Origin: a phage
Direction: 5' to 3' (one strand)
NCBI GenBank assembly: GCA_024683775.1
Contig: GCA_024683775.1_4106.1
DNA length: 64,000 nt
This document shows positions 1 to 64,000 of the stretch, one piece after another (within the stretch, counting starts at the first letter, position 1; each line of letters starts with the position of its first letter). The position numbers and the translations under genes were made by a program. The notes below the pieces were generated by a model. It had not been told where the DNA came from. It worked only from the letters and a program-made list of their open reading frames with translations, and searched no databases.

Positions 1-585
1 GAGTTGGAAGAAGTTACCAAAGCACAAGATGCTGAATTGGTAGCAATGCAAGCGAACCCTGACGTTGATTCTTTTGCAATCCAGGAGCAAAAGATGATTT
101 GTGAAGCTCTTTCTAAACAGGAAGATAAGATTCGTCGTCTTATCATGATGTGTGAACTGAGCGGTCCTCGCCTGATGAGTATGAAGAAAGTAAACCTCAA
201 CACTGTTTCTAAGTTTGAGGATTTGAAATCAGTTGTTATTCCAGCATGGAAATCACAATTGGCTGAACAGTTGATTTCCGAACGTCAACGTAAAGACAAT
301 GAGTTGGGTAATCTGATTGACAATGAAACTAACCGTTTACTCGAAGTAAACTCTAAAATGGTAGCAACTAACATGTTGGATGCTGCTAAGGCAAATAATC
401 GTGGTATCGTGGATATTAAAACATTGCGTAATGTACACAAAACAATGATCGATAGCATCGAAGCAGTACTGATTGAAGAGAAGAAAGGTAAAGAAGAGCG
501 TGAGCGAGCTAAGATTGAAATCGCAAAACTCTCTCATGAACTTGAAGATACTCTTCGTGAAATTGCTGAAAAAGCTAACAAGTAA
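1..585 (+). CDS. TelA-like (toxic anion resistance family) protein, C-terminal part; 5' end lies outside the window
   Basis: Frame is open from base 1 with no start codon. The C-terminal 'NRGIVDIKTLRNVH...IEEKKGKEERERAKIEIAKL' resembles the conserved GIVDIxTL segment and coiled-coil tail of TelA/KlaA proteins. Confidence 0.55.
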   Translation, partial: ELEEVTKAQDAELVAMQANPDVDSFAIQEQKMICEALSKQEDKIRRLIMMCELSGPRLMSMKKVNLNTVSKFEDLKSVVIPAWKSQLAEQLISERQRKDNELGNLIDNETNRLLEVNSKMVATNMLDAAKANNRGIVDIKTLRNVHKTMIDSIEAVLIEEKKGKEERERAKIEIAKLSHELEDTLREIAEKANK

Positions 586-588
586 TAG

Positions 589-617
589 TTGACACAAGAG
601 TGCGTTTTCGATATAAT
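589..617 (+). promoter_or_regulatory. sigma70-type promoter (TTGACA, 17 bp spacer, TATAAT) lying inside the loop of a terminator hairpin
   Basis: TTGACA at 589-594 and TATAAT at 612-617. The hairpin arms at 597-607 and 628-639 bracket the -10 element. Confidence 0.6.
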
Positions 618-643
618 GTTCTTATTGAAACGCACTCTTTTTT
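597..643 (+). terminator. intrinsic terminator with a long loop
   Basis: AAGAGTGCGTTT pairs with AAACGCACTCTT and is followed by a T-run, directly after the TelA-like stop codon. Confidence 0.6.
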
Positions 644-666
644 AATATACAGATAAGGAACGAAAT

Positions 667-1356
667 ATGAAACGCCGTCATGTTAGTGTTGATATTGAAG
701 CTCTCGGTACTCCTGAAAACTCTGGTTATGATATTATTATTCCAAATTATGCAGCAGTAGTTGTTCCAAGTAAACCTGAACATGATATCAGACAATTTGT
801 ATATGTTAAGTTACCATACCAAGCACAAGTCAACGCTGGGCTGAAATCAGATGCAGGTGCAATGGATTTCTGGATGAATACATGTCAGAAGGAATATCCT
901 AATGCATATGCTGAAGTTGCCAGTACTATGGCACTAGTTGCACCAGAATTGTACGGTCCTAATGGTAAATCCAAACAAATCTTTACTTCTAATGGTATTG
1001 TCGATTTCTGGAAAGATATCCGTTTTGATTGTTATGGTAAAGAGGTTGAACATTCAATTTGGGGAAATGGCTGCAACTTCGACTGTAGTATTTTACAAGC
1101 TAATCACTTAAAACTATTGAATGTTGGTGATTTGTGGAAATATGATGCTCCTGAAAACGCACGAACCCTGAAGCGTTTATTGAATGAAGAAGCTCGCACC
1201 GAAATGGATGAGATTGTGTCAGTGCAGTTAGCTAAATTCGTGAAGTATGTAGAAAAATGTGGTATTAATGGTTTGGAATTACATCACCCTCTGTATGATG
1301 CAGCACGTGAAGCTATCCAAATCTCCTATTGTCTCAATAAACTTAAACTGGACTAA
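667..1356 (+). CDS. DEDDh-type 3'-5' exonuclease-like protein
   Basis: N-terminal 'VSVDIEALGT' (D-x-E Exo I motif) and C-terminal 'HHPLYDAAREA' (H-x4-D Exo III motif). AAGGAA RBS lies upstream. Confidence 0.55.
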   Translation: MKRRHVSVDIEALGTPENSGYDIIIPNYAAVVVPSKPEHDIRQFVYVKLPYQAQVNAGLKSDAGAMDFWMNTCQKEYPNAYAEVASTMALVAPELYGPNGKSKQIFTSNGIVDFWKDIRFDCYGKEVEHSIWGNGCNFDCSILQANHLKLLNVGDLWKYDAPENARTLKRLLNEEARTEMDEIVSVQLAKFVKYVEKCGINGLELHHPLYDAAREAIQISYCLNKLKLD

Positions 1357-1359
1357 TAC

Positions 1360-2454
1360 ATGAATTTTATTATTCTGTTGATTCCTTCACTTATCGTTGT
1401 ATTTGTTATGAAATACATGTATGATAAGCACATCAGTACTAAAGAACTGTTGATTCATATTGGTTGTTGTATAGTTGGTGCTGCTCTTGTGCTTGGTATC
1501 TCATATGCAATCAACTACAGTCAATTGTACGATGTAGAGATTCTAAATGGGCAGGTAACATCCAAATATAATCACAAGGAGTTTTGTACACAATCAAGCT
1601 CATGTAAGCATTACACGTGGCACGAGAAATGCAGAACTCGTTATGATAGTAAGGGGAAATCCCATCGTGAATGTGAGTCCTATAAGGTATTTGATTATAC
1701 ATACGAAGTTGACTGGTATGTAAAAAGTACTGTAGGGAAGTTTGAGATTGAGCGAGTAAACCGTCAGGGTACAATGACCCCTCCACGCTGGCAACAGGTT
1801 AACATTGGGGATTATGCTGCCGCAGAAAGTTCTTATATTAACTATCTGTTCGCTGATAAAAACTCATTGTTCAGTCCTGATGAATTACATGAAATGTATG
1901 ATGAGAAATATCTTAGTACTTTACCAGAATACCCAAGTGTGGTAGACTATTATAAAACACACCATGTAATCAACACTACTAATTATAATGTAGATGGTTA
2001 TGATGAGTATCTGCGTGAAGAACTAAAAACTATGGGTGCACGTAAACAAGTCAACATCCAAGTTTTGGTTTATGATTATAAAAACGTAGATTTTGTTGAG
2101 GCAACACTCGCTTCGTGGCGTGGTGGTAAGAAGAATGATGTTATTATGTTCTTTGGAATTGATAATGATGGGAAGATTGTTAAATTTGATAGCACTTCCT
2201 TTGCACAAGGCATGAAGAACGAAGAACTACATGCTAAGATGCGAATGGATGCATTAAATGAAAAATTAACTCTTGACTTGTTGAGCAAAGAAGTGCATAA
2301 TATTGACACAAAGTTTGAAAGACTCTCTAATAAAGAGTTCGAGTACTTGTCTGTAAAAATGGAACCACGTAAAGATGTTCTCATCGGTGCTTCTATTTTA
2401 TTACTGATTGTATCTATTTTCATTGGCCTTTATATGAGGGATAACAAGTTATGA
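1360..2454 (+). CDS. membrane protein with N-terminal and C-terminal TM helices
   Basis: 364 aa ORF. Hydrophobic N-terminus 'FIILLIPSLIVVFVM' plus a second helix, and C-terminal 'VLIGASILLLIVSIFIGLYM'. The middle part is Cys-rich. Confidence 0.55.
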   Translation: MNFIILLIPSLIVVFVMKYMYDKHISTKELLIHIGCCIVGAALVLGISYAINYSQLYDVEILNGQVTSKYNHKEFCTQSSSCKHYTWHEKCRTRYDSKGKSHRECESYKVFDYTYEVDWYVKSTVGKFEIERVNRQGTMTPPRWQQVNIGDYAAAESSYINYLFADKNSLFSPDELHEMYDEKYLSTLPEYPSVVDYYKTHHVINTTNYNVDGYDEYLREELKTMGARKQVNIQVLVYDYKNVDFVEATLASWRGGKKNDVIMFFGIDNDGKIVKFDSTSFAQGMKNEELHAKMRMDALNEKLTLDLLSKEVHNIDTKFERLSNKEFEYLSVKMEPRKDVLIGASILLLIVSIFIGLYMRDNKL

Positions 2455-3005
2455 ATGGTAAAATTATTGCATTGATTGGTGTTGTTGTTGTATTCGGTCT
2501 TATGGCAATTGGTTCAGTTAGTATGTATGTAGATGCACATGACCGTGCTGTTGAATTTGAAGGTAATATTAAAAAGTACTATGATGCATCAGAAAGTCAA
2601 CTAAGTAAATACACTCTTGTCATTCAAGAAAAAGTACAAGTTTCTGATAAGTATAAGGATGCATTGAAAGAAACCATCGAAACATACTTTAAAGGTCGTG
2701 AAGGTGTTGACCAGAAGTTTGTGATGTCACAGATTCAACAACAGGTTCCTAATCTCGATCCTAAGATTTATCAAGAACTTATGGTAACTATCGAGTCAGG
2801 ACGTACACAGTTCAACAATCTTCAGAAAATGAAAATTGACCAGTGTACTGATTATGCTAAGTTCCGTAAAGGTTTCTGGAACTCCAAAATTCTTGATACT
2901 AACACATTCCCAAGTGAAAATATTGAACATTTATGTACAGTAGTTTCTGATACACGCACTAAGAAAGCAATGGATACTGGTATCCAAGAAGTAATTAAAC
3001 TATAA
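2451..3005 (+). CDS. LemA-like single-pass membrane protein (tentative)
   Basis: N-terminal TM 'IIALIGVVVVFGLMAIGSV'. About 185 aa. 'VPNLDPKIYQELMVTIESGRTQFNNLQ...YAKF' resembles the LemA YPxLK...L...ENxIxxxRxxYN pattern. Start overlaps the upstream stop (ATGA). Confidence 0.4.
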   Translation: MNGKIIALIGVVVVFGLMAIGSVSMYVDAHDRAVEFEGNIKKYYDASESQLSKYTLVIQEKVQVSDKYKDALKETIETYFKGREGVDQKFVMSQIQQQVPNLDPKIYQELMVTIESGRTQFNNLQKMKIDQCTDYAKFRKGFWNSKILDTNTFPSENIEHLCTVVSDTRTKKAMDTGIQEVIKL

Positions 3006-3014
3006 TCTAAATTT

Positions 3015-3040
3015 GGGAGTACATTGTACTCCCATTTTCT
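3015..3040 (+). terminator. intrinsic terminator
   Basis: GGGAGTAC pairs with GTACTCCC, followed by ATTTTCT. Confidence 0.6.
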
Positions 3041-3052
3041 ATAGGATTTATT

Positions 3053-3640
3053 ATGTTTTTAAAAAATACTTATGAATTAATTAAAATGCTTCAAAATATG
3101 AATTCCGGTGGTCTATTCCCGTATCACTCTGAGGATAAAACTCATCGTTTAGTTTTGAAATTGGATGAAACTGGGCGTATTGCATCACTAAGAACGGCTG
3201 TTCCAAATATAGATCAAGTAATTATGCCAACAACTCCGAATTCAGGAACTGCTGTTAATACACCACAAACATATAACTCAAACTACCAACACCCACAGAT
3301 GTATACGATTAGTACTCCATCTATTACAAGAGTTGCTTGTATTGTTAATATAAAAGTATCAAAAGACTATCGTGATTTAATATCAGTTGAATGGTCAGAA
3401 CTAACATCAGCATTTGCAAACAATGGGCTTGTTGTAACAAATGCTGGTATAGCAGTCAATGCAAAAGAAGGACAACAGATAATGAGTGCGTTGTATCTTA
3501 GCAATGGTTATGTTATCATTAATGGGAAGTTGTATTGTAACACCGAACCAGAAGCACTCACTGAAGATTTGATTAGTGAAAAAGAATATAGTCTTCTTGA
3601 AATTATGAATTTAAAAAAGGTATATGAAAACTGTGATTAG
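3053..3640 (+). CDS. hypothetical protein
   Basis: 195 aa ORF in the co-directional gene train; no recognisable motif. Confidence 0.5.
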   Translation: MFLKNTYELIKMLQNMNSGGLFPYHSEDKTHRLVLKLDETGRIASLRTAVPNIDQVIMPTTPNSGTAVNTPQTYNSNYQHPQMYTISTPSITRVACIVNIKVSKDYRDLISVEWSELTSAFANNGLVVTNAGIAVNAKEGQQIMSALYLSNGYVIINGKLYCNTEPEALTEDLISEKEYSLLEIMNLKKVYENCD

Positions 3641-4205
3641 ATTTGATCAAGACGATTTGCCATTTATCCAAGAACTAGAAGAACTAGTTACGGTAACGAT
3701 GCAAGAAATTAGTTCATGGGATATAACAGTTTTTAGGAACGTATATGATAAAATCACAAACTTTAAAACTGTTAATATTGAGGTAAAACACAATAACTTT
3801 TACTTAACAAAAGAATTCATTCTAAAAAGACCAGGAACGATCCAACCGAAACGTAGTTTGTCTTTTGCTCAAGTTCTCGGTGCTAAGACAAGGGATGATG
3901 ATTTGAATGAATCAATATATTCGTATATTAAAGAGCGTTCTCCTGATGTTAAGAAGAGATATTACCTTTGTGTTACATTTGATGAACAAGGAAAACTAAA
4001 TGCGTATTCTATAAATTCATCAGCACACGTCCCATTACATTCAACGTCAATTGGTGATAAACAATTACTAATCGATTCATCAACATGGCATAATAGGGAA
4101 AATTTTGCCACTGAAACTTTTCAGTACTCGGTATCTGAACCAAAGTCTCCATTTGATTTTGTGTTTGTTAATAACATCCTTTTACGTTTTGGTGTAGGAG
4201 TCTAA
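3624..4205 (+). CDS. hypothetical protein, possibly a divergent acidic-FQxS family member
   Basis: 193 aa ORF. C-terminal 'FATETFQYSVSEP' weakly resembles the family motif. Confidence 0.5.
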   Translation: MKTVIRFDQDDLPFIQELEELVTVTMQEISSWDITVFRNVYDKITNFKTVNIEVKHNNFYLTKEFILKRPGTIQPKRSLSFAQVLGAKTRDDDLNESIYSYIKERSPDVKKRYYLCVTFDEQGKLNAYSINSSAHVPLHSTSIGDKQLLIDSSTWHNRENFATETFQYSVSEPKSPFDFVFVNNILLRFGVGV

Positions 4206-4207
4206 AT

Positions 4208-4561
4208 ATGCTAATTTATTTGAGTGTTCTTGTTATTTCATTACTAGTATCATTAGCAGTACTGAAAGTTGTTGCTATCGGTCGTAGTAAAATTGATAGT
4301 ACTGAAACCAGTTCTGTGTTGGACCTAATTATGGATCATCCAAAGATCTGTACTGGGATTGTTGTGTTTGTTCTTCTTATAGGAACATTCATTGTACGTA
4401 CACATTTATACAATATGTATGACTGTAGTGTTCGTTCAATTTCTCAGGGTGTTGAAACCGACTATAGCTGGTACTATGAGAAATGTCGCTTCAAAAACCA
4501 GCATGGTATTTGGGTTGATTTTGATAAACTGCGTGGTACACCATCTGGTGAAGAAGAGTAA
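4208..4561 (+). CDS. small membrane protein (2 TM)
   Basis: Two hydrophobic helices, 'LIYLSVLVISLLVSLAVLKVV' and 'ICTGIVVFVLLIGTFIV'. Confidence 0.55.
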   Translation: MLIYLSVLVISLLVSLAVLKVVAIGRSKIDSTETSSVLDLIMDHPKICTGIVVFVLLIGTFIVRTHLYNMYDCSVRSISQGVETDYSWYYEKCRFKNQHGIWVDFDKLRGTPSGEEE

Positions 4562-4563
4562 TT

Positions 4564-5055
4564 ATGTTTGAATTTCCTGAAGAGTCATTTAACTATATTG
4601 ACCCTACTGATGACGGATACAGACACATTAATATCTATAGTAAAGCTAAAACTAAGTTAGGTAGGGATCTATCTAACTTTTCGTCACATAGTTTTACCTT
4701 AGAACCATACGGTTGGTTCCCATCGGTAGAAACTTTTTATTTTTGGTTTTTAACAGGCCAGAAACATGATGATCTTAGAAAAGTGTCGGGTGCTGCTGCA
4801 AAAGCAGCGGCGAACAAGTATATGCACGACCGTATTGAAATGACACCCGAATGCATTTCTCGTATCCAGGATGCAATATGTGCTAAGATATTTCAAAACC
4901 CAGAACTTGCTGAACGATTGAGGAAAAGTAAGTTACCCTTCTATCATTACTATGTTTATGGTGGGAAGGTGGTTGATGTATCTGATGAACATGACTGGTT
5001 TGTTAAAACATTCGAAGATATAAGAATTGTTTTGAAGGAGAACCACAATGAGTAA
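4564..5055 (+). CDS. NADAR/YbiA-like domain protein (tentative)
   Basis: 'INIYSKAKTKLGRDLSNFSSHSF...GWFPSVETFYFW' and 'KIFQNPELAERLRKS' resemble the NADAR pattern (LSNF...F...G..y.S.EhyyQ ... Kf.qNp.l...Ll.t). Confidence 0.45.
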   Translation: MFEFPEESFNYIDPTDDGYRHINIYSKAKTKLGRDLSNFSSHSFTLEPYGWFPSVETFYFWFLTGQKHDDLRKVSGAAAKAAANKYMHDRIEMTPECISRIQDAICAKIFQNPELAERLRKSKLPFYHYYVYGGKVVDVSDEHDWFVKTFEDIRIVLKENHNE

Positions 5056-5326
5056 ATGTTGGGTATGTTGTAAGCAATTCGATGAAGATTATATTATTTC
5101 TTTGGATGTATTACCACAACAATACATGATATCTTCAGGGAAATATAAACTAGATACAGTTCCAACACCTAAGTATATGGGGATTTGTCCATTGTGTAAT
5201 GGGAATGGTGTATCGAATGAAGTTGTTGCATTCACAAATACACAAACTACTGATTGTGTCGCCGAATATATAAGAAAGAATCTGGCTTTTTTCACTAGGA
5301 GATTATATGAACGAGAGAATCTTTAA
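5048..5326 (+). CDS. small zinc-ribbon-like protein
   Basis: CxxC pairs: 'CWVCC' and 'CPLCNGNG'. Confidence 0.45.
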   Translation: MSKCWVCCKQFDEDYIISLDVLPQQYMISSGKYKLDTVPTPKYMGICPLCNGNGVSNEVVAFTNTQTTDCVAEYIRKNLAFFTRRLYERENL

Positions 5327-5543
5327 TTCATATGATATGGAAGATTTACTAATACCATCTGATAACAGTACTGTTAAAATGCAAATGTATTGGTTAGTAA
5401 AAGATGGAAAGGTATTCCAGCACAAAGTTACAAAAGTATGGCAATGTAATAAAAACAAATCTATAGTTGATGCACTCGCAACTGCATATCCTGGGGTAGA
5501 GGTTGTATTTTTACCATTTGCTTACATTAAGGAAATAAAATGA
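5307..5543 (+). CDS. hypothetical protein
   Basis: 78 aa ORF, co-directional. Confidence 0.45.
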   Translation: MNERIFNSYDMEDLLIPSDNSTVKMQMYWLVKDGKVFQHKVTKVWQCNKNKSIVDALATAYPGVEVVFLPFAYIKEIK

Positions 5544-5695
5544 AAAAAAACATGGACAATATTCGTAATACCTACTATAATGTTGTTATTGTCACTTACG
5601 GTCCCGCAAGGGCATGTTGTGGCACTGAATGTAGTAGAAATTATTCTTCTTGTAATTCACTGCATTGTATGTTACTATTATGTAAAATCGGATGA
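5540..5695 (+). CDS. small Cys-rich protein (51 aa; not in the supplied ORF track)
   Basis: ATG overlaps the upstream TGA (ATGA). My translation is MKKNMDNIRNTYYNVVIVTYGPARACCGTECSRNYSSCNSLHCMLLLCKIG. Confidence 0.3.
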   Translation: MKKNMDNIRNTYYNVVIVTYGPARACCGTECSRNYSSCNSLHCMLLLCKIG

Positions 5696-5704
5696 TAAAA
5701 AAAT

Positions 5705-6127
5705 ATGAAGTACTATCGAATTCGAGTTGGTGTAAGCTCTGGTTTTAGTAATTGGGTATATTATGATTTACCTGATAGCTATACCGTAGAAGATGTAATT
5801 GACTTATATTATGAAGAAGAGTCATGGGTATCCAGTACTGAAACACACAGTGTTGTGTGTGAAGAACTGAGTGCTGAAGATTACAAGCACTGTACCCAAG
5901 CAATGAAGTATTACAGTAAAGATGTGAAGATGTTATCTGAAAACGTTTTTCCTGTAAAAGAATGGGCAATTTTGCTTGCAAATCCTAACAAACCTGTTAG
6001 AATAGGTTATCCAAACAATCATATGGTTTATCGAATGAATGATAAACGTGAGCTAAGTTATCAGTATGATTACAGTGCTTCTAAGTTTGGAGTTCTAAAA
6101 CAATTTATGAAGGCTTATCCAGTATGA
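5705..6127 (+). CDS. hypothetical protein
   Basis: 140 aa ORF. Confidence 0.5.
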   Translation: MKYYRIRVGVSSGFSNWVYYDLPDSYTVEDVIDLYYEEESWVSSTETHSVVCEELSAEDYKHCTQAMKYYSKDVKMLSENVFPVKEWAILLANPNKPVRIGYPNNHMVYRMNDKRELSYQYDYSASKFGVLKQFMKAYPV

Positions 6128-6459
6128 GCAAAGACAGCAAAGAATTTATAGTGCGTTGTAGTTGTGGCGATAATACGGAACATTGTGTTCACATTTCACA
6201 ATTTGACTTGACACAAGAACATGGAGATGATAAACTTGGTCAATGTCTGGTGAGTATGCGTTTGAATCCTTTCTTAAAATGGTACAAACGTATATGGGTT
6301 GCATTGAAGTATATTTTCGGCGTAAACGACTTTCAATACAAAGAAGCAATGATTGATGTTGACATTCTGAAAGAAGTTGTGTTACAATTAGAAGATACCC
6401 GCTCCGATGAGGTAAAGAAAGAAGAAAGAGATAAACGTACTGATGTGAAGGTTTTATGA
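6124..6459 (+). CDS. hypothetical protein
   Basis: 111 aa ORF. ATGA overlap with the upstream gene. Contains 'CSCGDNTEHC'. Confidence 0.5.
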   Translation: MSKDSKEFIVRCSCGDNTEHCVHISQFDLTQEHGDDKLGQCLVSMRLNPFLKWYKRIWVALKYIFGVNDFQYKEAMIDVDILKEVVLQLEDTRSDEVKKEERDKRTDVKVL

Positions 6460-6650
6460 GTACTGAACTTTATGAAAAAAAGTACTGTACAAATTGTTCA
6501 ACCGAGTATACAATACAGGGTATGTTGATTTGTACAATATGCCAATCAAAACAGGCTGCCACTTTTATCGTTGATGATAGATTTGGTGATTTAAAACAGT
6601 TTAAAGCAAACCGTAATCTTCGTAACTTTAGCAATCTATATAAGGAATAA
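6456..6650 (+). CDS. small zinc-ribbon-like protein
   Basis: 'CTNCSTEY...CTICQSK' gives two CxxC pairs. ATGA overlap upstream. Confidence 0.45.
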   Translation: MSTELYEKKYCTNCSTEYTIQGMLICTICQSKQAATFIVDDRFGDLKQFKANRNLRNFSNLYKE

Positions 6651-6653
6651 CAC

Positions 6654-7082
6654 ATGAATATCGAACAAACTATCCGTAACCACTCTTTCTTCGCTGCTGA
6701 AACTGGTCGTGTAATCGAGAGCGTCAAAATTGAAGAACTGATGATTAACGTTAAATATAAAGAACTGAATGATGAGATTAGCAGCACCATTTGTGCACTA
6801 CGTGCTCCATTCCGTTCTGAAGCAGCTAAGAAACCTGCCTATGTACTGGCGATTGCATTGGGTTGTGTAGTGAAATTGGTCGTTGATGAAAATCAACTAA
6901 ATATCAAAGTTGCTCCAACCAACGATGAAGAAAACATCGACCTGAACTTTGAAGGTAATCTGGCTGAAGACGTATTCTTCCAACAATCACTGGTTTATGA
7001 TTTCCGTACCGTAACTCATGACCATATCAACTTTGTCAATGAGATGGTTGACATTGTAGCTGAATACGAAGCTTCCCTATAA
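6654..7082 (+). CDS. acidic-FQxS motif paralog family protein
   Basis: Motif 'AEDVFFQQSLVYD' about 40 aa from the C-terminus. Confidence 0.65.
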   Translation: MNIEQTIRNHSFFAAETGRVIESVKIEELMINVKYKELNDEISSTICALRAPFRSEAAKKPAYVLAIALGCVVKLVVDENQLNIKVAPTNDEENIDLNFEGNLAEDVFFQQSLVYDFRTVTHDHINFVNEMVDIVAEYEASL

Positions 7083-7095
7083 TTAGATTAACAAA

Positions 7096-7118
7096 AGCCT
7101 CCGTAATGGGGGCTTTTT
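7096..7118 (+). terminator. intrinsic terminator
   Basis: AGCCTCC-GTAAT-GGGGGCT hairpin followed by TTTT. Confidence 0.65.
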
Positions 7119-7138
7119 CCAACATAAGGATATGAATA

Positions 7139-7690
7139 ATGATTGACCAAATTAAAATCCTAACTGAACAAATCACTGATTTTCTAGCAGATAAAGATGG
7201 ATTCAGTACTGAAGTTAAAATGCATGGTGTTAGTCTCGATGTAACTGCACCAAATGGTGAAACAACCAATTATGATATGTATGAAATCCTACTTTATACA
7301 TTGGCTGTTCGTAAACTTGGTAGTGATATTGAACTGAACATTAACAAAACCGAGAACGGTGACCAAGTGTTTGCAATCAACACTGGTGCACAAATGGACG
7401 TAGTAGCTGAAATCAACAAGATCAACCAATCTTTTGTGGGTTTCAAGCATGATACAATCCAATCTGTGTTCCTGGGTAAACAAACCGGAAACAGCCACTG
7501 TCCTTATTGTGTAATGACAACCTATAAAAATGGTAACTGGATGCGTCAGGATCTAGTACTTGCAGAAATGCTTTATGCAATCACTCACGGCCTAGAACTT
7601 GAACTTGATGATAGTGTTTACTGTTTCAAGAAAATCCGTAAACTTTCTGGTGATATACAAGCTCAATTAAAAGAATTAAATGATAAATAA
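7139..7690 (+). CDS. hypothetical protein
   Basis: 183 aa ORF downstream of the terminator. Confidence 0.55.
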   Translation: MIDQIKILTEQITDFLADKDGFSTEVKMHGVSLDVTAPNGETTNYDMYEILLYTLAVRKLGSDIELNINKTENGDQVFAINTGAQMDVVAEINKINQSFVGFKHDTIQSVFLGKQTGNSHCPYCVMTTYKNGNWMRQDLVLAEMLYAITHGLELELDDSVYCFKKIRKLSGDIQAQLKELNDK

Positions 7691-7801
7691 TTATACCAGT
7701 AATGGTTAACATTATCATGTTACTTTCCTCCCTTACATAATAATGATGCGTTATTATTTTATTGTATTATTCCCCTTTTTTGTACAAAATCTTTTTCGTA
7801 C

Positions 7802-7826
7802 TGCCCCGACCTTCGGGGCATTTTTC
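7802..7826 (+). terminator. intrinsic terminator
   Basis: TGCCCCGA-CCT-TCGGGGCA hairpin followed by TTTTT. Confidence 0.7.
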
Positions 7827-7847
7827 TTGTCTAAATTTTGAGGTTCT

Positions 7848-8243
7848 ATGAATAATACTATTGGTAGTACAATATCTAAACCACTCTCTTATTACCTTGA
7901 AAAATTCAGAAGTACAAATGGTAAAAAATTTAATGGTATATACCAATTCTCACATAAAGAATATATCACAGTTGATTGTTATTCAAATAAACTTATGTAC
8001 GTAGATGATACTGAATACTGTATGAAATTGTCATTGGATGTAGAATTAGATAAGTTAACATTTATTGAATATACATCCAAAAGAACATCATTTCTTGGGA
8101 AATGTAATCGAAAAGTATATAAAAATATTTCAATGTACTTAAATGAAGATTACCACTTCCAACAAACAACGATTGAAGATGTTCTATTCAGTACTGAAGA
8201 ATTGAAAGAACTGTATCACTGGTATAAGCAATTCACATCTTGA
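7848..8243 (+). CDS. acidic-FQxS motif paralog family protein
   Basis: Motif 'NEDYHFQQTTIED'. The stop TGA lies inside the next promoter's TTGACA. Confidence 0.65.
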   Translation: MNNTIGSTISKPLSYYLEKFRSTNGKKFNGIYQFSHKEYITVDCYSNKLMYVDDTEYCMKLSLDVELDKLTFIEYTSKRTSFLGKCNRKVYKNISMYLNEDYHFQQTTIEDVLFSTEELKELYHWYKQFTS

Positions 8244-8268
8244 CATTATCGTGGGTTTATCCTACAAT
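8240..8268 (+). promoter_or_regulatory. sigma70-type promoter
   Basis: TTGACA at 8240-8245, 17 bp spacer, TACAAT at 8263-8268. Confidence 0.55.
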
Positions 8269-8298
8269 GTAAGATAATGATACATAGAGGATAAATTT

Positions 8299-8709
8299 AT
8301 GAGTTTAGATTTACACAATGAACTAAAATATTATTTCGATTTGGATATATCACATTTGAACCAACACGTCAATTATATGACTAGTACTATGTGGTGGTCT
8401 GATGAGTTTGATGAACCAAAAATCCAACTTTGTGGTGATTTGTCTGTTTTGAGGTTGTATGCCCTTGATTCGGAAATGAATATCAAGATCACATACATCC
8501 CATACACAAACAAACTTATTGTAAACACCCTAAACCCAGTTACCGTATTGAAAATTTCTGATTTGGACACGATACAGTCAGATGAATCACTATTCCAACG
8601 TTCTTTGATTGATGATATGGGTGGTATTTTATATGAAGATATTGTACAATTGAAGAAGATGTATAGTGAATTGTTAGAAATTAAAAACACAGTAATTGTG
8701 GGGAGTTGA
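8299..8709 (+). CDS. acidic-FQxS motif paralog family protein
   Basis: Motif 'SDESLFQRSLIDD'. Confidence 0.65.
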   Translation: MSLDLHNELKYYFDLDISHLNQHVNYMTSTMWWSDEFDEPKIQLCGDLSVLRLYALDSEMNIKITYIPYTNKLIVNTLNPVTVLKISDLDTIQSDESLFQRSLIDDMGGILYEDIVQLKKMYSELLEIKNTVIVGS

Positions 8710-8710
8710 T

Positions 8711-9115
8711 ATGGTAAGTTTACTTGATATTGATAATACCAGTCTAGTACTGGTAAAAAAAGGTGTAATTCCCAATTCTACAAAAATTGATTATGCAGTT
8801 ATTGAAACAAATATTGGAAATATCTGGTATGACTCCGAAAGGGATATTGTGATTAGCTGCGTAGACAGTGACCGTGCTGAGTGTTGTAGGGTTGGTCATG
8901 ACGGGCAATTTATTTTCGAATTCCGTTACTGGAAAGATGCTAAATTCCATCATGAGCATGTTTCAATTACAGGTGTGTATTGCACCGAAGAATCGTTCTT
9001 CATGGATAGTACTGTTAATGATTTTGGTTCAGTTACATTTGAGTACTATAAAAAAGTATACAACGTATCCAGAGAAGTAATGCGAATCATCAGAAATGCT
9101 GAGGGTCAAGATTAA
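8711..9115 (+). CDS. acidic-FQxS motif paralog family protein
   Basis: Motif 'TEESFFMDSTVND'. I prefer the ATG at 8711 over the non-ATG start at 8696 in the ORF track. Confidence 0.6.
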   Translation: MVSLLDIDNTSLVLVKKGVIPNSTKIDYAVIETNIGNIWYDSERDIVISCVDSDRAECCRVGHDGQFIFEFRYWKDAKFHHEHVSITGVYCTEESFFMDSTVNDFGSVTFEYYKKVYNVSREVMRIIRNAEGQD

Positions 9116-9116
9116 C

Positions 9117-9491
9117 ATGACTACTATATATGACATTTTAGGTGACTTGAATAAAAATATAGATAATGATTTTGTTATTGTTCAAGATACTAGAAATTTA
9201 TTTCAACTACCAATAGGTTCACCAGATAGGTTAATTTTTAATAGATACGCAAAAACACTGACATACCTACACGATGGTATGGTTATATTGGTACTTGATA
9301 TTAAAGAAAATACAATACGATATGCATATGACTTCAAAGATTATTGGTCAAGAACCCATAGTATTGATATTGAGGAAGAGGAACTATTCCAATTGTCATT
9401 GATTGAGGAAAATGTAATAGGAATTACAGAAATTGATATTGTTAAAAAAGCATTAGACTATACAAATATAAAAATTAATGGTGAGCTATGA
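9117..9491 (+). CDS. acidic-FQxS motif paralog family protein
   Basis: Motif 'EEEELFQLSLIEE'. The ATG at 9117 avoids overlap with the upstream gene; 9096 is an alternative. Confidence 0.6.
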   Translation: MTTIYDILGDLNKNIDNDFVIVQDTRNLFQLPIGSPDRLIFNRYAKTLTYLHDGMVILVLDIKENTIRYAYDFKDYWSRTHSIDIEEEELFQLSLIEENVIGITEIDIVKKALDYTNIKINGEL

Positions 9492-9943
9492 TGGAAATTG
9501 ATGAAATAAAAAATCATTTTGAAATTGCATTGTCTTGTAAATTTGATGGCTCTTATGTTCCTGATCCAGAAGAGATAATTAGAATTTCCACATCGTTTTC
9601 GGAAGAGTACAATGTTCTTATTGAGAAAACATATGACAGTACGGAACTCGCATTTTACAATAAGAATTCACGAACAACAACATTTATATTATTATATAAC
9701 ACAACATCGGATTTAATAGAAATTATAACATGTAAAACAATCAAAGATGTACATTATGAGACTATATCAAATGTGAGTTATTGTTCAACTGAAGAAGGAT
9801 ACTTTCAGGAATCTCTTGTTAAAAATTTAACAGTTAGTTATTCTGATTTAAGCACTATAATCAATTGTGTTGAAAAGCTAAATGATTTCGTTCTATCTAT
9901 GTTTGATATCACAGAGCAAAACCCGAAGGTAATCAAATGCTAA
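9488..9943 (+). CDS. acidic-FQxS motif paralog family protein
   Basis: Motif 'TEEGYFQESLVKN'. ATGA overlap upstream. Confidence 0.65.
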   Translation: MMEIDEIKNHFEIALSCKFDGSYVPDPEEIIRISTSFSEEYNVLIEKTYDSTELAFYNKNSRTTTFILLYNTTSDLIEIITCKTIKDVHYETISNVSYCSTEEGYFQESLVKNLTVSYSDLSTIINCVEKLNDFVLSMFDITEQNPKVIKC

Positions 9944-10392
9944 ATCCAGGACAGTTTTTCCATTTACTTAGTATTACACCTATACCGGATTTAATCAGTG
10001 AAGCGAATCAATATCGTGATATAGGAATTGTATCTATGGAATACGATTCACCTGACTTTAAATGTTACGTAACATATGATTTGGTAGCCTATGAGTCAGA
10101 AACTGAGATAAAAAAACCATCATACATTTTTGTGTTCATATATAATGATTATAGTGGTGATCTACTCAATGATGTTCATATTGACACATTTGAAATATGT
10201 GATAATATTATAACAGATGATTCATCATGTACATTTGATTTATCAGAAAACAGTACTGAAGAGGCACTTTTTCAGTTGAGTACTGTTAGTGACACTGTAC
10301 TAACTCTTGATGACATTGAGAAATTTAAAGAACAGCTTGACGCAGTACGTGAGATGTTCTATAATCATTATCCAGAAATCGAGTTCAAATAA
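9937..10392 (+). CDS. acidic-FQxS motif paralog family protein
   Basis: Motif 'TEEALFQLSTVSD'. Confidence 0.65.
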   Translation: MLNPGQFFHLLSITPIPDLISEANQYRDIGIVSMEYDSPDFKCYVTYDLVAYESETEIKKPSYIFVFIYNDYSGDLLNDVHIDTFEICDNIITDDSSCTFDLSENSTEEALFQLSTVSDTVLTLDDIEKFKEQLDAVREMFYNHYPEIEFK

Positions 10393-10406
10393 CTAAAGGT
10401 ATCAAA

Positions 10407-10667
10407 ATGACTAAAGTAGTTCGTAAACGCCACATGATGAACATGGATGAATTTCGCACCTTTGACAAATACCGTACTATGTTTCGTATGCTGTCACAGG
10501 GCCGTCCAATCGTCATTGTAACGGAGAATTACATGTCACCTGAGATGATGTTCGGTAATTATGAAAAGGTCTTCATGTTGTACGTGAAGCGTGAATTGCT
10601 AACGATTAAGACCTTAGCTGAAGCTACAGATGAAGATATGGATGGTGATAATACATTTACCATGTGA
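10407..10667 (+). CDS. hypothetical protein
   Basis: 86 aa ORF. Confidence 0.5.
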   Translation: MTKVVRKRHMMNMDEFRTFDKYRTMFRMLSQGRPIVIVTENYMSPEMMFGNYEKVFMLYVKRELLTIKTLAEATDEDMDGDNTFTM

Positions 10668-10745
10668 GGAAATATATGGCAGAAAAACCAAAAGAACCAT
10701 TGGACCGTGATGATGATTTTTACGACGAACGATATGGGGAATCAG

Positions 10746-10997
10746 ATGAGTGAACATCGTGCAGTACTTAAAAAGATTTTAAATGAACTTGGTGATGAGT
10801 TTAATGTTACTGAAGAAGAATATCAATGTTGGAAGAAGGATTTTGAACTCCTTGCTGAGTATGATAAAGTCTTCAATATGATTGGTGTCATTAGCCAGTA
10901 CTTACTTGGTGGTGGTCGAGCCAGTGCTTCAATTCTTGCATCTGCGATCATCTGTACTTCTCGATGGTGCGATGAAAAAAGTCTGGAAGATTTCTAA
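10746..10997 (+). CDS. hypothetical protein
   Basis: ORF 10707..10997 in the track. The ATG at 10746 ('MSEHRAVLKK') overlaps the stop of a possible 25-codon upstream ORF at 10676-10753. Confidence 0.45.
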   Translation: MSEHRAVLKKILNELGDEFNVTEEEYQCWKKDFELLAEYDKVFNMIGVISQYLLGGGRASASILASAIICTSRWCDEKSLEDF

Positions 10998-11049
10998 ATA
11001 AGATGCTATAATGTATTATAGTACCTTAACAATATAAAAAGGATTTTAT

Positions 11050-11910
11050 ATGAAACCTATCAGAGTACTGTCACTTTTTAATGGAATGAGCGTTGGATAT
11101 ATGGCATTGGCAGATGCAGGTATTCCAGTTGAAAAATATTACTCATCTGAAATTGACAAGTACGCAATTGCTGAATCTTCCGAGAATTTTCCTGATATTA
11201 TCCAGTTAGGTGATGTGACTAAGTGGAAAGAATGGGATATTGAGTGGGATAAGATAGATTTACTCATGGGAGGATTCCCATGTCAAGCCTGGTCTGTTGC
11301 TGGTAAGCAAGGTGGCTTGAATGATATACGTGGACAGTTATTTTTGGTTATGGTTGATATTTTTGAGCACATCAAAAGTGTAAATCCAAACTTGCAATTT
11401 CTGTTCGAGAATGTTAAAATGAAGGAAGATTTCAAAGAATACATTAATAGTATTTTAGGAATCACACCAGTACTGATAAATTCCCAGCATTATACGCCTC
11501 ACTTCAGGCAGAGATACTACTGGTGCAGTACTGATAAGCTTTTTATACCACCTGCATTATCAAATGCCCCTAAACTTCAAGATATCATTGAAGATGGTTG
11601 GTATACTGACAGAACCGCTTCGTACTGTATAGATGCTAACTATTTTAAGGGTGGTGATTGTAACCAGTACTTTAATAAATCAAGACGACAGTTGGTGTTT
11701 CGTGACCCAACGATTAATCGTCAATATCTATTGGAGAATGGTAAAAGAAATATTGACTATAGACACTTAAGTGTAGTAGAATGTTGTAAATTACAGGGTA
11801 TTCCTGTAGATTTCTTTAAAGTGTCTAGTAAGACACAAGCATACAAAATGCTTGGGAATGGATGGACTATGCCAGTTATATCACACTTACTAAGAGAGAT
11901 ATTCTTTTGA
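11050..11910 (+). CDS. C5 cytosine-specific DNA methyltransferase (orphan; no nuclease partner seen)
   Basis: Motif I 'VLSLFNGMSVG', motif IV 'GGFPCQAWSVAG', motif VI 'FLFENVKMK', motif VIII-like 'QRYYW' and motif X 'GNGWTMPV'. Confidence 0.85.
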   Translation: MKPIRVLSLFNGMSVGYMALADAGIPVEKYYSSEIDKYAIAESSENFPDIIQLGDVTKWKEWDIEWDKIDLLMGGFPCQAWSVAGKQGGLNDIRGQLFLVMVDIFEHIKSVNPNLQFLFENVKMKEDFKEYINSILGITPVLINSQHYTPHFRQRYYWCSTDKLFIPPALSNAPKLQDIIEDGWYTDRTASYCIDANYFKGGDCNQYFNKSRRQLVFRDPTINRQYLLENGKRNIDYRHLSVVECCKLQGIPVDFFKVSSKTQAYKMLGNGWTMPVISHLLREIFF

Positions 11911-11912
11911 AC

Positions 11913-12392
11913 ATGAAGAACTACCCCACCTATACTGAACGTGTAATGAAATTTCAACGTCAGTCATCAAAGGAAGAATTAGAATTTAATTTGTACTATC
12001 CTAATATTGGTGATGAGGTATTCTATTGTTCTCATACAAAGAATGGAACTTTACTTAAATCTGGTAAAGGTATTATTGTTGATATGATTAGCACTTTCAA
12101 AGGTAAACTTAATGTAATGTACAAAGTACAAGATTCAAGTACTGAGTGCATTCATGAAGTGATGCATAATATACCTGCATATCCAAAGGATTTTGTTGAG
12201 CTAATATCTCGAAGGGAGAAACCTATGTTTTATTGTGGTTATGACAAACTAACCAAACAAATTATTCCTAATACTATGGGAAAATTTAAAAGTGATGTTA
12301 AAACTGAACTTAATAAGAAATTAGGTTCATCATGGGAAACTGAAAACGAATTCATCGAAATTCGTTTGATTGAAGTTACTATACTCGATTAA
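11913..12392 (+). CDS. hypothetical protein
   Basis: ORF 11862..12392 in the track. The ATG at 11913 removes the overlap with the methyltransferase gene. Confidence 0.5.
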   Translation: MKNYPTYTERVMKFQRQSSKEELEFNLYYPNIGDEVFYCSHTKNGTLLKSGKGIIVDMISTFKGKLNVMYKVQDSSTECIHEVMHNIPAYPKDFVELISRREKPMFYCGYDKLTKQIIPNTMGKFKSDVKTELNKKLGSSWETENEFIEIRLIEVTILD

Positions 12393-12398
12393 TTACAG

Positions 12399-12422
12399 AT
12401 CCACGCTATGCGTGGATTTTTC
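12399..12422 (+). terminator. intrinsic terminator
   Basis: ATCCACGC-TAT-GCGTGGAT hairpin followed by TTTTT. Confidence 0.7.
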
Positions 12423-12434
12423 ATAGGTGCATAT

Positions 12435-12950
12435 ATGACAGTTCCTTATGTTAAAATTATTAATAATATCCTTGATTCGTGGGAAGATGTTATTACTGGT
12501 AAAAAGAACCCAATGCCAGTACACGCACTAACCGGAAGACTACAATTCAGAACGTCAAACAAAACTGAAACTTTTAATAATCATGATGTTCACATTACTA
12601 TAAAATCACCTGTACGTATTGTAATTAAAAAAAATCAAGATGATGAATTGACATTATCTATTGGTAGTGATAAAATCATTTTGAGTAATTTATCCGAAGA
12701 AGAATTCTTTCAACGTAGTACTATCATCGATATGAAAGATTTCACATATGAATCATTGGTTGAACTCAATACACGTTTCAACGATATTCAGGAACGATTG
12801 CGACCAATCCTCGGTAAAGAAGAGGAAGCCTGGAATGAAAGTGTGAGAAAGATGCAAGAAATGTTGAAAGAAAATATTAACAATCTGGGTAAAGCTACAA
12901 TGGAATTTGGTAAATCTTTTAAACTGAACTTTTCAAAGGATCGTAAATGA
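12435..12950 (+). CDS. acidic-FQxS motif paralog family protein
   Basis: Motif 'SEEEFFQRSTIID'. The track start at 12408 lies inside the terminator hairpin, so I prefer the ATG at 12435. Confidence 0.6.
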   Translation: MTVPYVKIINNILDSWEDVITGKKNPMPVHALTGRLQFRTSNKTETFNNHDVHITIKSPVRIVIKKNQDDELTLSIGSDKIILSNLSEEEFFQRSTIIDMKDFTYESLVELNTRFNDIQERLRPILGKEEEAWNESVRKMQEMLKENINNLGKATMEFGKSFKLNFSKDRK

Positions 12951-13402
12951 AAATTGATAATTTGATTCATGTCTTAGGGACTTTACATAAAATATTATCT
13001 CATGTAGATGAGATAAAGAAACTGGGACTTAACATCTCAAATTCAATTGAAACTACATTTAAATATCAATCAATTACTGGTGATGGTTATTACATAATCG
13101 AATATACTTATGAAACCGATCCAGACTTCTATCCTCTTACGTTGAGAATTTATCCAACAAATCCGAGAGGAATTCACGACATATCATCAATTTCACTTGA
13201 TCCAGATGGTGAAACGAGTATTGAATACAATAATGATTCAAAACCAGAATTTTACATTGATGATATTAAAAAGTTGTTCAATGATGAATATGTTTTCCAA
13301 CAAAGTACTGTGCATGATGTTGGTAGTACTACTGGGCAATTTTGGAATACATGTTATTATCATATGATTGAAATTTGTAAATTACTAAAAGGTGTTGAAT
13401 AA
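12947..13402 (+). CDS. acidic-FQxS motif paralog family protein
   Basis: Motif 'NDEYVFQQSTVHD'. ATGA overlap upstream. Confidence 0.65.
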   Translation: MKIDNLIHVLGTLHKILSHVDEIKKLGLNISNSIETTFKYQSITGDGYYIIEYTYETDPDFYPLTLRIYPTNPRGIHDISSISLDPDGETSIEYNNDSKPEFYIDDIKKLFNDEYVFQQSTVHDVGSTTGQFWNTCYYHMIEICKLLKGVE

Positions 13403-13785
13403 TGAAATACTGCATTGAAGTACATTACACTACAGGTGATACTGAAAATTGTTATGACGTTCTTAATACAATTGATATTCAATGGTCTTCTAAAGAGGAA
13501 GCAGTTGCTGCTTTACAGTGCCTAAAAGAGCATTGGGTGTTTTATATGAAGCAAGATAATTGCTATACAAAAGAACACGAAACGATCATGGAAAATGCTA
13601 AACAAAAAGAGTGGTTTGACCCAATATCACCAGAATATTCATTCTTAGTTAAAGTTGGTGATGTGACAGTTCCATTACGAACACCGTGGAACGGCTACTT
13701 TGAAACTCTTCATAATGCACGAGTTGTCGCTGTTGATAACCCTGAACAAATCGATTTCGATTCATTGGACTGGAAAAAACTATGA
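13402..13785 (+). CDS. hypothetical protein
   Basis: 127 aa ORF. TAATG overlap upstream. Confidence 0.55.
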   Translation: MKYCIEVHYTTGDTENCYDVLNTIDIQWSSKEEAVAALQCLKEHWVFYMKQDNCYTKEHETIMENAKQKEWFDPISPEYSFLVKVGDVTVPLRTPWNGYFETLHNARVVAVDNPEQIDFDSLDWKKL

Positions 13786-14225
13786 CAGTACTGCACCGAT
13801 TGAAGAAGGTTAAGCATCCAGTTGTATATGAGGACTGGAAACGACAGAAGTTGCTGGGTGATTTTTATTACCCAAAATCTAAAGTTCTTGCGAATTCAAG
13901 ATGTACATATTGCACACATAATGATAAAGATACAGTATTTGTCGAAATGGGTTTCCATCCATCAAACACAATGTTCACTACTAACCAAACGTTTTACAAA
14001 TTTCATATACAAAAAGATTCATTTACTGTTATGATTATAAAACATTTAGTTGAAGATCTGGCATTCAGTGAAGAACGAGTACCTTTATCATTAGTGGATA
14101 TTCCTTATAATAATTTAGAGGAAATGTACTTCCAACAGTTGACAGTACAAGAAAACTTTGGTATGATAGGACTTCAAGAGTTAGAGATGATTAAGCAAAT
14201 TCGTGATATCTACTTTAAGGAGTAA
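13782..14225 (+). CDS. acidic-FQxS motif paralog family protein
   Basis: Motif 'LEEMYFQQLTVQE'. ATGA overlap upstream. Confidence 0.65.
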   Translation: MTVLHRLKKVKHPVVYEDWKRQKLLGDFYYPKSKVLANSRCTYCTHNDKDTVFVEMGFHPSNTMFTTNQTFYKFHIQKDSFTVMIIKHLVEDLAFSEERVPLSLVDIPYNNLEEMYFQQLTVQENFGMIGLQELEMIKQIRDIYFKE

Positions 14226-14227
14226 CT

Positions 14228-14371
14228 ATGCCAGTACGTAACAGTACTTCACGCTTTACGCTTCAACAGAAAGCAGATCTTTTGAATATGGCAAACAAAG
14301 ATTCTAATTTTCACTATCTAGTACTCGGTGGTTCAGTTGAAAAGATTGACCTACGTGAGTGTATGAAATAA
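14228..14371 (+). CDS. small hypothetical protein (47 aa; not in ORF track)
   Basis: ATG 3 nt after the upstream stop. Fills an otherwise unannotated gap. Confidence 0.35.
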   Translation: MPVRNSTSRFTLQQKADLLNMANKDSNFHYLVLGGSVEKIDLRECMK

Positions 14372-14387
14372 CAAAAAGGGGACTAAA

Positions 14388-14558
14388 ATGAGTCTACGTG
14401 AATCATGGGAACAATTTAAAGAAGAGATTGGTTATCGTGGTGTCAAAATCGAACCAATCAATCGCACCGAAAGCATCAAAGCTAGTACTAATGGCACTAC
14501 CTATGATCGTTATGATGAAAAGTATGGTTTACATTCTAAACCAAAGGATACTGAGTAA
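14388..14558 (+). CDS. small hypothetical protein (56 aa; not in ORF track)
   Basis: GGGGA purine run upstream of the ATG. Fills a gap. Confidence 0.4.
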   Translation: MSLRESWEQFKEEIGYRGVKIEPINRTESIKASTNGTTYDRYDEKYGLHSKPKDTE

Positions 14559-14701
14559 TGGTGTATACTAATATTTTTACTGGTATTATGCGTAAGTTTG
14601 TTAATGGTATTGGATATGTATCCAATGACAACGGTAGTACATGGGTAAAAAATAATACGTCAGAATCTTTAGTGAAAAGTCTTCCGTATTATAAAGCTTG
14701 A
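14558..14701 (+). CDS. small hypothetical protein (47 aa; not in ORF track)
   Basis: TAATG overlap upstream. The TGA stop lies inside the next TTGACA. Confidence 0.35.
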   Translation: MVYTNIFTGIMRKFVNGIGYVSNDNGSTWVKNNTSESLVKSLPYYKA

Positions 14702-14726
14702 CACATGAAAATGGAGTATGTATAAT
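14698..14726 (+). promoter_or_regulatory. sigma70-type promoter
   Basis: TTGACA at 14698-14703, 17 bp spacer, TATAAT at 14721-14726. Confidence 0.6.
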
Positions 14727-14743
14727 ACTCCTATATTAATCAA

Positions 14744-15331
14744 ATGAGGATATACGAAATGGCTGGTGTTGATAAAATTTGTGAATTCAGTGGCGATTAT
14801 GAAGGTTACGAAATGTACAAGTCCAAGCGTAATCACATTCAAGTTCTGTCAAAGTACCGTAAAGAATTCCGAGGACACAAAGCAACATTGTATGTTTTTG
14901 AGAATGGATATTCTGAAGTTTTCACAAGTGGTGGGTATAGTACAGCTAACATGGCACATATCAACCCAAACCCAACTGAAGATGATTGGAATAGTGGTAA
15001 CGCTTTTCGTATTTCAATTTTGAATAAAATGAATCGTTACGACCGTTATTGTACATTCTTTGAAAATATTTCAGAATACAAGCAAGCATTAAAGAAATAT
15101 AATCAACGCTTACTAATGAATTATGATTACATTCTTCATGTTCCTACTGTTCCAGGTCAGGTTAATGGTCTGTATACGAACAGTACACATGATTTAACTG
15201 CGGTGAAGCGTCGCCTCAAACGTATGTTGGGTTGTGGTAATTTAACAATCAAGGTTATGCGTAATGAATCAATGTATAACTTTTTAAATGTACTACAATA
15301 CACATTGAAGGATAATAATGGAAACGATTAA
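14744..15331 (+). CDS. hypothetical protein
   Basis: 195 aa ORF. The ATG at 14759 is an alternative start. Confidence 0.55.
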   Translation: MRIYEMAGVDKICEFSGDYEGYEMYKSKRNHIQVLSKYRKEFRGHKATLYVFENGYSEVFTSGGYSTANMAHINPNPTEDDWNSGNAFRISILNKMNRYDRYCTFFENISEYKQALKKYNQRLLMNYDYILHVPTVPGQVNGLYTNSTHDLTAVKRRLKRMLGCGNLTIKVMRNESMYNFLNVLQYTLKDNNGND

Positions 15332-15515
15332 GTTTATGTTTGAGGTGTTTGTTGCATTCATCTTATGTGCTGTATCTATTGCTATTGCTTTAATCCCAGT
15401 AATCGTTTACCAAGTTAATGGTGGTACAGACCCAACAGTTGATCTGTTTCTTCGTTGCGTGGGATTCTGCATATGGTTGGCGATGTTTATGTACTATATG
15501 CATCGTGAGGATTGA
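15318..15515 (+). CDS. small membrane protein (2 TM)
   Basis: 'FEVFVAFILCAVSIAIALIPVIV' and 'FLRCVGFCIWLAMFMYYM'. Confidence 0.55.
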   Translation: METIKFMFEVFVAFILCAVSIAIALIPVIVYQVNGGTDPTVDLFLRCVGFCIWLAMFMYYMHRED

Positions 15516-16348
15516 TTATGTCATTGGAAAAAGTAATTATTTCTGAATTCCGAAAGTACATCATTGATTGTGATAGAGATACCCAGCGTAAGTTCAATGA
15601 GTATCTTGACAAATATCCATATTTGATGTTTAATCCATTTGAAACTCAATCCGATGTTAATCTTGGATTTTACATTGGGTTTACACAACGAATTCTACAA
15701 CAATATGAGATGAAACAGCCAGAGGTTTGGGTAGAAACTGATTCGAATGAGACGAATGTTTTTTATCTGTACTCTTATTATGCGGAAATTGTTAGTTCAA
15801 TGACGCTAGAAGGGTATCTATTCGTCAAAACATCTGATATTGAAAAAATATACATAGAACCTGTATCTTTGGATATGGTTGCCCAGCTTCCAACAGTTCA
15901 ATATTTGGATGCAAATGAGTTGACATATTCGGTGTTTGAGTACCTTAACCGAGACGATTTAACTCAAGAAATTGAGAATATGGTTTCAAAATATACCACA
16001 ACTCTTATATCTAATGGTTCACTTAGAATAGAACTGATTTACGACGATACTAGTACTAATGCAGTACGAGGAACTCGAATTGGAAAAGTTACTATACGTG
16101 TTGTCCACAATGATGTAGTACTTGGTTATATTTCGAAACGTGGTCATGACTTGTGTTTGATTAACACATATGTTATTGAACGAAAAGAATGGAACGATTT
16201 AATGCAAAAAATCGTAGACGGAAGTGGAATTCGTGATATAATGTGTAATGAGGTAGTGACAATTAATCCTGACATTGACTGTGATGTATATTTCCCAGTT
16301 CCTGGATTTACTCTACGTAATTTTGGTACATTAAAGGGTACAAAATGA
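15512..16348 (+). CDS. hypothetical protein
   Basis: 278 aa ORF. Overlap with the upstream stop. Confidence 0.55.
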   Translation: MIMSLEKVIISEFRKYIIDCDRDTQRKFNEYLDKYPYLMFNPFETQSDVNLGFYIGFTQRILQQYEMKQPEVWVETDSNETNVFYLYSYYAEIVSSMTLEGYLFVKTSDIEKIYIEPVSLDMVAQLPTVQYLDANELTYSVFEYLNRDDLTQEIENMVSKYTTTLISNGSLRIELIYDDTSTNAVRGTRIGKVTIRVVHNDVVLGYISKRGHDLCLINTYVIERKEWNDLMQKIVDGSGIRDIMCNEVVTINPDIDCDVYFPVPGFTLRNFGTLKGTK

Positions 16349-16635
16349 AAATTTTAGAAGTCTTACTTGAAAAGGATGCATCTGGCACACTTTATGTTGG
16401 TAATGAGTTCAGTCCTGATCCAATTGATATGATGCAGCGTATTCAAACACTGACCCAATCAATTTCAGTTAAACAACCTTTCCTAAAAGAATTGGAAATT
16501 CACTGCGATAAAGATATGGAACAACATGATAATGTTATTTCTGATATCAAAAGTCTATTGACAAAGAATGGATATGTGGAGTATAATCCTTCTATCGTAA
16601 TCGTTATCCCTGACTTTATGAAAGGAACCTTGTAA
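16345..16635 (+). CDS. hypothetical protein
   Basis: 96 aa ORF. ATGA overlap upstream. Confidence 0.5.
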   Translation: MKILEVLLEKDASGTLYVGNEFSPDPIDMMQRIQTLTQSISVKQPFLKELEIHCDKDMEQHDNVISDIKSLLTKNGYVEYNPSIVIVIPDFMKGTL

Positions 16636-16904
16636 TGACTAAAGAAGAAATGAAATCTCGCCTAAGCGAACTTAAGAAAGAACGAAAACTAGTCCGTTTG
16701 GACTGGGACATTCTTAACAAAAAAGATGAGCAATCATATGCTAACTGGAGTTCCGATAAAGTTCGTAACGACCGTTCCAAAGAAGACGCTAAACAGTTTA
16801 TGGCATTGACCAAACGTTTATCCTCACTGAACAGTGAAATTACAGGTCTTCAAAAGGAAATTATTTCAATTCTTCAATCGGAGATTAACTCACTGTATGA
16901 ATAA
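16635..16904 (+). CDS. hypothetical coiled-coil protein
   Basis: 89 aa, charged heptad-like sequence. TAATG overlap upstream. Confidence 0.5.
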   Translation: MTKEEMKSRLSELKKERKLVRLDWDILNKKDEQSYANWSSDKVRNDRSKEDAKQFMALTKRLSSLNSEITGLQKEIISILQSEINSLYE

Positions 16905-17193
16905 GCATGAAGTGATTCATTTTGATGGTAAGATTTATGTACCAAACAATGATAGTACTGAATCTTATTATCTAATCAATGCAATTATGTCAGAAACACA
17001 AACATGTTGCCGTCAGCGTCCAGGTGAGTATGAGTTCAGTCAGACCATTGGTTATTATCGTTATACTGAACTTGATAAATTTACAATCGATTCTAAAAAA
17101 GTTATTGACGTTCTCACGAAGAACGGATATAATGAATCCGAATCAAACGAAACAGAGTTACCAGTTGTGAAATTTGTTCTAAAAAATAATTAA
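16897..17193 (+). CDS. hypothetical protein
   Basis: ORF 16834..17193 in the track. I prefer the ATG at 16897 ('MNKHEVIHFDG') because it overlaps the upstream gene least. Confidence 0.5.
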   Translation: MNKHEVIHFDGKIYVPNNDSTESYYLINAIMSETQTCCRQRPGEYEFSQTIGYYRYTELDKFTIDSKKVIDVLTKNGYNESESNETELPVVKFVLKNN

Positions 17194-17260
17194 TTTTTGG
17201 GACAACGCTGAAAAGCATGATATAATGTATATTATCGGCAGATGTAAAAATGCAAACCAT

Positions 17261-17281
17261 TCCTCAATGATGAGGGTTTTT
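17261..17281 (+). terminator. hairpin plus T-run about 30 nt downstream of a TATAAT (17221-17226)
   Basis: TCCTCA-ATGA-TGAGGG hairpin followed by TTTTT. Confidence 0.5.
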
Positions 17282-17310
17282 CATAAAAAAGAAATAAAAG
17301 GGTATTAAAA

Positions 17311-17520
17311 ATGGCTAAAGAAACTAACGCACAAGTACTAGATATCACCGACTTCGACCGCACTGTGAACTACATTCAGTTCCAGATTCATCAAGCTGAA
17401 GAAGCTCTCGCAGTATTCCACGGTACTGGTGCAAGGCCAATCCGTTTTGCTCATCTAATTGCATGGAAGAAAAGTCTACAAGAAGAACTTTCTGAACTGC
17501 GTAAAGCAAACCGTAAGTAA
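17311..17520 (+). CDS. hypothetical protein
   Basis: 69 aa ORF flanked by terminators on both sides. Confidence 0.55.
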   Translation: MAKETNAQVLDITDFDRTVNYIQFQIHQAEEALAVFHGTGARPIRFAHLIAWKKSLQEELSELRKANRK

Positions 17521-17530
17521 TTGATTTCCC

Positions 17531-17558
17531 GCCTCATCAATGTTGATGGGGCTTTTTT
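17531..17558 (+). terminator. intrinsic terminator
   Basis: GCCTCATCA pairs with TGATGGGGC, followed by TTTTTT. Confidence 0.7.
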
Positions 17559-17585
17559 AATAAAATACAAACTGAGGATATATTA

Positions 17586-18092
17586 ATGAGTGTTGAATAT
17601 TGGTTTTTGTTTATATGTCTTGGTACACTAGTACTGATTACATTGGGCTTAATCTTCAATACGGTAATCAGTGGTAGTAATTACTTCAAGTCCTTTCAAC
17701 TTCTAATGTCAGCTATGCAGTACAGTGACGAGGCAGAAGAAACCACTACATTGATTTTGAATAAACTTGAAGCTAACTTACTGGTTGCTAAAATTTCTTC
17801 GTGTAATACAAATATTGTATTTTATGCATCACCCGTGGACATTAATGGGTACGAAATGAGTTACCAGCCAGCCGTTGCTGAAATTTTTATTGGTTCTAAG
17901 TATTATGCATATGGATATATCCGAAAGTATTATACTGAAGCAAAAGCCGAGCTAACAAAGAAACGACCGTCAATTAAGACATTAAAGCGTATCATCGCAC
18001 TAGAAAAGAAACTACGAGGTGATGTGACAAAAAATGATTCACCCACTGTAGTAAATACAAAGAAAAAAAATAACGTAGTGGAGTTGGATTAA
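17586..18092 (+). CDS. membrane-anchored protein (N-terminal TM)
   Basis: 'YWFLFICLGTLVLITLGLIFNTVI'. Confidence 0.55.
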   Translation: MSVEYWFLFICLGTLVLITLGLIFNTVISGSNYFKSFQLLMSAMQYSDEAEETTTLILNKLEANLLVAKISSCNTNIVFYASPVDINGYEMSYQPAVAEIFIGSKYYAYGYIRKYYTEAKAELTKKRPSIKTLKRIIALEKKLRGDVTKNDSPTVVNTKKKNNVVELD

Positions 18093-18397
18093 TGGACGCA
18101 GATAAATCAAACAGTATTCTTATTGATGTACAAACGAAGTTATTAGATGTTATGGAAATCATCAAAGATTTACCACAAGGATATCAGTTTAAAGTTCGTG
18201 AAATGTTATCTTGTGCAGAAACGGTTGTGTCTATGTACAATGATGTGCAGCATGGAATTATCCCTGAAATTCTTCAAGATGGTCTAAATATTAACACAAA
18301 GATTCCAGCACAAGAGCCTGAAGAGGTTGTTCAGCCTGAACCAGAACCTCCTTTACGTAAAGTACTGGATCTGTCTGGCATCAAAATTAACATCTAA
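18092..18397 (+). CDS. hypothetical protein
   Basis: 101 aa ORF. TAATG overlap upstream. Confidence 0.5.
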   Translation: MDADKSNSILIDVQTKLLDVMEIIKDLPQGYQFKVREMLSCAETVVSMYNDVQHGIIPEILQDGLNINTKIPAQEPEEVVQPEPEPPLRKVLDLSGIKINI

Positions 18398-18419
18398 AAT
18401 ACATTCAATAGGAGAAGTA

Positions 18420-18569
18420 ATGAGTAATCAAAAAATCGACTTAGTAGTAAAACTTCAAGAGATTCAAGCACTAGCTAAAGAACTTGATGAAAAACGTGCA
18501 GCAGCAGTTGATTCACTGTGTGCAACAATCCTGACTGTTTTTGCAGATTACGAAAAGAAATCTGATTAA
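18420..18569 (+). CDS. small hypothetical protein
   Basis: GGAGAAG RBS before the ATG at 18420. The track start at 18327 overlaps the upstream gene. Confidence 0.45.
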   Translation: MSNQKIDLVVKLQEIQALAKELDEKRAAAVDSLCATILTVFADYEKKSD

Positions 18570-18579
18570 ACATTACTTT

Positions 18580-18608
18580 ATACCCAGTCTAGTACTGGGT
18601 ATTTTTTT
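18580..18608 (+). terminator. intrinsic terminator
   Basis: ATACCCAGT-CTAGT-ACTGGGTAT hairpin followed by TTTTTT. The hairpin includes an AGTACT. Confidence 0.7.
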
Positions 18609-18619
18609 AAGGAAATAAA

Positions 18620-19012
18620 ATGACTGAATCTGAACTACGTGAAATGATAGATTTCATTTATGAAATGGTGCAAGATAAAAATAACATCAATACAATTATT
18701 TCTGGTCCAAGACAAATTGGTAACCAAATGACATATTCTTTATCTTTGTGGATAAACCAGAACTACAAAGTTGATTGTTTGTATTTTCGTCCTGATATTG
18801 ATGCTTATTATTTTGTAAATCATGATGCATTAATGAAACCAAATAAGCGTCCAGTTGATGATGCCTTTGTGACGCACCCATTTTATCTGGCTGATTCCGA
18901 AGAAGATGAGTTTCAAAAGAACACAACGTTAAGCCCAGGTGAAATTTGCATCCCTTACACACTAAAAGATAAAATGATTTACATCACAGAAGTTATGAAA
19001 ACATGCTGGTAA
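18620..19012 (+). CDS. acidic-FQxS motif paralog family protein (divergent)
   Basis: Motif 'SEEDEFQKNTTLS'. Confidence 0.55.
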   Translation: MTESELREMIDFIYEMVQDKNNINTIISGPRQIGNQMTYSLSLWINQNYKVDCLYFRPDIDAYYFVNHDALMKPNKRPVDDAFVTHPFYLADSEEDEFQKNTTLSPGEICIPYTLKDKMIYITEVMKTCW

Positions 19013-19060
19013 GTGCAATGAAACTCTGATATAATACAAATAATGATAATAGGAGGATAT

Positions 19061-19279
19061 ATGAAATTTATTAATTTTGATATTTCTAAGGTCAAAGAAT
19101 TATTTGTAAGAAATGCAGTTTATGATATCATGTTACATAACGGTACTGTACAAGAAGATGTTGTATTGTTTTCGTTTGATGGTGAAAATCTCGAAACTAT
19201 ATATAAATTCAGCAACTTAGATGGTGACTTTTGGGAAACCAGTGCTGTTAAAATGTATAGAATTAAAAAGGAGCATTAA
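19061..19279 (+). CDS. hypothetical protein
   Basis: AGGAGGA RBS before the ATG at 19061. Confidence 0.55.
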   Translation: MKFINFDISKVKELFVRNAVYDIMLHNGTVQEDVVLFSFDGENLETIYKFSNLDGDFWETSAVKMYRIKKEH

Positions 19280-19280
19280 T

Positions 19281-19769
19281 ATGCCAATTCGTGGTGTCCC
19301 AGAACCATTAACTGAAGTTATTAAGCATGTTCGCATTGGAGATCGAGAAGTTAATCTGCGACGTGGTAATATATATTACTTTAAAACTTCAGATATGAGT
19401 TCTGTGCAGATTGTCATTGGTACATCTATTATGATTACTCGCGTACTTGATGGTAGTACTGACTTCGTTGGGTACAATGTACTTACTAATAAAGTAACAC
19501 ATACATATAAATGGAGTGGATATAAAACTATTAAGTATGAATTTGACTTAGCTAGAACTGAAGAAGAACGATTTATGCTGAGTACTATCAATCCAGCAAA
19601 CTATCCAGATCTTGATGCATTTTTGCTAATTTTAAAATTGTATAATGAAGCAAATCAGAAAGCTAAAGAGTATGATAGAATCATGTATGAACGCCGAAAA
19701 GAACGTGCACAAAAAAGTTATGATCTGTATGATAGCCCATACGTGAAATATAGTAAGGGGTCGAAATGA
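19281..19769 (+). CDS. acidic-FQxS motif paralog family protein (FM variant)
   Basis: Motif 'TEEERFMLSTINP'. AAGGAG RBS before the ATG at 19281. Confidence 0.6.
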   Translation: MPIRGVPEPLTEVIKHVRIGDREVNLRRGNIYYFKTSDMSSVQIVIGTSIMITRVLDGSTDFVGYNVLTNKVTHTYKWSGYKTIKYEFDLARTEEERFMLSTINPANYPDLDAFLLILKLYNEANQKAKEYDRIMYERRKERAQKSYDLYDSPYVKYSKGSK

Positions 19770-20170
19770 ATAAAGAAGTTCAAATTATCATAACTCCACC
19801 TATACAAAGTCTGGATGTATCCATTAGTGATTTTTTGGAAAAATACTATGAATGGTTTAATGAAGATTCAGTAATTTATAACCATTCATTACCTGATGGT
19901 TTCGTTGAGCTTATTGAATTAAATGCCAAATCACTATACTTCTGTGTTGAATACAATGATTATATGACAGATGAAGCATATCGTTTTCGTTGTACATTGT
20001 ATCCTAACCATTTTTCCATTGGTTATAAAGACTATCAGTACTGCACCACAAACTATAGTGTAGAGGAAGAATTTCAGTACAATTTACTTTATCCTGATTT
20101 AGATTATACGATTGCAGTACTGTTGACTAAAATCATGGATTTTTATAAAGATAAATATAATGCATCCTAA
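19766..20170 (+). CDS. acidic-FQxS motif paralog family protein (divergent)
   Basis: Motif 'SVEEEFQYNLLYP'. ATGA overlap upstream. Confidence 0.55.
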   Translation: MNKEVQIIITPPIQSLDVSISDFLEKYYEWFNEDSVIYNHSLPDGFVELIELNAKSLYFCVEYNDYMTDEAYRFRCTLYPNHFSIGYKDYQYCTTNYSVEEEFQYNLLYPDLDYTIAVLLTKIMDFYKDKYNAS

Positions 20171-20345
20171 GACATTTGATGAGTGGTTTAATCTACACTA
20201 TAATATAAATGCAGCAGATATATACTATTTTAAGCTTGAATTGTATATATCATTGCGTAACCCAATCGAATACTATAACAACATCATCAATTGTGATGAT
20301 TTTGGTACATATTTTAGTATAGCAGTCATGGACAAAATAAGATGA
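20160..20345 (+). CDS. small hypothetical protein
   Basis: 61 aa ORF. Confidence 0.45.
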   Translation: MHPKTFDEWFNLHYNINAADIYYFKLELYISLRNPIEYYNNIINCDDFGTYFSIAVMDKIR

Positions 20346-20512
20346 CACACAAAGAATGGTTAGATGAACTAAAATTTAAACATAATCCTTTTGGTTTTGG
20401 TATACGCCAAGGTCATTATGATGTGTTAAAAGATAAACAACTTTTCAAATCATTTGTACTTGATGAGGATAGTAATCACTGGTACATCTATGAGCTTGCA
20501 ATTAGGAAATAG
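20342..20512 (+). CDS. small protein of the 'MTH(E/K)EW' family (56 aa; not in ORF track)
   Basis: ATGA overlap upstream. The N-terminus MTHKEWLDELKF resembles the three tandem ORFs at 21846-22332. Confidence 0.4.
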   Translation: MTHKEWLDELKFKHNPFGFGIRQGHYDVLKDKQLFKSFVLDEDSNHWYIYELAIRK

Positions 20513-20522
20513 AAGATATAGT

Positions 20523-20871
<349 letters not shown>

Positions 20872-20884
20872 CGAGGAATCCAAA

Positions 20885-21082
20885 GTGACTAAAGCAGAAC
20901 TTGTAGCATTATTGGAATCATATCCCGATGATGCATGTATTGAAGTTGTTCATAGTGCGAGACATTTTGACATTGAAGATGTAGTACGTTATAATGACAA
21001 AGGTGTGCTCATCATGGAACTATGTATTGGTGAAATGAAAACTATACCCGAATCAGAAAAACGTAAAAATAGTAAACCGTAA
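20885..21082 (+). CDS. small protein of the 'MxKxELIxxLQ' N-terminal family
   Basis: GTG start after an AGGAA RBS. 'MTKAELVALLESYPDDACIEV' parallels the N-termini of 27558 and 27972. Confidence 0.5.
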   Translation: MTKAELVALLESYPDDACIEVVHSARHFDIEDVVRYNDKGVLIMELCIGEMKTIPESEKRKNSKP

Positions 21083-21092
21083 GGAAAATAAA

Positions 21093-21311
21093 ATGGAATC
21101 TACTCTATTAGAAGTTATTAACTCATTAAACGCTGGCGACAATGTACAAGTACTCCTTCAGGGATACCGTGTAAAAGGTTCAGTAGTTTTAGTTAATGAC
21201 ACCACTGTTGTTGTAACTGAAACTAACCCGTTTGACAGTAATGAGCTTGCTAATATCCATATTGATATTAAAAGTATTATTGGTGTTGGTGTAACTAAAC
21301 CACAAGAATAA
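21093..21311 (+). CDS. hypothetical protein
   Basis: 72 aa ORF. Confidence 0.5.
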   Translation: MESTLLEVINSLNAGDNVQVLLQGYRVKGSVVLVNDTTVVVTETNPFDSNELANIHIDIKSIIGVGVTKPQE

Positions 21312-21332
21312 CAATTGTTATTGGGGATTACT

Positions 21333-21605
21333 ATGCATTTTGAAAAATTCAATACAAATCGTAACACACGCATTGACGTTCTTTATGAAACACAAGACTC
21401 AATAAGCATTCGTACACGTAGTGGTGATGTATATCATGACTGTACTATTGGTTGGGAACAGGGAAGAACACGTAGTGCAGAATTCGATAACTATCGCTTC
21501 TACCAAGGGGACACCACAATCTGGCCTGAACACGTAGAAGATATTGCGATTGAAGATGAACATAAAGATGAATTTATAAAATTTAATCCCGAAACCGAAT
21601 CATAA
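21333..21605 (+). CDS. hypothetical protein
   Basis: I prefer the ATG at 21333 over the non-ATG track start at 21315. Confidence 0.5.
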   Translation: MHFEKFNTNRNTRIDVLYETQDSISIRTRSGDVYHDCTIGWEQGRTRSAEFDNYRFYQGDTTIWPEHVEDIAIEDEHKDEFIKFNPETES

Positions 21606-21622
21606 ATATTGGAACAGACTAT

Positions 21623-21738
<116 letters not shown>

Positions 21739-21742
21739 AAAT

Positions 21743-21828
<86 letters not shown>

Positions 21829-21845
21829 CAATTAAAGGTTAAACC

Positions 21846-22006
<161 letters not shown>

Positions 22007-22010
<4 letters not shown>

Positions 22011-22167
22011 CACATGAAGAATGGATGAATGACATTAATTTTAGATATTCGGGTATCGGTAAATGGCTAAAGTATCATTGGGAATTCATTTCAGAGCCAC
22101 ATCTGTATGATAAACTTATCAACGATCCAGCATATGAAATGTACTTAATTGAACTACTGGTACGAAT

Positions 22168-22171
<4 letters not shown>
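22007..22171 (+). CDS. 54-aa 'MTHEEW' family protein, tandem copy 2
   Basis: ATGA overlap upstream. Nearly identical to copy 1 over the first 19 codons. Confidence 0.5.
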
Positions 22172-22763
<592 letters not shown>

Positions 22764-22767
<4 letters not shown>

Positions 22768-22792
22768 CTAAATAGTTCAGTACTGATATAAT
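22764..22792 (+). promoter_or_regulatory. sigma70-type promoter, copy B of the repeated promoter
   Basis: TTGACT at 22764-22769, 17 bp spacer, TATAAT at 22787-22792. Confidence 0.6.
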
Positions 22793-22798
22793 GAATTC

Positions 22799-23140
22799 CA
22801 CAATCAGACGTATATGGTGTAAGTTACGTCGATGTAATCCAGAACAAGATCTCTGGTACTCTAGGAAGTGGTGAATGTTAACCTAGACGGGTTTGATAAT
22901 TGGACGATAGGCAATTATTACTTGACTAGCAGGTTTAAACTAGAGGTGACAGTCCTTTACCAAACTGGAAAACCGGATGGACTTTTATTTAAAAGGGTAA
23001 GGCGTGGAAATATGTTTACAGTAGTTGCTTTTAGTAGCCTGTACGCCCCACGTAAAGGTAGCCGAAAGGCAAGTTAAAACGGGTGGTTATAAAGCTGAAT
23101 TAACAGCGGCGTTTAAAAGCGTCACCATCCATTTTTTTTA
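22799..23140 (+). ncRNA. candidate structured non-coding RNA (~340 nt), promoter-driven and ending at a T8 run
   Basis: No convincing ORF. It has its own promoter. GNRA hairpin GCC-GAAA-GGC. Nested stem CCAC...GTGG. Terminal stem GGGTGGT...ACCATCC followed by TTTTTTTT. Confidence 0.45.
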
Positions 23141-23155
23141 ATTAAAGTTGGTGAT

Positions 23156-23533
<378 letters not shown>

Positions 23534-23544
23534 GATTAAGTACT

Positions 23545-24109
<565 letters not shown>

Positions 24110-24123
24110 ATCAGTACTTTATT

Positions 24124-24258
<135 letters not shown>

Positions 24259-24262
24259 AATC

Positions 24263-24352
24263 GGTCCCGTTGCCTAGCGTCCGAAGGCAGCCGACTCATA
24301 ATCGGTCACAGTTAATGACACACCACTGGTTAGAATCCAGTCGGGACCACCA
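24263..24352 (+). tRNA. tRNA with CAT anticodon (Met/Ile2 type) carrying an ~18 nt variable region and a TTA T-loop
   Basis: Acceptor GGTCCCG/CGGGACC plus A plus CCA. D-arm GCCT...AGGC. Anticodon arm GCCGA-CTCATAA-TCGGT. T-arm ACTGG-TTAGAAT-CCAGT. Confidence 0.6.
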
Positions 24353-24356
24353 ATTA

Positions 24357-24429
24357 GACTCTGTAGTTCAGTTGGTAGAACGCTTCACTCATAATGAAGA
24401 AGTCGCTGGTTCAATCCCAGTACTGACCA
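24357..24429 (+). tRNA. tRNA-like (CAT anticodon) with a non-complementary acceptor stem; possible pseudogene
   Basis: Canonical D-arm GTTC-AGTTGGTA-GAAC, anticodon arm CTTCA-CTCATAA-TGAAG and T-arm GCTGG-TTCAATC-CCAGT. The 5' GACTCTG cannot pair with the 3' ACTGACC. Confidence 0.35.
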
Positions 24430-24438
24430 CAAAAAAAA

Positions 24439-26136
<1,698 letters not shown>

Positions 26137-26183
26137 AATATTCTCCTGAATTTTCTAAAAGTTATAATAATATTTAGTTACAA

Positions 26184-26190
26184 TATTTAT
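26184..26190 (-). promoter_or_regulatory. possible T4-type late promoter core (ATAAATA on the minus strand)
   Basis: The minus strand reads TCATAAATATTG about 48 nt upstream of the GTG start. Confidence 0.25.
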
Positions 26191-26206
26191 GATATAGATT
26201 AAAAAG

Positions 26207-26236
26207 TTGAAATGTGTTCAAAAAATGTGGTATAAT
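26207..26236 (+). promoter_or_regulatory. sigma70-type promoter with an extended -10
   Basis: TTGAAA at 26207-26212 and TGgTATAAT at 26228-26236. Confidence 0.5.
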
Positions 26237-26262
26237 ACCTCTGTTGTTCACGGAAAGATTAA

Positions 26263-26484
<222 letters not shown>

Positions 26485-26493
26485 TCAAAATTC

Positions 26494-26575
<82 letters not shown>

Positions 26576-26584
26576 TAAAACAAA

Positions 26585-26668
26585 TGGTAGTTAGCATATC
26601 GGCCTTATGCAACGGACTGTTAATCCGTGTCAGAAATGACAAGACTGGTTCGACTCCAGTACTACCAG
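26585..26668 (+). tRNA. tRNA-Asn (GTT) carrying an extra variable-arm hairpin
   Basis: Acceptor TGGTAGT/ACTACCA. D-arm GCAT...ATGC. Anticodon arm ACGGA-CTGTTAA-TCCGT. 15-nt variable region with a GTCA-GAAA-TGAC hairpin. T-arm ACTGG-TTCGACT-CCAGT. Confidence 0.7.
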
Positions 26669-26733
26669 CAAAACAATCATGAACCTCGGAACAATAAATA
26701 ATATCATACAGGATATTATGAGGTCTAAGGTTC

Positions 26734-27276
26734 ATGGGACGAAAACAATCAGAAGAAACACGTAAAAAAATAGCTGAATCATTAAAGGCTAAAAGTTCTA
26801 AATTACCAGAGAATGAAATAATTCAAAAATATTTAAATGGTATGCCAATTTACGGTTTAGCCAAAGAATATAAGTGTAATAGATCAAGAATAAATGATAT
26901 CGTTGAATCACATGGTGTTAAACGACCAAAATCAACCAATGAAATGCGATTTTGTGAAATACACAATAAGAATTATGAATTAAATTCACAAGGTAAATGG
27001 AAATGTTTAAAATGTGACAGTCAACGTGTTTCTGATAGACGTAGAAAATTAAAAATACTAGCCGTTGAATACAAAGGCGGTTGTTGTGAAAAGTGTGGAT
27101 ATGATAAATGCATTGCCGCATTAGAATTCCATCATGTTGATCCTTCACAGAAAGATTATTCAATTAGTCAAGAAGGTGCAACTCGTTCTTTTGAAAAAAT
27201 TAAAATAGAACTGGATAAATGTATTATGGTTTGTGCAAATTGTCATCGTGAGATTCATGATGATGAACGACAATAA
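26734..27276 (+). CDS. HNH endonuclease with a NUMOD3-like N-terminal DNA-binding motif
   Basis: 'GRKQSEETRKKIAESLK', 'CEKCGYDKCIAALEFHHVDPSQKD' and 'CANCHREIH'. Confidence 0.8.
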   Translation: MGRKQSEETRKKIAESLKAKSSKLPENEIIQKYLNGMPIYGLAKEYKCNRSRINDIVESHGVKRPKSTNEMRFCEIHNKNYELNSQGKWKCLKCDSQRVSDRRRKLKILAVEYKGGCCEKCGYDKCIAALEFHHVDPSQKDYSISQEGATRSFEKIKIELDKCIMVCANCHREIHDDERQ

Positions 27277-27279
27277 TTT

Positions 27280-27549
<270 letters not shown>

Positions 27550-27557
27550 GAATTTAA

Positions 27558-27959
27558 ATGAAAAAGAATGACTTGATCAAAATGCTTCAAGAGATTGACG
27601 GCAATCCAGAGATTGTTATTTGGAATGGATATGTCGATGATTATATGAACATCGAAAAAGGCTTGACTAAAATCACTCTAGTCAAAGAAACTGAACAGTT
27701 CCTTCTGGAAGCATTAGTGCACGAATGGTGCAAACGTAACAATACATTCGACATTCCAGAAGATCAACGAACTAAGATTGCAGAACAAGCTAAAAAACTT
27801 CATAAGAAACGTGAATACGATTTCCAGAACCCACATGTTACTGAAGACGAATTCAATCACTGGTACGGTAAAAAGAAATTGACAAAATATGTCATTTCAC
27901 CTAAACTACGTGGTAAGACTTCACTTGGTGTCTTCAACGCCGCTGACTTAAACTACTAG
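27558..27959 (+). CDS. protein of the 'MxKxDLIKxLQ' N-terminal family
   Basis: 'MKKNDLIKMLQEIDGNPEIVIW'. Confidence 0.55.
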   Translation: MKKNDLIKMLQEIDGNPEIVIWNGYVDDYMNIEKGLTKITLVKETEQFLLEALVHEWCKRNNTFDIPEDQRTKIAEQAKKLHKKREYDFQNPHVTEDEFNHWYGKKKLTKYVISPKLRGKTSLGVFNAADLNY

Positions 27960-27968
27960 CGGGTATTA

Positions 27969-28501
<533 letters not shown>

Positions 28502-28520
28502 AAATCTTAGTAAGAAAATA

Positions 28521-28602
<82 letters not shown>

Positions 28603-28681
28603 GAAGAAACTGCTAAACAGCTTGAAGTACTTTGTAGTGCTGCACCTATGCCGACACTTGGCTTAATCAAGTTGATGCGTA

Positions 28682-28723
<42 letters not shown>

Positions 28724-28774
28724 GCCTCCCCTCAATGCGAAAGAGTATAGAGACTTGTTGGTTATCTTACTTCT

Positions 28775-28853
<79 letters not shown>

Positions 28854-28870
28854 CAAAATAAAGGTACACT

Positions 28871-29296
28871 ATGACATACAACATTGTTAAAATGGTGAAC
28901 TACGTATTAAAAAACAACGCATGGTCACTACATGATGTACAATTAAAAGATATTGGTGAAGTTAGAGTTTTTTGCTATGATGACGATTTGAACGAAACCA
29001 CTGATTTGAGTAAATGTTTTAATATTTTTCTTGGTTATGAAATCAATGATCATTTTTATTCATTTGATGTGTATTTTGAACGAGTTAAAATCAGAATTTA
29101 TTCAGTAGATAATGATTTTTATGATTATGATAACGAATCAATTGAATTGAATTTTAACGATATTGATACTGAAGAAAAATTCTTCCAGTACTGTCTCGTA
29201 AACGATCTAAATGGATTGACATTTGAGGACATTAGTGCTATCCTTAAAGTTAAAAGATTGATTCCAGAAGAGGTTCCAAATCCGTTTAATGACTAG
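28871..29296 (+). CDS. acidic-FQxS motif paralog family protein
   Basis: Motif 'DTEEKFFQYCLVND'. Confidence 0.65.
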   Translation: MTYNIVKMVNYVLKNNAWSLHDVQLKDIGEVRVFCYDDDLNETTDLSKCFNIFLGYEINDHFYSFDVYFERVKIRIYSVDNDFYDYDNESIELNFNDIDTEEKFFQYCLVNDLNGLTFEDISAILKVKRLIPEEVPNPFND

Positions 29297-29648
29297 TTTA
29301 ATAACTCGTATAATGCAAGATGTTCGTAAGAATCTTTATACTGGTAATTTTGATGATCCTAACATAAAAATATTATGTTATGATGTATTCACACTGGTAC
29401 ACCCATCTGAATCTAATAATATATACATAGCATATACTTCTCCTGATATTTTGTATCAATTTGATTTATATAGTACAATGGCTAAGATAACATTAGATGT
29501 TTCTAAGGAGCCATTTTTTATAGCAGTACATGATTTTGAGTACACAGAAGAGTCATTATTCCAGTACTCAATGATAAATGACATTGGTGACTTGACATTA
29601 GAAGAGATAAATGTTATAGTTGGTATGTGTCGTTTGATTAATCCATAA
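29289..29648 (+). CDS. acidic-FQxS motif paralog family protein
   Basis: Motif 'YTEESLFQYSMIND'. Confidence 0.65.
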   Translation: MTSLITRIMQDVRKNLYTGNFDDPNIKILCYDVFTLVHPSESNNIYIAYTSPDILYQFDLYSTMAKITLDVSKEPFFIAVHDFEYTEESLFQYSMINDIGDLTLEEINVIVGMCRLINP

Positions 29649-29661
29649 CTCGGAGCTTAAT

Positions 29662-29853
29662 ATGTTTTTGAATTTGTTATGCTTATTTGGTCGTACATTG
29701 GTTCTTGCTATTATTCATACACCTGGTATTCGTAATTATGTTTCTTATGAATTTAAGAAAAATTACCACAACAACACTGAAGTTCGTGTAACTAAGATGT
29801 GCAAAGACTTCAATGGAGATGTTCAACCATTCAAGAAGTACGAGGATGAATAA
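29662..29853 (+). CDS. small membrane-anchored protein
   Basis: Hydrophobic N-terminus 'FLNLLCLFGRTLVLAIIH'. Confidence 0.5.
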   Translation: MFLNLLCLFGRTLVLAIIHTPGIRNYVSYEFKKNYHNNTEVRVTKMCKDFNGDVQPFKKYEDE

Positions 29854-30137
29854 TGGAATTTATTGTTGCACCTGATGAACTAAAAACATTCACGTTCCGA
29901 GACAATAACAATTATCCTTATATAAATCATTCATTGAATTCATTGCATGTTATTTCAATCATTGCATCTGAATACAGAGACAATCCATGTATTGATTTTA
30001 AAACCACTGATGGTGAATATACATGGGTAGTTCCGAACGATAAATACAGTTATCAGGGTGCAGTGGAGATCCGCGACTCGATTCTAAAGCAAATCGAAGA
30101 TGGACATACTCATCCTAAACTAAACATTCAGTACTGA
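29853..30137 (+). CDS. hypothetical protein
   Basis: 94 aa ORF. TAATG overlap upstream. Confidence 0.5.
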   Translation: MEFIVAPDELKTFTFRDNNNYPYINHSLNSLHVISIIASEYRDNPCIDFKTTDGEYTWVVPNDKYSYQGAVEIRDSILKQIEDGHTHPKLNIQY

Positions 30138-30329
30138 AATCGTTTAACCGGATAGCTTCTAGTCGGTACTGAATTCCTCCTTTTGTCTAGAAGCTATCAC
30201 TCTTTTAAAGTATAATGATATCACCCTCATGGTTCATTATATTCGTTACCCTCTAACAGTATCTTTTTTATTCCTCTTTGATACTGTATTTTAGAAGTTG
30301 ACATTTTTACTTCTACTGTGTTATACTTA

Positions 30330-30361
30330 AGGCTGATTCATAATGAATCGGCCTTTTTTTC
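30330..30361 (+). terminator. hairpin plus T-run overlapping a promoter (TTGACA 30297-30302)
   Basis: AGGCTGATTCA-TAA-TGAATCGGCCT hairpin followed by TTTTTTT. Confidence 0.6.
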
Positions 30362-30378
30362 TTGTGGGGATTAATGTA

Positions 30379-30795
30379 ATGAATAAAGAAGTTATTAGTT
30401 TAATGGATGAGTATATCAACCAAACATATCGTTTTATATTTTTTAATGCATTTGAGTCCAGAACAACGTATTATTCTGGTGAATATGAGATAATAACTGG
30501 ATCATTTCTTAACGGATACATGGAGTTTTTAGAACAAAGCGATAATGTGTTCATTTCCATATCTGAAAAACATGGTAATGATTATGTTATTGATATGTGG
30601 CCTAATAAAGTAGAGATTGATACCACGCACAAAATCGTAATTGATGTGGATGAATCGTTGTATGATTTAACTGAAGATATGTACATGCAACTAAATTTCG
30701 TATACGATCTAACTAACATAAGTTATTCTAATCTAAGTAAATTATTTTATATTTGTGGTGTACTACATAAAAACGTACAACAAAATAAAGGATAA
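30379..30795 (+). CDS. acidic-FQxS motif paralog family protein (divergent, YMQ variant)
   Basis: Motif 'LTEDMYMQLNFVYD'. The track start at 30343 lies in the terminator hairpin, so I prefer the ATG at 30379. Confidence 0.55.
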   Translation: MNKEVISLMDEYINQTYRFIFFNAFESRTTYYSGEYEIITGSFLNGYMEFLEQSDNVFISISEKHGNDYVIDMWPNKVEIDTTHKIVIDVDESLYDLTEDMYMQLNFVYDLTNISYSNLSKLFYICGVLHKNVQQNKG

Positions 30796-30803
30796 ACATT
30801 TAA

Positions 30804-31208
30804 ATGTTGAAAATTCCACCACATACACTATCTATGCTAATTGAAAATGGTGTAATATTTTCTGAAGGGTGTAGTTCATTCTATACATGTGACGTAGACC
30901 CGTATACATTTGAATACCGTTCATTTAAAAATACATTGAGTGTTCCATGTGAAGCTTCTGACAACATTGTACTTGTCGTTTCGTTCTATGGTGTGCCAAA
31001 ATTCTTCATTGATATATATTATGATTCTTTTAAGATACAAACATACGATCATTTTCTTGGTGAAGTGCTCTTGCAAATGCAGATTGAACATGTTACTATA
31101 GATGAAGATATGTTCTTTCAGCTATCTACATTATACGATATGTGTGGATTGTCAGTTGACAACATAAATGGTATATTTGAAATTGCCAGAAACCTACGAG
31201 GAAGATGA
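30804..31208 (+). CDS. acidic-FQxS motif paralog family protein
   Basis: Motif 'IDEDMFFQLSTLYD'. Confidence 0.65.
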   Translation: MLKIPPHTLSMLIENGVIFSEGCSSFYTCDVDPYTFEYRSFKNTLSVPCEASDNIVLVVSFYGVPKFFIDIYYDSFKIQTYDHFLGEVLLQMQIEHVTIDEDMFFQLSTLYDMCGLSVDNINGIFEIARNLRGR

Positions 31209-31209
31209 T

Positions 31210-31617
31210 ATGAATAAAATTTTAAGTGATAATGAGGTTGATATTGTCATTGATGTGCTTGAAAACAGTAATACATTTGAGAAGAAACACAGTACTGTAT
31301 ACTTCGGTAAAGATTGCTGGTTGAGCTATATATCTGATAATTCGTTTGTAATTCGTGTTGAAACGGGTGATATTGGATTTACGGTACATGCGGCACATAC
31401 CAAAACTGATAAACAAATCACTGTTATTGCTGACACGCCAAGTATCTGGGATAGAATTGATGATTGTGAACACTACACGTCAACATTCTATGATACAGAA
31501 GAAGAACATTTCATGGATAGTACGGTCAAAGAATTAACTATTCCATTTAAACTTATGAAAGCAGCAAGAGATTTTATTTTAAAATACAAAAAAATAGGAG
31601 TTGATGATGCAATTTAA
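31210..31617 (+). CDS. acidic-FQxS motif paralog family protein (FM variant)
   Basis: Motif 'DTEEEHFMDSTVKE'. The ATG at 31210 follows the upstream stop directly. Confidence 0.6.
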   Translation: MNKILSDNEVDIVIDVLENSNTFEKKHSTVYFGKDCWLSYISDNSFVIRVETGDIGFTVHAAHTKTDKQITVIADTPSIWDRIDDCEHYTSTFYDTEEEHFMDSTVKELTIPFKLMKAARDFILKYKKIGVDDAI

Positions 31618-32053
31618 TGGTAAGGTTTCTAAAGTAGGTTTAGTTTTTGAAAATTGTGAGTTCATTGAGATTGATGTAAAGAATGTTTTATGGATGCATA
31701 TTGCTGACGAGAAAACTCTTTGTAGTCGTTTTTCCAACGGTCTAACTATTAGTACTGGTATTGGTGAGTTTGGTATCGCATTACGTAGTGACACACCATC
31801 TGATTTCATGGATAACTCAACACTGCTAGAACGTTTAAAAATGCGTGATGTTACACACGTTTATCTTTATGATACTAATGGTGTTGAACAGCGTTATGTA
31901 GTTGAATGGGCTAATTATAACCTTAGTGATCAATATTCAGTAAATCAGCGTGTTCAACTCACCCCTGGTGGTAATATTGTGTTTGTTAGTTCAACTGGTA
32001 AATTAATCAGTGTAGATGATGAAAGTATCGATCTATTCACTTCATATAACTAA
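31604..32053 (+). CDS. hypothetical protein
   Basis: ATG at 31604 after a GGAG RBS. Confidence 0.55.
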   Translation: MMQFNGKVSKVGLVFENCEFIEIDVKNVLWMHIADEKTLCSRFSNGLTISTGIGEFGIALRSDTPSDFMDNSTLLERLKMRDVTHVYLYDTNGVEQRYVVEWANYNLSDQYSVNQRVQLTPGGNIVFVSSTGKLISVDDESIDLFTSYN

Positions 32054-32064
32054 TACGAGCTTCT

Positions 32065-32484
32065 ATGAAAACAATCAAAACACATTTCAAAGACACGTGG
32101 ACAGAAGTAAGTACTGGTAATATTCAAGATATTTTATACAGTACTGAAACTATTCATGTCTATGACGAAGAGACAGCAGCGGAGCAGTTAAAGGTATTGC
32201 ATCGTAGTGTAGGTGAACACACCGAGTACGGTGTTAAACATACTCGTGAATTGGTAAGTACTGATCATATTGACACCTGTACTGTAAATCTATCAAAAGA
32301 AGAAATGTTTGATTTTATTCTAAACAATACTTTAGCAATTCAACCAGATGGATCACTATACAGTAAAACAGATGGTACACAAGTTCATAAAAAGTACAAT
32401 GTGACCATCAATGATACGGTGATGTCTGGATATGATTTAGTTGATGCAATCAACGAGTACGTTTCTATGCAGAGGTTGAAATGA
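32065..32484 (+). CDS. hypothetical protein
   Basis: 139 aa ORF. Confidence 0.55.
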   Translation: MKTIKTHFKDTWTEVSTGNIQDILYSTETIHVYDEETAAEQLKVLHRSVGEHTEYGVKHTRELVSTDHIDTCTVNLSKEEMFDFILNNTLAIQPDGSLYSKTDGTQVHKKYNVTINDTVMSGYDLVDAINEYVSMQRLK

Positions 32485-32846
32485 TTAATCTGATATATTT
32501 TACAATTATTTGTTGCATTACTATTGTACTTTGTCGTCTAATTCATGTATACTCATATCATAAAGCGTTGAGAATCGAACAAGAGATTTACAACGAAAAC
32601 CGTGAGCCAGAGCCAGAGAAGCTACCCCGCTCACCATATGCATTGAAGCGTGAGATGCATTCGGTGAGTAAGAAGTGGGGTTATGCAATAACCAAGCATG
32701 GTTATATCGACACTGCTGCAAATGGCTATTTTCAAATTCACTATGATCTTTCAGTTGCGATTGGAATTTTATGGGAAATGGAGGATATAGGTGGTTATGA
32801 GCGTACTAAATTTCCAAACTTACAAAATGATCCAGGAACTTCATGA
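32481..32846 (+). CDS. membrane-anchored protein (N-terminal TM)
   Basis: 'LIYFTIICCITIVLCRLIHVY'. ATGA overlap upstream. Confidence 0.55.
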   Translation: MINLIYFTIICCITIVLCRLIHVYSYHKALRIEQEIYNENREPEPEKLPRSPYALKREMHSVSKKWGYAITKHGYIDTAANGYFQIHYDLSVAIGILWEMEDIGGYERTKFPNLQNDPGTS

Positions 32847-33000
32847 AGAACATGATATAATTATAGATGTAGAAAAGAAGGAAGTTGTTATGAAGAAGCA
32901 AGCATATCGCATCTTAGACAACTTCTATCTTAAGGCATTTATAATGAAGTTCTGTGCAGACGAGCACTTAACAGGACGTGTTATACGCAAGGAGTCGTAG
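32827..33000 (+). CDS. small hypothetical protein
   Basis: The ATG at 32827 lies inside track ORF 32791..33000. It overlaps the upstream gene by 20 nt. Confidence 0.35.
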   Translation: MIQELHEEHDIIIDVEKKEVVMKKQAYRILDNFYLKAFIMKFCADEHLTGRVIRKES

Positions 33001-33342
33001 ATGGACATGAGTTCAACAATTCAGTACTTGAGCGAGAATTTTGTCAAAATCATTTCACGTGGTGGTATGATTGTGCATCCTGAAACTGAAGATATGTATA
33101 TCATTCGTTTTGATGCAAATTCTTATGATCAAGTACTTGTTGTTTCGAAATTAGTAGGTTATAATGAAGTCGTTCAGTTCTGCTGTACTGAGTTCGGTAT
33201 CTATATTAAAGATGCAGAAACCAATGAGATTTCACATTATTTTTATCACACACTGATGGGTACTAAAGATTTTGGATTGAAATTCAATGATTTAGTACAA
33301 TGTCACTATATGTTTAAAACATACCCAGCATCTGGGAAATAA
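33001..33342 (+). CDS. hypothetical protein
   Basis: 113 aa ORF. Confidence 0.55.
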   Translation: MDMSSTIQYLSENFVKIISRGGMIVHPETEDMYIIRFDANSYDQVLVVSKLVGYNEVVQFCCTEFGIYIKDAETNEISHYFYHTLMGTKDFGLKFNDLVQCHYMFKTYPASGK

Positions 33343-33353
33343 GGAGTAACAAT

Positions 33354-34169
33354 ATGAGCAACATTTTCTTCAAAACCATTTCCTTCAAAAAAGAATCTTA
33401 CTCTTACGCTTATGTAGATGGTAAAGTACTCAATATCGTTCTAGATGGTGTTGATGTACCTGTTCAATTTACCAGTCATCAAGAAGCGATTGAGGGTGCT
33501 CAAGAGCTTAACAGCTTACTAAATGGTATTGAGAAGAAACCTGAAGTTAAATCTGACCTTGATTTATTGGTTGACAAAATTAAAAGTGGTGAACTATTAT
33601 CAATTCTAGACCAGTGTAATGAAAAATTACGTGGTGTTGTTGGTGATGTACGTACTACAGTTCAAGATCGTCTACTTGAGCAAGCATTCAAAGAAGTTAC
33701 TAAGAAAACTGAAGAACGTGTTGAAGGTATGATTAAAAACATTGATGACGTTCTCACTCATATGTTCACCAAGCCATACGAATCAAGTACTGATTCTGAA
33801 GAGAAACAAGAAGAACCAGTAGAACGCACCAAGCCATCTATTGTTACTAAAGTTAAACATAGTTTTGGTTCACTGGATGATGTATTTGGATTTACAAATG
33901 TACGTGTTAGTACTGATGAAAAGCCAGAAGTTGATGAAATGCTAATTGGTGACATGACAACTGGACAACTCAAAAAAGAGATTGATACCTTTGTTAATGA
34001 ACTAATTAGTTCTGAACGTGCTGAAAATATGTTTAGCAGTATTTCAGCAAACTTCGGCAAAGAAGCAACTGAGCAAGCAGTACAGGCATTCAAAGATTTG
34101 ATTTACACTGTTGCAATTGCTAATCCAGAACAAACACTGGAAGAAGTTCTACGTAAAAACTTCAAATAA
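33354..34169 (+). CDS. acidic hypothetical protein
   Basis: 271 aa, rich in Glu, Asp and Lys. AAGGAG RBS upstream. Confidence 0.6.
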   Translation: MSNIFFKTISFKKESYSYAYVDGKVLNIVLDGVDVPVQFTSHQEAIEGAQELNSLLNGIEKKPEVKSDLDLLVDKIKSGELLSILDQCNEKLRGVVGDVRTTVQDRLLEQAFKEVTKKTEERVEGMIKNIDDVLTHMFTKPYESSTDSEEKQEEPVERTKPSIVTKVKHSFGSLDDVFGFTNVRVSTDEKPEVDEMLIGDMTTGQLKKEIDTFVNELISSERAENMFSSISANFGKEATEQAVQAFKDLIYTVAIANPEQTLEEVLRKNFK

Positions 34170-34184
34170 GATATAGATAAAAGA

Positions 34185-34213
34185 AAAGCCACTACAATGT
34201 AGTGGCTTTTTTG
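34185..34213. terminator. bidirectional intrinsic terminator between convergent genes
   Basis: AAAA-GCCACTA-CAATG-TAGTGGC-TTTTTT. Confidence 0.75.
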
Positions 34214-35371
34214 TTATGCGTTATAACCAACAATGACTACAGTACAGCCAAATGGTTCAACAACTTTTAATACAACATTATCATCTGCATCGAGTTCAAC
34301 TTCACTTAGAACAACATGATTGTCTTCAGCATAGACTTGAACTTGTGGGAGGATTTTACCATGTTCACTGGCAGGAATGGACAGTGTGTACATAGAATCA
34401 CCATCATCTACCCAATCACTATCGGTATACGTGTTGTGATATGGAGTGGTGTGTAAGGTTTTACCAATAATACTCAATGAGATTGGAGCATCATCAGTTT
34501 GGTACACAGTAATATTACCGCTAGGATCTACAATGAGGTCTACTCCAATTTGGAATAAATCACCACTGTATGCTTGTAGAGCAAGATACTCACCACGCTC
34601 ATGCACAGTAGCTGGTACAGTTGCCATGTACATACCATCGGACGTGTACTCAAACTGAGATAGAAGTACTGAAGTAACGAAGTCAATATCTTCGCCGCTT
34701 TCTAGTATATCAAATTCAATAGTTTTGGTATTATATATGTCAGAAGTGAGTATGATGGTTCCTTTACCGGATTGAGTAATTGGATCAACTGGAATACTAA
34801 AAACATCATCAATTATTTCAGTTGTGAAGTACTCGGTTCCGTCAGGAAGTATAACGGTAATACGCATTCCAGTTGTATCAATGGCTGAACCTGCGTTGAA
34901 TAGGCGACCACCTACCAAATCATCACCTACGAACGTTGGGAACATAAGGATGTTGTCTATATCTCTATCTATAATCCCGCATTCAGGGGTGTACATATTA
35001 TATAGTGTTTGTGAACTACCTAGAATTGTTTTGTGCAAAAGAAACTTATAAACAAACCCAGTAGGATCTGATTCAAGTTTAGCATCTGAGTATCCTCTTA
35101 CGAAAAAAGAGTTCTTTCTTATTTCACTTAGGATTTGGTCATTAGTTTTGTTGTAGTTTAATTGATATCCTTGTATATCCTTTGTTGTAATTTGTACTTT
35201 ACGATAAATTACATTACTTACAGGATCAAGTAAATCATATAATCTATGGCTTCTCTGACGATAGATTCGAACATTTTTGAGTTTAGTCCCATCGTTGAGA
35301 ATTGCACCATCGACTACATATCCACATTCACCGAACTTATATTGTCCAGCAGCAGCAATCGATCTTGACAT
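34214..35371 (-). CDS. hypothetical late or structural protein (fibre or decoration-like; unassigned)
   Basis: 385 aa on the minus strand. GGAGGG RBS and ATG start. The composition looks beta-rich. Possible late-promoter core upstream. Confidence 0.6.
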   Translation of the reverse strand: MSRSIAAAGQYKFGECGYVVDGAILNDGTKLKNVRIYRQRSHRLYDLLDPVSNVIYRKVQITTKDIQGYQLNYNKTNDQILSEIRKNSFFVRGYSDAKLESDPTGFVYKFLLHKTILGSSQTLYNMYTPECGIIDRDIDNILMFPTFVGDDLVGGRLFNAGSAIDTTGMRITVILPDGTEYFTTEIIDDVFSIPVDPITQSGKGTIILTSDIYNTKTIEFDILESGEDIDFVTSVLLSQFEYTSDGMYMATVPATVHERGEYLALQAYSGDLFQIGVDLIVDPSGNITVYQTDDAPISLSIIGKTLHTTPYHNTYTDSDWVDDGDSMYTLSIPASEHGKILPQVQVYAEDNHVVLSEVELDADDNVVLKVVEPFGCTVVIVGYNA

Positions 35372-35402
35372 TCATCCCTCCATTGGTATAATTATTATAA
35401 CG

Positions 35403-35409
35403 TATTTAT
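35403..35409 (-). promoter_or_regulatory. possible T4-type late promoter core (ATAAATA on the minus strand)
   Basis: The minus strand reads GAATAAATACG about 32 nt upstream of the ATG at 35371. Confidence 0.3.
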
Positions 35410-35431
35410 TCTAGATAGGTAAAAAAGCACC

Positions 35432-35460
35432 TTGACTGAGTTGTGTTTTTGACGTATACT
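35432..35460 (+). promoter_or_regulatory. sigma70-type promoter
   Basis: TTGACT at 35432-35437, 17 bp spacer, TATACT at 35455-35460. Confidence 0.5.
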
Positions 35461-35487
35461 TAAATGGAATATCAATAAGGGGATTTT

Positions 35488-36072
35488 ATGAGTGTTGTAG
35501 AAAAACGTTTAGTACTGAAAAATGGTAAAATGACTGTTAAGCTATACAAAGATGAAGCTGATTCTTTTATGGCTAAAGCAATTGAGAAATCCGAACGATA
35601 TAAAATTCTTGCACCTGCAAGTAAATCGCCGTATGGGTTTAATCACGCTCACAGTCATTTTGTTGGTATGGTATGTGAACATGCTTCATTTGTACTTTTT
35701 AATGAAATTGAAAACTATTCAGGTATTGCACTTAACATCGATCCAGCGTTCCAAAGTGATGGACGTGATGGGGAATGTGATATCAAAGTAAACAACTTAA
35801 GAATTGAAGTGAAAGGTATCAAGTACAAATCGTGGACCGACTTTGGACCATGTGTTAGTACTCGACAGTTAAAAAATATACAGAAAAAAGCTGACGTTAT
35901 TCTGTGGGTATTGTATAATGAGAAAAAGCAAGAATTCACATTTGAGGGATTCAACTATGTAAAAGACATTAGTTCGATTCCAGTTGTGCTAACAGGTGTA
36001 CCAGGGCGACCAATGATTGAAAATCACCCAGTACTGAGTATTATTAAACCACTTCAGGAGTTACCATTATGA
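35488..36072 (+). CDS. PD-(D/E)xK nuclease-fold-like protein (tentative)
   Basis: 'DGRDGECDIKVNNLRIEVKGIK' fits a D...E-x-K catalytic pattern. Confidence 0.4.
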   Translation: MSVVEKRLVLKNGKMTVKLYKDEADSFMAKAIEKSERYKILAPASKSPYGFNHAHSHFVGMVCEHASFVLFNEIENYSGIALNIDPAFQSDGRDGECDIKVNNLRIEVKGIKYKSWTDFGPCVSTRQLKNIQKKADVILWVLYNEKKQEFTFEGFNYVKDISSIPVVLTGVPGRPMIENHPVLSIIKPLQELPL

Positions 36073-36296
36073 TTACTGCCACTGTATATCAAGATATTAA
36101 TGAAGAATTTAATTCTAAAATTGCATTTTTATCCTTTCCCGTATTGCCAGCTATTGGTGCTACGTTGAATCTTACAATCTGTGGCTTTGAAAAATACTAT
36201 GAAGTACTAGATATTGAGTACTGTGCCGATGTTTATTCATGCAACAGTGAGATTGCTATTCCTGTGCAAATCGACATTATTGTAAAAGAGGTTTGA
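36069..36296 (+). CDS. hypothetical protein
   Basis: 75 aa ORF. ATGA overlap upstream. Confidence 0.5.
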   Translation: MITATVYQDINEEFNSKIAFLSFPVLPAIGATLNLTICGFEKYYEVLDIEYCADVYSCNSEIAIPVQIDIIVKEV

Positions 36297-36298
36297 TT

Positions 36299-36757
36299 AT
36301 GTTTAAACACTTTCTAGTAATCACTGCTGTTGTATTCAGTACTTCCTGCTTCGTTGCACCAGTACATGCGGAAGACCAGCGTCAAACAATCAAGACGATT
36401 GGAACAGGGAAAGCCCAACCAAAACGTACTGCTGAAGAATACATGCCTGAGATGCGTGAACGTTACCGCCAGCAATACCGTGAAAAACATGCTAATGATA
36501 AGCCTATCAAAAAGCATAAATGGAATGTAGTCAAATCGCCATCGTTTTGTGCTGGGTATGCTAAGGTTAAGGATGAACAGCACAACAAGCAGTACTATAA
36601 AGATATGTACACATTCTATGATTCGAGGATCTCGGATGATGACATGATGGCTGCTAAGGTTGATAAAGAAGAATTTCTTCAGGGTTATGACATGACCGAT
36701 GATGACAAGATCATGGAATGTGTTGAAGTATATGAAAAATACAGAGGTTTTGAATGA
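36299..36757 (+). CDS. secreted protein (signal peptide)
   Basis: 'MFKHFLVITAVVFSTSCFVAPVHA|EDQ' looks like a signal peptide. Confidence 0.55.
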   Translation: MFKHFLVITAVVFSTSCFVAPVHAEDQRQTIKTIGTGKAQPKRTAEEYMPEMRERYRQQYREKHANDKPIKKHKWNVVKSPSFCAGYAKVKDEQHNKQYYKDMYTFYDSRISDDDMMAAKVDKEEFLQGYDMTDDDKIMECVEVYEKYRGFE

Positions 36758-37197
36758 CACTTTTGCTGATTCTAGGTTTATTAGTGTCATATTTCATTTT
36801 TCTTAACATCTTCTCTGATGCATCACATTTTGCATATGCTTCAGCTATTGCAAAACACGAAGGGATAAAGAAGTATATTCCTGCATTGTTATTCTCATAT
36901 ATGTACCATCCAAGGTACTTTACACTAGGTGTGTTTGACAAGTATGTATACGACGAAAAAGCACTCAATGAAATTGAATACTTTGTAAGAACTCATGCTA
37001 ATAACAATCCAAAATCATTAATTAACTTTACTGATAATCGTAAACGTGTTAGTATTAGAAGTGACTTGTATCCTACCAGTCACTTTCATCTAGGCGATTG
37101 TAGTGTGTACAGAGTTAGATACGAAAACTTACTGTTACCACCATCACATATAAGATACATAGAAAAATACTTGTTGAAATGTGTTGACTCCAAATAG
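36754..37197 (+). CDS. membrane-anchored protein
   Basis: N-terminal 'LLLILGLLVSYFIFLNIF'. ATGA overlap upstream. Confidence 0.55.
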   Translation: MTLLLILGLLVSYFIFLNIFSDASHFAYASAIAKHEGIKKYIPALLFSYMYHPRYFTLGVFDKYVYDEKALNEIEYFVRTHANNNPKSLINFTDNRKRVSIRSDLYPTSHFHLGDCSVYRVRYENLLLPPSHIRYIEKYLLKCVDSK

Positions 37198-37250
37198 TAA
37201 ATGGCAGTATAATAGCTTCGTACCGCAATAACTGACAAGAGGATTTAACG

Positions 37251-37709
37251 ATGGACGTATTAGCTACTCAATTCAAACGCAACGCAGAAGAACGTGAAGG
37301 TTACCTAAGTATCAGTGAAGTGGTTGAAGATGGATTCAAGCAGTACATTTTCAACAGTGCAATTAAACTGAAGCCAACAAAAGATTCACCGGATCGCAGC
37401 TTCACAAAGTGGATTGCATTCTGGGAAGAGTCACCAATTGCAATCGAAATGACTGTCATTACTACAGTACTGGAAACTGGTTACATCAAAGCAATTGTAG
37501 TTGATAAGAAAGTTCGCACTCTTGATGAAATCGGGACATACCCAGCACGTAACTCTAAAGTATTTGGGTGTTTAGTTGATGGTAAGTTTATGATTGAAAA
37601 AGATGCTAAGAACTATGTAATTGATAAACTACAAACCAGTGCTACTAAACAGGAAGTCGTAGACCAGAACGCAGTGGATGCTATTAAAAAGGCATGGGGA
37701 CTGAAATAA
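37251..37709 (+). CDS. hypothetical protein
   Basis: 152 aa ORF with a GAGGA RBS. Confidence 0.55.
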   Translation: MDVLATQFKRNAEEREGYLSISEVVEDGFKQYIFNSAIKLKPTKDSPDRSFTKWIAFWEESPIAIEMTVITTVLETGYIKAIVVDKKVRTLDEIGTYPARNSKVFGCLVDGKFMIEKDAKNYVIDKLQTSATKQEVVDQNAVDAIKKAWGLK

Positions 37710-38131
37710 TGTTCACACTTAGCAATGCAAAGTATCTATTTCTTATTGCTATTATTGGTTGGGTTATGGCTCCAGTGCTTAATGCACTGGGGTTTCCAGA
37801 CGGACATAAACTTGTAAATGTTTCAGGTGTAATCCAGGGCATTTCATGGTATTCATTGATTATATTTTCTATATGTATTCATACATTTGCACGTGATTAC
37901 CGCCGTCTGCTTTTTGTTAAAGTATTCGGTACTAAGAGATATAGTTTTGTGTTTACATTTATTTTAATACCATGTATTATCTATGCTTTTGTATTTGATT
38001 ACTATACTTATCTGTGGGTGTGTGGTTCTATGTTTGTTATGTTGGAATATACAAGAACTGTTCAAAACTCATATGCTGATGAGTATTATGATCTTGAAGT
38101 TAAACGAAAATTAACGGAGCTAAACAAATGA
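37709..38131 (+). CDS. multi-pass membrane protein
   Basis: About four hydrophobic helices. TAATG overlap upstream. Confidence 0.55.
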   Translation: MFTLSNAKYLFLIAIIGWVMAPVLNALGFPDGHKLVNVSGVIQGISWYSLIIFSICIHTFARDYRRLLFVKVFGTKRYSFVFTFILIPCIIYAFVFDYYTYLWVCGSMFVMLEYTRTVQNSYADEYYDLEVKRKLTELNK

Positions 38132-38553
38132 GGGGATACAATAAGATTTGTATTTTTGTATTTTTAGTTTGTGCAATCAATACATTTGGATATTACTGTA
38201 CTGAAAACAACATTTCATATGGTTTAAATCCTTTGTGGTTTACAATTGCCAATGTAGCACAAATTGGTATTGCTGTTATGTCTGCACTTATGTTCTGTCC
38301 AATTGTCACTATGGATACTGAACATGAAAGGCTTGGATTTATCCGTGATACTGGAGACGAACCTTACAGTAGATTGATTGTGTTGTATCCATTTATTGTT
38401 ATTTTAGGTACTAACATCCAACTTGGGTCTTTATCTAATAGTGTTACTTCAGCAGCCATTACAGTCTTTGCATTCACATTTTTTATGGTACACAAATCAG
38501 TACTCAAATGGCACATCACCAAAATGGCAGAGAAAGGTACAGAAAACAGTTGA
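38128..38553 (+). CDS. multi-pass membrane protein
   Basis: About four hydrophobic helices. The stop TGA lies inside the next TTGACG. Confidence 0.55.
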   Translation: MRGYNKICIFVFLVCAINTFGYYCTENNISYGLNPLWFTIANVAQIGIAVMSALMFCPIVTMDTEHERLGFIRDTGDEPYSRLIVLYPFIVILGTNIQLGSLSNSVTSAAITVFAFTFFMVHKSVLKWHITKMAEKGTENS

Positions 38554-38578
38554 CGTGAGTTATTGAGTCATATATAAT
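38550..38578 (+). promoter_or_regulatory. sigma70-type promoter
   Basis: TTGACG at 38550-38555, 17 bp spacer, TATAAT at 38573-38578. Confidence 0.55.
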
Positions 38579-38612
38579 TATTACATCAAAACGGGGAAAT
38601 GGTAAGGAACTT

Positions 38613-38864
38613 ATGAACATCGATAAGGTCAAAGAACTTAGTGAAGCACTAATTAAGAACGAAGAAGCTTGTGAAGAACTTCGCAGTACTATCAAAGTTG
38701 AGTACGCACGTCTTCAAGCTATGCTTCAGGAATCCGAATGGGTTGTAACTAAATCAATCGAAGCTATCTATAAGGATATCGAATCCCTTTTCAATAAGAA
38801 AAGCAAGTTTGAATCTGATTCATATAACAAGCGTAAAGAATTGAATTCAGTACTCGGTATCTAA
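38613..38864 (+). CDS. hypothetical coiled-coil protein
   Basis: 83 aa ORF. Confidence 0.5.
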   Translation: MNIDKVKELSEALIKNEEACEELRSTIKVEYARLQAMLQESEWVVTKSIEAIYKDIESLFNKKSKFESDSYNKRKELNSVLGI

Positions 38865-38870
38865 AAGTAT

Positions 38871-38899
38871 TTGACTTAACCAATAACATGGAGTACAAT
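38871..38899 (+). promoter_or_regulatory. sigma70-type promoter
   Basis: TTGACT at 38871-38876, 17 bp spacer, TACAAT at 38894-38899. Confidence 0.55.
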
Positions 38900-38938
38900 G
38901 TGCTCCTACTTTAATCAAAATCCTAAAAGGAAAACATT

Positions 38939-39199
38939 ATGAAATCTATCCTCGTTGCTGTAAACCTGGTTGCTTCCCCATCTTTCAACTTCAAACAAGT
39001 TGTTGCTGATAATCTGAAGAACATTTGCCCTAACGCTGAATTGACTTTCTGTGTGTTTGATTCAGAAAAAGTAACAACTGTTGATCTAAACTATCTTTTG
39101 AACGAAGTACAAAGTATTTCTGGTGAAAGTAATTTGGAAGTACTGAACTCCGTTGCTGATGACTATGATGATACACTTGTAATTTCGGAGAAATTCTAA
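38939..39199 (+). CDS. hypothetical protein
   Basis: 86 aa ORF. Confidence 0.5.
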   Translation: MKSILVAVNLVASPSFNFKQVVADNLKNICPNAELTFCVFDSEKVTTVDLNYLLNEVQSISGESNLEVLNSVADDYDDTLVISEKF

Positions 39200-39204
39200 A
39201 TCCA

Positions 39205-39624
39205 ATGCTTAGATTTATACATTACTTAATCAGTAAGGTTTTTGGGTATCAAACTGTGGAGGACAAGGCTAATCTAGCACACAAAATCTTCACAGCTTTG
39301 TGTTCTGGTGATTATCCTGTATTGAATAAGTACTGTAAATCTAAAGCATGTATTGACATAATGGCACTTCGTATATATGAGTGCCAGTTCAATAGATACA
39401 ATTTTTACCAGTACAGATATGATAAAGATGATTTTGATAGCATTGTAATGCTAAAGAATTTATGTAATAATAAAAAGAATATTCATATATCTGAATTTGT
39501 TGCATTGTATTTTTATTTAAAAAGTTCATTGTATATGAATTCAATGCAACGATTTGATACTAGAATTAATGTATTCAACGATAAAGAATTTTATATCTAT
39601 GATAAATTTTTAGATAAGGTTTAA
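39205..39624 (+). CDS. hypothetical protein
   Basis: 139 aa ORF. Confidence 0.5.
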   Translation: MLRFIHYLISKVFGYQTVEDKANLAHKIFTALCSGDYPVLNKYCKSKACIDIMALRIYECQFNRYNFYQYRYDKDDFDSIVMLKNLCNNKKNIHISEFVALYFYLKSSLYMNSMQRFDTRINVFNDKEFYIYDKFLDKV

Positions 39625-39625
39625 T

Positions 39626-40123
39626 ATGACGACTGTTTATATTGATAAACGCTTGGGAGTATTACTTACTGATTCAAAAGTGACATCAACTGAGCAACGT
39701 TCATTTTTGAACCTATTCCCGTTGAAGCCAAAACTTAGTTATGGTGTAGTTTCACAAAAAACATTGTATGTACACGACCGACTGTTTAGTGCTTGCGGTG
39801 AAGTTAGTGAAATTAACAAAGTACTGAGATACTTGATTTCACAAGAGACTGTGATACCAGACCGCAAGGCGAGTTGTCACTGTGTTCTTGTGTCAAAAGA
39901 TTACATCATTCACTTAATCGTTAATAAGGGTAAGTTTACCAAGAAGATTGATTATCTCCATAATGATTATACATTCTTTATGGGTAGTGGTGGTGAATAC
40001 ATGCTTGATGCAGCAGTACATGAAGAGTATAATACTCTTCTTGATAAGGTATTTGATACCTTCATGGATGTTCATAACCATGATATCTATACCGATGATA
40101 ATATTAATGTATACCGTTTTTGA
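39626..40123 (+). CDS. HslV/proteasome beta-subunit-like Ntn-hydrolase (tentative)
   Basis: N-terminal 'MTTVYIDKRLGVLLTDSKVT' compares with HslV 'TTIVSVRRNG.V.I.GDGQ'. A 'FFMGSGGEYMLDAA' GSGG motif compares with HslV 'AIGSGGPYAQAAA'. Confidence 0.45.
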   Translation: MTTVYIDKRLGVLLTDSKVTSTEQRSFLNLFPLKPKLSYGVVSQKTLYVHDRLFSACGEVSEINKVLRYLISQETVIPDRKASCHCVLVSKDYIIHLIVNKGKFTKKIDYLHNDYTFFMGSGGEYMLDAAVHEEYNTLLDKVFDTFMDVHNHDIYTDDNINVYRF

Positions 40124-40145
40124 TTTCATTCATTAGGAGAAGTAA

Positions 40146-41111
40146 GTGAAAAAGCTTGATTTAAATGCAATTTCTGAAGAAGTACTGGATGAGTGTTTTG
40201 CTAGTGAAGAAGTCAACGTATTAGAGGCTCTTGATTCCGTCGAAGAAGAAGAACATGACGGTCACAAGTTTGAGAAACCAAAAACAGGTATCAGCTTAAC
40301 TCGCCCTAAAGGGATAACGAATGAAATGCTCATCCAAGCAGTGCGTGATGGTATTGACGTTGAAAAGAACATTGACCTTTTGGTTCGCTACAACTATCCA
40401 ATGGTAGTAAGTGTTGCACGTAAGTGTACATGTTTTATCCCATTTGAAGATAAGATTTCTTATGGTGTTGAAGGTTTAATGCGAGCAATTCATACGTTCG
40501 ACACTACCAAAAATGTTAAGTTCATTACATATGCAACAACAACTGTGTACATGACAATCTATAACGAAAGTGCAGATGCTAATTATCTAGTGCATTTCCC
40601 ACGTTATATGAGTGTTAATAACATTTATGTGAAACGTTGTGTAGAAGAGTATCAAAGGAAACATGGTAAATACCCAACTCCTGAGATGGTGTCAAAAGAG
40701 ACTGGTATTGAGATTCAACACGTTAAGAATTGTCTAACTTACAGTAACACTTATGTAGCATTGAATATGAAAATGAGTAATGATTCAGAAAGTACATTAT
40801 CTGACATTGTTACTTCAGTTGAACCTGATTACAACTTAGGCGTAGAAACTGTCAGTACCCCACTGGTACAAAGTATTGCAGAAATGATGAGTAACCTATC
40901 TGCCAAAGACCGTGAATTGATTGAACGTGTACATGGTATTGGTTCTTATTCTGAACCCGAAACGCTACGAGAAATCATTGAGAGTGGTTTTGAAGATGAG
41001 AAGGGTAAGGTCATGACTGCTCGTTCTTCATTGCACCGTAAGTACTCTGAAGCAATGGAACGACTGCGTAAGATGGTTAAGACAAAAGGTTATGAGTTCG
41101 AAGATTTTTAA
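40146..41111 (+). CDS. sigma-70 family RNA polymerase sigma factor
   Basis: GTG start after a GGAGAAG RBS. Region 2-like 'LVRYNYPMVVSVARK...GVEGLMRAIHTFD...KFITYATTTVYMTIYNE'. Region 4-like 'LSAKDRELIERVHGI...ETLREI...ARSSLHRKYSEAMERLRK'. Confidence 0.75.
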   Translation: MKKLDLNAISEEVLDECFASEEVNVLEALDSVEEEEHDGHKFEKPKTGISLTRPKGITNEMLIQAVRDGIDVEKNIDLLVRYNYPMVVSVARKCTCFIPFEDKISYGVEGLMRAIHTFDTTKNVKFITYATTTVYMTIYNESADANYLVHFPRYMSVNNIYVKRCVEEYQRKHGKYPTPEMVSKETGIEIQHVKNCLTYSNTYVALNMKMSNDSESTLSDIVTSVEPDYNLGVETVSTPLVQSIAEMMSNLSAKDRELIERVHGIGSYSEPETLREIIESGFEDEKGKVMTARSSLHRKYSEAMERLRKMVKTKGYEFEDF

Positions 41112-41119
41112 GATTAAAG

Positions 41120-41145
41120 GGTTGACTTCGGTCAGCCTTTTTTTA
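41120..41145 (+). terminator. terminator hairpin of the repeated TTGACTTCGGTCA cassette family (copy 1)
   Basis: GGTTGAC-TTCG-GTCAGCC hairpin followed by TTTTTTT. Confidence 0.7.
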
Positions 41146-41180
41146 TGGGACAAATTTATTAATGGTGATACAATGATCTA

Positions 41181-41660
41181 TGTACAATCACAATGACAGT
41201 ACTGGTACTGACAATCTTCCCCTACTTCACTTGAAAATGTAAAGGATAGATGAGCTTTTCATTGTAGCGAACAGCAAAAGAAACCCGTTAGATGTGGGCA
41301 TAGTTTGAACCCCTCACGGCAATGCGGCTGTATAAAGAACCACGTTAGGATAGCTGGTGGTTCCTCGATAGACATATAAGGATAACACCTTACGAATTAT
41401 CTAAGGGAGAGTTATCGAATTTTGTACAGGAAAGTTGCGTCCAAAATTTGAGTACTCACATTAAGTATTTGATTGCATAGATACTTAATGAAGATACACT
41501 ATGTTTAAAAGTGTAGACCGTCATATGAAACTGAAGTAGAGAGAAACAGGATGACCCGCTTTCGCACTCGTTATGAGTAATCTTCAATGCAATAGCTCTG
41601 ATACCATCAGCGTCAAATTTCCCTCCGTGCGGGGGGAAGAAAAATCCCTTCCTCAAATCC
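41181..41660 (+). ncRNA. candidate large structured non-coding RNA (~480 nt)
   Basis: Extended -10 TGaTACAAT at 41166-41174. No plausible ORF. Hairpins GAACCAC...GTGGTTC, CATTAAGTAT...ATACTTAATG and ACACT...AGTGT. Terminal hairpin TTCCCTCC-GTGC-GGGGGGAA. Confidence 0.4.
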
Positions 41661-41678
41661 CGTCAATATTAAAAGTCC

Positions 41679-41707
41679 TTGACAGTTATGATTCATTCGC
41701 GTAGAAT
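41679..41707 (+). promoter_or_regulatory. sigma70-type promoter
   Basis: TTGACA at 41679-41684, 17 bp spacer, TAGAAT at 41702-41707. Confidence 0.55.
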
Positions 41708-41771
41708 ACGTAGTATTAGAAGCGAACAGACATCTCGAAGAGATGGATGATTAACCATTGAGGAATATCTA

Positions 41772-41981
41772 ATGAATTCAGTAATCTTTTTAATTATTGC
41801 TCTTTCACCACAATCTGGTGTACAAATCACCCCAATGAATTCAATGAATCAATGCATTGCAGTACGTGACAGTACGTATGAACAAGTAAACAGCGTTTCA
41901 CTTAGAACAGTTGGTGAAGAATTAATGTGGTGTTACAATAGTAATACTAAAGAAAAACTAATTGTTGGACAAACAGAATGA
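41772..41981 (+). CDS. small secreted or membrane-anchored protein
   Basis: Hydrophobic N-terminus 'SVIFLIIALSPQSG'. Confidence 0.5.
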   Translation: MNSVIFLIIALSPQSGVQITPMNSMNQCIAVRDSTYEQVNSVSLRTVGEELMWCYNSNTKEKLIVGQTE

Positions 41982-42208
41982 GTTATGGTGTTCGTTTTGA
42001 GATTCGTTCTATTGTTATCAATGACGAGAAACAAGCATCGTTGGATGGCGATATACGAGAACTATATCTATCATGTATCCGTGCGAAATCTGAAGCAGAT
42101 GCCTTAGTACAAATGTATAGTTTTAACTTTTCAAATGGATTCTATTTGGTACGAGTTATTGAAGTGAAAAAAGTACTTATTGGTTGTAGCATAGAAGGAT
42201 TAATGTAA
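41978..42208 (+). CDS. hypothetical protein
   Basis: 76 aa ORF. ATGA overlap upstream. Confidence 0.5.
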   Translation: MSYGVRFEIRSIVINDEKQASLDGDIRELYLSCIRAKSEADALVQMYSFNFSNGFYLVRVIEVKKVLIGCSIEGLM

Positions 42209-42209
42209 A

Positions 42210-43004
42210 ATGAGCACTATAGATGAATTGATTCGCCGGAATTCAAAATACTACGACCCATCAGAAATTGTCGGCAACATTACTAAATCTGAGTTCGGCC
42301 CAAATACTCGAAAACTCATTCATGTAATGTCACGTGATGGCTTTAAATGTGATTGTTGTGGTGAATCCAATGTGGTATTCACTTTACATAAGCACAGTAC
42401 TAAAGACCGTTATAAATTCAGACCTTATGTACTTAAAGGGAAACGCCTTGTACGCATGACGTTAGACCATAATGTACTGGACTGTCTTCAGGGCGGTAAT
42501 GATAAAGAGAACATGACCGCATTGTGTGAGGATTGTAACGCATTACGCCAGCATAAGTTTGCTGAGTACAGTGAGTTTAAGCACTGGTATCATAACGCTG
42601 ATCGTTCTATCGAGCCTGACGTTAACTACTGCTTCATTGAGTATATTAAGAATGCTAAAGATACGTACATTCTTAAATCAATGTCACCTATTACAGTGTT
42701 CCCTGAGAATCTATTCAGTACTATGCAGCGTGATTTTAAACGTGGTATCATTAATGCATTCAAACATTTAGACAAAGGTATCAAGCACTTTGAGGTGCAA
42801 TGCTTAAATGAAGGAATGAATCGTTTAGTACAAATTTACATGAAATCATTTATAGGTGTTGACACCGCACGTCTACCAGTATATAATTACTTTATTGAAA
42901 GCGAAGAAGGTGAATCACTTCGTGATTATGGTGAAAGATTTAATAATAAAGTTTTCACTGCAATCGCAAACGAGATTCATTACTATAAACCATATGTAAT
43001 TTAA
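42210..43004 (+). CDS. HNH endonuclease
   Basis: 'CDCCGES...TLDHNVLDCLQGGNDKENMTALCEDCNALR' matches the C-x2-C ... D-H ... N ... C-x2-C pattern. Confidence 0.7.
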   Translation: MSTIDELIRRNSKYYDPSEIVGNITKSEFGPNTRKLIHVMSRDGFKCDCCGESNVVFTLHKHSTKDRYKFRPYVLKGKRLVRMTLDHNVLDCLQGGNDKENMTALCEDCNALRQHKFAEYSEFKHWYHNADRSIEPDVNYCFIEYIKNAKDTYILKSMSPITVFPENLFSTMQRDFKRGIINAFKHLDKGIKHFEVQCLNEGMNRLVQIYMKSFIGVDTARLPVYNYFIESEEGESLRDYGERFNNKVFTAIANEIHYYKPYVI

Positions 43005-43018
43005 TTAGAGGATATATC

Positions 43019-43201
43019 ATGCAAATCATCATTCTTATCGTAGGTATCATTCTTGGTGTATATGGTCACTCCTGGATGAACGAGAAGTTCCCTAATACCC
43101 GTCCTGAGTATTGCAGTACTAATGTATTCCAGAATGGTGAGAAACCAAAGGATAGTATTGGTAAGAAACTGGACAAAGTACTTGACGTAATCAACGAATA
43201 A
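43019..43201 (+). CDS. small membrane-anchored protein
   Basis: 'MQIIILIVGIILGVYGHSW'. Confidence 0.5.
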   Translation: MQIIILIVGIILGVYGHSWMNEKFPNTRPEYCSTNVFQNGEKPKDSIGKKLDKVLDVINE

Positions 43202-43210
43202 GGGTAAAGT

Positions 43211-43411
43211 ATGTTTAAATCAAATACAAATGTTGGTAAGAAGGTTCAATTACTTGAGGATGTATCCACCTTGAGTGGAATTTTCCCAAGAGGTCACATC
43301 ATGACTATTATTGCCGAAACATCCCGTGGGTGGGATTTGGAAGATGCTGATGGTAATCGCATCCTTGAGGCTGGATTCTATGGTCATCGTGAATATAAAA
43401 TCATTGATTAA
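43211..43411 (+). CDS. hypothetical protein
   Basis: 66 aa ORF. Confidence 0.5.
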   Translation: MFKSNTNVGKKVQLLEDVSTLSGIFPRGHIMTIIAETSRGWDLEDADGNRILEAGFYGHREYKIID

Positions 43412-43420
43412 GGATGCAAC

Positions 43421-43504
43421 ATGACTTTAGAGATTGTCTTTGGTATTGTTAGCTTAGTCGTCTGTGTGGGTTGGTTTGGGTATCTGATGATTTTTGGTGA
43501 TTAA
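43421..43504 (+). CDS. 27-aa hydrophobic peptide (not in ORF track)
   Basis: MTLEIVFGIVSLVVCVGWFGYLMIFGD, after an AAGGA RBS. Confidence 0.3.
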   Translation: MTLEIVFGIVSLVVCVGWFGYLMIFGD

Positions 43505-43507
43505 TAC

Positions 43508-43535
43508 TTGACATAAGATATCAGTACTGTATAAT
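43508..43535 (+). promoter_or_regulatory. sigma70-type promoter followed by a long leader hairpin
   Basis: TTGACA at 43508-43513 and TATAAT at 43530-43535. The leader has GCAGTGA...TCACTGC and then a T-run. Confidence 0.55.
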
Positions 43536-43628
43536 GTTTATATCAAAGGGAATGCAGTGAAAGGAAAGACAGCATAATCGTACTCGTCACTGCGTTTCCA
43601 CCCTTTTAAATTAAATGAGGAATTAACT

Positions 43629-43937
43629 ATGTTTCAAACTAACACTCAAGGTTTTGTAATCATCGATTTGAACCAAAACAGCGGTTATTGGATGAAACCT
43701 ACTGACGCATGTATGCAGTTTGATTTTTTAGGTTACAGGATTAGTGTAAGTACTGGTGCTTCTGTACTGCGTGGTGGTTGTATCGTTGAACATCTGGTAA
43801 CAGATCCTGAAGGCCGTGAGTATGAAATCGCAGGTTCAGTACAAGATGCCATTATGTTTGTATGTCAGCGTGAAATGAATAGTTCGAATTCAAATGCACT
43901 GACTCATGCTCTTTCTCAAGAAGTGGAGGTTCGTTAA
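43629..43937 (+). CDS. hypothetical protein
   Basis: 102 aa ORF with a GAGGAA RBS. Confidence 0.55.
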   Translation: MFQTNTQGFVIIDLNQNSGYWMKPTDACMQFDFLGYRISVSTGASVLRGGCIVEHLVTDPEGREYEIAGSVQDAIMFVCQREMNSSNSNALTHALSQEVEVR

Positions 43938-44188
43938 TGAAATATATCGTAGCAGTACTCGTTGCATTTTTACTCACTGCATGTGACGCTTCAACCAAAG
44001 AACGCACAAGTGATTTTATTCTCCCTATTGAATTACAAGAAGCAGGATGTAAGATTTATCGTATGCAAAAGGACGGTGCTGGCGTAACCTTGTATACAGT
44101 TTATTGCCCTAATGCAAATACCAGTACTGGATACAGCAGCGGTAAAACACGAATCAATACTTCAGTGATTAATGGAGTACAACAATGA
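43937..44188 (+). CDS. lipoprotein
   Basis: Signal peptide plus lipobox, 'VAVLVAFLLTAC'. Confidence 0.6.
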   Translation: MKYIVAVLVAFLLTACDASTKERTSDFILPIELQEAGCKIYRMQKDGAGVTLYTVYCPNANTSTGYSSGKTRINTSVINGVQQ

Positions 44189-44553
44189 GCCTTGATACAA
44201 CCCGTGCAACAGATTTATTAACTCGTCTGAATGATGAAGAATATCTTGCTGAAATAAAGTACAAGCTTGAAAAACTGGCACGAAGTGCTGAAGTAATTGA
44301 AGTTAAAGGTCATTTACCAATGGATCAATTCCATACGTTCAAAGAAGATATGGTTTATTATCCAAATGAAATTTGGATTGAGTGGGAACATTGGACTAAC
44401 AAAACTCTACGCATTGAAGGTTATTGTGTAAATTATGAATCTGAACCTGGTGATGTTACAAAAACTCTCTCCATTTGGTGTACAAAAACACATGAACTAG
44501 TTGAGGTGAATTTGAATTATATGAAAGGTTTCCGTTGGGGTGATGTTAAATGA
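44185..44553 (+). CDS. hypothetical protein
   Basis: 122 aa ORF. ATGA overlap upstream. Confidence 0.55.
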   Translation: MSLDTTRATDLLTRLNDEEYLAEIKYKLEKLARSAEVIEVKGHLPMDQFHTFKEDMVYYPNEIWIEWEHWTNKTLRIEGYCVNYESEPGDVTKTLSIWCTKTHELVEVNLNYMKGFRWGDVK

Positions 44554-44825
44554 TTAAAAAACTATTGACAGTTGTCTTTGTATTCTGTACAATGTTTCTT
44601 ACAGCATGTAATGATGACGGCAGGTTTAGTGCAAAAGACTTAGTTCGTCAGGATTGTACATTCACAGGTAAGTCTTTTATTAACGAGTATGAGGTATGTA
44701 CACAATCAGGCCGTATCTGTGGTGGTTGGGAAAAACGTCAGGAGAGATTGTATGTATATGAATGCCCTGGACATCTCAACAAAGTACTAAGCACACACAA
44801 ACTTGTTTATGATAAGGTTGAATAA
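44550..44825 (+). CDS. lipoprotein
   Basis: Signal peptide plus lipobox, 'VVFVFCTMFLTAC'. Confidence 0.6.
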   Translation: MIKKLLTVVFVFCTMFLTACNDDGRFSAKDLVRQDCTFTGKSFINEYEVCTQSGRICGGWEKRQERLYVYECPGHLNKVLSTHKLVYDKVE

Positions 44826-45040
44826 TGACTACCAATGAAATGATGCAGGTTATTTGGGATAAAGGTTGTGATATTAAAATCACTAGTACTGATGTTCGTG
44901 TATTCAAAACTGAATATATGGAGTACTTGGACCTTGATACTTATAATAATATTGTATCAATTGAACACAAAGGTGCAGTACTGGAAACAATTGACGTAGT
45001 ACTGAAGAAAGCTACCGACCTATTAGGAGCGGCAGTGTGA
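44825..45040 (+). CDS. hypothetical protein
   Basis: 71 aa ORF. TAATG overlap upstream. Confidence 0.5.
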   Translation: MTTNEMMQVIWDKGCDIKITSTDVRVFKTEYMEYLDLDTYNNIVSIEHKGAVLETIDVVLKKATDLLGAAV

Positions 45041-45183
45041 ATAACAAAGAGTGGGAAGAGTACCGTAAGAAGTGCAGGGAGTTTGATAAAGAACTAACTG
45101 GTACAGTGAATGCAGTAATGTGGGTATCTGTAATTATTGCAGTTCTTGCGTTGGGTGCTATTATTATTAATAAATTATTCTAA
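45037..45183 (+). CDS. 48-aa C-terminally anchored membrane peptide (not in ORF track)
   Basis: GTG start 7 nt after AGGAG. The C-terminus reads 'VMWVSVIIAVLALGAIIINKLF'. Confidence 0.35.
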   Translation: MNNKEWEEYRKKCREFDKELTGTVNAVMWVSVIIAVLALGAIIINKLF

Positions 45184-45193
45184 GGCGAATATC

Positions 45194-45394
45194 ATGTTTA
45201 CTTTATATCTCGCAGTAGTTCTCACCAATGGTGAAATCACTCGTACTATTGGTGAAGGTGTATATAAAACACCAGACCAGTGCTACTCTGCTACTCATTG
45301 GCCTCGCGATAGTGGGGATGAAACTCGCACTGAATTCAAATGCATGAAAGTAAAAGGTGATTTTGTTAACCTTAAGGTTATCGAGGCGAAATAA
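45194..45394 (+). CDS. small hypothetical protein
   Basis: ATG at 45194 within track ORF 45137..45394. Confidence 0.45.
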   Translation: MFTLYLAVVLTNGEITRTIGEGVYKTPDQCYSATHWPRDSGDETRTEFKCMKVKGDFVNLKVIEAK

Positions 45395-45909
45395 TGGATA
45401 TTAATGAGTTGTTGATCTTATTGTTTAATCGTGGAAATGATGTAAGACGTTCTGAATATCAAGACAAAATTCACATTGAAACTGATAAATGTTATGGTAA
45501 AACAACTCATGAGATTTTGAAGCCAAATGGCAAACGATATGCCGATGTATGTTTTCATGAACGAAGTGATGGTAGTGAAATAATCAGTACTGAAATTGTG
45601 TTTTATGATAGATCCTCGGCAGGTTCGTATGAAATAGAACTTATATATTGCCCTGGTTCAGAAACACACAATAAACGTCAGATATTATATGATGTTTATT
45701 CACCTCCAGGTGTAGCTGAATATTTTGTTATTGATTACAGTACTGAAGAAAGTGTGTTTCAACAGAGCTTGATTCATAACTTCCAGTTGAATGATCCAAA
45801 TGTACCAAAGTTGTTCAAACTACTCGATACTATCGATGTTGATTTTGAATTTGTTATGTGCATTAGAACTTCCTTGATCGATGAATTTATGGAACTACTT
45901 AATATATGA
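45394..45909 (+). CDS. acidic-FQxS motif paralog family protein
   Basis: Motif 'STEESVFQQSLIHN'. Confidence 0.65.
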   Translation: MDINELLILLFNRGNDVRRSEYQDKIHIETDKCYGKTTHEILKPNGKRYADVCFHERSDGSEIISTEIVFYDRSSAGSYEIELIYCPGSETHNKRQILYDVYSPPGVAEYFVIDYSTEESVFQQSLIHNFQLNDPNVPKLFKLLDTIDVDFEFVMCIRTSLIDEFMELLNI

Positions 45910-46127
45910 ATCGTTACTACATTGTGTATGAGCATGTATCTGAGTTTAATAATGTACGTGGTTATAAGAAAGAAGTACAGAAGATTGATGTATTTGTTCG
46001 TGCATTAAGTCCAACACATGCACTATTTAAATTGTTTGATGAAGTAACTAAGTACAACACATCAAAAACACAACGCTATATTGAAACAGTACATAGTGTA
46101 ATACTCACTGAATATGATGGAGAATGA
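45906..46127 (+). CDS. hypothetical protein
   Basis: 73 aa ORF. ATGA overlap upstream. Confidence 0.5.
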   Translation: MNRYYIVYEHVSEFNNVRGYKKEVQKIDVFVRALSPTHALFKLFDEVTKYNTSKTQRYIETVHSVILTEYDGE

Positions 46128-46130
46128 CAA

Positions 46131-46349
46131 ATGAATTTATATCTAGTTGAAGGGTCAGTACAAGTATCCAAGCAAGACGGAGAAGGGTATCGTTTTTCAC
46201 ATGTAGAATATTTTAAGTACGTAGTAAAGGCCGATGGTCAGTACGACGCAGAAATTCAGGTTGAAGAATCATTCCGTAAGAAGAATGATATTGGTAAATT
46301 TGAATACCAAGACTTACAATTCACTGTATGGCCTAGTATTAATGACTAA
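46131..46349 (+). CDS. hypothetical protein
   Basis: 72 aa ORF. Confidence 0.5.
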   Translation: MNLYLVEGSVQVSKQDGEGYRFSHVEYFKYVVKADGQYDAEIQVEESFRKKNDIGKFEYQDLQFTVWPSIND

Positions 46350-46350
46350 G

Positions 46351-46557
46351 ATGTGGTGGTGTCATGGTGTCTACAATGTCTATGAATATGGTAGATTCAA
46401 AATGAGCAGTACCTATGCCAGACGTGTTAATGCGAAAACCCAAGTTGATGCTGCTTGTGAGATTGTAGAGTGGTATGCAGAGTTCAATGCAATTGAATAT
46501 ATGTACGAAATAGTTACAATAAATGTTGTACAAATTGACACGTCTTTGATACAATAA
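46351..46557 (+). CDS. hypothetical protein
   Basis: ATG at 46351 directly after the upstream stop. The track start at 46234 overlaps the upstream gene. Confidence 0.45.
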   Translation: MWWCHGVYNVYEYGRFKMSSTYARRVNAKTQVDAACEIVEWYAEFNAIEYMYEIVTINVVQIDTSLIQ

Positions 46558-46590
46558 CTACATCAAAAAACAACTGCAACTGAGGATACT

Positions 46591-47253
46591 ATGTTAGTTA
46601 ATCTTAATTTCATCACTTCTCCTGATTGGGCATTGCGTGGTGTTTCTTTGAACTTTAAAGAAACTAATTTCGACTACATTGGTGATTGTACTTTAGTTAA
46701 TGCTAAATTTGATCCTCATCATCCTTTTTGGGCTGAAATTCATGATCCTAATGTAAACAATAGTACATCTGTTATGACTATTGTACAGACGAAACATACA
46801 GGTATCCTCGCAGGTTACAGACCAGGACATGCGATTGAACACTTCACTGATTATGATGTAGTAGATGAGTATCCAATGATCCATGAAGATGGAAGTTTAT
46901 ACACGTCAGAAGACTTCCGTGCTATCTTTAATAGTACTGATGACATTCTACCAAGTGGTCGTCCACGTCCTGAGTCTTATCTTATGCACTCGTCTTATGG
47001 TGTAGCAGATACGCTTGAACAGATTTTGACGAAGTACAAGAACCTTATTGAAGGTCCAGAAGAAATTGTCATGTGCTATCATCCAGTACTGAAGTCTGAC
47101 CAACCAGAGAGTGGTGGGTGGCGTTGGCATAAGAATGGTGAGTACATCGGTACTAAGCGTAGTAAAGAACGCTTTGAGTACTTGTATGATGAGCCAGATG
47201 TTGAGGTTGTTTTATGTTATAATTTTCTTAAGGTGAAAAAGAAATGTATCTAG
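46591..47253 (+). CDS. hypothetical protein
   Basis: 220 aa ORF with a GAGGA RBS. Confidence 0.6.
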   Translation: MLVNLNFITSPDWALRGVSLNFKETNFDYIGDCTLVNAKFDPHHPFWAEIHDPNVNNSTSVMTIVQTKHTGILAGYRPGHAIEHFTDYDVVDEYPMIHEDGSLYTSEDFRAIFNSTDDILPSGRPRPESYLMHSSYGVADTLEQILTKYKNLIEGPEEIVMCYHPVLKSDQPESGGWRWHKNGEYIGTKRSKERFEYLYDEPDVEVVLCYNFLKVKKKCI

Positions 47254-47486
47254 TATTGAGTTTTGTAGTTGCATTATTGTTTATGTTCTACCCTACACTA
47301 GTAGCAGTAGCCACTAAACGAAAGCTGGTGGATATCACTACTGTATTCTTGCTAAACGTGGCACTCGTTCTAGTGTCTATTATCATTCCCGTGAGCTTTA
47401 CGGTTATTGATATGGCATCTGTATTACTATTCGTCTTCAGTTATCTTATGCTTATTGAAGAAAAACCTGTTGACAAACGTTTGTAG
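47244..47486 (+). CDS. small membrane protein (3 TM)
   Basis: Hydrophobic throughout. A promoter (TTGACA at 47470) is embedded in its 3' end. Confidence 0.55.
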   Translation: MYLVLSFVVALLFMFYPTLVAVATKRKLVDITTVFLLNVALVLVSIIIPVSFTVIDMASVLLFVFSYLMLIEEKPVDKRL

Positions 47487-47497
47487 TACTGTATAAT
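47470..47497 (+). promoter_or_regulatory. sigma70-type promoter
   Basis: TTGACA at 47470-47475, 16 bp spacer, TATAAT at 47492-47497. AGTACTG occupies the spacer. Confidence 0.55.
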
Positions 47498-47544
47498 GGT
47501 TCTTGTAGTCTGAAACTTAACACTTAAACTTGAGGATATAAAAC

Positions 47545-47871
47545 ATGTTATCAGTTCTAATTTCAATTCCTGCTCTAATTCTGTTATGGGTTATGGTTTT
47601 CGAATTCTTCATTAAAGACGAAACCGAGCGTGATGAGTTTCGTGAGTTGTTTATGCTAGACTCACCTATTGCACGAATCTTCTTTGTTGTAGTACTTATT
47701 TCAGTACTGTCATGGTTAGTAAGTTTTGTATTACCAATTGGACCATTTGTTTCAATTATGAATTTAGTTGAGAACATTGTCGGTATTGTGTGGTTTATTA
47801 ATGCATTGTTTGCTGGTAAAGTTTCCATTTGGTTTGATATCTTGAAAGATAAACTAACTAGTAAGAAGTAA
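47545..47871 (+). CDS. small membrane protein (3 TM)
   Basis: Hydrophobic helices. Confidence 0.55.
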   Translation: MLSVLISIPALILLWVMVFEFFIKDETERDEFRELFMLDSPIARIFFVVVLISVLSWLVSFVLPIGPFVSIMNLVENIVGIVWFINALFAGKVSIWFDILKDKLTSKK

Positions 47872-47949
47872 CGTTCAAAAAGTCTCTAATAGTATTAAAT
47901 ACTTCTGTACAAATAATATGTGCAGAAGTATTGCTCGTTAGAGGTTATA

Positions 47950-48315
47950 ATGAAAAAATATATAAGAATGATAATGGTGTTTGTAGTATTCATGCTTTAT
48001 TCAAGGTTCAGTACAGCCGTACCTGCTTACCTTGATTGTATGGGAAACGATGGAACATGGCATGTACTTTCTAATGACCCACAAAATGGAAACAATATTG
48101 TCGTAGATAATGAGGTTTACCGTTTCAGGGCCGAGAGTTTGATTGGGAATAAAAAGGTATCGACATATAAATCAGATGCTGGTATAATAGCAAATGTAAT
48201 ATTGATAGTGGACCCCAAGACAAAGGATGGGGATATTTACATAGTCATTTATCAAGATTCGTCGAACAAACGCGATCAGGATATTGATAAATTGAATATT
48301 CATTGTGAACTTTAA
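47950..48315 (+). CDS. secreted Cys-bracketed small protein family member
   Basis: Signal peptide 'MKKYIRMIMVFVVFMLYSRFSTA'. Cys close to the N-terminus of the mature protein ('LDCMGNDG') and near the C-terminus ('IHCEL'). 'NEVYRF' motif. Confidence 0.55.
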   Translation: MKKYIRMIMVFVVFMLYSRFSTAVPAYLDCMGNDGTWHVLSNDPQNGNNIVVDNEVYRFRAESLIGNKKVSTYKSDAGIIANVILIVDPKTKDGDIYIVIYQDSSNKRDQDIDKLNIHCEL

Positions 48316-48325
48316 GGTATAACAA

Positions 48326-48709
48326 ATGATCAACGATGTAATGCTTTATGTATTAATTACTCCGATTCTTATTAACTCAGTAATAACTATTTCAATGGCA
48401 TTATTTGGTATAGTAGCAATTGTTTATGCGGTTAGTACTGGAAAGTATACTTTAATTAGTAAGGTTGATTCATGGTTCGCATCTGATAGTGTACCATATT
48501 CAGCTAGTATGATTACGATTGGTATTCTAATCGTTGCATTTACACTGCACTGTATTGGTTTTATTAATACAAGTATTTTTTCAGTTTTTATTGGTCTATC
48601 ATTATATCCATCACTTTGGTACTTGATTTATGTAATCGATGTTTGGTATAATAACTACAAGCAGTACAAAGTGAAGAAATCCATTTTATCCAAAGGAAAC
48701 AAATCATGA
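48326..48709 (+). CDS. multi-pass membrane protein
   Basis: About four hydrophobic helices. Confidence 0.55.
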   Translation: MINDVMLYVLITPILINSVITISMALFGIVAIVYAVSTGKYTLISKVDSWFASDSVPYSASMITIGILIVAFTLHCIGFINTSIFSVFIGLSLYPSLWYLIYVIDVWYNNYKQYKVKKSILSKGNKS

Positions 48710-49056
48710 AAGTAATTTTGTTTTTTGTTTGTATGATTATATGTGGTATGTCTTATGCAGAACCATTACCTGGACTAGTCTGTACTGAAGGTGATATTAA
48801 ACACATTTACCAAGGTGATAGCGATGACCATACTATCGTTTATATCGATGGTGAAGTGTATAATTTTGTTAAAGAACATACTGTAGGTGACATTAGTTTT
48901 ACGCAGTACTCGAATGATACTGATCCCAATATGCTTGCATTTCTTCAAGTTGATGTATATGAAGAAAGTAATGGCGAACAGTATGTTAAACTTGTGATGA
49001 TGCGTAAGGCAGCAAAACAGGCAACATTCGGTGGCTTGTGTAAATATGAGGACTAA
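48706..49056 (+). CDS. secreted Cys-bracketed small protein family member
   Basis: Signal peptide. Contains 'LVCTEGD', 'GEVYNF' and 'GLCKYED'. Confidence 0.55.
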   Translation: MKVILFFVCMIICGMSYAEPLPGLVCTEGDIKHIYQGDSDDHTIVYIDGEVYNFVKEHTVGDISFTQYSNDTDPNMLAFLQVDVYEESNGEQYVKLVMMRKAAKQATFGGLCKYED

Positions 49057-49060
49057 ACAT

Positions 49061-49252
49061 ATGTTGATTTATCAATGTGATAACATTCGTGTTATGCAGC
49101 ATCCCTACTTACAAATCTTTGATGTGCAGCAGTATATGGAAGGTGATGATCCAAGAACCTATGGTCGTAAGTATGATTACTTCACTGTAAAGCAGTGTCG
49201 TGACATCAAAGAAGTACGACAATTAGTTCAAGAACTTCAAAATAAAGGTTGA
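49061..49252 (+). CDS. hypothetical protein
   Basis: ATG at 49061 after a GAGGA RBS. The stop TGA lies inside the cassette TTGACT. Confidence 0.5.
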   Translation: MLIYQCDNIRVMQHPYLQIFDVQQYMEGDDPRTYGRKYDYFTVKQCRDIKEVRQLVQELQNKG

Positions 49253-49278
49253 CTTCGGTCAACCTTTTTTGTTATAAT
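49244..49278 (+). promoter_or_regulatory. terminator/promoter cassette copy 2
   Basis: AAAGGTTGAC-TTCG-GTCAACCTTT hairpin plus T-run. TTGACT at 49249-49254, 18 bp spacer, TATAAT at 49273-49278. Conserved leader ATTTCATCAACTACTGG. Confidence 0.7.
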
Positions 49279-49307
49279 TATTTCATCAACTACTGGGGAT
49301 TTTAATT

Positions 49308-49748
49308 ATGTACGTATATCGTTTTGAACTTAAATTCAGTTATATTGAACCTAACTTAGATCCAGCAAAAACAGTAGGGCCGTTCGCACGGTACTCTTCA
49401 CGATACAGTACTAAAAATGGATTTGACCGTTTGTGCATGACCACGCCTTCGCAATTCCAACCAGAACCAACTGAAGATGGAATCTATTCAATCAAACGTG
49501 GCTGGGCATTTGGCTGTCAGAGTTTGAATGATTTGTTTAAGTTCTTTACTATGGACTTGGGTAAATTACATCGTGCAGGGTTTGCTGTATCAGTATATGA
49601 AGTTCCTGATAATCATGTTGACATTGGTCGTAGTCAGGTTCAGTACTATTGTGGTAGTGCCAATCTGGTTCGTATCATGTCAGTGAGAGAAGCAAAGGAT
49701 GAGTACCGCCAAAGTAAAAGAGTAATACATGAGGCTGTATATGGATAA
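49308..49748 (+). CDS. hypothetical protein
   Basis: 146 aa ORF. Confidence 0.55.
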   Translation: MYVYRFELKFSYIEPNLDPAKTVGPFARYSSRYSTKNGFDRLCMTTPSQFQPEPTEDGIYSIKRGWAFGCQSLNDLFKFFTMDLGKLHRAGFAVSVYEVPDNHVDIGRSQVQYYCGSANLVRIMSVREAKDEYRQSKRVIHEAVYG

Positions 49749-50085
49749 GACTCAAATAGAATTAAAAAAATTTGTATCGTTTTATCTACCCAATGACCCA
49801 CGTTGTACACAATATGATGTTGCATATTACAATGCATTGACTACGCAGTTAATGAAGAAATTCAAACAATGTTTGACTGTATTCAATGATGATGGTAGAC
49901 GTAGATATAGAATCATTCCAATGAATGATGAAAACGATAACTACTTTGACTTTGATGTTGTTTTTAGAGCATACAGTGATGATAGAATAAAATTAAATTA
50001 TGAGCAAATAATGCTTGACCTGAGTGTTATCTGTGTTATAATTACTCACATAGCCGAACTTGATGGTTTAAAAGAATGGTATTAA
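49741..50085 (+). CDS. hypothetical protein
   Basis: ATG at 49741 overlaps the upstream stop. Confidence 0.5.
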   Translation: MDKTQIELKKFVSFYLPNDPRCTQYDVAYYNALTTQLMKKFKQCLTVFNDDGRRRYRIIPMNDENDNYFDFDVVFRAYSDDRIKLNYEQIMLDLSVICVIITHIAELDGLKEWY

Positions 50086-50099
50086 CTTAGAGGATAATC

Positions 50100-50366
50100 A
50101 TGAAGCTTAAATTACAATACAATGGTTTTACTTTGCGTAACGACACTGAGTTTGTCAATCGTTCACCAGGTGCCGAGTTGTTTTTGCGAGAGATGAACAT
50201 TCCTTTCGTCATCACTACTGTTGGTGACCGTGAAGTGCTACAATACGCAGAGCATCCAGTTATTGATGTTCCGTGGTATTCTGAGCATATGTATATGGAT
50301 ATGGCCCGTCGCTACGACTGTAAGTTCGTAGTTGAAGGTGATAAAATTACAGTCCAATTCAAATAA
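50100..50366 (+). CDS. hypothetical protein
   Basis: 88 aa ORF with a GAGGA RBS. Confidence 0.55.
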   Translation: MKLKLQYNGFTLRNDTEFVNRSPGAELFLREMNIPFVITTVGDREVLQYAEHPVIDVPWYSEHMYMDMARRYDCKFVVEGDKITVQFK

Positions 50367-50377
50367 GGTAACTTAAA

Positions 50378-50671
50378 ATGATCAGTACTTCAGTAAATGC
50401 AAGCATCGTGGCAGACGTAGAAATGGTTAAAGAATGTACAGACGAAACCCTTCGCAACATGTACATCAATGATTTGATTTCAGAGTACGGAAGTCGTGGT
50501 GTTCATGAGTTTGTTCGCCTAAGCGGTGAATTGATGAAGAATCGCATTCGTATGAAGCTTAATGTGCATCCAAAAGCATGGGCGTTTACAATGAAGTACG
50601 CTGAAGATATTGTTGAATTGCGTCGCAATGATGTGTATAATCGTTTACACAATGGTACATTAAAGGACTAA
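50378..50671 (+). CDS. hypothetical protein
   Basis: 97 aa ORF. Confidence 0.55.
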   Translation: MISTSVNASIVADVEMVKECTDETLRNMYINDLISEYGSRGVHEFVRLSGELMKNRIRMKLNVHPKAWAFTMKYAEDIVELRRNDVYNRLHNGTLKD

Positions 50672-50676
50672 ATTAT

Positions 50677-50707
50677 AGGAATCCGTAAAAGGATTCCTGT
50701 TCTTGTT
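50677..50707 (+). terminator. intrinsic terminator
   Basis: AGGAATCC-GTAAAA-GGATTCCT hairpin followed by a T-rich tract. Confidence 0.6.
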
Positions 50708-50721
50708 TATAAGGTAATAAA

Positions 50722-50946
50722 ATGAAATATCTAGTACTAGTACTGCTATTCTTGAGTACTGTTGTATGTGCTAAACCAAAGTATCATGTAGTGTGTATCA
50801 ACGAGATGGAAGGGTATACTGAAACATATAAGAACCATATTGTTGAAGTTGCAGCCCAAGGTTCCTATGGGACCATCATCTTCCTTAAGAACAATGTGAT
50901 TGTTCAGTACAAAAAAGATTCAAATTGTAAAGTGACTAAAAATTGA
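50722..50946 (+). CDS. secreted Cys-bracketed small protein family member
   Basis: Signal peptide 'MKYLVLVLLFLSTVVCA'. Contains 'VVCINE' and 'SNCKVTKN'. Confidence 0.5.
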   Translation: MKYLVLVLLFLSTVVCAKPKYHVVCINEMEGYTETYKNHIVEVAAQGSYGTIIFLKNNVIVQYKKDSNCKVTKN

Positions 50947-51016
50947 TCTAGATCAATTTTTCAGATATTCTCTGTAAATAATAGCAGTACAGAACATTAT
51001 TTTACGGAGGTGTAAT

Positions 51017-51253
51017 ATGGAAACTATAATCATCATATGTGCGTTGTTTGCATTTTTGGTAATGTGGTCACCAACATTCATTGCATATAAAATGAAAAAT
51101 AAAAATGCAGAAGCAATTATGTACGTAAACTTATGTTGCATACTAACTTATGGAATACTTTTATTCTTTACTGAATTTACATTAATCCCAGTAGTAGTTT
51201 GTTCATCAATGTTTATTTGGTTGTTTCTGCTTTATGAATCTATTAAAAAATAA
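51017..51253 (+). CDS. small membrane protein (2-3 TM)
   Basis: Hydrophobic helices. Confidence 0.55.
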   Translation: METIIIICALFAFLVMWSPTFIAYKMKNKNAEAIMYVNLCCILTYGILLFFTEFTLIPVVVCSSMFIWLFLLYESIKK

Positions 51254-51307
51254 AAGATATAGGGTTGGTAATATGCCATCCCTTTTACTTTATGTGGGGT
51301 TTAATTA

Positions 51308-51880
51308 ATGAATAGAAAAGGTAAGTTTAAAGTATCAAAGAAGAACAAAAGTTCTAGATTTAGACCTATAACTTTAACTTTTAAGGCTAAAGAAGAATTA
51401 ACTGCACTTAGTAAAAAGATAATTTCATCTAAGATTAAAGTATCATACGTAAATTCGGTAAAATTTCAGAAGGTTAAACCACAAGACAAACTCATTTCAC
51501 TTATATTTAAACGTAATGATTTTGAGATATTAGTAGATGATTATAGAGCCTATAATGCTGGATTCATTCATGTCACTTGTAATACCGAACTAACTGAGTT
51601 GGAACATTTGACATGTATCATAAGTGTAGATAACGGTGTGGTGAAGTACAATTTTTTACATTTTACCAATATCAATAATGGAATGGGTGTACAATCCAGA
51701 CCTATAGTACCTACATGTGATGTAACTAATTTAGCAAAGCTCAATGAAGAAGAATATTTTCAAGAAAGCATTGTAACTGAGCATTTAGATGCTATAATAG
51801 CAACTTACAAAGAATGCATATGGGTTTTGAATGCGATAAAGCCCAAATTGTGTTTAATGAATGTCGTTCGTGATTTATAA
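51308..51880 (+). CDS. acidic-FQxS motif paralog family protein (longer, basic N-terminus)
   Basis: Motif 'LNEEEYFQESIVTE'. Confidence 0.6.
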   Translation: MNRKGKFKVSKKNKSSRFRPITLTFKAKEELTALSKKIISSKIKVSYVNSVKFQKVKPQDKLISLIFKRNDFEILVDDYRAYNAGFIHVTCNTELTELEHLTCIISVDNGVVKYNFLHFTNINNGMGVQSRPIVPTCDVTNLAKLNEEEYFQESIVTEHLDAIIATYKECIWVLNAIKPKLCLMNVVRDL

Positions 51881-51893
51881 CTGGAGATGAAGT

Positions 51894-52337
51894 ATGGGTT
51901 GGATTAACGTTAATAGCATTGAGCTAAATGAGCAAGACATATTTGCCTTTGTTAATTTGGTAGAGAACATTGCTATTAAAGGTCGTCTGTTTAGTTCATC
52001 GGACGGTAAAAAATGGATCTCTCTTATGAACGACAATGGCGAGATTTATGACGTTATGCAACTACCTCATTGGGCTTATAAGAATACATCTGATGATGTG
52101 ATGGCTGCTGTTATGCGTGAGTTTGAGAAGCTGCCAGGTGGTGATATTAAGAACATCGTATTCAATGCAGAACGCATGAACTACACACCAGAGCAGCTTC
52201 AACAGTTGGCAATTGCTGCCTATCAAGCTGCCATTAAGAAACCTGAATGTGTGATATTAAAGTACACACCGAACTTGAAGTTAACACTAGAAGATATGGA
52301 TTCCTTTATCTTCAGTTCAGAACTTAAACAGTACTGA
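51894..52337 (+). CDS. hypothetical protein
   Basis: 147 aa ORF with a GGAG RBS. Confidence 0.55.
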   Translation: MGWINVNSIELNEQDIFAFVNLVENIAIKGRLFSSSDGKKWISLMNDNGEIYDVMQLPHWAYKNTSDDVMAAVMREFEKLPGGDIKNIVFNAERMNYTPEQLQQLAIAAYQAAIKKPECVILKYTPNLKLTLEDMDSFIFSSELKQY

Positions 52338-52408
52338 TTTGACTTTGGAACAACCATTTCATATGTGATATAATCTTAAGTGTCTGTTGAAATAAACAGC
52401 ACATGAAG

Positions 52409-52416
52409 TATAAATA
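52409..52416 (+). promoter_or_regulatory. exact T4-type late promoter consensus TATAAATA
   Basis: TATAAATA lies 33 nt upstream of the ATG at 52449, downstream of a sigma70-like promoter (TATAAT at 52369-52374). Confidence 0.3.
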
Positions 52417-52448
52417 TTAAAGTAATTTATCTCTTTAAGGAGTATGAA

Positions 52449-52832
52449 ATGGTTGATAAATGGAATAAGAAAGATCCATCGCATGATGTGGATATTTCTG
52501 GAATTGATAATGCACATAAGCATAAGTATCTTGATTCACTAGGTCTACTAAAGCCTGACCAAAGTCTTGCACATGATCGTCCTTCACGTGAAAAAGCTTT
52601 CAGTCTAGAATCACTAGGCCATGAATTGAATCGTGTATTTGAAGATCATCCAATTTATGTACGTGATATCATTGAGAAACTTAAAGTGACTCCTAAAGAG
52701 CACTTCAAGGCAACAGTACACGCAGCATTCCGTGCACTACATGAAGCACTAAAGAAAACTCATAACCTTCGCAAGATTCATGATGACATCGTGAACTCTA
52801 TTGAAGGCGAAAAACATAAGTTTAAAAAATAA
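52449..52832 (+). CDS. hypothetical protein sharing the 'Y..SLGLL' motif with 54195..55688
   Basis: 'KHKYLDSLGLLKPDQ' compares with 'LRYVNSLGLLNATQ'. Both also share a '...KALQAVPKEE / KLKVTPKEH' segment. Confidence 0.55.
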   Translation: MVDKWNKKDPSHDVDISGIDNAHKHKYLDSLGLLKPDQSLAHDRPSREKAFSLESLGHELNRVFEDHPIYVRDIIEKLKVTPKEHFKATVHAAFRALHEALKKTHNLRKIHDDIVNSIEGEKHKFKK

Positions 52833-52838
52833 TTAAAA

Positions 52839-52872
52839 GGGGTTGACTTCAGTCAGCCCTTTGTCGTATAAT
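52839..52872 (+). promoter_or_regulatory. terminator/promoter cassette copy 3
   Basis: GGGGTTGAC-TTCA-GTCAGCCC hairpin. TTGACT at 52843-52848, 18 bp spacer, TATAAT at 52867-52872. Confidence 0.65.
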
Positions 52873-52919
52873 ATTTTCATCAAGTGATACAAAATACAAA
52901 CAACGTGAGGTATTAAATT

Positions 52920-53033
52920 ATGCAAGGTACTAAATTCATCATCGCTGCCCTAATCGCTGCTGTTGTAGTGGGTACAGTATGTTATTCAATTGACACCTAT
53001 ATCAATACACCTAGTGTTGAACAAACCAAATAA
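52920..53033 (+). CDS. 37-aa membrane peptide (not in ORF track)
   Basis: MQGTKFIIAALIAAVVVGTVCYSIDTYINTPSVEQTK, after a GAGG RBS. Confidence 0.35.
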   Translation: MQGTKFIIAALIAAVVVGTVCYSIDTYINTPSVEQTK

Positions 53034-53041
53034 GGGATATC

Positions 53042-53299
53042 ATGGCTGAAACATTATCACTATATGCGTTAGTACTGTTATTTGTCGGATTTCTTCCCGC
53101 ACTCATTACAGCCATTCGTGTTGTTAAACATGAAGCTGCATTGATTGTATGTAGTATTGGGTCGAACATTCTATTGTATTTCTTTTTGACAAATACTATT
53201 GTACTGTTTGCTTTCTTTATCATGATTCTGTGGGTACTTGTAATTCTCGGATTCTTCATTTGGTCATTGGTTGATCCTAAGAAAAAACAGGAGAAGTGA
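53042..53299 (+). CDS. small membrane protein (3 TM)
   Basis: Hydrophobic helices. Confidence 0.55.
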   Translation: MAETLSLYALVLLFVGFLPALITAIRVVKHEAALIVCSIGSNILLYFFLTNTIVLFAFFIMILWVLVILGFFIWSLVDPKKKQEK

Positions 53300-53300
53300 A

Positions 53301-53597
53301 ATGAAATTAATTATTGTAATGATGATGTGTTTGGCTTTCCCAGTACTGGCTACTCCTAATCTGGACTGCACACTGTTGCGTTCAGATGGTGACACACTTG
53401 AAATCAACACATATGAACTCTTTGGTCCAAGTGTAGTGGAGAATGAAACCACCTACAATTTCAAAGCTATTGACTTTGAAGGTAATGTTCCAGTACTAAC
53501 TACAATGACTATTGACAAAACTACTTTACTCGGACGAATCACCACACAACGCGGAGAAAGTAAAACATTCACAGCGAAAGCTGACTGTAACTACTAA
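53301..53597 (+). CDS. secreted Cys-bracketed small protein family member
   Basis: Signal peptide 'MKLIIVMMMCLAFPVLA'. Contains 'LDCTLL', 'TTYNF' and 'ADCNY'. Confidence 0.55.
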   Translation: MKLIIVMMMCLAFPVLATPNLDCTLLRSDGDTLEINTYELFGPSVVENETTYNFKAIDFEGNVPVLTTMTIDKTTLLGRITTQRGESKTFTAKADCNY

Positions 53598-53617
53598 TGG
53601 TATAGTACAGTGAAAAT

Positions 53618-53649
53618 AGGGTTGACTTCGGTCAACCTTTATATATAAT
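53618..53649 (+). promoter_or_regulatory. terminator/promoter cassette copy 4
   Basis: AGGGTTGAC-TTCG-GTCAACCTTT hairpin. TTGACT at 53622-53627, 16 bp spacer, TATAAT at 53644-53649. Confidence 0.65.
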
Positions 53650-53662
53650 GGAAGAAATAAAC

Positions 53663-54190
53663 ATGGAACGTTGGAAATTAATTCCTGATTATGACTATTC
53701 AATTTCTGATCATGGAAGAGTAAGAAACGAACAAACTGGATATATAAGTTGTGGATTTAAAAATAAAGATGGGTATGTGAAGGTCGATTTGTATCGCAAT
53801 TCTGTGAAAAATAGAAAGGCGATTCATCGACTAGTAGCTGAAGCATTTTTACCACCACCCACACAGAAACAGTTACAGTGGGCAAGTAGAACAAAGAAAA
53901 AAGTTGTTCACATAAACCATAAAGATTGTAATAGAAGTAACAATCACTATTTGAATTTGGAATGGAACACAGCATCTGAAAACGTACTATATTCTTATTC
54001 ACATGGTAACGCAACAACTAATCGTGGTGCTGCTGTGTTGACATGGGAAATTGTAAGAGAAATAAGAAAAGATTATAATGATAATTATAATGATGTGATA
54101 GAATATGCACGAGAAAATTGTAATAAATACCGTGTATGTAAAAAAACAATACGTCGTATTTTATACAATCAAACATGGATAGAGGATTAA
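53663..54190 (+). CDS. HNH-type homing endonuclease (NUMOD4-like plus HNH_3-like)
   Basis: 'MERWKLIPDYDYSISDHGRVRN', 'IHRLVAEAFLPPP' and 'INHKDCNRSNNHYLNLEW'. The track start at 53648 overlaps the -10 element. Confidence 0.7.
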   Translation: MERWKLIPDYDYSISDHGRVRNEQTGYISCGFKNKDGYVKVDLYRNSVKNRKAIHRLVAEAFLPPPTQKQLQWASRTKKKVVHINHKDCNRSNNHYLNLEWNTASENVLYSYSHGNATTNRGAAVLTWEIVREIRKDYNDNYNDVIEYARENCNKYRVCKKTIRRILYNQTWIED

Positions 54191-54194
54191 AAAT

Positions 54195-55688
54195 ATGCCA
54201 CAAGATAATGGGGATATGAAACATCGTAATGGTGGACTAGTACAACACTCGGATAAATGGGCCGACCGAAATCGTCGCAAAAATAGTTATCAAGCAGGAC
54301 AAGGTTCACGTGGTTCACGTAATCAAGGGACAGGTTTAGCTGGTAAGGCAAACGCAGAAGCAGGTGAAGTTAAGAGTACTGAGAACATGACTGAGCTAGA
54401 AAAGCTACGTTATGTTAACTCATTAGGTCTTCTTAACGCAACACAGAAACAACGCCTTGCTGATATGGAACGTGCTGAGAAAGAACAAGCAGTTCCTAAA
54501 GAAGAACCAAAACCAGAAGCTCCTAAAGCAGCTAACCCTGTTAAAGAGTTATCTGATAACTTAGGTAAGATCTTTGCTAACAAACCACAGTTGATTCAGG
54601 GTATTGTCAAAGCACTACAGGCAGTTCCTAAAGAAGAACTCAAAGGTAAAGCACAAGCTGTACTTGATGCAATGAAAGGTAATAAGAGCACTGAACCCAC
54701 TGAAGTATTCAGTACTATCATGCGTGCACTTGAAGGTACACACAAAGAAGATTCGAAAGAACCTGAACAGGGTGAAGCAAGTCTTGATGGTATTCTTAAA
54801 ACTTTTGATAGTATTGGTAAAGCAGACCGTGCTAATGCCCAGCAAGTCAAGAATGTACTGGCTAAACTTGAAAACCGTTTAGAAGGTAAAGACGATAAGG
54901 TTAAGCTCGTATCAGATGCAGTTAACAGTGCACTTAAATCTTATGTACAAGGTGAGAAAAGTCGCTTCGTAACAGCTATGGATGCTGCATTCAACACTAT
55001 GAAAAAGTATGAAGCAGAACATGGTGAGAAAGTGACACCTGATGGATATCTACTACGTAAAGATGAAGAAGGTGCAGTTGAACAGAAAGATGTTGAGCCT
55101 GAGCAAGAAGATCTACCTGATACCGTTGATATGGATGGATACATTCATCGTCCTGAGATGGAAGAGTTTGGGTCAGATAAAGAAGGTTTTGAACATGCAA
55201 TGGCAGTATATAAAGCATTAGTTAAAAATCCAGATTATGCTAACCGTTTTGTTGACGAGTTTGATAGTGCATGGAATAACTACAAAGACAAAGGTTATGA
55301 CTTCCCTGCTGAAGCTGCATTCTTTGAACTTGGTAAACTATTAGCTAAACATGGAATTGACGTTGGTTCATCTGATTCTGACGGTATGGAAGAAGAACAT
55401 CTTGAAATGACTGATAAATCAATTCATGAACTTCAAAAGTTAATGATGTGGATATCCGAGATTGGTAAAAAAGCAGGTGCTGATAGTAAAAGTATCAACA
55501 AAAATATTAGTTGGATTAAAGATAATGTTGGTAACAATGCTCGTAAACTTCAAAAGGCTTGGGCTGATTTAGTAAATGGTGCAGATGATGTTGACATTGA
55601 ATCACCAGAAGCATATGAGTATGCACTAACTACACTTGATAACTCATTCAAAGAGTACGACCGTGGTGTTGGAAAGGATAAAAAATAA
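54195..55688 (+). CDS. large acidic hypothetical protein
   Basis: 497 aa. Gly/Arg/Asn/Gln-rich N-terminus followed by a long Glu/Lys/Asp-rich helical region. Confidence 0.6.
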   Translation: MPQDNGDMKHRNGGLVQHSDKWADRNRRKNSYQAGQGSRGSRNQGTGLAGKANAEAGEVKSTENMTELEKLRYVNSLGLLNATQKQRLADMERAEKEQAVPKEEPKPEAPKAANPVKELSDNLGKIFANKPQLIQGIVKALQAVPKEELKGKAQAVLDAMKGNKSTEPTEVFSTIMRALEGTHKEDSKEPEQGEASLDGILKTFDSIGKADRANAQQVKNVLAKLENRLEGKDDKVKLVSDAVNSALKSYVQGEKSRFVTAMDAAFNTMKKYEAEHGEKVTPDGYLLRKDEEGAVEQKDVEPEQEDLPDTVDMDGYIHRPEMEEFGSDKEGFEHAMAVYKALVKNPDYANRFVDEFDSAWNNYKDKGYDFPAEAAFFELGKLLAKHGIDVGSSDSDGMEEEHLEMTDKSIHELQKLMMWISEIGKKAGADSKSINKNISWIKDNVGNNARKLQKAWADLVNGADDVDIESPEAYEYALTTLDNSFKEYDRGVGKDKK

Positions 55689-55694
55689 ACATTT

Positions 55695-55730
55695 AAAAGG
55701 TTGACTTCGGTCAACCTTTTTTTGTAAATA
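55695..55730 (+). promoter_or_regulatory. terminator/promoter cassette copy 5 (degenerate -10)
   Basis: AAAAGGTTGAC-TTCG-GTCAACCTTTT hairpin. TTGACT at 55701-55706 and TAAATA at 55725-55730. Confidence 0.55.
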
Positions 55731-55759
55731 TTGTAGAGGGTTTTATAAGAGGTAATGCA

Positions 55760-56011
55760 ATGTTTAAATATGTTTTATTTTCACTTGTATTGTTTACTGA
55801 TATAGTTTATAGTACTGAATACCAGTGCTCTATTGCTAGACAGGAGTTTAGAAACGGTGAGTTCTATACCAAGTCTTACACTAGAGGATTGGTACATGAC
55901 AATAATAAAACTATAGGGTTCAATGCATTTGATAACAAAGATCGATATACGTCTGGAATACTATCTGAACGTAAGTCGGATGTAATAGGTATCGAGCATG
56001 AATTCCGGTGA
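55760..56011 (+). CDS. small secreted protein
   Basis: Signal peptide 'MFKYVLFSLVLFTDIVYS'. Confidence 0.5.
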   Translation: MFKYVLFSLVLFTDIVYSTEYQCSIARQEFRNGEFYTKSYTRGLVHDNNKTIGFNAFDNKDRYTSGILSERKSDVIGIEHEFR

Positions 56012-56372
56012 CACAGTTGCAATGTGTAATGATATTGAGAGTACTAAGAAAGTATATACTAATGGTGAAAATACCTTTAGATTCCACAATCTTACTACCA
56101 ATGAAAGTTTATACTTCTACAACTGTAAAGAGTTCATTAAACCTGTGGATAACTCATGTGATATGCCGGAGCCAAAAGCTGCTGTATGTGAGGAACCACA
56201 ATCCAAAGCTGACAAAGATTCAAAAGATAAGAAAGACAAAGCTGACAAATTGGATAAAAAAGAAAACAAAAAGAAAGCTAAAGATGATAAAGATAAAAAG
56301 TCCCCTAAGCCAAATCCATTTGAAAAGCCAAAGAATGAAAAGCCAAAACCAGACATGACATGTAAAATATAA
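55998..56372 (+). CDS. protein with a Cys-bracketed domain and a Lys/Asp-rich low-complexity tail
   Basis: 'AMCNDIE...TFRFHN...YNCKEF' followed by 'KADKDSKDKKDKADKLDKKENKKKAKDDKDKK'. Overlaps the upstream ORF by 14 nt. Confidence 0.5.
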   Translation: MNSGDTVAMCNDIESTKKVYTNGENTFRFHNLTTNESLYFYNCKEFIKPVDNSCDMPEPKAAVCEEPQSKADKDSKDKKDKADKLDKKENKKKAKDDKDKKSPKPNPFEKPKNEKPKPDMTCKI

Positions 56373-56379
56373 AAGAAAA

Positions 56380-56412
56380 GGGTTGACTTCGGTCGGCCCT
56401 TTTTGCTATAAT
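56380..56412 (+). promoter_or_regulatory. terminator/promoter cassette copy 6
   Basis: GGGTTGAC-TTCG-GTCGGCCC hairpin plus T-run. TTGACT at 56383-56388, 18 bp spacer, TATAAT at 56407-56412. Leader CATTTCATCAACTACTGGAGG. Confidence 0.7.
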
Positions 56413-56438
56413 CATTTCATCAACTACTGGAGGCAAAC

Positions 56439-56852
56439 ATGTTAAAAGTTATTTTCCGTTCTATCAGTTCATTACTTCTTATGATTAGTTCAGTTTCTTA
56501 TGCAAATGAAGTATCTGACTTGTTTGAGAAGAATTACCCAACTGCACAAGAGATGGGTGTTTTAAAATGCAAGCTAACTTCGTACAACATCATCGGCAGT
56601 AAACTTGTACTGGAACATGAACGTAGTACACCAATCCCTCTAGTAGAAGAAGGCAGTACCTTTAGCTTCAAGTACGGGGTGAACGTAACATCTGGTGTAA
56701 TGAACAATGTTGATGCAGAGACTGGTTCAACATGGAGTACTAGCGGTAAAGATGTGTTTCATCGTATGCGTGAAAATGGTAAACTGAAGTACGTATATGA
56801 AAGTTCATTCATGAAACGTGTATTCATTATAAAAAATTGTGTACCAGCATAA
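56439..56852 (+). CDS. secreted Cys-bracketed protein family member
   Basis: Signal peptide '...LLLMISSVSYA'. Contains 'LKCKLTS', 'STFSFKY' and 'KNCVPA'. Confidence 0.55.
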   Translation: MLKVIFRSISSLLLMISSVSYANEVSDLFEKNYPTAQEMGVLKCKLTSYNIIGSKLVLEHERSTPIPLVEEGSTFSFKYGVNVTSGVMNNVDAETGSTWSTSGKDVFHRMRENGKLKYVYESSFMKRVFIIKNCVPA

Positions 56853-56863
56853 GGAACAACATC

Positions 56864-57139
56864 ATGCGTTCATTTGAAAACTTAATCGGTAAACTTCGCT
56901 TACAAGAAATTGAAGATGATGTGAAGGAATTATCTGAAACTAAGAGTTACATTCATTTAGATGAACTGTTTATTAAGTACGGTGAGATTGGTTTTAAGTC
57001 ATTATTTGTTTTTGTCATGAAGGTGCATAGTTTAAAGTACTTTGATTTGAGTTCAAAAGACGGACAACCAAATCTGTATTACATGTATTATCTTAAGAAC
57101 ATAGACGAAGCTAATACATTATTCTTAGAATATATGTAG
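56864..57139 (+). CDS. hypothetical protein
   Basis: ATG at 56864 within track ORF 56837..57139. Confidence 0.5.
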   Translation: MRSFENLIGKLRLQEIEDDVKELSETKSYIHLDELFIKYGEIGFKSLFVFVMKVHSLKYFDLSSKDGQPNLYYMYYLKNIDEANTLFLEYM

Positions 57140-57148
57140 GGGGTAAAA

Positions 57149-57487
57149 ATGGAACATCATTTTGAATTAATTAATAAGGTATCATTTTATGTAGTATCGT
57201 TAATTTGGGTGTATTACATGTTTTGTTACATTATTGCATTCTTCCGATACACAACCTTGTATCAACGCATATACTACGATGCACCCATTTCATTTATGAT
57301 GTTCTGTGCATGTACGTGGGGGATAATTGAAGCACTGGTATGTGGATATAGTACTGACGAATTAAATCTCGTATCGGGGTTGACATTACTAACAATTGCC
57401 ATTATGATAGCTACTGTTCCGATATTTTTGCTCTTTAAACTGCTTCATCGTATTGATGAGTGGCGTAATAAAATCCCTGAAAAGTAA
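57149..57487 (+). CDS. small 3-4 TM membrane protein family, array 1 copy 1
   Basis: Hydrophobic helices and a conserved basic C-terminus, 'RIDEWRNKIPEK'. Confidence 0.6.
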   Translation: MEHHFELINKVSFYVVSLIWVYYMFCYIIAFFRYTTLYQRIYYDAPISFMMFCACTWGIIEALVCGYSTDELNLVSGLTLLTIAIMIATVPIFLLFKLLHRIDEWRNKIPEK

Positions 57488-57496
57488 GGATTGATA

Positions 57497-57838
57497 ATGA
57501 TTTTTTACACTAATGCGTTTGCTTATGCCGTTGCATCAATCTACATTGTGTACTTCTTATTTGGTGGAGTACTGTACTTCTTTAAGTACAAAACATTGTT
57601 TAACCGAATGTATCCAAATCATCCAATTGTAGTAGTACTTTTGATTATTTCTGTTGCTCACATCATTGTAGAAACAATAATGGGTATCAGTGCAGTACAT
57701 TACAGTCTAGGTACTATTGTAATTATTACTATGATCATCGCATACATTTTAGTAATGGGTTTTGGTTTATTTGGAAATGTAGCAATGAAATTGTATAATC
57801 GAATCAAAACATTACGTGATAATCTACCGGAGCGTTGA
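57497..57838 (+). CDS. small 3-4 TM membrane protein family, array 1 copy 2
   Basis: C-terminus 'RIKTLRDNLPER'. Confidence 0.6.
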   Translation: MIFYTNAFAYAVASIYIVYFLFGGVLYFFKYKTLFNRMYPNHPIVVVLLIISVAHIIVETIMGISAVHYSLGTIVIITMIIAYILVMGFGLFGNVAMKLYNRIKTLRDNLPER

Positions 57839-57839
57839 G

Positions 57840-58184
57840 ATGTATAATTTAAATTTAATATCATATATCATAACAACACTGTTTACTTTCTATGCCTTTG
57901 TTGGTATACTCCTACTGTACTTTAAATTTTATAAACTTTTTGATCGTTTTTATCCGTCATTAGAACATGAATTCTTATTAGTGATGTACATATGTCTAAC
58001 GTTTATGTCTACATTTTTCACTGCATCTGATGGTATCATTGGTATTAAAGCTGAAGAACCAAATGGGAGTACGCTTGTTGCCTTTATTCTGGTAGGATTT
58101 TTCAGTACTTATATTACCTTTATTTCAGGATGTACCGTGATTGATTATCTTGTGAAATTACGAGATAAAATGCCAAATCGATAG
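57840..58184 (+). CDS. small 3-4 TM membrane protein family, array 1 copy 3
   Basis: C-terminus 'LVKLRDKMPNR'. Confidence 0.6.
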   Translation: MYNLNLISYIITTLFTFYAFVGILLLYFKFYKLFDRFYPSLEHEFLLVMYICLTFMSTFFTASDGIIGIKAEEPNGSTLVAFILVGFFSTYITFISGCTVIDYLVKLRDKMPNR

Positions 58185-58193
58185 GGGATTGCT

Positions 58194-58451
58194 ATGTTTG
58201 CATTGCGTAATAAAAATACAAAAGAGATTCTGTGTATCTCAACAGTATGGGATTGTGCAGGAAGTGAAATGATTCTCGAAGAAGGTTCAGGTGATTGTGT
58301 TTATGTTGTTCAGGATCGTCGCGAACTGGAATCATTACTTGACGAATTTAATGCTGGTGGAAATCCTAAAAGTACTCAATTCCCTGAGATCAGGAATCCA
58401 GCACCACCAGGCTCTTATGAAATTCTACAACTGTGGGAGATGGATAAGTAA
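58194..58451 (+). CDS. hypothetical protein (possible paralog of 60313..60600)
   Basis: 'MFALRNKNTKE...VYVVQDRRELESLLDEF' compares with 'MYALYNKEKKQ...YYVLDDVSVLQRLLERS'. Confidence 0.5.
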   Translation: MFALRNKNTKEILCISTVWDCAGSEMILEEGSGDCVYVVQDRRELESLLDEFNAGGNPKSTQFPEIRNPAPPGSYEILQLWEMDK

Positions 58452-58831
58452 TGCGTCAAATGCACAAAGTAACCGAGCTAAACAAGCGTCTGATTAAACA
58501 ATCAATGTTTGAGGATAAAGAGTCTTACTATAACTTCAAACGTGCTGTAGAGGCTGCTATCCACATTCAGAAGCTTAAAGATAGTGGATGTATTATTCTC
58601 GAAAATGGTTCTGACGTTGTTACTGATGACTTCAGTGTAGCGTTTGATGTTTCACCTGATGGTTCGCTATCAATGCCACGCTTAGGGACTGGTGACATGA
58701 CTGTGTGGGTAGGTTTCACTATGGGGAATGTACCAGGCACGGTGTATGTAGATGATGCTGAGTTGAAAGAAAGCTTCAAAAACTTATCGCATCTTGAACC
58801 ACAATACGCACATGAAATGAATTTATTTTGA
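58451..58831 (+). CDS. hypothetical protein
   Basis: 126 aa ORF. TAATG overlap upstream. Confidence 0.55.
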   Translation: MRQMHKVTELNKRLIKQSMFEDKESYYNFKRAVEAAIHIQKLKDSGCIILENGSDVVTDDFSVAFDVSPDGSLSMPRLGTGDMTVWVGFTMGNVPGTVYVDDAELKESFKNLSHLEPQYAHEMNLF

Positions 58832-58832
58832 G

Positions 58833-58860
58833 TTGACAAACTCATTCAGTACTGTATAAT
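58833..58860 (+). promoter_or_regulatory. sigma70-type promoter followed by a leader hairpin
   Basis: TTGACA at 58833-58838 and TATAAT at 58855-58860. Leader hairpin GGGGATGA-ACTTC-TCATCCCC at 58870-58890. Confidence 0.6.
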
Positions 58861-58907
58861 GTTTATCAAGGGGATGAACTTCTCATCCCCACAATCGAGG
58901 AATTGTC

Positions 58908-59462
58908 ATGATTACTTTTAAGAAAACTGCTAACCACATCCATGAGATCTACATTAACGGTCACAAAGCTGGCCTTCTTCGTTTACTCGCCCATCATCCG
59001 AATATTACCGTATCTGATAATGAACCTAAAGATTGGCGTGTATTTTTCTTTGGAAAGTACAGTGATTTTCAAGTATCAAACCTGAAGAACATTCGTTCAG
59101 TATGCACGTTAACTGAAATTAAAGAAAAGTTAACCAAAGCATTGAAAACTAATCCAGATAGTGTTCTTCCACCTGATAACTTTGTAGAGAAAGGATATGC
59201 CTTAGCTCATTTCAAAGATGGTACTATTCAATCTATCAGTACTGAATATGAATATCAATGGACTGAGTACTTCACTTATGGATCGCGTAATACATTGATG
59301 GCTTCACGTAGTAAATTGGAAGAAGTACTGACTCGTATGAATGAACGCGAGCGTCAATTTTATGACAAACCAGAAATGTGGAGTTCAACTTACATTGACC
59401 GTATTGACTATGTTATTATGACTCCAATCTTTGACACTGCTTACTATGATTCTTTGAAATAA
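58908..59462 (+). CDS. hypothetical protein
   Basis: 184 aa ORF with a GAGGAA RBS. Confidence 0.6.
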   Translation: MITFKKTANHIHEIYINGHKAGLLRLLAHHPNITVSDNEPKDWRVFFFGKYSDFQVSNLKNIRSVCTLTEIKEKLTKALKTNPDSVLPPDNFVEKGYALAHFKDGTIQSISTEYEYQWTEYFTYGSRNTLMASRSKLEEVLTRMNERERQFYDKPEMWSSTYIDRIDYVIMTPIFDTAYYDSLK

Positions 59463-59473
59463 GGATAACTTAT

Positions 59474-59650
59474 ATGAAACTACGTACTCGTAATCGACTG
59501 ATGGATGCACTGTACCATGAACAGCTTTCACTGAATGAAGTGAAGCGTCAGTTAATGTACACATATCTGTTACCCGCTCGCATTGCAAAACAACGTGCTA
59601 AAGAATTGCTGAAAGAAGCAATCGAGTACTGGGAATCTGATTCGTACTAA
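59474..59650 (+). CDS. 58-aa hypothetical protein (not in ORF track)
   Basis: AAGGA RBS upstream. Begins MKLRTRNRLMDALYHEQLSLNEVKRQL. Confidence 0.4.
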   Translation: MKLRTRNRLMDALYHEQLSLNEVKRQLMYTYLLPARIAKQRAKELLKEAIEYWESDSY

Positions 59651-59678
59651 TTGTCACGTTAATTAAGTGAGGCGATAA

Positions 59679-59930
59679 ATGAAAATTTTATTAGTTCTAA
59701 TACTACTAATTGTTTTACCATTTACGTTAGTATCCCCTGAACTTGCATGGAATGTGTTTGTGTACTTACTATGTACTATTGTAGTAAATGGTATCTTGTT
59801 CTTAGTTCTATTCATAAATGGAATAGGACACGGTGGAGGATGGACCAGTACTGCTGATATTGTACATAAAACCACTATGTCTTTATTTGTAGTGTGGAAT
59901 TTATTCTGGACTTGGTTTGTGTTCTTCTAA
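59679..59930 (+). CDS. small membrane protein (3 TM)
   Basis: Hydrophobic helices. GAGG RBS. Confidence 0.55.
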   Translation: MKILLVLILLIVLPFTLVSPELAWNVFVYLLCTIVVNGILFLVLFINGIGHGGGWTSTADIVHKTTMSLFVVWNLFWTWFVFF

Positions 59931-59939
59931 TTAAAAAAT

Positions 59940-60311
59940 ATGAATATAGATTTGAAAGGTGCAACCCGAACTGTCATACTCATTGGGGAATATGCTATCA
60001 AGATTCCAACCTTTAAAAGTTGGAAGCTATTCTTAACAGGGATGATAGCTAACCTCAATGAACGTTCTTGGATGCAGTACTCCAAGCGTAGTGATAGTGG
60101 TATCTGCCCTACGTTGTGGTCATCATGTACTGGACTAGTAACTGTACAGAAACGTTGTAAGCCAGTACAACATAGGGGTTTATTTTGGGTGGAGTTGTGT
60201 GCTTTAGCATTGGATTCAGAGTTGAGTACTGACTTCTTCTATTCAGATGCGAAGCCAGAAAACTTTGGGTATCTGGGTGGTAAGTTAGTTAAACTTGATT
60301 ATGGAGATTAA
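59940..60311 (+). CDS. mini protein-kinase-like protein (tentative)
   Basis: 'GEYAIKIP' is VAIK-like. 'NERSW' could supply the alpha-C Glu. 'SDAKPENFG' is a D-x-K-P-x-N catalytic loop. 'VKLDYGD' is DFG-like and sits at the very C-terminus. Confidence 0.45.
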   Translation: MNIDLKGATRTVILIGEYAIKIPTFKSWKLFLTGMIANLNERSWMQYSKRSDSGICPTLWSSCTGLVTVQKRCKPVQHRGLFWVELCALALDSELSTDFFYSDAKPENFGYLGGKLVKLDYGD

Positions 60312-60312
60312 T

Positions 60313-60600
60313 ATGTACGCACTGTATAATAAAGAAAAGAAACAATTTGCTAAGGTTGAAAAATCGATTGATACATTTGGCATGTTTAAGTACTGTATTG
60401 TGACGGACCCATATGCTAACTTGTATTACGTTCTTGATGACGTATCAGTACTGCAACGATTGCTTGAACGTTCCAAAAGCCAATGCCAAGGTATCCATGA
60501 TGGTTCAACTTATGAAACACCTGAGTGTTCCTATGGCTATCTGGATGGGTATGAGATTGTGAAGTTGGGTGCATTGTTGAATAAATGGATTAAACAATGA
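60313..60600 (+). CDS. hypothetical protein
   Basis: ATG at 60313 directly after the upstream stop. Confidence 0.5.
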   Translation: MYALYNKEKKQFAKVEKSIDTFGMFKYCIVTDPYANLYYVLDDVSVLQRLLERSKSQCQGIHDGSTYETPECSYGYLDGYEIVKLGALLNKWIKQ

Positions 60601-61010
60601 AGAAGTGTATCACGTGTAATATTGAAAAAGACATTAGTGAATTTGGTATAAGAAGTGATACTGGGAAACATAGAAATACATGCAAAGGTTGTAGTAATAT
60701 TACCAGTAAGAGAACCAGAAATAAAAAAACTGATGTAAAAACACTTGAAGAAATCAAAAGAAAAAATAAAGATTTCATGACCAGAGTTAAATCATTTTAT
60801 GGTTGTAGTGTTTGTATGATGAAGTATCCAGAATGTTTAGACTTTCACCATCTTGACCCTAATACCAAAGAACATACACCAAGTTCTATGTTCAGTAAAA
60901 GTCGAGAATCTATCAAAGATGAAATTCGAAAGTGTATGATTCTTTGTTCTAATCACCATCGCATGGTACATTCTGGTAGACTATGTTTGATTGAAAGAAA
61001 AAAGGGTTGA
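60597..61010 (+). CDS. HNH endonuclease
   Basis: 'CSVCMMKYPECLDFHHLDPNTKEH' and 'CSNHHRMVHSG'. The stop TGA lies inside the cassette TTGACT. Confidence 0.8.
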   Translation: MKKCITCNIEKDISEFGIRSDTGKHRNTCKGCSNITSKRTRNKKTDVKTLEEIKRKNKDFMTRVKSFYGCSVCMMKYPECLDFHHLDPNTKEHTPSSMFSKSRESIKDEIRKCMILCSNHHRMVHSGRLCLIERKKG

Positions 61011-61036
61011 CTTCGGTCAGCCCTTTTTGCTATAAT
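61004..61036 (+). promoter_or_regulatory. terminator/promoter cassette copy 7
   Basis: GGGTTGAC-TTCG-GTCAGCCC hairpin plus T-run. TTGACT at 61007-61012, 18 bp spacer, TATAAT at 61031-61036. Confidence 0.7.
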
Positions 61037-61064
61037 CATTTCATCGAAACGAGAGGATGAATAC

Positions 61065-61580
61065 ATGACACGCATTAACTTAGTACACGTTAAAGAACTT
61101 GCTGACCAACATCTGATGGCTGAATATCGTGAACTCCCACGTGTGTTTGGTGCTGTACAAAAACATGTTCAAGCACGTAAGCGAGTCCGTGATTTCAAAA
61201 TTAACAGTACTTACCTGTTAGGTTCAGGTCATGTAACATTCTTCTACAACAAGTTATTGTACTTACAGAAGCGTCATATTGATATTGTTAACGAATGTTT
61301 GCGTCGTGGGATGAAGATTCAAAACACTGAAGTAAACGACATTAGCGGATTCCCTACTGAGTTTTGTAATGACTACGTACCATCGGAGTCAGAGATTAAA
61401 ATGTCTCGTGAGCGTTTGATTGAGAAGCTACAGATGAAGCCTACGTGGTATAAGTTTACTGATGTTGAACGCCCACAGTACGTTAAAGATATGCAGGACG
61501 TAAGTAGTAATATAGAATCTAGTACTGATATGTTCGACGAAATTGAAGAACAAATCAAAGATGAAATGAATAATTATTAA
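61065..61580 (+). CDS. denV: pyrimidine-dimer DNA glycosylase / AP lyase (T4 endonuclease V homologue) with an acidic C-terminal extension
   Basis: The N-terminus '[31 protein letters not shown]' is nearly identical to T4 EndoV and keeps Thr2 and Glu23. Also has '[10 protein letters not shown]', 'ECLRRGM' and 'PTWYKF'. Confidence 0.9.
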
Positions 61581-61586
61581 AGGTAA

Positions 61587-61619
61587 GGGTTGACTTCGGT
61601 CAGCCCTTTTTGCTATAAT
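61587..61619 (+). promoter_or_regulatory. terminator/promoter cassette copy 8
   Basis: GGGTTGAC-TTCG-GTCAGCCC hairpin plus T-run. TTGACT at 61590-61595, 18 bp spacer, TATAAT at 61614-61619. Leader ATTTCATCAACTGATGAGG. Confidence 0.7.
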
Positions 61620-61647
61620 TATTTCATCAACTGATGAGGATAACGAA

Positions 61648-62418
61648 ATGACCAGAGAAGCCCGTAGCATTCAAATCCAGAAAAACTTCAACTCCATGAT
61701 GGTTGCTCTTGAGTGTTTGCTCGATGATAGCAGTACTGTAAAAAGTATGGTTGTCAGCGGTGCACCTGGTGTTGGTAAGACTTACACCCTGTCACAACGC
61801 CTCCAGAAAGCTCATGACGCAGCAGAATGGAACGTAGCTACTATCAGTGGTAAGATGACTACTCTTGCTCTGTATGAAGTTCTGTACAAGAATCGTCACA
61901 GCACCAACGTATTAGTACTGGATGATATGGACAGCATCTTTGATTCAGAAGACGGTATGAACCTGCTCAAAGCAGTACTGGACAGCGGTAAACGTACTGT
62001 GTCTTACATGACTAGCTCTAAGTACTTAACTACCAACGGTATCCCTAACAGCTTTGATTTTAACGGTCGTATCGTATTCATTACTAACAAAGATTTGGCA
62101 CTGAATGCTAAAGCTAAAACCAAAATGTCTGCTCACTATGCTGCTCTTATGTCTCGCTCTGTGTATGTTGACTTACAGATCCAGACTAAAAGCGATATCA
62201 TGATTCACATTGAAAACGTAATGAACAAGACCAACATCCTGTCAACTAAAGGTGTTAATAGTAATGGTAGCAAAGCAATCCTGAATTGGATGCTGAAACA
62301 TGAAGATGCACTTCGTGCTCCTTCACTGCGTATGCCTCTGTTGATTTCAGCAGTATACAACAACAACCCGTATGATTGGGAAGAGCAGTGCGAAAACTTG
62401 TTCCTTGAGAAAATTTAA
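61648..62418 (+). CDS. P-loop (AAA-like) ATPase
   Basis: Walker A 'SGAPGVGKTYTL' and Walker B 'VLVLDDMD'. Confidence 0.7.
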   Translation: MTREARSIQIQKNFNSMMVALECLLDDSSTVKSMVVSGAPGVGKTYTLSQRLQKAHDAAEWNVATISGKMTTLALYEVLYKNRHSTNVLVLDDMDSIFDSEDGMNLLKAVLDSGKRTVSYMTSSKYLTTNGIPNSFDFNGRIVFITNKDLALNAKAKTKMSAHYAALMSRSVYVDLQIQTKSDIMIHIENVMNKTNILSTKGVNSNGSKAILNWMLKHEDALRAPSLRMPLLISAVYNNNPYDWEEQCENLFLEKI

Positions 62419-62485
62419 TTACATGTATTGACAGTACTACCATAGTGTAGTACTATAACTTAATATTCACCACCGGAGATACGAT

Positions 62486-62824
62486 ATGCTTGAGTTTTTT
62501 AATTCAGATACAATGCTTAGTATTACTTTGATTTATCTGTTTGGTTTTTTCTTTTATCATGCACTAGTTGTAGTACTATGGTATTTTAAAAAGAAAATCG
62601 TTTTCAAACTGTATCCTGATGGAAACATTTCACTACTTCTTTTCACTATTATCCAAGGTATGTTTGCAATTGTTGGTCTTATCGCACACTTAATTTATTG
62701 TGCTAATCCACAGTTGAACTCAATATCACAATATATTGTATTCCTTGGATTACTAATTTGGGTGCTGATATACTTGTTTAATCTCATCATTAATGGTAGA
62801 GCAAAAATTCGTGGGGACTTCTAA
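62486..62824 (+). CDS. small 3-4 TM membrane protein family, array 2 copy 1
   Basis: Hydrophobic helices; C-terminus 'NGRAKIRGDF'. Confidence 0.6.
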   Translation: MLEFFNSDTMLSITLIYLFGFFFYHALVVVLWYFKKKIVFKLYPDGNISLLLFTIIQGMFAIVGLIAHLIYCANPQLNSISQYIVFLGLLIWVLIYLFNLIINGRAKIRGDF

Positions 62825-63171
62825 TGTTTGAATCTTATCTTGAGTTTTTAAAGAGTAGTTCTGTTGCACATTCAATTGCAGGGATTATTCTAACAGGTTA
62901 TGTAACATTTTGGGTAGTTATGTTTCTAGGATGGTATTTTAAACGACAATTCTATAAGCGTAATGGTGAAGATTTTATGAATTCTTTCATTAATCAATCG
63001 TTGTTTGCATCAACATTGATAGCATGTATTGTAGCAACACTCACAGGAAAGGTACTGCCAGCATTCTCCGCAGTTTACGGTACATTGGGTATGATATGTG
63101 TAGTTTTTTACTTGACCATTAAACTTTGTTGTGTTATGATTGAACTTCGAAACAAGATACCGGAGGAATGA
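62824..63171 (+). CDS. small 3-4 TM membrane protein family, array 2 copy 2
   Basis: C-terminus 'MIELRNKIPEE'. TAATG overlap upstream. Confidence 0.6.
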   Translation: MFESYLEFLKSSSVAHSIAGIILTGYVTFWVVMFLGWYFKRQFYKRNGEDFMNSFINQSLFASTLIACIVATLTGKVLPAFSAVYGTLGMICVVFYLTIKLCCVMIELRNKIPEE

Positions 63172-63506
63172 TGGAATATTTTTTACACTTACTGCCGTGG
63201 TATATGAAAGTTAGTACTATGTACTATATTCTTAGTGCTGGATTCTACTTTCTGATGTGGTTCTTCAAACGACCAATTTCAGTATTCATCTCTGATAACA
63301 TGCTGCAATTAAAATTACACGCATGGTTTGGTATGGCGATGTTCATGCCTATTATTCACTACTCAATGATTAGTAGAGGGTTCCGTTCCAATGGTGAACC
63401 AATTATATTAGTATTCTATTGGGGTTCAACTATTGCATATGTAAGTTTGTTGTTGTTCCCAGTCGTTCATAAATTACGTGCTAAAGTTCCTGATGCGAGG
63501 TACTAA
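63168..63506 (+). CDS. small 3-4 TM membrane protein family, array 2 copy 3
   Basis: C-terminus 'HKLRAKVPDARY'. ATGA overlap upstream. Confidence 0.6.
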   Translation: MMEYFLHLLPWYMKVSTMYYILSAGFYFLMWFFKRPISVFISDNMLQLKLHAWFGMAMFMPIIHYSMISRGFRSNGEPIILVFYWGSTIAYVSLLLFPVVHKLRAKVPDARY

Positions 63507-63820
63507 TGGATATCGTAACATTGATTTACACGCTTTATTCATTCTATTTTATTATGTGTTGGGTTGGATTTTTATTTGTATTGAAGATGTTTGATTATGT
63601 TGAAAAACAGATAAAAGAATTTTGTATTCCTTTTATTGGGTCAACCATAATTAGTATTACTTGTTTGTATTATTTGGTATGTGATCCACCTGTTAATACA
63701 GCAATGATTGACTTCATGTTATTACCAACAACTGTTATTTTTTTATGTAGTCTGATGCCACCGATTAGTCGTGGGCTAACCGAATTTAGACGCAATCAAA
63801 AGCGTAAACGAGGGATGTGA
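63506..63820 (+). CDS. small 3-4 TM membrane protein family, array 2 copy 4
   Basis: C-terminus 'LTEFRRNQKRKRGM'. TAATG overlap upstream. Confidence 0.55.
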   Translation: MDIVTLIYTLYSFYFIMCWVGFLFVLKMFDYVEKQIKEFCIPFIGSTIISITCLYYLVCDPPVNTAMIDFMLLPTTVIFLCSLMPPISRGLTEFRRNQKRKRGM

Positions 63821-64000
63821 TGGAAATTGCACTTATTATATTAACTGCTATGTTGTTTATTAGTACAATTGTTATTATTGGCAAGTTCTTCTGTGTATCC
63901 TTCTTGGAAACCGTATACGATGAAATTGCTGATGACTATGAATTACATGCAGGATTTTTTACTACGTATTGGATTAGTTTATTACTACTTATCACTGTAT
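63820..64000 (+). CDS. small membrane protein, array 2 copy 5; 3' end lies outside the window
   Basis: The ATG overlaps the upstream TGA. Begins 'MEIALIILTAMLFISTIVIIGKFF...'. No stop codon within the window. Confidence 0.5.
   Translation, partial: MEIALIILTAMLFISTIVIIGKFFCVSFLETVYDEIADDYELHAGFFTTYWISLLLLITV

What the first reader, a model, noticed from the sequence alone, without database searches (positions are those of the whole stretch)
39626..41111. HslV/proteasome-like Ntn-hydrolase gene immediately upstream of a phage-encoded sigma-70 family factor
ORF 39626 starts MTTVYIDK..., so Thr would be exposed after Met removal, as in HslV and 20S beta subunits. It also carries an FMGSGGEYMLDAA segment resembling the HslV GSGG region.

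The next gene, 22 nt downstream with a GTG start, is a 321-aa sigma factor with clear regions 2 and 4.

The promoters in the window look host sigma70-like, so the phage sigma probably serves another promoter class not obvious here. A phage protease-like protein adjacent to a sigma factor could be involved in turnover of host or phage regulators. The conserved FQxS motif of the expanded family superficially resembles Q|S-type protease sites, but nothing in the sequence links them.
Basis: partly seen in the sequence, partly recalled or inferred. Interest (0 to 1): 0.5.

Follow-up and report, generated by a model that had tools for sequence, protein, structure and literature searches.

The report
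Phage proteasome-like peptidase beside sigma factor
A giant E. coli phage carries a small HslV/proteasome-type threonine peptidase gene directly upstream of its own RpoD-like sigma factor gene; the fold call is correct, but phage proteasome homologues are already catalogued and nothing found here ties the peptidase functionally to the sigma factor.

Summary
ORF 39626-40123 (165 aa, MTTVY...) lies 22 nt upstream of a GTG-started 321-aa sigma-70-family gene (40146-41111).

The window is the early-gene region of a Rak2-like jumbo coliphage, 98% identical to WPEC5, Ecwhy_1 and fEgEco12.

The catalytic set is invariant or nearly so across 29 family members: Thr right after Met1, D16, K45, G58, the G120-S121-G122 motif and D153.

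It is not HslV proper. Helix H2 is missing, as in the published phage family PPH. It has a long extra beta-hairpin. No HslU/ClpX gene was detected in at least 29 of the 33 Escherichia phage records that carry it.

Sigma adjacency holds across the Rak2-like clade down to 29% identity, but is absent in two more distant subclades. It therefore looks like inherited synteny within an early operon rather than evidence of coupling.

Some GenBank records already call the gene HslV.

Verdict: a real, probably active proteasome-family peptidase and a new member of a known kind. Its substrate is unknown. Interest is modest.

The parts
38871..38899 (+). Candidate sigma70-type early promoter (TTGACT-17-TACAAT) ahead of the four-gene run 38939-41111. 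A second candidate lies at 38550-38578 (TTGACG-17-TATAAT).
   Evidence: Consensus scan only. The window as a whole is strongly enriched in perfect sigma70 promoters on this strand. Which promoter drives these genes is inferred.
38939..39624 (+). Two small upstream ORFs of unknown function: 38939-39199 (86 aa) and 39205-39624 (139 aa). The second ends 1 nt before the peptidase start codon.
   Evidence: ORF list. They match phrog_26969 and phrog_37211, both of unknown function. The gene directly upstream of the peptidase is not homologous across clades, so it is not a conserved partner.
39626..40123 (+). Proteasome/HslV-superfamily N-terminal-threonine peptidase, 165 aa, no propeptide, lacking helix H2 (PPH-like). 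Catalytic candidates are T2 (Thr1 after Met removal), D16, K45, G58, S121, D153 and T156.
   Evidence: - AlphaFold model with pLDDT 88.3 and pTM 0.79.
- phrog_1040 'peptidase HslV family' at E 2.8e-6; 19 of 29 relatives hit it, best 7.8e-18.
- Invariant residues.
- The family profile aligns its motifs with proteasome beta5 Thr1/Asp17/Ser129/Asp166/Ser169.
40124..40145 (+). 22-nt spacer containing the ribosome-binding site AGGAG. It holds no terminator hairpin.
   Evidence: Sequence. The fold of 40100-40150 is no better than shuffled sequence, z +0.98.
40146..41111 (+). Phage RpoD/RpoS-like sigma-70-family factor, 321 aa, GTG start. It has an acidic N-terminus, regions 2 and 3, and a divergent region 4 with an insertion of about 8 residues.
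   Evidence: - Pfam r2 and r3.
- NCBIfam RpoD_Cterm at 95.5 bits, far below the equivalog cut-off.
- PDB hits to SigB, SigA, RpoS and RpoD at E 1e-17 to 1e-14.
- phrog_351.
- Alignment A6.
41116..41148 (+). Intrinsic terminator closing the transcription unit. It has an 11-bp stem (AAAGGGUUGAC/GUCAGCCUUU), a UUCG loop and a U-run.
   Evidence: Folding gives dG -13.9 kcal/mol, z -3.77, with 0 of 200 shuffles folding as well. The consensus scan missed it.

Best explanation
What it is. ORF 39626 encodes a compact, propeptide-less member of the proteasome/HslV superfamily of N-terminal-threonine hydrolases. It belongs to a small lineage confined to Rak2-like jumbo phages and some uncultured phages. 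Among described groups, it is architecturally closest to the phage proteasome homologue PPH, because it lacks helix H2.

How it most likely works.
- It is transcribed early by host sigma70-RNA polymerase, in one unit with the phage sigma gene.
- Host methionine aminopeptidase removes Met1 and exposes Thr as nucleophile. This is inferred from the MTT start, which E. coli HslV shares.
- The Thr/Asp/Lys triad, the Gly oxyanion hole and the Ser/Asp/Thr support residues then make it a working peptidase.
- It acts in the infected cell's cytoplasm, not in the virion, and without a phage-encoded unfoldase.
- Its substrates are unknown. The most likely are unfolded or specific host proteins, or peptides, during takeover.

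The neighbour. It is a divergent RpoD-like sigma that redirects host core RNA polymerase to a phage promoter class with a different -35 element. The two genes sit together because both belong to the conserved early operon of this clade, not because they are shown to act on each other.

Status of the steps.
- Shown: fold, residue conservation, gene order, early-promoter context, absence from a related virion proteome.
- Inferred: Met removal, catalytic activity, oligomeric state, substrates.
For: Fold:
- The AlphaFold model built on 18 family sequences has pLDDT 88.3 and pTM 0.79.
- In BFVD, 17 phage proteins match at E<=1e-3. They include entries named HslV and proteasome beta.

Sequence:
- phrog_1040 'peptidase HslV family' is hit at E 2.8e-6 by the window protein and by 19 of 29 relatives, best 7.8e-18.
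- The top PDB hits of the family profile are all proteasome beta5 or beta6 (best E 0.045, so individually weak). TT..TDSRvT aligns with T..ADSRAT, and GSGs..D.Yt..iNvY with GSGS..DAYSGG.VNLY.
- Two relatives reach Pfam Proteasome at E 1.3e-3.

Active site:
- M1, T2, T3, D16, G58, G120, G122 and D153 are invariant. K45 and S121 are at least 90% conserved, in sequences down to 20% identity.

Architecture:
- There is a single helix, 60-72, followed by a confidently modelled coil at 73-83 where H2 would be.
- Fuchs, Alva and Lupas 2021 state that among proteasome homologues only PPH/RPC lack H2, that PPH is phage-borne, and that no AAA+ partner was found (PMC8665760).

Early expression and operon:
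- 11 perfect sigma70 promoters lie on the + strand.
- There is no hairpin in the 22-nt spacer and a strong terminator after the sigma gene.
- The CBB paper places the orthologous sigma in the early region (PMC5259590).

Not a virion protein:
- The phAPEC6 homologue gp067c (75% identical) is absent from the 62-protein virion proteome.
- That phage has its own prohead protease, gp227c.

No phage unfoldase:
- tblastn with Salmonella HslU hits only 4 Escherichia phage records, against 33 that carry the peptidase. The two of those four that are listed are not Rak2-like.
Against: - No enzyme assay exists for this protein or for any phage proteasome homologue in the searched literature.
- The window protein has no Pfam or NCBIfam hit of its own. 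Direct profile comparison with a single HslV sequence aligns only the GSGG region, with hhalign probability 9.5%.
- Oligomeric state was not modelled. Loss of H2 and the extra hairpin at residues 18-41 (pLDDT 74-76) could change or abolish ring assembly.
- The claim that adjacency is only synteny is an argument from lack of evidence. Adjacency does persist down to 29% identity (Munch).
- The absence of HslU rests on tblastn counts. It is not a gene-by-gene reading of a whole Rak2-like genome.
Confidence: 0.72

Rival explanations
1. The peptidase assembles into HslV-like rings and hijacks the host unfoldase HslU (ClpY). It would replace or compete with host HslV, so that ATP-dependent degradation is re-targeted or host HslUV is titrated during infection.
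For: - Like E. coli HslV, it starts MTT with no propeptide.
- The clade has no unfoldase of its own.
- All known hosts (Escherichia, Klebsiella, Salmonella, Erwinia) are enterobacteria that carry hslVU (established knowledge).
Against: - Helix H2 is missing. It lies on the helical face that contacts the neighbouring ring or cap in proteasome-type complexes (from general knowledge of 20S/HslUV structures, not tested here).
- Sequence similarity to HslV is marginal.
- Fuchs et al. found no AAA+ co-occurrence for phage homologues and suggest some act without a cap (PMC8665760).
Confidence: 0.2
2. One reading: the peptidase is functionally coupled to the sigma gene next door. It would degrade or process host sigma factors or regulators, or mature or turn over the phage sigma, to drive the early-to-middle transcription switch.
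For: - Gene order peptidase-then-sigma is kept in the window, 121Q/phAPEC6, RaK2 (48% identity), Hallingskeid (42%), metagenomic L007 (42%) and Munch (29%).
- The two genes are probably co-transcribed in the window.
- Host HslUV is known to degrade sigma32 (general knowledge, not tested here).
Against: - These phages are syntenic over long stretches, so shared order is expected from common descent.
- In Hallingskeid two ORFs separate the genes, in L007 one ORF does, and the Munch annotation places a terminator between them.
- The two more distant subclades have other downstream neighbours and no sigma within 5-8 kb. Those neighbours are DUF7325 or a 242-aa protein of unknown function.
- Nothing in either sequence points to the other.
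Confidence: 0.08
3. It is a connectase-like, sequence-specific ligase or transpeptidase, or a single-site processing enzyme. It would act as a monomer rather than as a compartmentalised protease.
For: - The protein has reduced helical layers and an extra hairpin near the active site (residues 18-41). That position is loosely analogous to the S3/S4 insertion that gives connectase its specificity (PMC8665760).
- Fuchs et al. warn that several homologues look incompatible with ring assembly.
Against: - HslV and 20S beta subunits score higher than connectase.
- Connectase lacks both H1 and H2, whereas this protein keeps H1.
- Connectase is restricted to methanogenic archaea (PMC8665760).
- No candidate substrate motif was found.
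Confidence: 0.04
4. It is a head-maturation (prohead) protease or another virion component.
For: Phages commonly encode proteases for capsid maturation. The related phage CBB also has a ClpP-like protein in its virion proteome.
Against: - The gene lies in the early region among sigma70 promoters, far from structural genes.
- The phAPEC6 homologue is absent from the virion proteome, and that phage has a T4-type prohead core scaffold and protease, gp227c.
Confidence: 0.02

Closest known systems
[quoted passage not shown]
   Same: - Phage-borne, in tailed phages of Proteobacteria.
- Compact group-I proteasome homologue without propeptide and without C-terminal S12/H5.
- Lacks helix H2.
- No associated AAA+ unfoldase.
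- Function unknown.
   Different: - PPH is about 140 residues. This protein is 165, with an elongated beta-hairpin at residues 18-41.
- PHROGs files it in its own family (phrog_24804), with only a weaker match to phrog_1040.
- Whether it falls inside the PPH sequence cluster could not be tested, because no PPH sequences were at hand.
HslV (ClpQ), the peptidase of bacterial HslUV
   Same: - An MTT start that exposes Thr1 without autoprocessing.
- A GSGG motif and similar size.
   Different: - No significant sequence match to HslV models (no NCBIfam or Pfam hit).
- H2 is absent and there is an extra hairpin.
- The motif after strand S2 is TDSRVT, which is nearer the 20S beta5 ADSRAT than the HslV AGDGQAT.
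- There is no hslU gene beside it or, as far as tested, in the clade.
20S proteasome beta subunits (MEROPS family T1, Pfam PF00227)
   Same: - The same Ntn sandwich.
- The same catalytic residues: Thr1, Asp17, Lys33, Gly47, Ser129, Asp166, Ser169.
- The family profile's top PDB sequence hits are beta5 and beta6.
   Different: - No propeptide, no H2, no H5, and no alpha-type partner.
- It falls below the Pfam gathering threshold.
Connectase (archaeal proteasome-like protein ligase)
   Same: - Propeptide-less N-terminal nucleophile.
- Reduced helical layer.
   Different: - Connectase lacks both H1 and H2 and carries a two-helix lid between S3 and S4.
- It is archaeal, monomeric and a ligase. None of these properties is shown here.
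RpoD-like sigma factors of group 2 jumbo phages (for example CBB_513, RaK2 ORF244, phAPEC6 gp066c); cellular RpoD/RpoS/SigB
   Same: - Regions 2, 3 and 4 in the canonical order.
- Located in the early region.
[quoted passage not shown]
   Different: - Far below the equivalog scores (95 bits against a cut-off of 354 for RpoD_Cterm).
- The residues aligned to W433/W434 of region 2.3 are not Trp.

Membership tests
Proteasome-like Ntn hydrolases (MEROPS T1; HslV / 20S beta / Anbu / BPH / PPH superfamily) | Four-layer alpha-beta-beta-alpha Ntn sandwich fold | tested here: met
   [not shown]
Proteasome-like Ntn hydrolases (MEROPS T1; HslV / 20S beta / Anbu / BPH / PPH superfamily) | Nucleophilic Thr (or Ser) at the mature N-terminus | tested here: met
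   Thr directly follows Met1, and no upstream in-frame start exists. M-T-T is invariant in 29 of 29 relatives. Actual Met removal is inferred, not shown.
Proteasome-like Ntn hydrolases (MEROPS T1; HslV / 20S beta / Anbu / BPH / PPH superfamily) | Asp17 / Lys33 triad partners, Gly47 oxyanion hole, and Ser129 / Asp166 / Ser169 support residues | tested here: met
   D16, G58, G120, G122 and D153 are invariant. K45 and S121 are at least 90% conserved, and position 156 is T or S. The register with beta5 and beta6 comes from the profile-to-PDB alignments. For K45 and G58 it is inferred from the coordinates of the matched stretch only.
Proteasome-like Ntn hydrolases (MEROPS T1; HslV / 20S beta / Anbu / BPH / PPH superfamily) | Significant match to the curated family model (Pfam PF00227) | tested here: not met
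   The window protein has no Pfam hit at E<=1. Only 2 of 29 relatives reach E 1.3e-3. The link by sequence is through phrog_1040 instead.
Proteasome-like Ntn hydrolases (MEROPS T1; HslV / 20S beta / Anbu / BPH / PPH superfamily) | Peptidase (or ligase) activity that depends on Thr1 | not testable with these tools
   This needs purified protein, a T2A mutant and fluorogenic peptides or inhibitor labelling.
HslV proper (ClpQ) | Sequence membership in the HslV family models | tested here: not met
   There is no NCBIfam hit. hhalign against E. coli HslV gives probability 9.5% and aligns the GSGG region only. The family HMM against Salmonella HslV scores 5.4 bits.
HslV proper (ClpQ) | Two helices (H1 and H2) between the beta-sheets' first and second halves | tested here: not met
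   Only one helix is present (residues 60-72). Residues 73-83 are coil at pLDDT of about 93.
HslV proper (ClpQ) | Cognate HslU unfoldase encoded alongside | tested here: not met
   No AAA+ unfoldase lies next to the gene. tblastn with HslU finds 4 Escherichia phage records against 33 that carry the peptidase, and the two of the four that are listed are not Rak2-like. Use of the host HslU is not excluded.
HslV proper (ClpQ) | Double hexameric ring | not testable with these tools
   No multimer prediction was available.
PPH (Fuchs et al. 2021) | Lacks helix H2. Among the proteasome homologues, this is unique to PPH/RPC. | tested here: met
   Model secondary structure, compared with the published description.
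PPH (Fuchs et al. 2021) | Found in tailed phages and as prophage genes in Proteobacteria | tested here: met
   There are 52 phage records from Escherichia, Klebsiella, Salmonella and Erwinia hosts. The remaining members come from metagenomic phage-like contigs.
PPH (Fuchs et al. 2021) | Length of about 140 residues, with no insertions | tested here: not met
   The protein is 165-185 residues, with an extended hairpin at 18-41.
PPH (Fuchs et al. 2021) | Clusters with PPH sequences (representative WP_042125023.1) in sequence space | not testable with these tools
   No PPH sequence could be retrieved. It is not known whether phrog_1040 corresponds to PPH, AAH or both.
Sigma-70 family (for the neighbouring gene) | Region 2 (core binding, -10 recognition) and region 3 | tested here: met
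   Pfam Sigma70_r2 at E 2.6e-9 and Sigma70_r3 at E 8.6e-12, both above their cut-offs.
Sigma-70 family (for the neighbouring gene) | Region 4 helix-turn-helix (-35 recognition) | tested here: inconclusive
   There is no Pfam r4 hit at E<=1. However, alignments to RpoS, SigB and RpoD run to the C-terminus. The 4.2 helix aligns as ARSSLHRKYSEAMERLRK against TRERIRQIEAKALRKLR, following an insertion of about 8 residues.
Sigma-70 family (for the neighbouring gene) | Binds core RNA polymerase and directs promoter-specific initiation | not testable with these tools
   This needs in vitro transcription with E. coli core enzyme.

The most novel reading that the evidence does not exclude
The early phage peptidase is a takeover weapon. 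Either alone or by capturing host HslU, it would destroy a host sigma factor or another RNA-polymerase-associated regulator, so that core polymerase is handed to the phage sigma made from the same transcript. That would make it the first proteasome-family protease with a defined role in a viral transcription switch.
Probability: 0.06. Interest if true: 0.75.

Novelty: new member of a known kind. Interest (0 to 1): 0.3.

Why it matters
No phage-encoded proteasome homologue has a known substrate or role. This one is a convenient entry point for three reasons:
- It sits in cultivable E. coli phages.
- It is early-expressed.
- It has an intact active site but a stripped-down architecture (no H2, no propeptide, no unfoldase of its own).

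Finding what it cleaves would show why large lytic phages keep a proteasome-type enzyme. It would also show whether such minimal subunits still form rings or use host HslU.

As it stands, the finding corrects 'hypothetical protein' annotations in most of the 52 phage records. It also tempers the over-specific 'ATP-dependent protease subunit HslV' label used in a few of them. It does not reveal a new kind of system.

Tried and rejected
- Single-sequence phmmer against the PDB gave only a chance hit to OspA at E 0.58. The 11-sequence profile gave nothing.
- hhalign of the family against one HslV sequence aligned only the GSGG region.
- Attempts to enlarge the family:
  - The exhaustive HMMER search found just 17 representatives in 1.84 billion.
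  - Two profile searches of the 5.8-billion collection added five members.
  - The search for related loci failed with the broad alignment. With the narrow one it returned only 121Q and RaK2.
- The afdb50 fold library was unavailable.
- A conserved partner gene was looked for and not found:
  - The upstream gene is not homologous between clades.
  - The AAA-type ATPases near two distant homologues belong to different PHROGs and sit at different positions.
  - A 256-aa P-loop ORF at 61648 is too small and too distant to be an unfoldase.
- The published alternative -35 motif TGAAACG is not enriched in the window, 9 matches against 9.3 expected.
- PADLOC gave no defence-system match for the peptidase.
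- The split gene in phage CMSTMSU is not evidence of dispensability. That record is flagged UNVERIFIED and its sigma gene is fragmented too.
- The head-protease reading was rejected on the phAPEC6 proteome.
Full report
**1. What is in the sequence**

ORF 39626-40123 on the + strand encodes 165 aa beginning MTTVYIDKR, with FMGSGGEYMLDAA at residues 117-129. Its ATG is the first start after an in-frame stop, and it lies 1 nt after the stop of the preceding ORF. An N-terminal propeptide is therefore not possible.

After a 22-nt spacer containing AGGAG, a GTG-started ORF (40146-41111) encodes a 321-aa protein. The spacer has no hairpin (z +0.98). A strong hairpin followed by a U-run lies just after the second gene, at 41116-41148 (dG -13.9 kcal/mol, z -3.77). 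The two genes therefore probably share a transcript.

**2. Where the window comes from**

The 2.5 kb around the genes is 97-98% identical to the jumbo coliphages WPEC5, WPEC3, Ecwhy_1 and fEgEco12, and about 80% identical to 121Q, PBECO4 and phAPEC6 of the genus Asteriusvirus. These are the Rak2-like group.

The window holds 11 perfect TTGACA-N16-18-TATAAT promoters, all on the + strand, against 0.19 expected. It also holds many short ORFs and 7 tRNA genes. This is the pattern described for the early, host-takeover region of the related phage CBB, where the orthologous sigma gene also lies (PMC5259590).

**3. The 165-aa protein is a proteasome/HslV-superfamily Ntn hydrolase**

*Sequence evidence*
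- Pfam, NCBIfam and single-sequence PDB searches are silent.
- PHROGs gives phrog_24804 (unknown function, its own family) plus phrog_1040 'peptidase HslV family' at E 2.8e-6.
- 19 of 29 relatives hit phrog_1040, best 7.8e-18. Two relatives reach Pfam Proteasome at E 1.3e-3.
- The family is small: 17 cluster representatives at E<=1e-3 among 1.84 billion.

*Conserved residues*
- M1, T2, T3, D16, G58, G120, G122 and D153 are invariant across sequences down to 20% identity.
- T15, T20, K45 and S121 are at least 90% conserved.

*Register with known catalytic residues*
- A profile of the family searched against PDB sequences returns proteasome beta5 and beta6 chains as its top hits. These are weak individually (best E 0.045), but the motifs align.
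- TT..TDSRvT aligns with beta5 T..ADSRAT, which covers Thr1, Asp17, Arg19 and Thr21.
- GSGs..D.Yt..iNvY aligns with GSGS..DAYSGG.VNLY, which covers Ser129, Asp166 and Ser169.
- The beta6 stretches place K45 at Lys33 and G58 at about Gly47.

*Structure*
- The first AlphaFold run, on 11 close relatives, was unusable (pLDDT 54).
- With 18 sequences that include the distant subclades, the model reached pLDDT 88.3 and pTM 0.79.
- Against predicted viral structures, 17 phage proteins match at E<=1e-3. Some are named HslV or proteasome beta.

**4. It is not HslV in the strict sense**

- The model has one helix (60-72) and then a confidently modelled coil (73-83) where H2 should be. It also has an elongated hairpin at residues 18-41.
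- Fuchs, Alva and Lupas (2021, PMC8665760) catalogued 22 new proteasome homologues. They state that PPH/RPC are the ones lacking H2.
[quoted passage not shown] It radiates from the BPH cluster, as HslV also does. No co-occurring AAA+ partner or informative gene context was found for the new homologues.
- The present protein shares the missing H2, the phage habitat, and the lack of propeptide and of H5. It is 25 residues longer, and PHROGs files it separately.
- Membership of the PPH sequence cluster could not be tested for want of PPH sequences.
- The TDSRVT motif is nearer the 20S ADSRAT than the HslV AGDGQAT.

**5. Partners and context**

*Unfoldase*
- tblastn with Salmonella HslU finds HslU/ClpX-like genes in Erwinia phiKZ-like phages, PA5oct, Lak phages and others.
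- It finds them in only 4 Escherichia phage records, against 33 Escherichia records with the peptidase. The two listed are a 2.5-kb fragment and a 240-kb phage that is not Rak2-like.
- The clade therefore appears to lack its own unfoldase. Use of host HslU remains possible but untested.

*Upstream gene*
- It abuts or overlaps the peptidase start in most genomes. It is not homologous between clades.

*Virion*
- The phAPEC6 orthologue gp067c is not among the 62 virion proteins. That phage has a separate prohead protease, gp227c. A morphogenetic role is therefore unlikely.

**6. Is the sigma adjacency meaningful?**

The order peptidase-then-sigma holds in the following genomes:
- the window
- 121Q and phAPEC6
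- RaK2 (48% identity)
- Hallingskeid (42%), with two small ORFs between the genes
- metagenomic contig L007 (42%), with one small ORF between
- Munch (29%), with an annotated terminator between

These genomes are syntenic around the locus, so shared order is expected from descent.

In the two more distant subclades the downstream neighbour differs, and no sigma gene lies within the 5-8 kb read:
- P0027 and P0030 are followed by a DUF7325 protein.
- P0024 and P0031 are followed by a 242-aa protein of unknown function.

The adjacency therefore gives no independent support for functional coupling. It does not exclude it either.

**7. The sigma factor**

- Pfam finds regions 2 and 3.
- NCBIfam RpoD_Cterm scores 95.5 bits against a cut-off of 354, and the RpoS model aligns residues 79-319.
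- The best PDB relatives are SigB, SigA, RpoS and RpoD at E 1e-17 to 1e-14.
- Region 4 gets no Pfam hit.
- At the positions of E585, R586, R588 and Q589 the phage family has S, S/T, H and R.
- Y430 is kept, but W433 and W434 are replaced in all six phage sequences.
- This fits a different promoter class. CBB and GAP32 have a published class with -35 TGAAACG and a normal -10 upstream of DNA-synthesis genes. That motif is not enriched in this early-region window. Linking this sigma to that motif is inference.

**8. What is already known**

- fEgEco12 annotates the gene as 'ATP-dependent protease subunit HslV' and Turkey3 as 'ATP-dependent protease'. Most other records say 'hypothetical protein'.
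- Phage proteasome homologues as a class were described in 2021 (PMC8665760).
- HslV-like genes have been noted in other jumbo phages (PMC7823757; bioRxiv 10.1101/2023.02.24.529968).
- No experimental study of a phage proteasome homologue was found.

**9. Verdict**

The protein is a PPH-like proteasome homologue rather than a true HslV. The proposed link to the sigma factor is unsupported speculation. The finding is a new member of a known kind and of modest interest. Its main value is as a tractable E. coli-phage model for asking what phage proteasome homologues do.

Noticed in passing
window 40146-41111 (sigma); alignment A6: All six aligned phage orthologues keep the residue aligned to sigma70 Y430 but replace W433/W434 (TT here; SS, AS, VS or TA in the others). 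They also change the -35-contact residues of region 4.2 and carry an insertion of about 8 residues before that helix.
   Followed up: partly
window, whole; e.g. 589-617, 14698-14726, 20823-20850, 42859-42887, 58833-58860: Eleven perfect TTGACA-N16-18-TATAAT promoters, all on the + strand (0.19 expected). Several share the spacer ending CAGTACTG or GTAGTAC just before the -10. This marks the window as an early region read by host sigma70.
   Followed up: partly
window 21649-28854: Seven tRNA genes. They include a tRNA-Ser called with anticodon ACT and three tRNA-Met(CAT), two of them unusually long (79 and 90 nt). Rfam matched one of the three Met genes (24358-24430) only partially.
   Followed up: no
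window, 16 + strand ORFs, e.g. 8299-8709, 9096-9491, 9488-9943, 9937-10392, 12947-13402, 22402-22767, 23156-23533: Many ORFs of 119-193 aa carry an FQxS motif, mostly 30-45 residues before the C-terminus. No connection to the peptidase was found or tested.
   Followed up: no
window 41150-41770: An ORF-poor stretch of about 620 bp directly after the sigma terminator. It contains a sigma70-like promoter at 41679-41707 and has no Rfam match at gathering score. A similar gap exists in fEgEco12.
   Followed up: no
L002 8548-8892 and L008 6003-6347; L006 6521-7249 and L009 1698-2426: In the two distant peptidase subclades the gene immediately downstream is conserved within each subclade: a DUF7325 protein in one, and a 242-aa protein with no family match in the other. 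These could be lineage-specific partners.
   Followed up: partly
window 42210-43004, 11050-11910 and 61648-62418: An HNH endonuclease (phrog_35175) lies just downstream of the sigma locus. Elsewhere in the window are a C-5 cytosine DNA methylase and a 256-aa P-loop, AAA/STAND-like protein (phrog_1250, unknown function).
   Followed up: partly
L014 (MH494197.1, phage CMSTMSU): In this record the peptidase and sigma genes are broken into several small CDS. The record is flagged UNVERIFIED_ORG, so sequencing errors are the likely cause rather than gene decay.
   Followed up: partly
window 41116-41148: A clear intrinsic terminator (11-bp stem, UUCG loop, U-run) that the consensus terminator scan did not report. 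The scan found none in 36500-43500.
   Followed up: yes

Follow-up and report, generated by a model that had tools for sequence, protein, structure and literature searches.

The DNA analyzed here, a 64,000-nucleotide stretch referred to as the window, derives from an Asteriusvirus (121Q-like) jumbo coliphage and is 99.2% identical to phage EC.P1. Its early-gene region contains eight copies, all on the + strand, of a unit of ~40-70 bp built on the hairpin GGGTTGAC-TTCG-GTCAGCCC (Table 1). A search of the whole 64-kb window with the query GGGTTGACTTCGGTCAGCCC, allowing up to three mismatches, returned exactly eight sites, at 41119, 49246, 52840, 53619, 55698, 56380, 61004, and 61587, compared to none in 100 dinucleotide shuffles of the window, and a looser 18-mer search across the 64 kb with up to four mismatches produced no copy beyond these eight. 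The count of eight given in the first-pass annotation is, therefore, correct, and its coordinates differ from ours by 0-3 nt. An independent repeat finder recovered the identical eight-copy family as well as a five-copy family of 68 nt that extends through the -10 and the leader. In the 121Q genome, all seven exact hairpin copies found in the whole 348.5 kb are confined to one 14-kb stretch, which is homologous to the cassette region of the window.

Table 1 Cassette copies and endonuclease-type genes in the window, with hairpin and promoter elements as predicted
Feature	Coordinates	Strand	Details
Cassette copy 1, terminator only	41119..41145	+	hairpin 41119-41138 (GGGTTGACTTCGGTCAGCCT), T7; -13.9 kcal/mol; no spaced -10
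Cassette copy 2	49241..49310	+	hairpin 49246-49265, T6, TGn, TATAAT 49273-49278, spacer 18, leader TATTTCATCAA, ATG 49308
Cassette copy 3	52836..52922	+	hairpin 52840-52859, loop TTCA, TTTG, TATAAT 52867-52872, leader ATTTTCATCAA, ATG 52920 (37-aa ORF)
Cassette copy 4	53616..53665	+	hairpin 53619-53638, TTT, TATAAT 53644-53649, spacer 16, ATG 53663
Cassette copy 5	55695..55762	+	hairpin 55698-55717 (A-T closing, AGG...CCT), T7, TAAATA 55725-55730, ATG 55760
Cassette copy 6	56376..56441	+	hairpin 56380-56399 (U-G wobble variant GTCGGCCC), T5, TGC, TATAAT 56407-56412, leader CATTTCATCAA, ATG 56439
Cassette copy 7, consensus match	60998..61067	+	AAAAAA, hairpin 61004-61023, T5, TGC, TATAAT 61031-61036, leader CATTTCATCGA, ATG 61065
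Cassette copy 8, consensus match	61583..61650	+	hairpin 61587-61606, T5, TGC, TATAAT 61614-61619, leader TATTTCATCAA, ATG 61648
HNH_3 + NUMOD4 endonuclease gene	53663..54190	+	starts at copy 4 ATG
ORF called HNH endonuclease in relatives	60597..61010	+	no Pfam match in the window's version

All eight hairpins fold, with stems of 8-13 bp, a UUCG-type loop, and energies of -12.1 to -19.0 kcal/mol (z -3.6 to -6.1), the value for copy 7 being -19.0 kcal/mol. A GC-rich TTCG hairpin followed by a T-run had been described for each copy; the folding agrees with this description, but the loop is TTCG in seven of the eight copies and TTCA in 52840, and a run of 5-7 T is present in six of eight, with a mere TTT in 52840 and 53619. 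Given these TTT-only runs, the latter two copies may be weak terminators. In every copy, the stop codon of the upstream gene is 0-21 nt from the stem, with the hairpin either 6-21 nt past that codon or overlapping it, so that translating ribosomes could reduce termination; copy 1 begins 7 nt past the stop of a phage sigma-factor gene (40146-41111; Sigma70_r2/r3), and in copy 2 the upstream ORF 49061-49252 ends on the TGA within TTGAC (49250-49252). Stem pairing is kept among the window copies despite G-C to A-U and G-U changes, and unrelated viral contigs show outer-stem changes on both sides (GCC/GGC, AGC/GCT, GAG/CTC) around a constant core, TTGAC-TTCG-GTCAR. The same hairpins are annotated as terminators in the GenBank records of the relatives G17 and Munch and are listed as terminators of CBB in the supplement of the CBB paper (PMC5259590).

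The hairpin 5' arm contains TTGACT, and a -10 hexamer follows 16-18 bp downstream in seven copies, as previously proposed for a -35 element placed inside the terminator stem. This hexamer is TATAAT in six of the eight copies, at 18-bp spacing in 49246, 52840, 56380, 61004, and 61587 and at 16 bp in 53619, and a degenerate TAAATA at 18 bp in 55698; copy 41119 has no -10 at the proper spacing. The 18-bp spacer of most copies is slightly suboptimal. Copies 49246, 55698, 56380, 61004, and 61587 also have the TGn of an extended -10 ahead of the hexamer. All strong sigma-70-like sites in the window (37/37) are on the + strand, the same strand as the genes. The leader (C/T)ATTTCATC(A/G)A was found in 49246, 56380, 61004, and 61587, the four copies in which it had first been noticed, and a fifth copy, 52840, carries the one-base variant ATTTTCATCAA.

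The genes between the cassettes did not conform to the insulated single-gene "moron" layout suggested earlier, as the cassette-to-cassette units hold about 23, 9, 2-3, 2, 2, 13, and 1 genes, and denV (Pyr_excise), which starts at the ATG of copy 7, is the only one to stand alone. The first-pass annotation had also described these genes as mostly small secreted proteins, membrane proteins, HNH endonucleases, and denV, which is roughly but not fully right. Domain assignments identified one HNH_3/NUMOD4 endonuclease and one denV, ~22 of 55 ORFs contain a hydrophobic 19-mer by a crude scan, and the majority are small ORFs of unknown function. The ORF downstream of copy 8 is P-loop NTPase-like. ORF 60597-61010 is inserted past the upstream stop codon and ahead of the cassette 7 A-tract, and its own stop codon is the TGA within the TTGAC of that hairpin.

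Outside the window, 46 distinct exact-hairpin copies were found in IMG/VR, of which 38 have a -10 matching at least 5/6 positions at 16-18 bp, compared to 3% of control positions, and 37 have TGn. In bacterial genomes, the hairpin and T-run are found at gene ends, and a good -10 is absent from 24 of 26 matches, so that the promoter geometry of 38/46 independent viral-contig copies is shared by only 2/26 bacterial copies. Judged by these sequences, the hairpin by itself is an ordinary terminator in bacteria, and the promoter-bearing version is a phage feature. An identical hairpin, GGTTGACTTCGGTCAGCC, lies downstream of DNA ligase in the KVP40-like Vibrio phage D482, where a T-run and an A/T-rich -10-like box come after it. 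Cassette positions are conserved across Asteriusvirus, and for the denV cassette this conservation extends to CBB.

Indels bounded by cassettes, whose absence among relatives had been named as evidence against the original reading, were found in several relatives. The site at 61587 is a hot spot, at which BF17, 121Q, UB, G17, and WPEC3 carry differing gene blocks of 2.1-4.1 kb, with at least four distinct cargo blocks seen between the same cassettes. Direct cassette repeats of 66 bp surround the blocks of BF17 and 121Q; the BF17 block is 2760 bp long and holds three genes, and the window allele consists of the BF17 left flank joined to the right flank with exactly one cassette. Crossovers at this site could fall anywhere within 36 identical bp, and 121Q and UB retain half of a cassette, AAAGGGTTGACTTCGGT|TACAC, with the break at the loop/3' arm. 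Three further swaps terminate at cassette edges, at 52873-52883, 53640, and about 60990. Homology of 121Q and UB to the window stops at 52873-52883, right behind the -10 of copy 3, and fEgEco12, WPEC3, and BF17 diverge from the window at 53640, the first base past the copy 4 hairpin, which in these phages is followed by TATACT/TATAAATA and then by a structural gene. The window and EC.P1 share the block 53663-54190 plus 54191-54246, in place of which three close relatives have 107 bp. The edge at about 60990 is the A-tract ahead of the cassette 7 hairpin; ORF 60597-61010 is missing from 121Q, and an unrelated ORF takes its place in BF17. Copy 6 lies within a 718-bp segment, in place of which 121Q and UB have 1401 bp with a cassette of its own. 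Even where one flank is unrelated, the hairpin is identical at 17-20 of 20 positions.

Breakpoints were present at 4 of 7 cassette junctions and 9 of 49 other junctions (one-sided Fisher p = 0.043), a modest enrichment at cassettes, and swap events at a single hot spot are non-independent. Indels away from any cassette were also observed in the same region (50834-51303, 56131-56850, 59651-59939, and the 62418/62486 junction), and the tRNA zone at 19-28 kb, which has no cassettes, is equally plastic. A second repeated promoter family at about 43.5 kb behaves as the cassettes do.

Taken together, the cassettes are probably PeSL-type composite terminator/promoter units of the Asteriusvirus early region that double as recombination homology patches. 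The core of the PeSL assignment made by the first-pass annotation, a terminator carrying the next -35, is favored by the stable hairpins and the promoter geometry of 38/46 viral copies, while the single-gene layout attached to it is not, and the breakpoint enrichment is modest. The lack of a promoter in copy 1 and the poor promoter in copy 5 are points against a PeSL-type reading. In RNA transcribed from upstream, GGGUUGAC-UUCG-GUCAGCCC is predicted to form a hairpin of very high stability, capped by C(UUCG)G and lengthened by the flanking A-run and U-run. Together with its U-tract, this hairpin would work as an intrinsic terminator or attenuator and would also protect the 3' end of the RNA. 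The same bases, as DNA, would form a host sigma-70 promoter, in which the A-tract together with GGG is similar to a proximal UP subsite, the TTGACT of the 5' arm would be the -35, the loop, 3' arm, and T-run would exactly occupy the 17-18 bp spacer, and TGn-TATAAT would act as an extended -10. Transcription would restart about 7 nt past the -10, with a leader of 20-50 nt that includes an RBS, and since this point is downstream of the hairpin, the new mRNA would not contain it. Each downstream unit, from 1 to about 23 genes, would thus be shielded from read-through and given its own strong early promoter. As near-identical DNA of 36-66 bp in direct orientation, the cassettes could also be portable homology patches for the phage recombination system, and recombination at them would delete, insert, or swap gene blocks with their ends in or at a cassette, which is the pattern seen.

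It is possible, though we consider it unlikely, that the cassettes are purely regulatory and that the indel edges are incidental, with only indels that end between genes surviving and free-standing HNH homing endonucleases driving the gene flux. Two cassette-edge events involve HNH homing-endonuclease-type genes, and homing could account for these without cassette recombination: where the HNH_3/NUMOD4 ORF 53663-54190 is inserted, the initial ~17 codons of the neighbouring structural gene are replaced as well, as co-conversion predicts, and ORF 60597-61010 is annotated as HNH in relatives. An "endonuclease" is likewise present inside the WPEC3 block at 61587, four indels in the region have neither a cassette nor a flanking repeat, the cassette-free tRNA zone is just as plastic, and the enrichment reaches only p = 0.04. 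However, the 66-bp repeats around the BF17 and 121Q blocks, together with the one-cassette short allele, are the signature of homologous recombination between repeats, and the variety of cargo between the same cassettes at 61587, the half cassette broken within the hairpin in 121Q and UB, and the same behaviour of the promoter family near 43.5 kb also argue for a role of the cassettes themselves. Arbiol et al. (PMC2839356) raised a different role for PeSL stems, in which a dedicated phage recombinase or endonuclease would recognize or cut the hairpin as DNA, possibly extruded as a cruciform, making the cassettes actively mobile, site-specific elements and not passive homology. It would suit the very precise breakpoints, at the first base past the stem (53640) and inside the loop (121Q/UB), and the HNH-type genes adjoining two cassettes, but appears very improbable here. 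The dominant T-G at stem position 4/17 is a wobble in RNA and a mismatch in DNA, favoring an RNA-level structure; neither target-site duplications nor terminal inverted repeats beyond the hairpin were found, the Asteriusvirus cassettes are fixed in position, including that at denV in CBB, and the crossovers at 61587 are not bound to one point within the 36 identical bp.

The palindrome TTGAC-N4-GTCAA could in principle be a DNA site for a host FNR/CRP-family regulator at oxygen-responsive promoters, with the hairpin irrelevant. The E. coli FNR consensus, TTGAT-N4-ATCAA, is close to it. A Rhodobacter FnrL site is listed with exactly the sequence TTGACttcgGTCAA (PMC2908626). We give this explanation hardly any credence, as GTCAG in most copies spoils one half-site, the outer GGG/CCC pairs co-vary, and the loop sequence is constrained in a way that an FNR spacer would not be, with TTCG strongly preferred and TACG and GNRA as variants in relatives. 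Moreover, the transcribed strand always has a T-run after the hairpin, the palindrome centre, counted from the sequences, is near -30 and not at -41.5 as in class II FNR promoters, and bacteria carry the same hairpin at gene ends as a plain terminator.

The PeSL-type reading can be set against related systems. In phage T4, intergenic hairpins with C(UUCG)G tetraloops were reportedly described by Tuerk et al. in 1988; the T4 intrinsic terminators of this kind have the same hairpin type as the window and were described as terminators only. The predicted CBB terminators Torf515/518/520 (PMC5259590 supplement) are identical in sequence to the window hairpin, GGGTTGACTTCGGTCAGCCC plus T-run, at -16.8 kcal/mol. 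They too are described as terminators only and are absent from the promoter table, and neither a promoter within them nor a connection to recombination is noted (PMC5259590). PeSLs were defined with five subclasses, one of which has stem-loops overlapping the -35, and in RB49/phi1 their terminator, promoter, and mini-circle formation were experimentally proven (PMC2839356), whereas the corresponding steps of the window cassettes are predicted from sequence. Like the cassettes, RB49/phi1 PeSLs combine an AT-rich stretch, a near-consensus sigma-70 promoter, a G...C stem-loop terminator, a Shine-Dalgarno, and an ATG in one intergenic element, cluster in plastic regions of small unknown-function ORFs, and contain the indel ends of close relatives, including crossovers inside the loop (PMC2839356). 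Those phages are T4-type Tevenvirinae, to which the Asteriusvirus jumbo phage studied here does not belong in the strict sense, and they carry about 50 variable stems in five positions (PMC2839356), compared to 7-10 copies per genome of one almost invariant hairpin fixed relative to its promoter. The concept was extended to T4/PST and KVP40/nt-1 (PMC4122927); the stem-loop consensus A3-4 G3-loop-C3 T3-4 agrees with AAAGGG...CCCTTTT of the window, while the nt-1 -35 consensus TTGYVH mismatches TTGACT, and the stem-loop lies just upstream of the promoter where the window stem contains the -35. The cassettes are, thus, a new example of known PeSL elements in a new phage group and not a new kind of element.

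A search of the 64-kb window with GGGTTGACTTCGGTCAGCCC, allowing up to three mismatches, returned exactly eight matches, all on the plus strand and at the places where the first-pass annotation had put its eight repeats, while 100 dinucleotide-preserving shuffles of the window gave zero matches. A looser search over the 64 kb found no additional copy, and a repeat finder run on the same window recovered the same eight-copy family together with a five-copy, 68-nt family that runs through the −10 and the leader. All copies lie within 20.5 kb (41.1–61.6 kb), with none in the remaining 43 kb. Each is referred to here as a cassette (a hairpin with TTGACT in its 5′ arm, a T-run, a −10 and a leader with a ribosome-binding site, RBS) and is named by its hairpin start. 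Chance or a low-complexity artefact was rejected as an origin, since 0 copies are expected. A MITE-like or transposon-like element was also rejected, as the copies have, apart from the hairpin, neither terminal inverted repeats nor target duplications, and their positions are conserved among relatives. Scanned in full against Rfam at gathering thresholds, the window gave only seven tRNAs (21.6–28.9 kb) and no match at the cassettes. The best reading of these elements, judged from their sequence, is as putative composite terminator/promoters of the PeSL (promoter-early stem-loop) type.

Coordinates of cassettes, other sequence elements and indel events (window positions unless stated otherwise)
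Feature	Position	Strand	Remark
Cassette copies	41119, 49246, 52840, 53619, 55698, 56380, 61004, 61587	+	mismatch search
CAGTACTG palindrome, examples	464, 4257, 22357, 43522, 58847, 61973		whole window
Second promoter family, TTGAC(A/T)-N8-CAGTACTG-TATAATG	22343–22374, 22764–22795, 43508–43539, 47470–47501, 58833–58864		related: 24105–24156
T4-type late-promoter box TATAAATA	52409–52416		single occurrence in window; 32 nt 5′ of virion structural gene 52449–52832
Second late-box region in fEgEco12	14622–14680 (L001)		matches window 53619–54195
Promoter TTGACA-17-TATAAT (perfect)	589–650		hairpin arms AGAGTGCGTTT…AAACGCACTCT plus T6 flank the −10
Promoter TTGACA-18-TATACT	30298–30370		terminator-like hairpin GGCTGATTCATAATGAATCGGCC plus T7 within a few bases
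Seven-tRNA cluster	21649–28854		in second hyperplastic zone, 19.2–28 kb; no hairpin cassettes
Tandem duplication	21827–22148		161-nt unit, 77% identity, just 3′ of tRNA-Ser
Event A	~43.53 kb		one extra gene, ~320–330 bp, in 121Q, UB and BF17
Event B	50834–51303		112 bp instead in 121Q and UB; no cassette
Event C	52873/52883 to 54246/54294		replaced in 121Q and UB
Event D	53640–54246		HNH_3/NUMOD4 gene block; 107 bp instead in fEgEco12, WPEC3 and BF17
Event E	56131–56850		1401 bp instead in 121Q and UB
Event F	59651–59939		missing from UB; no cassette
Event G	60585–60990		HNH-annotated ORF; missing from 121Q, another ORF in BF17
Event H	cassette 61587		at least four alleles
Junction	62418/62486		extra gene, +339 bp, in 121Q and UB; no cassette

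RNA folding gave a stem of 8 bp, including four to five G-C pairs and a C(UUCG)G loop closure, which is lengthened by A-U pairs from the adjoining A and T runs, with folding energies of −12.1 to −19.0 kcal/mol and z-scores of −3.6 to −6.1 over all copies. The TTCG loop described for every copy holds generally but is TTCA in 52840, and the T-run, said to follow each hairpin, reaches 5–7 T (U in the transcript) in six copies and only TTT in 52840 and 53619. The stem is kept despite sequence change, with G1-C20 replaced by A1-T20 in 49246 and 55698, G-U closing pairs in 41119 and 53619, and a U-G wobble in 56380. In all copies this GC-rich stem-loop and its U-tract come after a stop codon and are on the coding strand, as in an intrinsic terminator. 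The stop codon lies 6–21 nt 5′ of the copy or inside the stem, and in two cases the TGA within TTGAC, in the −35 and 5′ arm, is itself the stop of the upstream ORF (49250–49252 in copy 49246 and 61008–61010 in copy 61004). Because the stop codon is no more than 21 nt from the stem in all eight copies, ribosomes ending the upstream gene could modulate termination.

A simple terminator scanner called one of the eight copies as a plus-strand site (49244), along with a reverse-strand reading of two others. It under-called the cassettes because the A/T runs were folded into the stem, and our terminator assessment therefore rests on RNA folding. The G17 record (ARNold, −13.5 to −17 kcal/mol) and the Munch record both carry rho-independent terminator annotations for the same hairpins, and the supplement of the CBB paper lists GGGTTGACTTCGGTCAGCCC as terminators Torf515/518/520 at −16.8 kcal/mol; the cassette sites are absent from that paper's promoter table. 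The stem-loop is a predicted terminator and the promoter overlapping it is likewise a prediction.

For the promoter half, TTGACT in the 5′ arm is followed by a −10 at 16–18 bp in seven of the eight copies, with copy 41119 having no suitable −10 and consisting of the stem-loop only. The −10 is TATAAT in six copies, 18 bp after TTGACT (16 bp in 53619), and TAAATA in copy 55698; five copies carry a TGn before it. Together, the remaining loop bases, the 3′ arm and the T-run exactly span the 17–18 bp spacer. A-rich runs such as GAAAGAAAAAA and AAAATAAA lie directly upstream of the hairpin. Estrem and colleagues in 1999 reportedly gave AAAAAARNR as the proximal UP-subsite consensus, with which AAAAAAGGG, 5′ of the −35, agrees. 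An ATG lies 13–47 nt 3′ of the −10, preceded by a GAGG-like RBS, in 7/8 copies. The leader reported for 49246, 56380, 61004 and 61587 was found in all four, with the correction that 52840 has it too, with one extra T. A transcript starting ~7 nt past the −10 would be free of the hairpin and carry a 20–50 nt leader ending in the RBS. Strong sigma-70-like sites (at least 11/12 consensus positions) number 37 in the window, all on the plus strand; the whole window is transcribed rightward, and the first cassette (41119) comes after a phage sigma-factor gene.

The pairing of hairpin and promoter was compared between viral and cellular genomes. Among IMG/VR viral contigs, the hairpin pattern occurs in 46 distinct copies, 38 of which have a −10 scoring at least 5/6 at 16–18 bp, as against 3% of control positions, and 37 of which have TGn. 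In bacteria and archaea, sampled as one genome per species over 185,579 species, the exact hairpin plus TTT was found only 26 times, in taxa that include Acinetobacter, Exiguobacterium, Vibrio and Bacteroidetes, and a good −10 at 16–18 bp accompanies only two of these and TGn only one. The promoter is therefore present in 83% of phage copies versus 8% of bacterial copies, and in bacterial genomes the hairpin is usually a plain terminator. In unrelated viral contigs, the TTGAC-TTCG-GTCAR core occurs with other complementary outer stems (GCC/GGC, AGC/GCT, GAG/CTC and GGC/GCC), again with a T-run and −10 3′ of the hairpin, indicating that the design arose more than once. The outer stem also co-varies, as an RNA helix would; a covariation count over all fuzzy matches was contaminated by reverse-strand readings of near-palindromes and is used only qualitatively.

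The region is 99.2% identical to Escherichia phage EC.P1, 98–99% identical to fEgEco12, vB_Ec-M-J, WPEC3 and BF17, and ~85–88% identical to 121Q, PBECO4 and G17, all of them jumbo phages of 348–386 kb in or near the genus Asteriusvirus. In 121Q (348.5 kb), all seven exact copies lie within one 14-kb stretch homologous to the cassette region; an eighth, whose outer stem reads TGG/CCA, is outside that stretch. BLAST with a 36- or 50-nt cassette matched 177 phage records, with 6–15 places per Rak2/121Q-like genome, and the matches include KVP40-like Vibrio phages (in D482 an identical hairpin follows the DNA ligase gene), Aeromonas phage 65 and its relatives, ~150-kb Pectobacterium, Enterobacter and Cronobacter phages, and Brochothrix phage A9. 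Some copies, such as that at 1967 of 121Q (L051), outside the homologous region, and those in the Rak2-like contigs L024 and L030, have no RBS or ATG downstream but a conserved …ttgctatacttatctcattggcagata…tagcccatagggtgc… instead; what these copies transcribe may be a small non-coding RNA and not a protein gene.

The window was compared with EC.P1, fEgEco12, WPEC3, BF17, UB and 121Q, and events were tallied over 41–64 kb. EC.P1 is collinear with the window, and among the other relatives cassette-bounded indels, as foreseen in the first-pass annotation, were found. At cassette 61587 (event H), BF17 carries a 2760-bp three-gene block between 66-bp direct cassette repeats, the first 36 bp of which are identical, and the window corresponds to the BF17 left flank, one cassette and the BF17 right flank. 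At the same site, 121Q, UB and G17 have two consecutive blocks with differing cargo between cassettes, and WPEC3 has yet another block, with a right-hand cassette of the same stem and an ACTA loop. On the left, 121Q and UB have only half a cassette, AAAGGGTTGACTTCGGT joined to TACAC..., broken at the loop/3′ arm. The left edge of event C falls just past the −10 of cassette 52840, that of event D is the first base past hairpin 53619–53638 (its right edge lies 50 nt into the structural gene), and all three alleles of event G end at the A-tract/hairpin of cassette 61004. Event E has both edges within genes and its own cassette in each allele. Event A is flanked in 121Q by two similar copies (~49 bp) of another repeated promoter, TTGACA-N8-CAGTACTG-TATAATG, and in BF17 by a 19-bp identical repeat; the extra gene thus sits at a promoter of the second family, indicating that repeated promoters besides the hairpin cassettes also mark indels.

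At the six orthologous cassette positions shared by the window and 121Q, the hairpin is 17–20/20 identical, and at five of them conservation is poor in at least one of the two 150-bp flanks (unrelated, 0.56–0.63, at four and 0.71 at one). In a test by flank mapping, a junction counted as positive if homology broke off there, or an indel of 100 bp or more was present, in one or more of the six relatives. By this measure 4/7 cassette junctions were positive compared to 9/49 others (one-sided Fisher p = 0.043), a breakpoint enrichment at cassettes that is real yet modest. Relative to 121Q, there are 8–9 indels in the cassette region and none of 40 bp or more in 1–19 kb or 28–43.5 kb. The cassette-free tRNA zone, 19–28 kb, is highly plastic too, and cassettes are therefore only one of the routes to plasticity.

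The association could in principle be incidental, with homing endonucleases driving the indels. Such a process is a genuine factor in events D and G, but the repeat-flanked alleles at event H cannot be explained by it. That the hairpin is instead a target of site-specific recombination is disfavored, as the T-G pair at stem position 4/17 is a wobble in RNA and a mismatch in DNA, and the cassettes are positionally conserved. The palindrome also resembles an operator of the FNR/CRP family, and a verbatim literature match exists in a Rhodobacter FnrL site, although this is a resemblance only. An FNR-type site is a TTGAT-N4-ATCAA-like palindrome centered near −41.5 when activating, or at a defined operator position. 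The cassettes lack this make-up, with one half-site spoiled (GTCAG) in most copies and the center near −30 by count from the copy sequences, while the loop and outer stem are constrained like those of an RNA hairpin and the T-run speaks against an operator as well. The operator reading was rejected.

Other elements of the window were recorded alongside the cassettes. The 64 kb contain 41 copies of the 8-bp palindrome CAGTACTG, compared to 0.85 expected and at most 6 in any of 100 shuffles. There are 171 AGTACT sites, and AGTACTGA ranks first in frequency among all 8-mers. Sites of CAGTACTG are spread over intergenic DNA and each of the three reading frames, indicating a DNA-level signal. Its density is equal (~0.6 per kb) in 121Q, UB, BF17, WPEC3 and fEgEco12, and it is common in Rak2/CBB/GAP32-like loci, with none in a 12-kb stretch of a KVP40-like Vibrio phage. 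Such enrichment is unusual in a phage, and a literature search for the octamer gave primer matches only. Members of the second promoter family lack a hairpin, and their sigma-70 hexamers are perfect or nearly so. In fEgEco12, WPEC3 and BF17, a second late box follows hairpin 53619 (…CCTTTTCTTTATACTATAAATATAG…) before a structural gene matching window 54195–55688, and the HNH insertion removed it in the window and EC.P1.

The ~630 bp 3′ of the first hairpin (41139–41771) have no annotated gene in fEgEco12, EC.P1, BF17 or 121Q, WPEC3 alone annotating three ORFs of 117–132 nt, and no Rfam match. They hold a CAGTACTG site (41197) and a TTGACA-17-TAGAAT promoter at 41679, and could be a non-coding RNA or regulatory region. 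At the 30298 promoter, the adjacent terminator-like hairpin implies that the transcript would be only ~30 nt. The 19.2–28 kb zone shows about 10 indels relative to 121Q, including a 3-kb block (24273–27292), and tRNA-Gly and tRNA-Leu of 121Q are absent from the window annotation.

About 80% of the genes of Rak2/121Q-like phages are of unknown function. If the cassettes are PeSL-type elements, the idea of regulatory cassettes doubling as recombination linkers would extend from T4-like to Rak2/121Q-like jumbo phages, and the hairpin GGGTTGAC-UUCG-GUCAGCCC would mark both a transcript end and an early transcript start in these genomes, where existing records annotate the terminator only. At ~45 bp with terminator, UP-like tract, −35 and extended −10, the cassette would be a compact natural insulator part of possible interest to phage engineering and synthetic biology, and the comparison of phage with bacterial copies offers a clean case of a terminator built into a promoter. 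We think it rather unlikely that AAAGGG-TTGAC-TTCG-GTCAG-CCC-TTTT(T)-TGn-TATAAT is a minimal terminate-and-restart module, shared or repeatedly evolved, that links gene blocks across phage lineages. These would include the Rak2/121Q-like jumbo, KVP40-like Vibrio, Aeromonas phage 65 and ~150-kb enterobacterial phages, and even Brochothrix phage A9, with its Gram-positive host. In such a module the terminator/promoter overlap would be more than space-saving, terminating RNA polymerase would be passed straight to the embedded promoter via post-termination retention and re-initiation, and near-identity across genomes would make the cassette a common linker for gene-block exchange between unrelated phages.

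In known PeSLs, a near-consensus sigma-70 promoter is combined with an AT-rich tract, a G...C stem-loop, a Shine-Dalgarno sequence and an ATG (PMC2839356, PMC4122927). The stem-loop can take any of five positions, including one that overlaps the −35 (PMC2839356). PeSLs are concentrated in hyperplastic regions and sit at the ends of indels, with crossovers mapped even within the loop (PMC2839356, PMC4122927), and terminator activity, promoter activity and mini-circle formation have been demonstrated for RB49/phi1 (PMC2839356). The cassettes likewise combine a sigma-70-like early promoter and a stable stem-loop in one intergenic element (41119 being stem-loop only), with an AT-rich stretch upstream of the −35 that contains or follows the upstream stop codon, and at the 3′ end they supply the next ORF with a Shine-Dalgarno sequence and start codon. 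They occur in many copies in hyperplastic regions of small ORFs of unknown function, and indels or replacements between close relatives end in or beside them. The layout is not the proposed one of single-gene 'morons', as the units between cassettes hold about 23, 9, 2–3, 2, 2, 13 and 1 genes, and the description of these genes as mostly secreted or membrane proteins was overstated, with a hydrophobic segment in ~40% of ORFs. PeSLs were described in T4-like myoviruses (Tevenvirinae) and the window, 99% identical to phages of the Asteriusvirus group, is not from a T4-type phage in the strict sense; this mismatch concerns taxonomy, not mechanism. Among the papers searched, none reports such composite cassettes, or recombination resembling that of PeSLs, for Asteriusvirus or Rak2-like phages; terminator annotations of the hairpins themselves already exist. 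Compared to the PeSLs of the original papers, the cassettes belong to a different phage group, number 7–10 as against ~50 in RB49/phi1, and share one nearly invariant hairpin at a fixed register. A further difference is that the hairpin here is also found with a late promoter of the T4 type: TATACTATAAATA comes after hairpin 53619, ahead of a virion structural gene, in fEgEco12, WPEC3 and BF17.

What the first reader, a model, noticed from the sequence alone, without database searches (positions are those of the whole stretch)
41181..41660. ~480-nt ORF-less, hairpin-rich region downstream of the sigma factor gene: second candidate large non-coding RNA
An extended -10 element (TGaTACAAT, 41166-41174) precedes about 480 nt without a credible ORF on the plus strand.

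There are multiple perfect helices: GAACCAC/GTGGTTC, the 10-bp CATTAAGTAT/ATACTTAATG, ACACT/AGTGT, and a terminal GC hairpin TTCCCTCC-GTGC-GGGGGGAA.

A separate promoter (41679-41707) then serves the next gene, so this region is its own transcription unit. In such a tightly packed genome, half a kilobase of non-coding sequence is conspicuous.
Basis: seen in the sequence. Interest (0 to 1): 0.6.

Follow-up and report, generated by a model that had tools for sequence, protein, structure and literature searches.

The report
New large structured phage RNA family
The gene-free stretch after the phage sigma factor gene encodes a roughly 430-490 nt, intricately folded non-coding RNA; it belongs to an apparently undescribed family present in several copies in every RaK2-like giant phage and once in small integrating elements of enterobacteria.

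Summary

- **Genome context.** The window is an Asteriusvirus jumbo phage, 100% identical to Escherichia phage EC.P1. Region 41112-41771 is its only stretch of 350 nt or more without a real ORF on either strand.
- **Family.** The region belongs to a family of about 100 sequences.
- **Structure.** I derived about 20 helices, four of them pseudoknots. On 39 members, 86.8% of cells pair (36-44% in slid controls), and 78 of 118 pairs show compensatory double changes. The core helices stay 98-100% paired in 22 further sequences not used to build the model.
- **Other fold evidence.** Junction nucleotides are invariant. One hairpin module sits at two alternative positions in different members. Both point to a compact tertiary fold.
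- **Promoter.** A conserved extended -10 promoter precedes 68 of 82 members.
- **Copy number and range.** EC.P1 has four dispersed copies on the same strand. RaK2 has a divergent copy after its own sigma factor gene.
- **Bacterial copies.** The RNA also occurs once in small integrative elements of Enterobacterales, between the integrase and a CI-like repressor.
- **Known families.** No Rfam 15 family matches, even at E up to 10, and I found no literature on it.

The function is unknown. I favour a trans-acting, compactly folded RNA made early by host RNA polymerase. Rival readings are a cis leader or antiterminator and a replication-primer RNA.

The parts
41120..41144 (+). Upstream boundary: hairpin GGTTGAC-TTCG-GTCAGCC plus T7, the intrinsic terminator of the sigma factor gene (CDS 40146-41111)
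   Evidence: Read directly. The same terminator sequence recurs at 7 other places in the window. The sigma factor is confirmed by Pfam Sigma70_r2 and r3. The simple terminator scan did not list it.
41147..41174 (+). Promoter of the RNA: -35-like GGGACA (41147-52), 16-nt spacer, extended -10 TGATACAAT (41166-74). The predicted start is near 41181.
   Evidence: An extended -10 (TGnTATAAT or TATACT) lies at the equivalent place in 68 of 82 family members, including the bacterial copies. The transcription start is inferred, not measured.
41190..41268 (+). 5' domain. P1: ACAATGA 41190-96 with TCATTGT 41259-65. P1a hairpin: 41197-201 with 41206-10. P1b: irregular hairpin about 41222-49 with conserved loop GAAAAUGUA (41233-41). 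Pseudoknot helix PKB: GCU 41254-56 with AGC 41266-68, which encloses the 3' strand of P1.
   Evidence: P1 is 92% paired and 7 of 8 pairs show double changes. P1a is 91% paired, 7 of 7 pairs. PKB is 100% paired with 3 pair types. PKB is also 100% paired in 22 out-of-sample sequences.
41271..41331 (+). P3 (ACAGC 41271-75 with GCUGU 41327-31), P4 (CCGU 41285-88 with ACGG 41316-19), P5 hairpin with conserved loop CAUAGUUUGAA (41299-309), and the invariant junction CAAUGCG (41320-26).
   Evidence: P3 and P4 are 100% paired, with 4 of 5 P3 pairs compensatory. Both are 100% paired out of sample. In some members P5 is replaced by a longer insert or is absent.
41337..41363 (+).
   Evidence: 7 of 7 pairs show double changes, 91% paired.
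41367..41416 (+). Invariant junction GAUAGACAUAU (41367-77). H-type pseudoknot: P7 UAAGG 41377-81 with CCUUA 41388-92, and P8 AUAAC 41382-86 (in the P7 loop) with GUUAU 41411-15. Invariant AAGGGAG (41403-09) lies in the connecting loop.
   Evidence: P7 is 97% paired, with UAAGG/CCUUA, UAGG/CCUA and UGAG/CUCA variants. P8 is found sequence by sequence in 32 of 39 members, with variants AUAAC/GUUAU, AUCGCA/UGCGAU, AUACUA/UAGUAU, AUGCA/UGCAU and CCAAA/UUUGG. P8 is poorly aligned in A3 (36% paired).
41418..41448 (+). P9 module: stem AAUUUUG / CAAAAUU with a 17-nt loop (family consensus UACAAUAUAGAUCCGUC)
   Evidence: The module is present here in 25 of 39 aligned members. In 14 of 39 the same module is inserted inside P16, and some members have both.
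41459..41514 (+). Its loop AUUGCAU (41472-78) forms pseudoknot P11 with AUGCAAU at 41587-93. P12 hairpin: ACACU 41496-500 with AGUGU 41510-14.
   Evidence: P10 has 9 of 9 pairs with double changes. P11 is 99.3% paired, 6 of 7 pairs compensatory. P11 is 100% paired with 8 variants out of sample. P12 is 83% paired, and 94% out of sample.
41515..41593 (+). 3' core. P13 pseudoknot: GUCAU 41520-24 with AUGAC 41551-55, which lies in the P15 loop. P14: UGAAG 41532-36 with CUUCA 41582-86. P15: GAGAG 41539-43 with CUUUC 41559-63. P16: ACUC 41566-69 with GAGU 41575-78. Invariant GACCGU and ACCCGC. The 3' strand of P11 lies at 41587-93.
   Evidence: P13, P14 and P15 are each 100% paired, with 3, 4 and 4 compensatory pairs. 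Out of sample they are 98-100% paired.
41600..41614 (+). P18 region, ending in the conserved AUCAGCGUCA. This is the last element before the point where 34 of 81 relatives carry a T-run of 5 or more, usually after a hairpin. It is the probable 3' end of the core RNA in those relatives.
   Evidence: P18 is weakly supported: 70% paired, only one-sided changes. This window copy has no T-run here.
41619..41667 (+). 3' module: hairpin P17 (UUCCCUCC-GUGC-GGGGGGAA, 41619-38) with an invariant G-run, and the conserved box CAAAUCCCGUCAAU (41654-67)
   Evidence: Conserved in all contexts, including the copies that have a terminator before it. P17 varies only by C/U opposite G. The box and the G-run motif are unique to this locus in the window. 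Its role is unknown.
41679..41707 (+). Next sigma-70-type promoter, TTGACA-17-TAGAAT, ahead of the 69-aa ORF at 41772-41981
   Evidence: 11 of 12 matches. A -35-like GT(G/A)TT(G/A)AAC lies at the equivalent distance after the box in many relatives.

Best explanation
Region 41181 to about 41614-41670 is a gene for a large non-coding RNA. The core is about 430 nt, or about 490 nt with the 3' module. It is probably transcribed by host sigma-70 RNA polymerase from its own extended -10 promoter, so early in infection. It folds into a compact, multi-pseudoknotted tertiary structure.

Shown:
- It belongs to a conserved family.
- The secondary structure, including the pseudoknots, is maintained by compensatory evolution.
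- The promoter is conserved.
- It does not encode a conserved protein.
- It occurs as 3-6 anciently diverged paralogues per RaK2-like jumbo phage genome and as a single copy in small integrative elements of Enterobacterales.

Inferred:
- It acts in trans as a folded RNA: a ribozyme, a protein-binding scaffold, or a self-assembling 'ornate' RNA like ROOL or GOLLD. It is not primarily a leader for the gene downstream.
- No phage- or element-encoded protein is consistently next to it, so its partner, if any, is most likely a conserved host component such as the translation, transcription or RNA-decay machinery, or a defence factor.
- The paralogues give either dosage or diversified specificity.

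The biochemical activity is not known.
For: - **Conservation.** The core keeps about 70% nucleotide identity across phage genera, with invariant blocks separated by variable helices.
- **Structure.** RNAalifold found 52 pairs, 30 with double changes. My curated structure has 118 pairs: 86.8% of cells pair against 36-44% when slid, 78 pairs are compensatory, and 0 of 500 shuffles reach the observed value. In 22 non-redundant sequences not used to build the model, the core helices stay 98-100% paired with new variants.
- **Strand.** G.U cells outnumber A.C cells 298 to 155, which favours the + strand. The conserved promoter is also on that strand.
- **Tertiary fold.** There are four pseudoknots and invariant junctions, and the P9 module sits at either of two sites.
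- **Not a gene leader in every copy.** The Munch/EC.P1 copy-C type and all the integrative-element copies have no same-strand gene downstream.
- **Discrete RNA in many copies.** 34 of 81 have a T-run of 5 or more after P18, and inspected copies show a terminator hairpin before it.
- **No conserved neighbouring protein**.
- **Not a known RNA.** No Rfam family matches the window region or 15 relatives at E up to 10. No tRNA or tmRNA lies here.
Against: - There is no direct evidence of a transcript, of its ends or of its stability for any member.
- The single-sequence folding energy is not significantly low.
- This window copy has no terminator before the next promoter and genes. Here the RNA could simply be the 5' part of a long early mRNA.
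- The 3' module lies beyond the terminator in many relatives yet is strictly conserved. A simple 'one discrete RNA' model does not explain that.
- Nothing found here points to a specific activity or partner.
Confidence: 0.6

Rival explanations
1. It is a cis-acting leader. In one version the folded RNA modifies the transcribing host polymerase, giving processive antitermination as with HK022 put or the Bacillus EAR element. In another it senses a signal and decides whether transcription passes the terminator after the core. Either way it controls the downstream early genes.
For: - In this copy nothing terminates transcription between the RNA and the genes at 41772 onward.
- Almost all jumbo-phage copies are followed by same-strand genes.
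- 34 of 81 members carry a T-run of 5 or more right after the core.
- In one subgroup the terminator stem GUCAGA...UCUGAC overlaps the conserved CGUCAG of P18, so the two structures would be mutually exclusive.
- The genome is full of intrinsic terminators between early genes.
Against: - Copies in the integrative elements and the Munch-type copy have no same-strand gene to regulate. They run into a convergent repressor gene or minus-strand genes.
- A separate promoter-like site follows the element.
- The downstream genes differ between paralogues.
- Known RNA antiterminators are 65-120 nt (my own knowledge of the HK022 put and EAR literature), not 430 nt with four pseudoknots.
- The terminator overlap is seen in only one subgroup.
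Confidence: 0.15
2. It is a replication-origin transcript. A structured pre-primer RNA, as in ColE1 RNA II or the T4 oriF/oriG R-loops, would form a persistent RNA-DNA hybrid through its G-run / C-rich 3' module. That hybrid would prime DNA synthesis. A small integrative element carrying a copy would then be replicated by the jumbo phage replisome.
For: - Four copies lie on the same strand, 52-112 kb apart, around a 356 kb genome.
- Each unit is a promoter, then a structured RNA, then an invariant G6 run in a C/G hairpin, then a conserved box, then AT-rich DNA.
- The 3' module is conserved even where a terminator precedes it, as a DNA-level site would be.
- A copy occurs in small mobile elements that lack recognisable phage replication genes.
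Against: - Cumulative GC skew shows no feature at the copies; it follows gene orientation.
- P17 varies by C/U opposite G. That pattern preserves an RNA hairpin (G.U) but not a DNA one.
- A terminator before the G-run in about 40% of copies would stop the proposed primer short of its hybrid site.
- No origin has been mapped in this phage group, to my knowledge.
Confidence: 0.1
3. It is a DNA-level repeated element or a decayed or small protein gene, for example a recombination or packaging site, a mobile-element relic or a pseudogene. In this reading the helices are incidental.
For: - The element is repeated in each genome, and one GenBank record labels part of it 'repeat_region'.
- Several records annotate short hypothetical CDSs over it.
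- The single-sequence folding z-score is not significant.
Against: - 78 base pairs change on both sides while keeping their pairing, including long-range pseudoknot pairs. The pairing holds in independent sequences.
- G.U pairs are tolerated.
- Indels are not multiples of three, and the longest ORF falls to 31 aa in some members.
- The paralogues sit at syntenic positions across genera, so the element has not been recently mobile.
Confidence: 0.03

Closest known systems
ROOL and GOLLD (large 'ornate' RNAs found mostly in phages and prophages; Rfam families; cryo-EM shows RNA-only homo-oligomeric cages, PMC12286853)
   Same: - A large, intricately structured non-coding RNA with pseudoknots and conserved junctions.
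- Encoded by phages and integrated elements.
- No associated protein gene and no known function.
- The loop-to-strand pairings I call pseudoknots (for example P11) could equally be contacts between identical molecules. Covariation cannot tell these apart.
   Different: - No sequence or structure match to either Rfam model at E up to 10.
- Smaller, at about 430-490 nt.
- Hosts are Enterobacterales and Xanthomonas phages rather than Lactobacillales, rumen or lake bacteria.
- Present as 3-6 diverged paralogues per genome.
- Not adjacent to tRNA genes: the nearest tRNA in the window is 12 kb away.
- Oligomerisation is untested.
HK022 put RNA and Bacillus EAR (RNA elements that make RNA polymerase resistant to terminators)
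   Same: - Phage-encoded, promoter-proximal structured RNA.
- Followed by terminators and same-strand genes in many copies.
   Different: - Four to six times larger and much more complex.
- Several copies have nothing downstream to antiterminate.
- No sequence similarity is known.
- The activity is untested.
ColE1 RNA II and T4 origin R-loop transcripts (structured pre-primer RNAs)
   Same: - A promoter-driven RNA of about 0.5 kb.
- Its fold precedes a G-rich segment.
- Several dispersed copies fit a large genome that might need several origins.
   Different: - No evidence of origin function.
- A terminator often precedes the G-run.
- No homology.
phi29 pRNA (packaging-motor RNA that oligomerises through loop-loop pairing)
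   Same: - A phage-encoded structured RNA.
- Covarying loop pairings that could act between molecules.
   Different: - pRNA is about 120-174 nt, single copy and restricted to phi29-like phages.
- It is absent from Rfam hits here.
- Nothing links this RNA to packaging.
PA5oct ncRNA002 (451-nt RNA-seq-defined 'lncRNA' of a related Pseudomonas jumbo phage, PMC7318152)
   Same: - Similar size.
- ORF-free and abundant early and middle in infection, in a phage of the same broad clade.
- It shows that such phages do make abundant RNAs of about 450 nt.
   Different: No detectable sequence homology: nhmmer with --max found no hit in L056, which holds ncRNA001 and ncRNA002.

Membership tests
Any Rfam 15 family (4227 covariance models) | Score at or above the family's gathering threshold, or at least a consistent sub-threshold match across homologues | tested here: not met
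   At gathering threshold the window gives only 7 tRNAs, all elsewhere. At E up to 10 on 41050-41850 there are only terminator look-alikes and one snoRNA chance hit. Fifteen diverse relatives at E up to 10 give no hit inside the element.
Group I intron | Insertion in a host gene with flanking exons; P3-P7 pseudoknot order (P3 5', P4-P6, P7 5', P3 3', P8, P7 3'); match to RF00028 | tested here: not met
   The element lies after a stop codon and a terminator and has its own promoter. The helix order is X5'-Y5'-Z5'-X3'-Z3'-hairpin-Y3' (P13, P14, P15, P16), which differs from P3/P7/P8. No Rfam match.
Bacterial RNase P RNA | P4 pseudoknot formed by CR-I (GAGGAAAGUCC...) and CR-V (ACAGAAnCCGGCUUA); match to the RNase P models | tested here: not met
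   The segment GAAACAGGAUGACCCGCUUUCG resembles CR-V only superficially. Covariation shows it pairs locally (P13 and P15, both 100% paired), and there is no CR-I partner. No Rfam match.
tmRNA or tRNA-like RNA | Acceptor/T-arm tRNA-like domain and a tag reading frame | tested here: not met
   ARAGORN finds 7 tRNAs elsewhere in the window and no tmRNA. No Rfam tmRNA hit.
ROOL / GOLLD | Match to the family covariance model | tested here: not met
   No hit at E up to 10 in the window region or in 15 relatives.
ROOL / GOLLD | Homo-oligomeric RNA-only cage | not testable with these tools
   This needs native gels, mass photometry or cryo-EM of the transcript.
HEARO / omega-RNA of IscB or TnpB | RNA immediately adjacent to an IscB or TnpB (RuvC-containing) nuclease gene; match to the Rfam models | tested here: not met
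   The neighbours differ between copies, and none is shared across the two kinds of locus (jumbo phage and integrative element). The 264-aa protein downstream in the window has no Pfam domain. No Rfam match.
Riboswitch or cis-regulatory leader | Always upstream of a regulated same-strand gene, with an expression platform overlapping the aptamer | tested here: not met
   The integrative-element copies and the Munch-type copy lack a downstream same-strand gene. The terminator overlap with P18 occurs in only one subgroup.
Processive antiterminator RNA (put / EAR) | Makes the transcribing polymerase read through downstream terminators | not testable with these tools
   This needs in vitro transcription or reporter assays. 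The context is compatible in some copies only.
Protein-coding gene or small ORF | An ORF conserved in position and frame across relatives | tested here: not met
   The longest ORF per member ranges from 31 to 85 aa, on varying strands and positions. Indels are not in multiples of three. The pattern of variation is paired-column, not codon-like.

The most novel reading that the evidence does not exclude
The RNA is a catalytic or self-assembling RNA machine that RaK2-like jumbo phages need early in infection. It could work as hetero- or homo-oligomers of the 3-6 paralogues. The small integrative elements of Enterobacterales carry their own copy in order to exploit or sabotage that machine: either a satellite-helper relationship or a defence relationship, mediated by RNA mimicry rather than by a protein.
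Probability: 0.12. Interest if true: 0.95.

Novelty: categorically new. Interest (0 to 1): 0.8.

Why it matters
Very few classes of large, complex-folded bacterial or phage RNAs above about 400 nt are known. Examples are rRNA, RNase P, group I and II introns, tmRNA, OLE, GOLLD, ROOL and HEARO. Each has turned out to be a ribozyme, a ribonucleoprotein core or an unexpected RNA architecture.

This one has several practical advantages:
- It lies in culturable E. coli phages such as 121Q, PBECO4 and phAPEC6.
- It comes with natural paralogue series and natural module swaps that help structure work.
- It is shared between giant lytic phages and tiny integrated elements, which hints at a role in phage-host or phage-element conflict.

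The finding also corrects annotation. Several GenBank records place hypothetical CDSs on this RNA.

Tried and rejected
- **Rfam.** Searches at gathering threshold and at E up to 10, on the window and on 15 relatives, found nothing in the element.
- **tRNA and tmRNA.** ARAGORN found none here.
- **Second copy in the window.** There is none. blastn with word size 7 found only the repeated terminator, and nhmmer over the whole genome places the other three copies outside the window.
- **Single-sequence thermodynamics.** Not decisive, and even slightly better on the wrong strand.
- **Simple terminator scan.** It reported 0 sites in 38-45 kb, although a textbook hairpin plus T7 lies at 41120-41144. 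I therefore did not rely on it.
- **Conserved partner protein.** I clustered the flanking ORFs. Neighbours are syntenic only within each paralogue group, and none is shared between phage and bacterial contexts.
- **HNH / HEARO idea.** The downstream 264-aa protein has no Pfam domain.
- **PA5oct ncRNA002.** No similarity, so it is not a homologue with expression data.
- **GC-skew link to replication origins.** None.
- **3' box as a general promoter motif.** It is unique to this locus in the window. Within a possible -35/-10 reading the conserved bases would fall in the spacer, so I rejected it as a plain promoter.
- **AAGGGAG as the Shine-Dalgarno of a small ORF.** No start codon is conserved after it.
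- **Alternative pairing of AAGGGAG with the P7 3' strand.** Rejected, because AAGGGAG stays invariant when that strand changes.
- **Literature.** Searches by phage names, RNA terms and motif strings found no description.
- **Other ORF-free gaps in the window.** All turned out to hold a minus-strand gene or tandem small ORFs.
Full report
**Identity of the window and check of the observation**

The window is an Asteriusvirus (121Q/PBECO4-like) jumbo phage. Region 41100-41780 is 100% identical to Escherichia phage EC.P1 (PQ657772.1) and 88-99.9% identical (full-length matches) to about 30 other Escherichia and Salmonella jumbo phages.

- The extended -10 TGATACAAT lies at 41166-74.
- The four helices are present.
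- The next promoter, TTGACA-17-TAGAAT, lies at 41679-707.

The sigma factor CDS (40146-41111; Pfam Sigma70_r2 and r3) ends in a hairpin plus T7 terminator at 41120-44. The next CDS starts at 41772. The 660 nt between them hold only a 43-aa + strand ORF and a 66-aa - strand ORF.

This is the only ORF-free + strand gap of 350 nt or more in the window that is not filled by a minus-strand gene or by tandem small ORFs.

On its own the sequence is not an unusually good folder: the z-score is -1.67. The case rests on comparison with relatives.

**A conserved, multi-copy family**

The core (about 41200-41677) is about 70% identical at the nucleotide level in Pectobacterium phage CBB, Cronobacter phage GAP32, Serratia phage BF, and Erwinia, Yersinia, Salmonella (Munch-like) and Xanthomonas jumbo phages. 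It always lies in a CDS-free gap of about 650 nt.

Every genome has several copies. Two conserved-block patterns recovered 23 and 48 stretches from IMG/VR, with overlap between the two sets. An HMM confirmed 46 hits, 39 of them unique and full length. Ten pattern hits were chance matches.

I reassembled the EC.P1 genome from the window plus seven fetched pieces. It holds four copies, all on the window's + strand, at reverse-complement coordinates 49.2, 101.5, 186.6 and 299.2 kb. The last is the window copy. Yersinia phage fHe-Yen9-04 has five.

Paralogues are only 55-70% identical to one another. Each sits at a syntenic position across genera, so the duplications are old and each copy is maintained. 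Klebsiella phage RaK2 has a divergent member (E = 1e-38) directly after its own sigma factor gene, syntenic with the window copy.

**Structure**

The alignments show invariant blocks separated by helices that change on both strands. The invariant blocks include:
- GAAAAUGUA
- GAAACCCGUUAG
- CGGCAAUGCGGC
- GAUAGACAUAU
- AAGGGAG
- GACCGU
- AACCCGC
- CGUCA

RNAalifold on 24 sequences gave 52 pairs, 30 of them with compensatory double changes. An all-against-all column scan and inspection added pseudoknots.

I tested the curated model (118 pairs, 20 helices) on 39 sequences:
- 86.8% of cells pair, against 36-44% when the 3' partners are slid by 1-3 columns.
- 78 pairs have changes on both sides.
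- The covariation score is 0.449 against 0.07-0.13 for the slid versions.
- No shuffle out of 500 reaches the observed values.

| Element | Paired | Comment |
|---|---|---|
| P3, P4, P13, P14, P15, PKB | 100% | most pairs with compensatory variants; P4 is nearly invariant |
| P11 | 99.3% | 6 of 7 pairs compensatory |
| P8 | 36% in the alignment | mis-aligned; found sequence by sequence in 32 of 39, with at least five distinct complementary variants |
| P17, P18 | 81% and 70% | P18 shows only one-sided changes; P17 varies almost only by C/U opposite G |

As an out-of-sample test I added 22 further non-redundant sequences from bacteria and metagenomes to the fixed columns. PKB, P3, P4, P11 and P13 stayed 100% paired, P14 99% and P15 98%, with new variants.

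G.U cells (298) outnumber A.C cells (155), which favours the + strand.

There are four pseudoknots:
- PKB with P1.
- P7 with P8.
- The P10 loop with P11.
- P13 with the P15 loop.

One hairpin module (P9, loop UACAAUAUAGAUCCGUC) lies after P8 in 25 of 39 members. In 14 of 39 it lies inside P16 instead. A few members have both. In known large RNAs, relocation of a peripheral module with the core kept intact is typical of a tertiary-contact element. That comparison is my inference from general RNA structural knowledge.

No ORF is conserved. The longest ORF in some members is 31-36 aa.

**Transcription signals and boundaries**

An extended -10 (TGnTATAAT or TATACT) precedes P1 by 13-19 nt in most members. 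In one subgroup it lies 30-48 nt upstream, followed by a short hairpin and T-run. Overall it is present in 68 of 82 members, including the bacterial copies. Many share a TGAAAC or GGGACA element 16-17 nt upstream of the -10. The promoter therefore travels with the RNA.

At the 3' side, 34 of 81 members have a T-run of 5 or more after P18. In the copies I inspected it follows a hairpin, that is, a terminator-like structure. This window copy has none.

Beyond that point every member keeps a 3' module: a C-rich/G6 hairpin (P17) and a box CAAAYCNCGUCA. Both are unique to this locus in the window.

Further downstream, about half the relatives share a hairpin with loop GAACGWAGUGA, then CTTGAC, then a short hairpin. 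In the window copy this is weak.

The RNA is thus a core of about 430 nt, with a conserved 3' extension whose status is unresolved. It could be part of the same RNA, a second transcript or a DNA site.

**Distribution beyond jumbo phages**

In the GenBank phage collection only RaK2-like jumbo phages have the element.

A scan of one genome per bacterial species gave 11 pattern hits. My own estimate is that about 7 would be expected by chance. Even so, nine are full-length or nearly full-length homologues (E = 1e-54 to 1e-88). They come from Citrobacter, Enterobacter, Serratia, Silvania, Buttiauxella and unclassified Enterobacteriaceae.

A metagenome scan gave 65 hits, of which 58 are true members.

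The loci I inspected that are not jumbo-phage-like share one architecture: an integrase (a large serine recombinase or a tyrosine integrase) on the + strand, then the RNA (+), a CI-like S24 repressor (-), a Cro-like gene (+), a 286-aa protein, a 138-aa protein and a DNA invertase. Most of these proteins have no Pfam or PHROG assignment.

Only 2 of 5,426 complete E. coli genomes carry it. In strain LR-29-1 it lies, unannotated, in an island of about 10.8 kb between ffs and ybaA. The island also holds candidate defence genes (PDC-M45).

**Comparison with known families**

No Rfam 15 model matches the window region or 15 diverse relatives, even at E up to 10.
- It is not a group I intron. It has its own promoter, lies after a terminator and has a different helix order.
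- It is not RNase P RNA. The CR-V-like string pairs locally and there is no CR-I.
- It is not a tmRNA.
- It is not HEARO or an omega-RNA, because there is no nuclease partner.
- The RNA-seq-defined 451-nt ncRNA002 of the related phage PA5oct is not homologous.

It works most like the 'ornate large' phage RNAs ROOL and GOLLD, but it is not a member of either family. Text searches, including for the motif strings, found no description.

**Mechanism**

What is shown:
- A conserved, promoter-equipped, non-coding element.
- A fold that is under selection.

What I infer:
- It is a trans-acting folded RNA made early by host polymerase.
- It works alone or with a conserved host component, because no encoded protein accompanies it.
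- It is not primarily a leader, because several copies have no same-strand gene downstream.

I put about 0.6 on this package. That combines about 0.95 that it is a genuine structured RNA gene with much less certainty on the trans-acting part.

The rivals are:
- A cis-acting antiterminator or attenuator: 0.15.
- An origin or pre-primer RNA using the G-run module: 0.10. Nothing tested supports it; GC skew is uninformative.
- A DNA-level or coding explanation: 0.03.

The covarying loop-strand pairings could also form between identical molecules. Oligomeric assembly therefore remains open.

**Limits**

- No transcript data exist for any member, so the ends and abundance are predictions.
- The alignment is imperfect in the variable helices (P1b, P5, P8).
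- The shuffle control ignores phylogeny. The slid-partner control and the out-of-sample test address this.
- The role of the 3' module and of the downstream semi-conserved hairpins is unexplained.

Noticed in passing
window 41120-41144; also near 49244, 52832, 53618, 55693, 56377, 60995, 61585: The same intrinsic terminator sequence (GGGTTGACTTCGGTCAGCC plus a T-run) recurs at least 8 times on the + strand of the window, at 87-96% identity over 27-34 nt. It looks like a standardised terminator cassette between early genes. The built-in terminator scan did not list the copy at 41120-41144.
   Followed up: partly
Downstream of the 3' box in relatives (e.g. L003:1995-2050, L030, L118); weak in window 41685-41760: About half the family members share a further element: a hairpin with apical loop GAACGWAGUGA (possibly tandem G.A pairs, an AC/GU step and a GNA loop), then CTTGAC, then a 12-13-nt hairpin, then GGCRA. 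It persists even where no gene follows. It may be a second small RNA or part of the same unit.
   Followed up: partly
L069, L068, L065, L074, L084, L137 and others; L075 (E. coli LR-29-1, NZ_AP027515.1 about 3,472,900-3,483,600): An uncharacterised family of small integrative elements in Enterobacterales carries the RNA. The gene order is integrase, RNA, CI-like repressor, Cro, a 286-aa protein, a 138-aa protein and an invertase, with no recognisable virion genes in the stretches seen. In E. coli LR-29-1 the island sits next to ffs and carries candidate defence genes (PDC-M45: DuOB, DUF488, mSLOG-DUF4326). It could be a satellite or a defence island.
   Followed up: partly
Promoters upstream of family members (e.g. 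L004, L015, L021, L069; 35 nt before the -10): Many copies share a (A/T)TGAAAC element exactly 17 nt upstream of the extended -10, in place of a TTGACA-like -35. The bacterial copies have it too. It may be a distinct promoter class or an activator site.
   Followed up: no
GenBank records: GAP32_503A (L004:1841-1954), RaK2 F403_gp290 (L141:933-1139), several 'hypothetical protein' CDSs in WPEC3/5, SD-x_S1x, E9.1, JP4: Short hypothetical CDSs annotated on top of the RNA are not conserved as ORFs. They are probably annotation artefacts.
   Followed up: partly
window 21846-22332: Three tandem ATG-initiated ORFs of exactly 54 aa each, with overlapping stop and start codons, lie just downstream of tRNA-Ser (21649-21738). 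They may be a small tandemly duplicated gene family.
   Followed up: no
window 24164-24430 and 26494-26669: The tRNA cluster has three tRNA-Met(CAT) calls and a tRNA-Ser with anticodon ACT. One call (24358-24430) matches the Rfam tRNA model only over positions 8-63. These are unusual or degenerate tRNAs.
   Followed up: no
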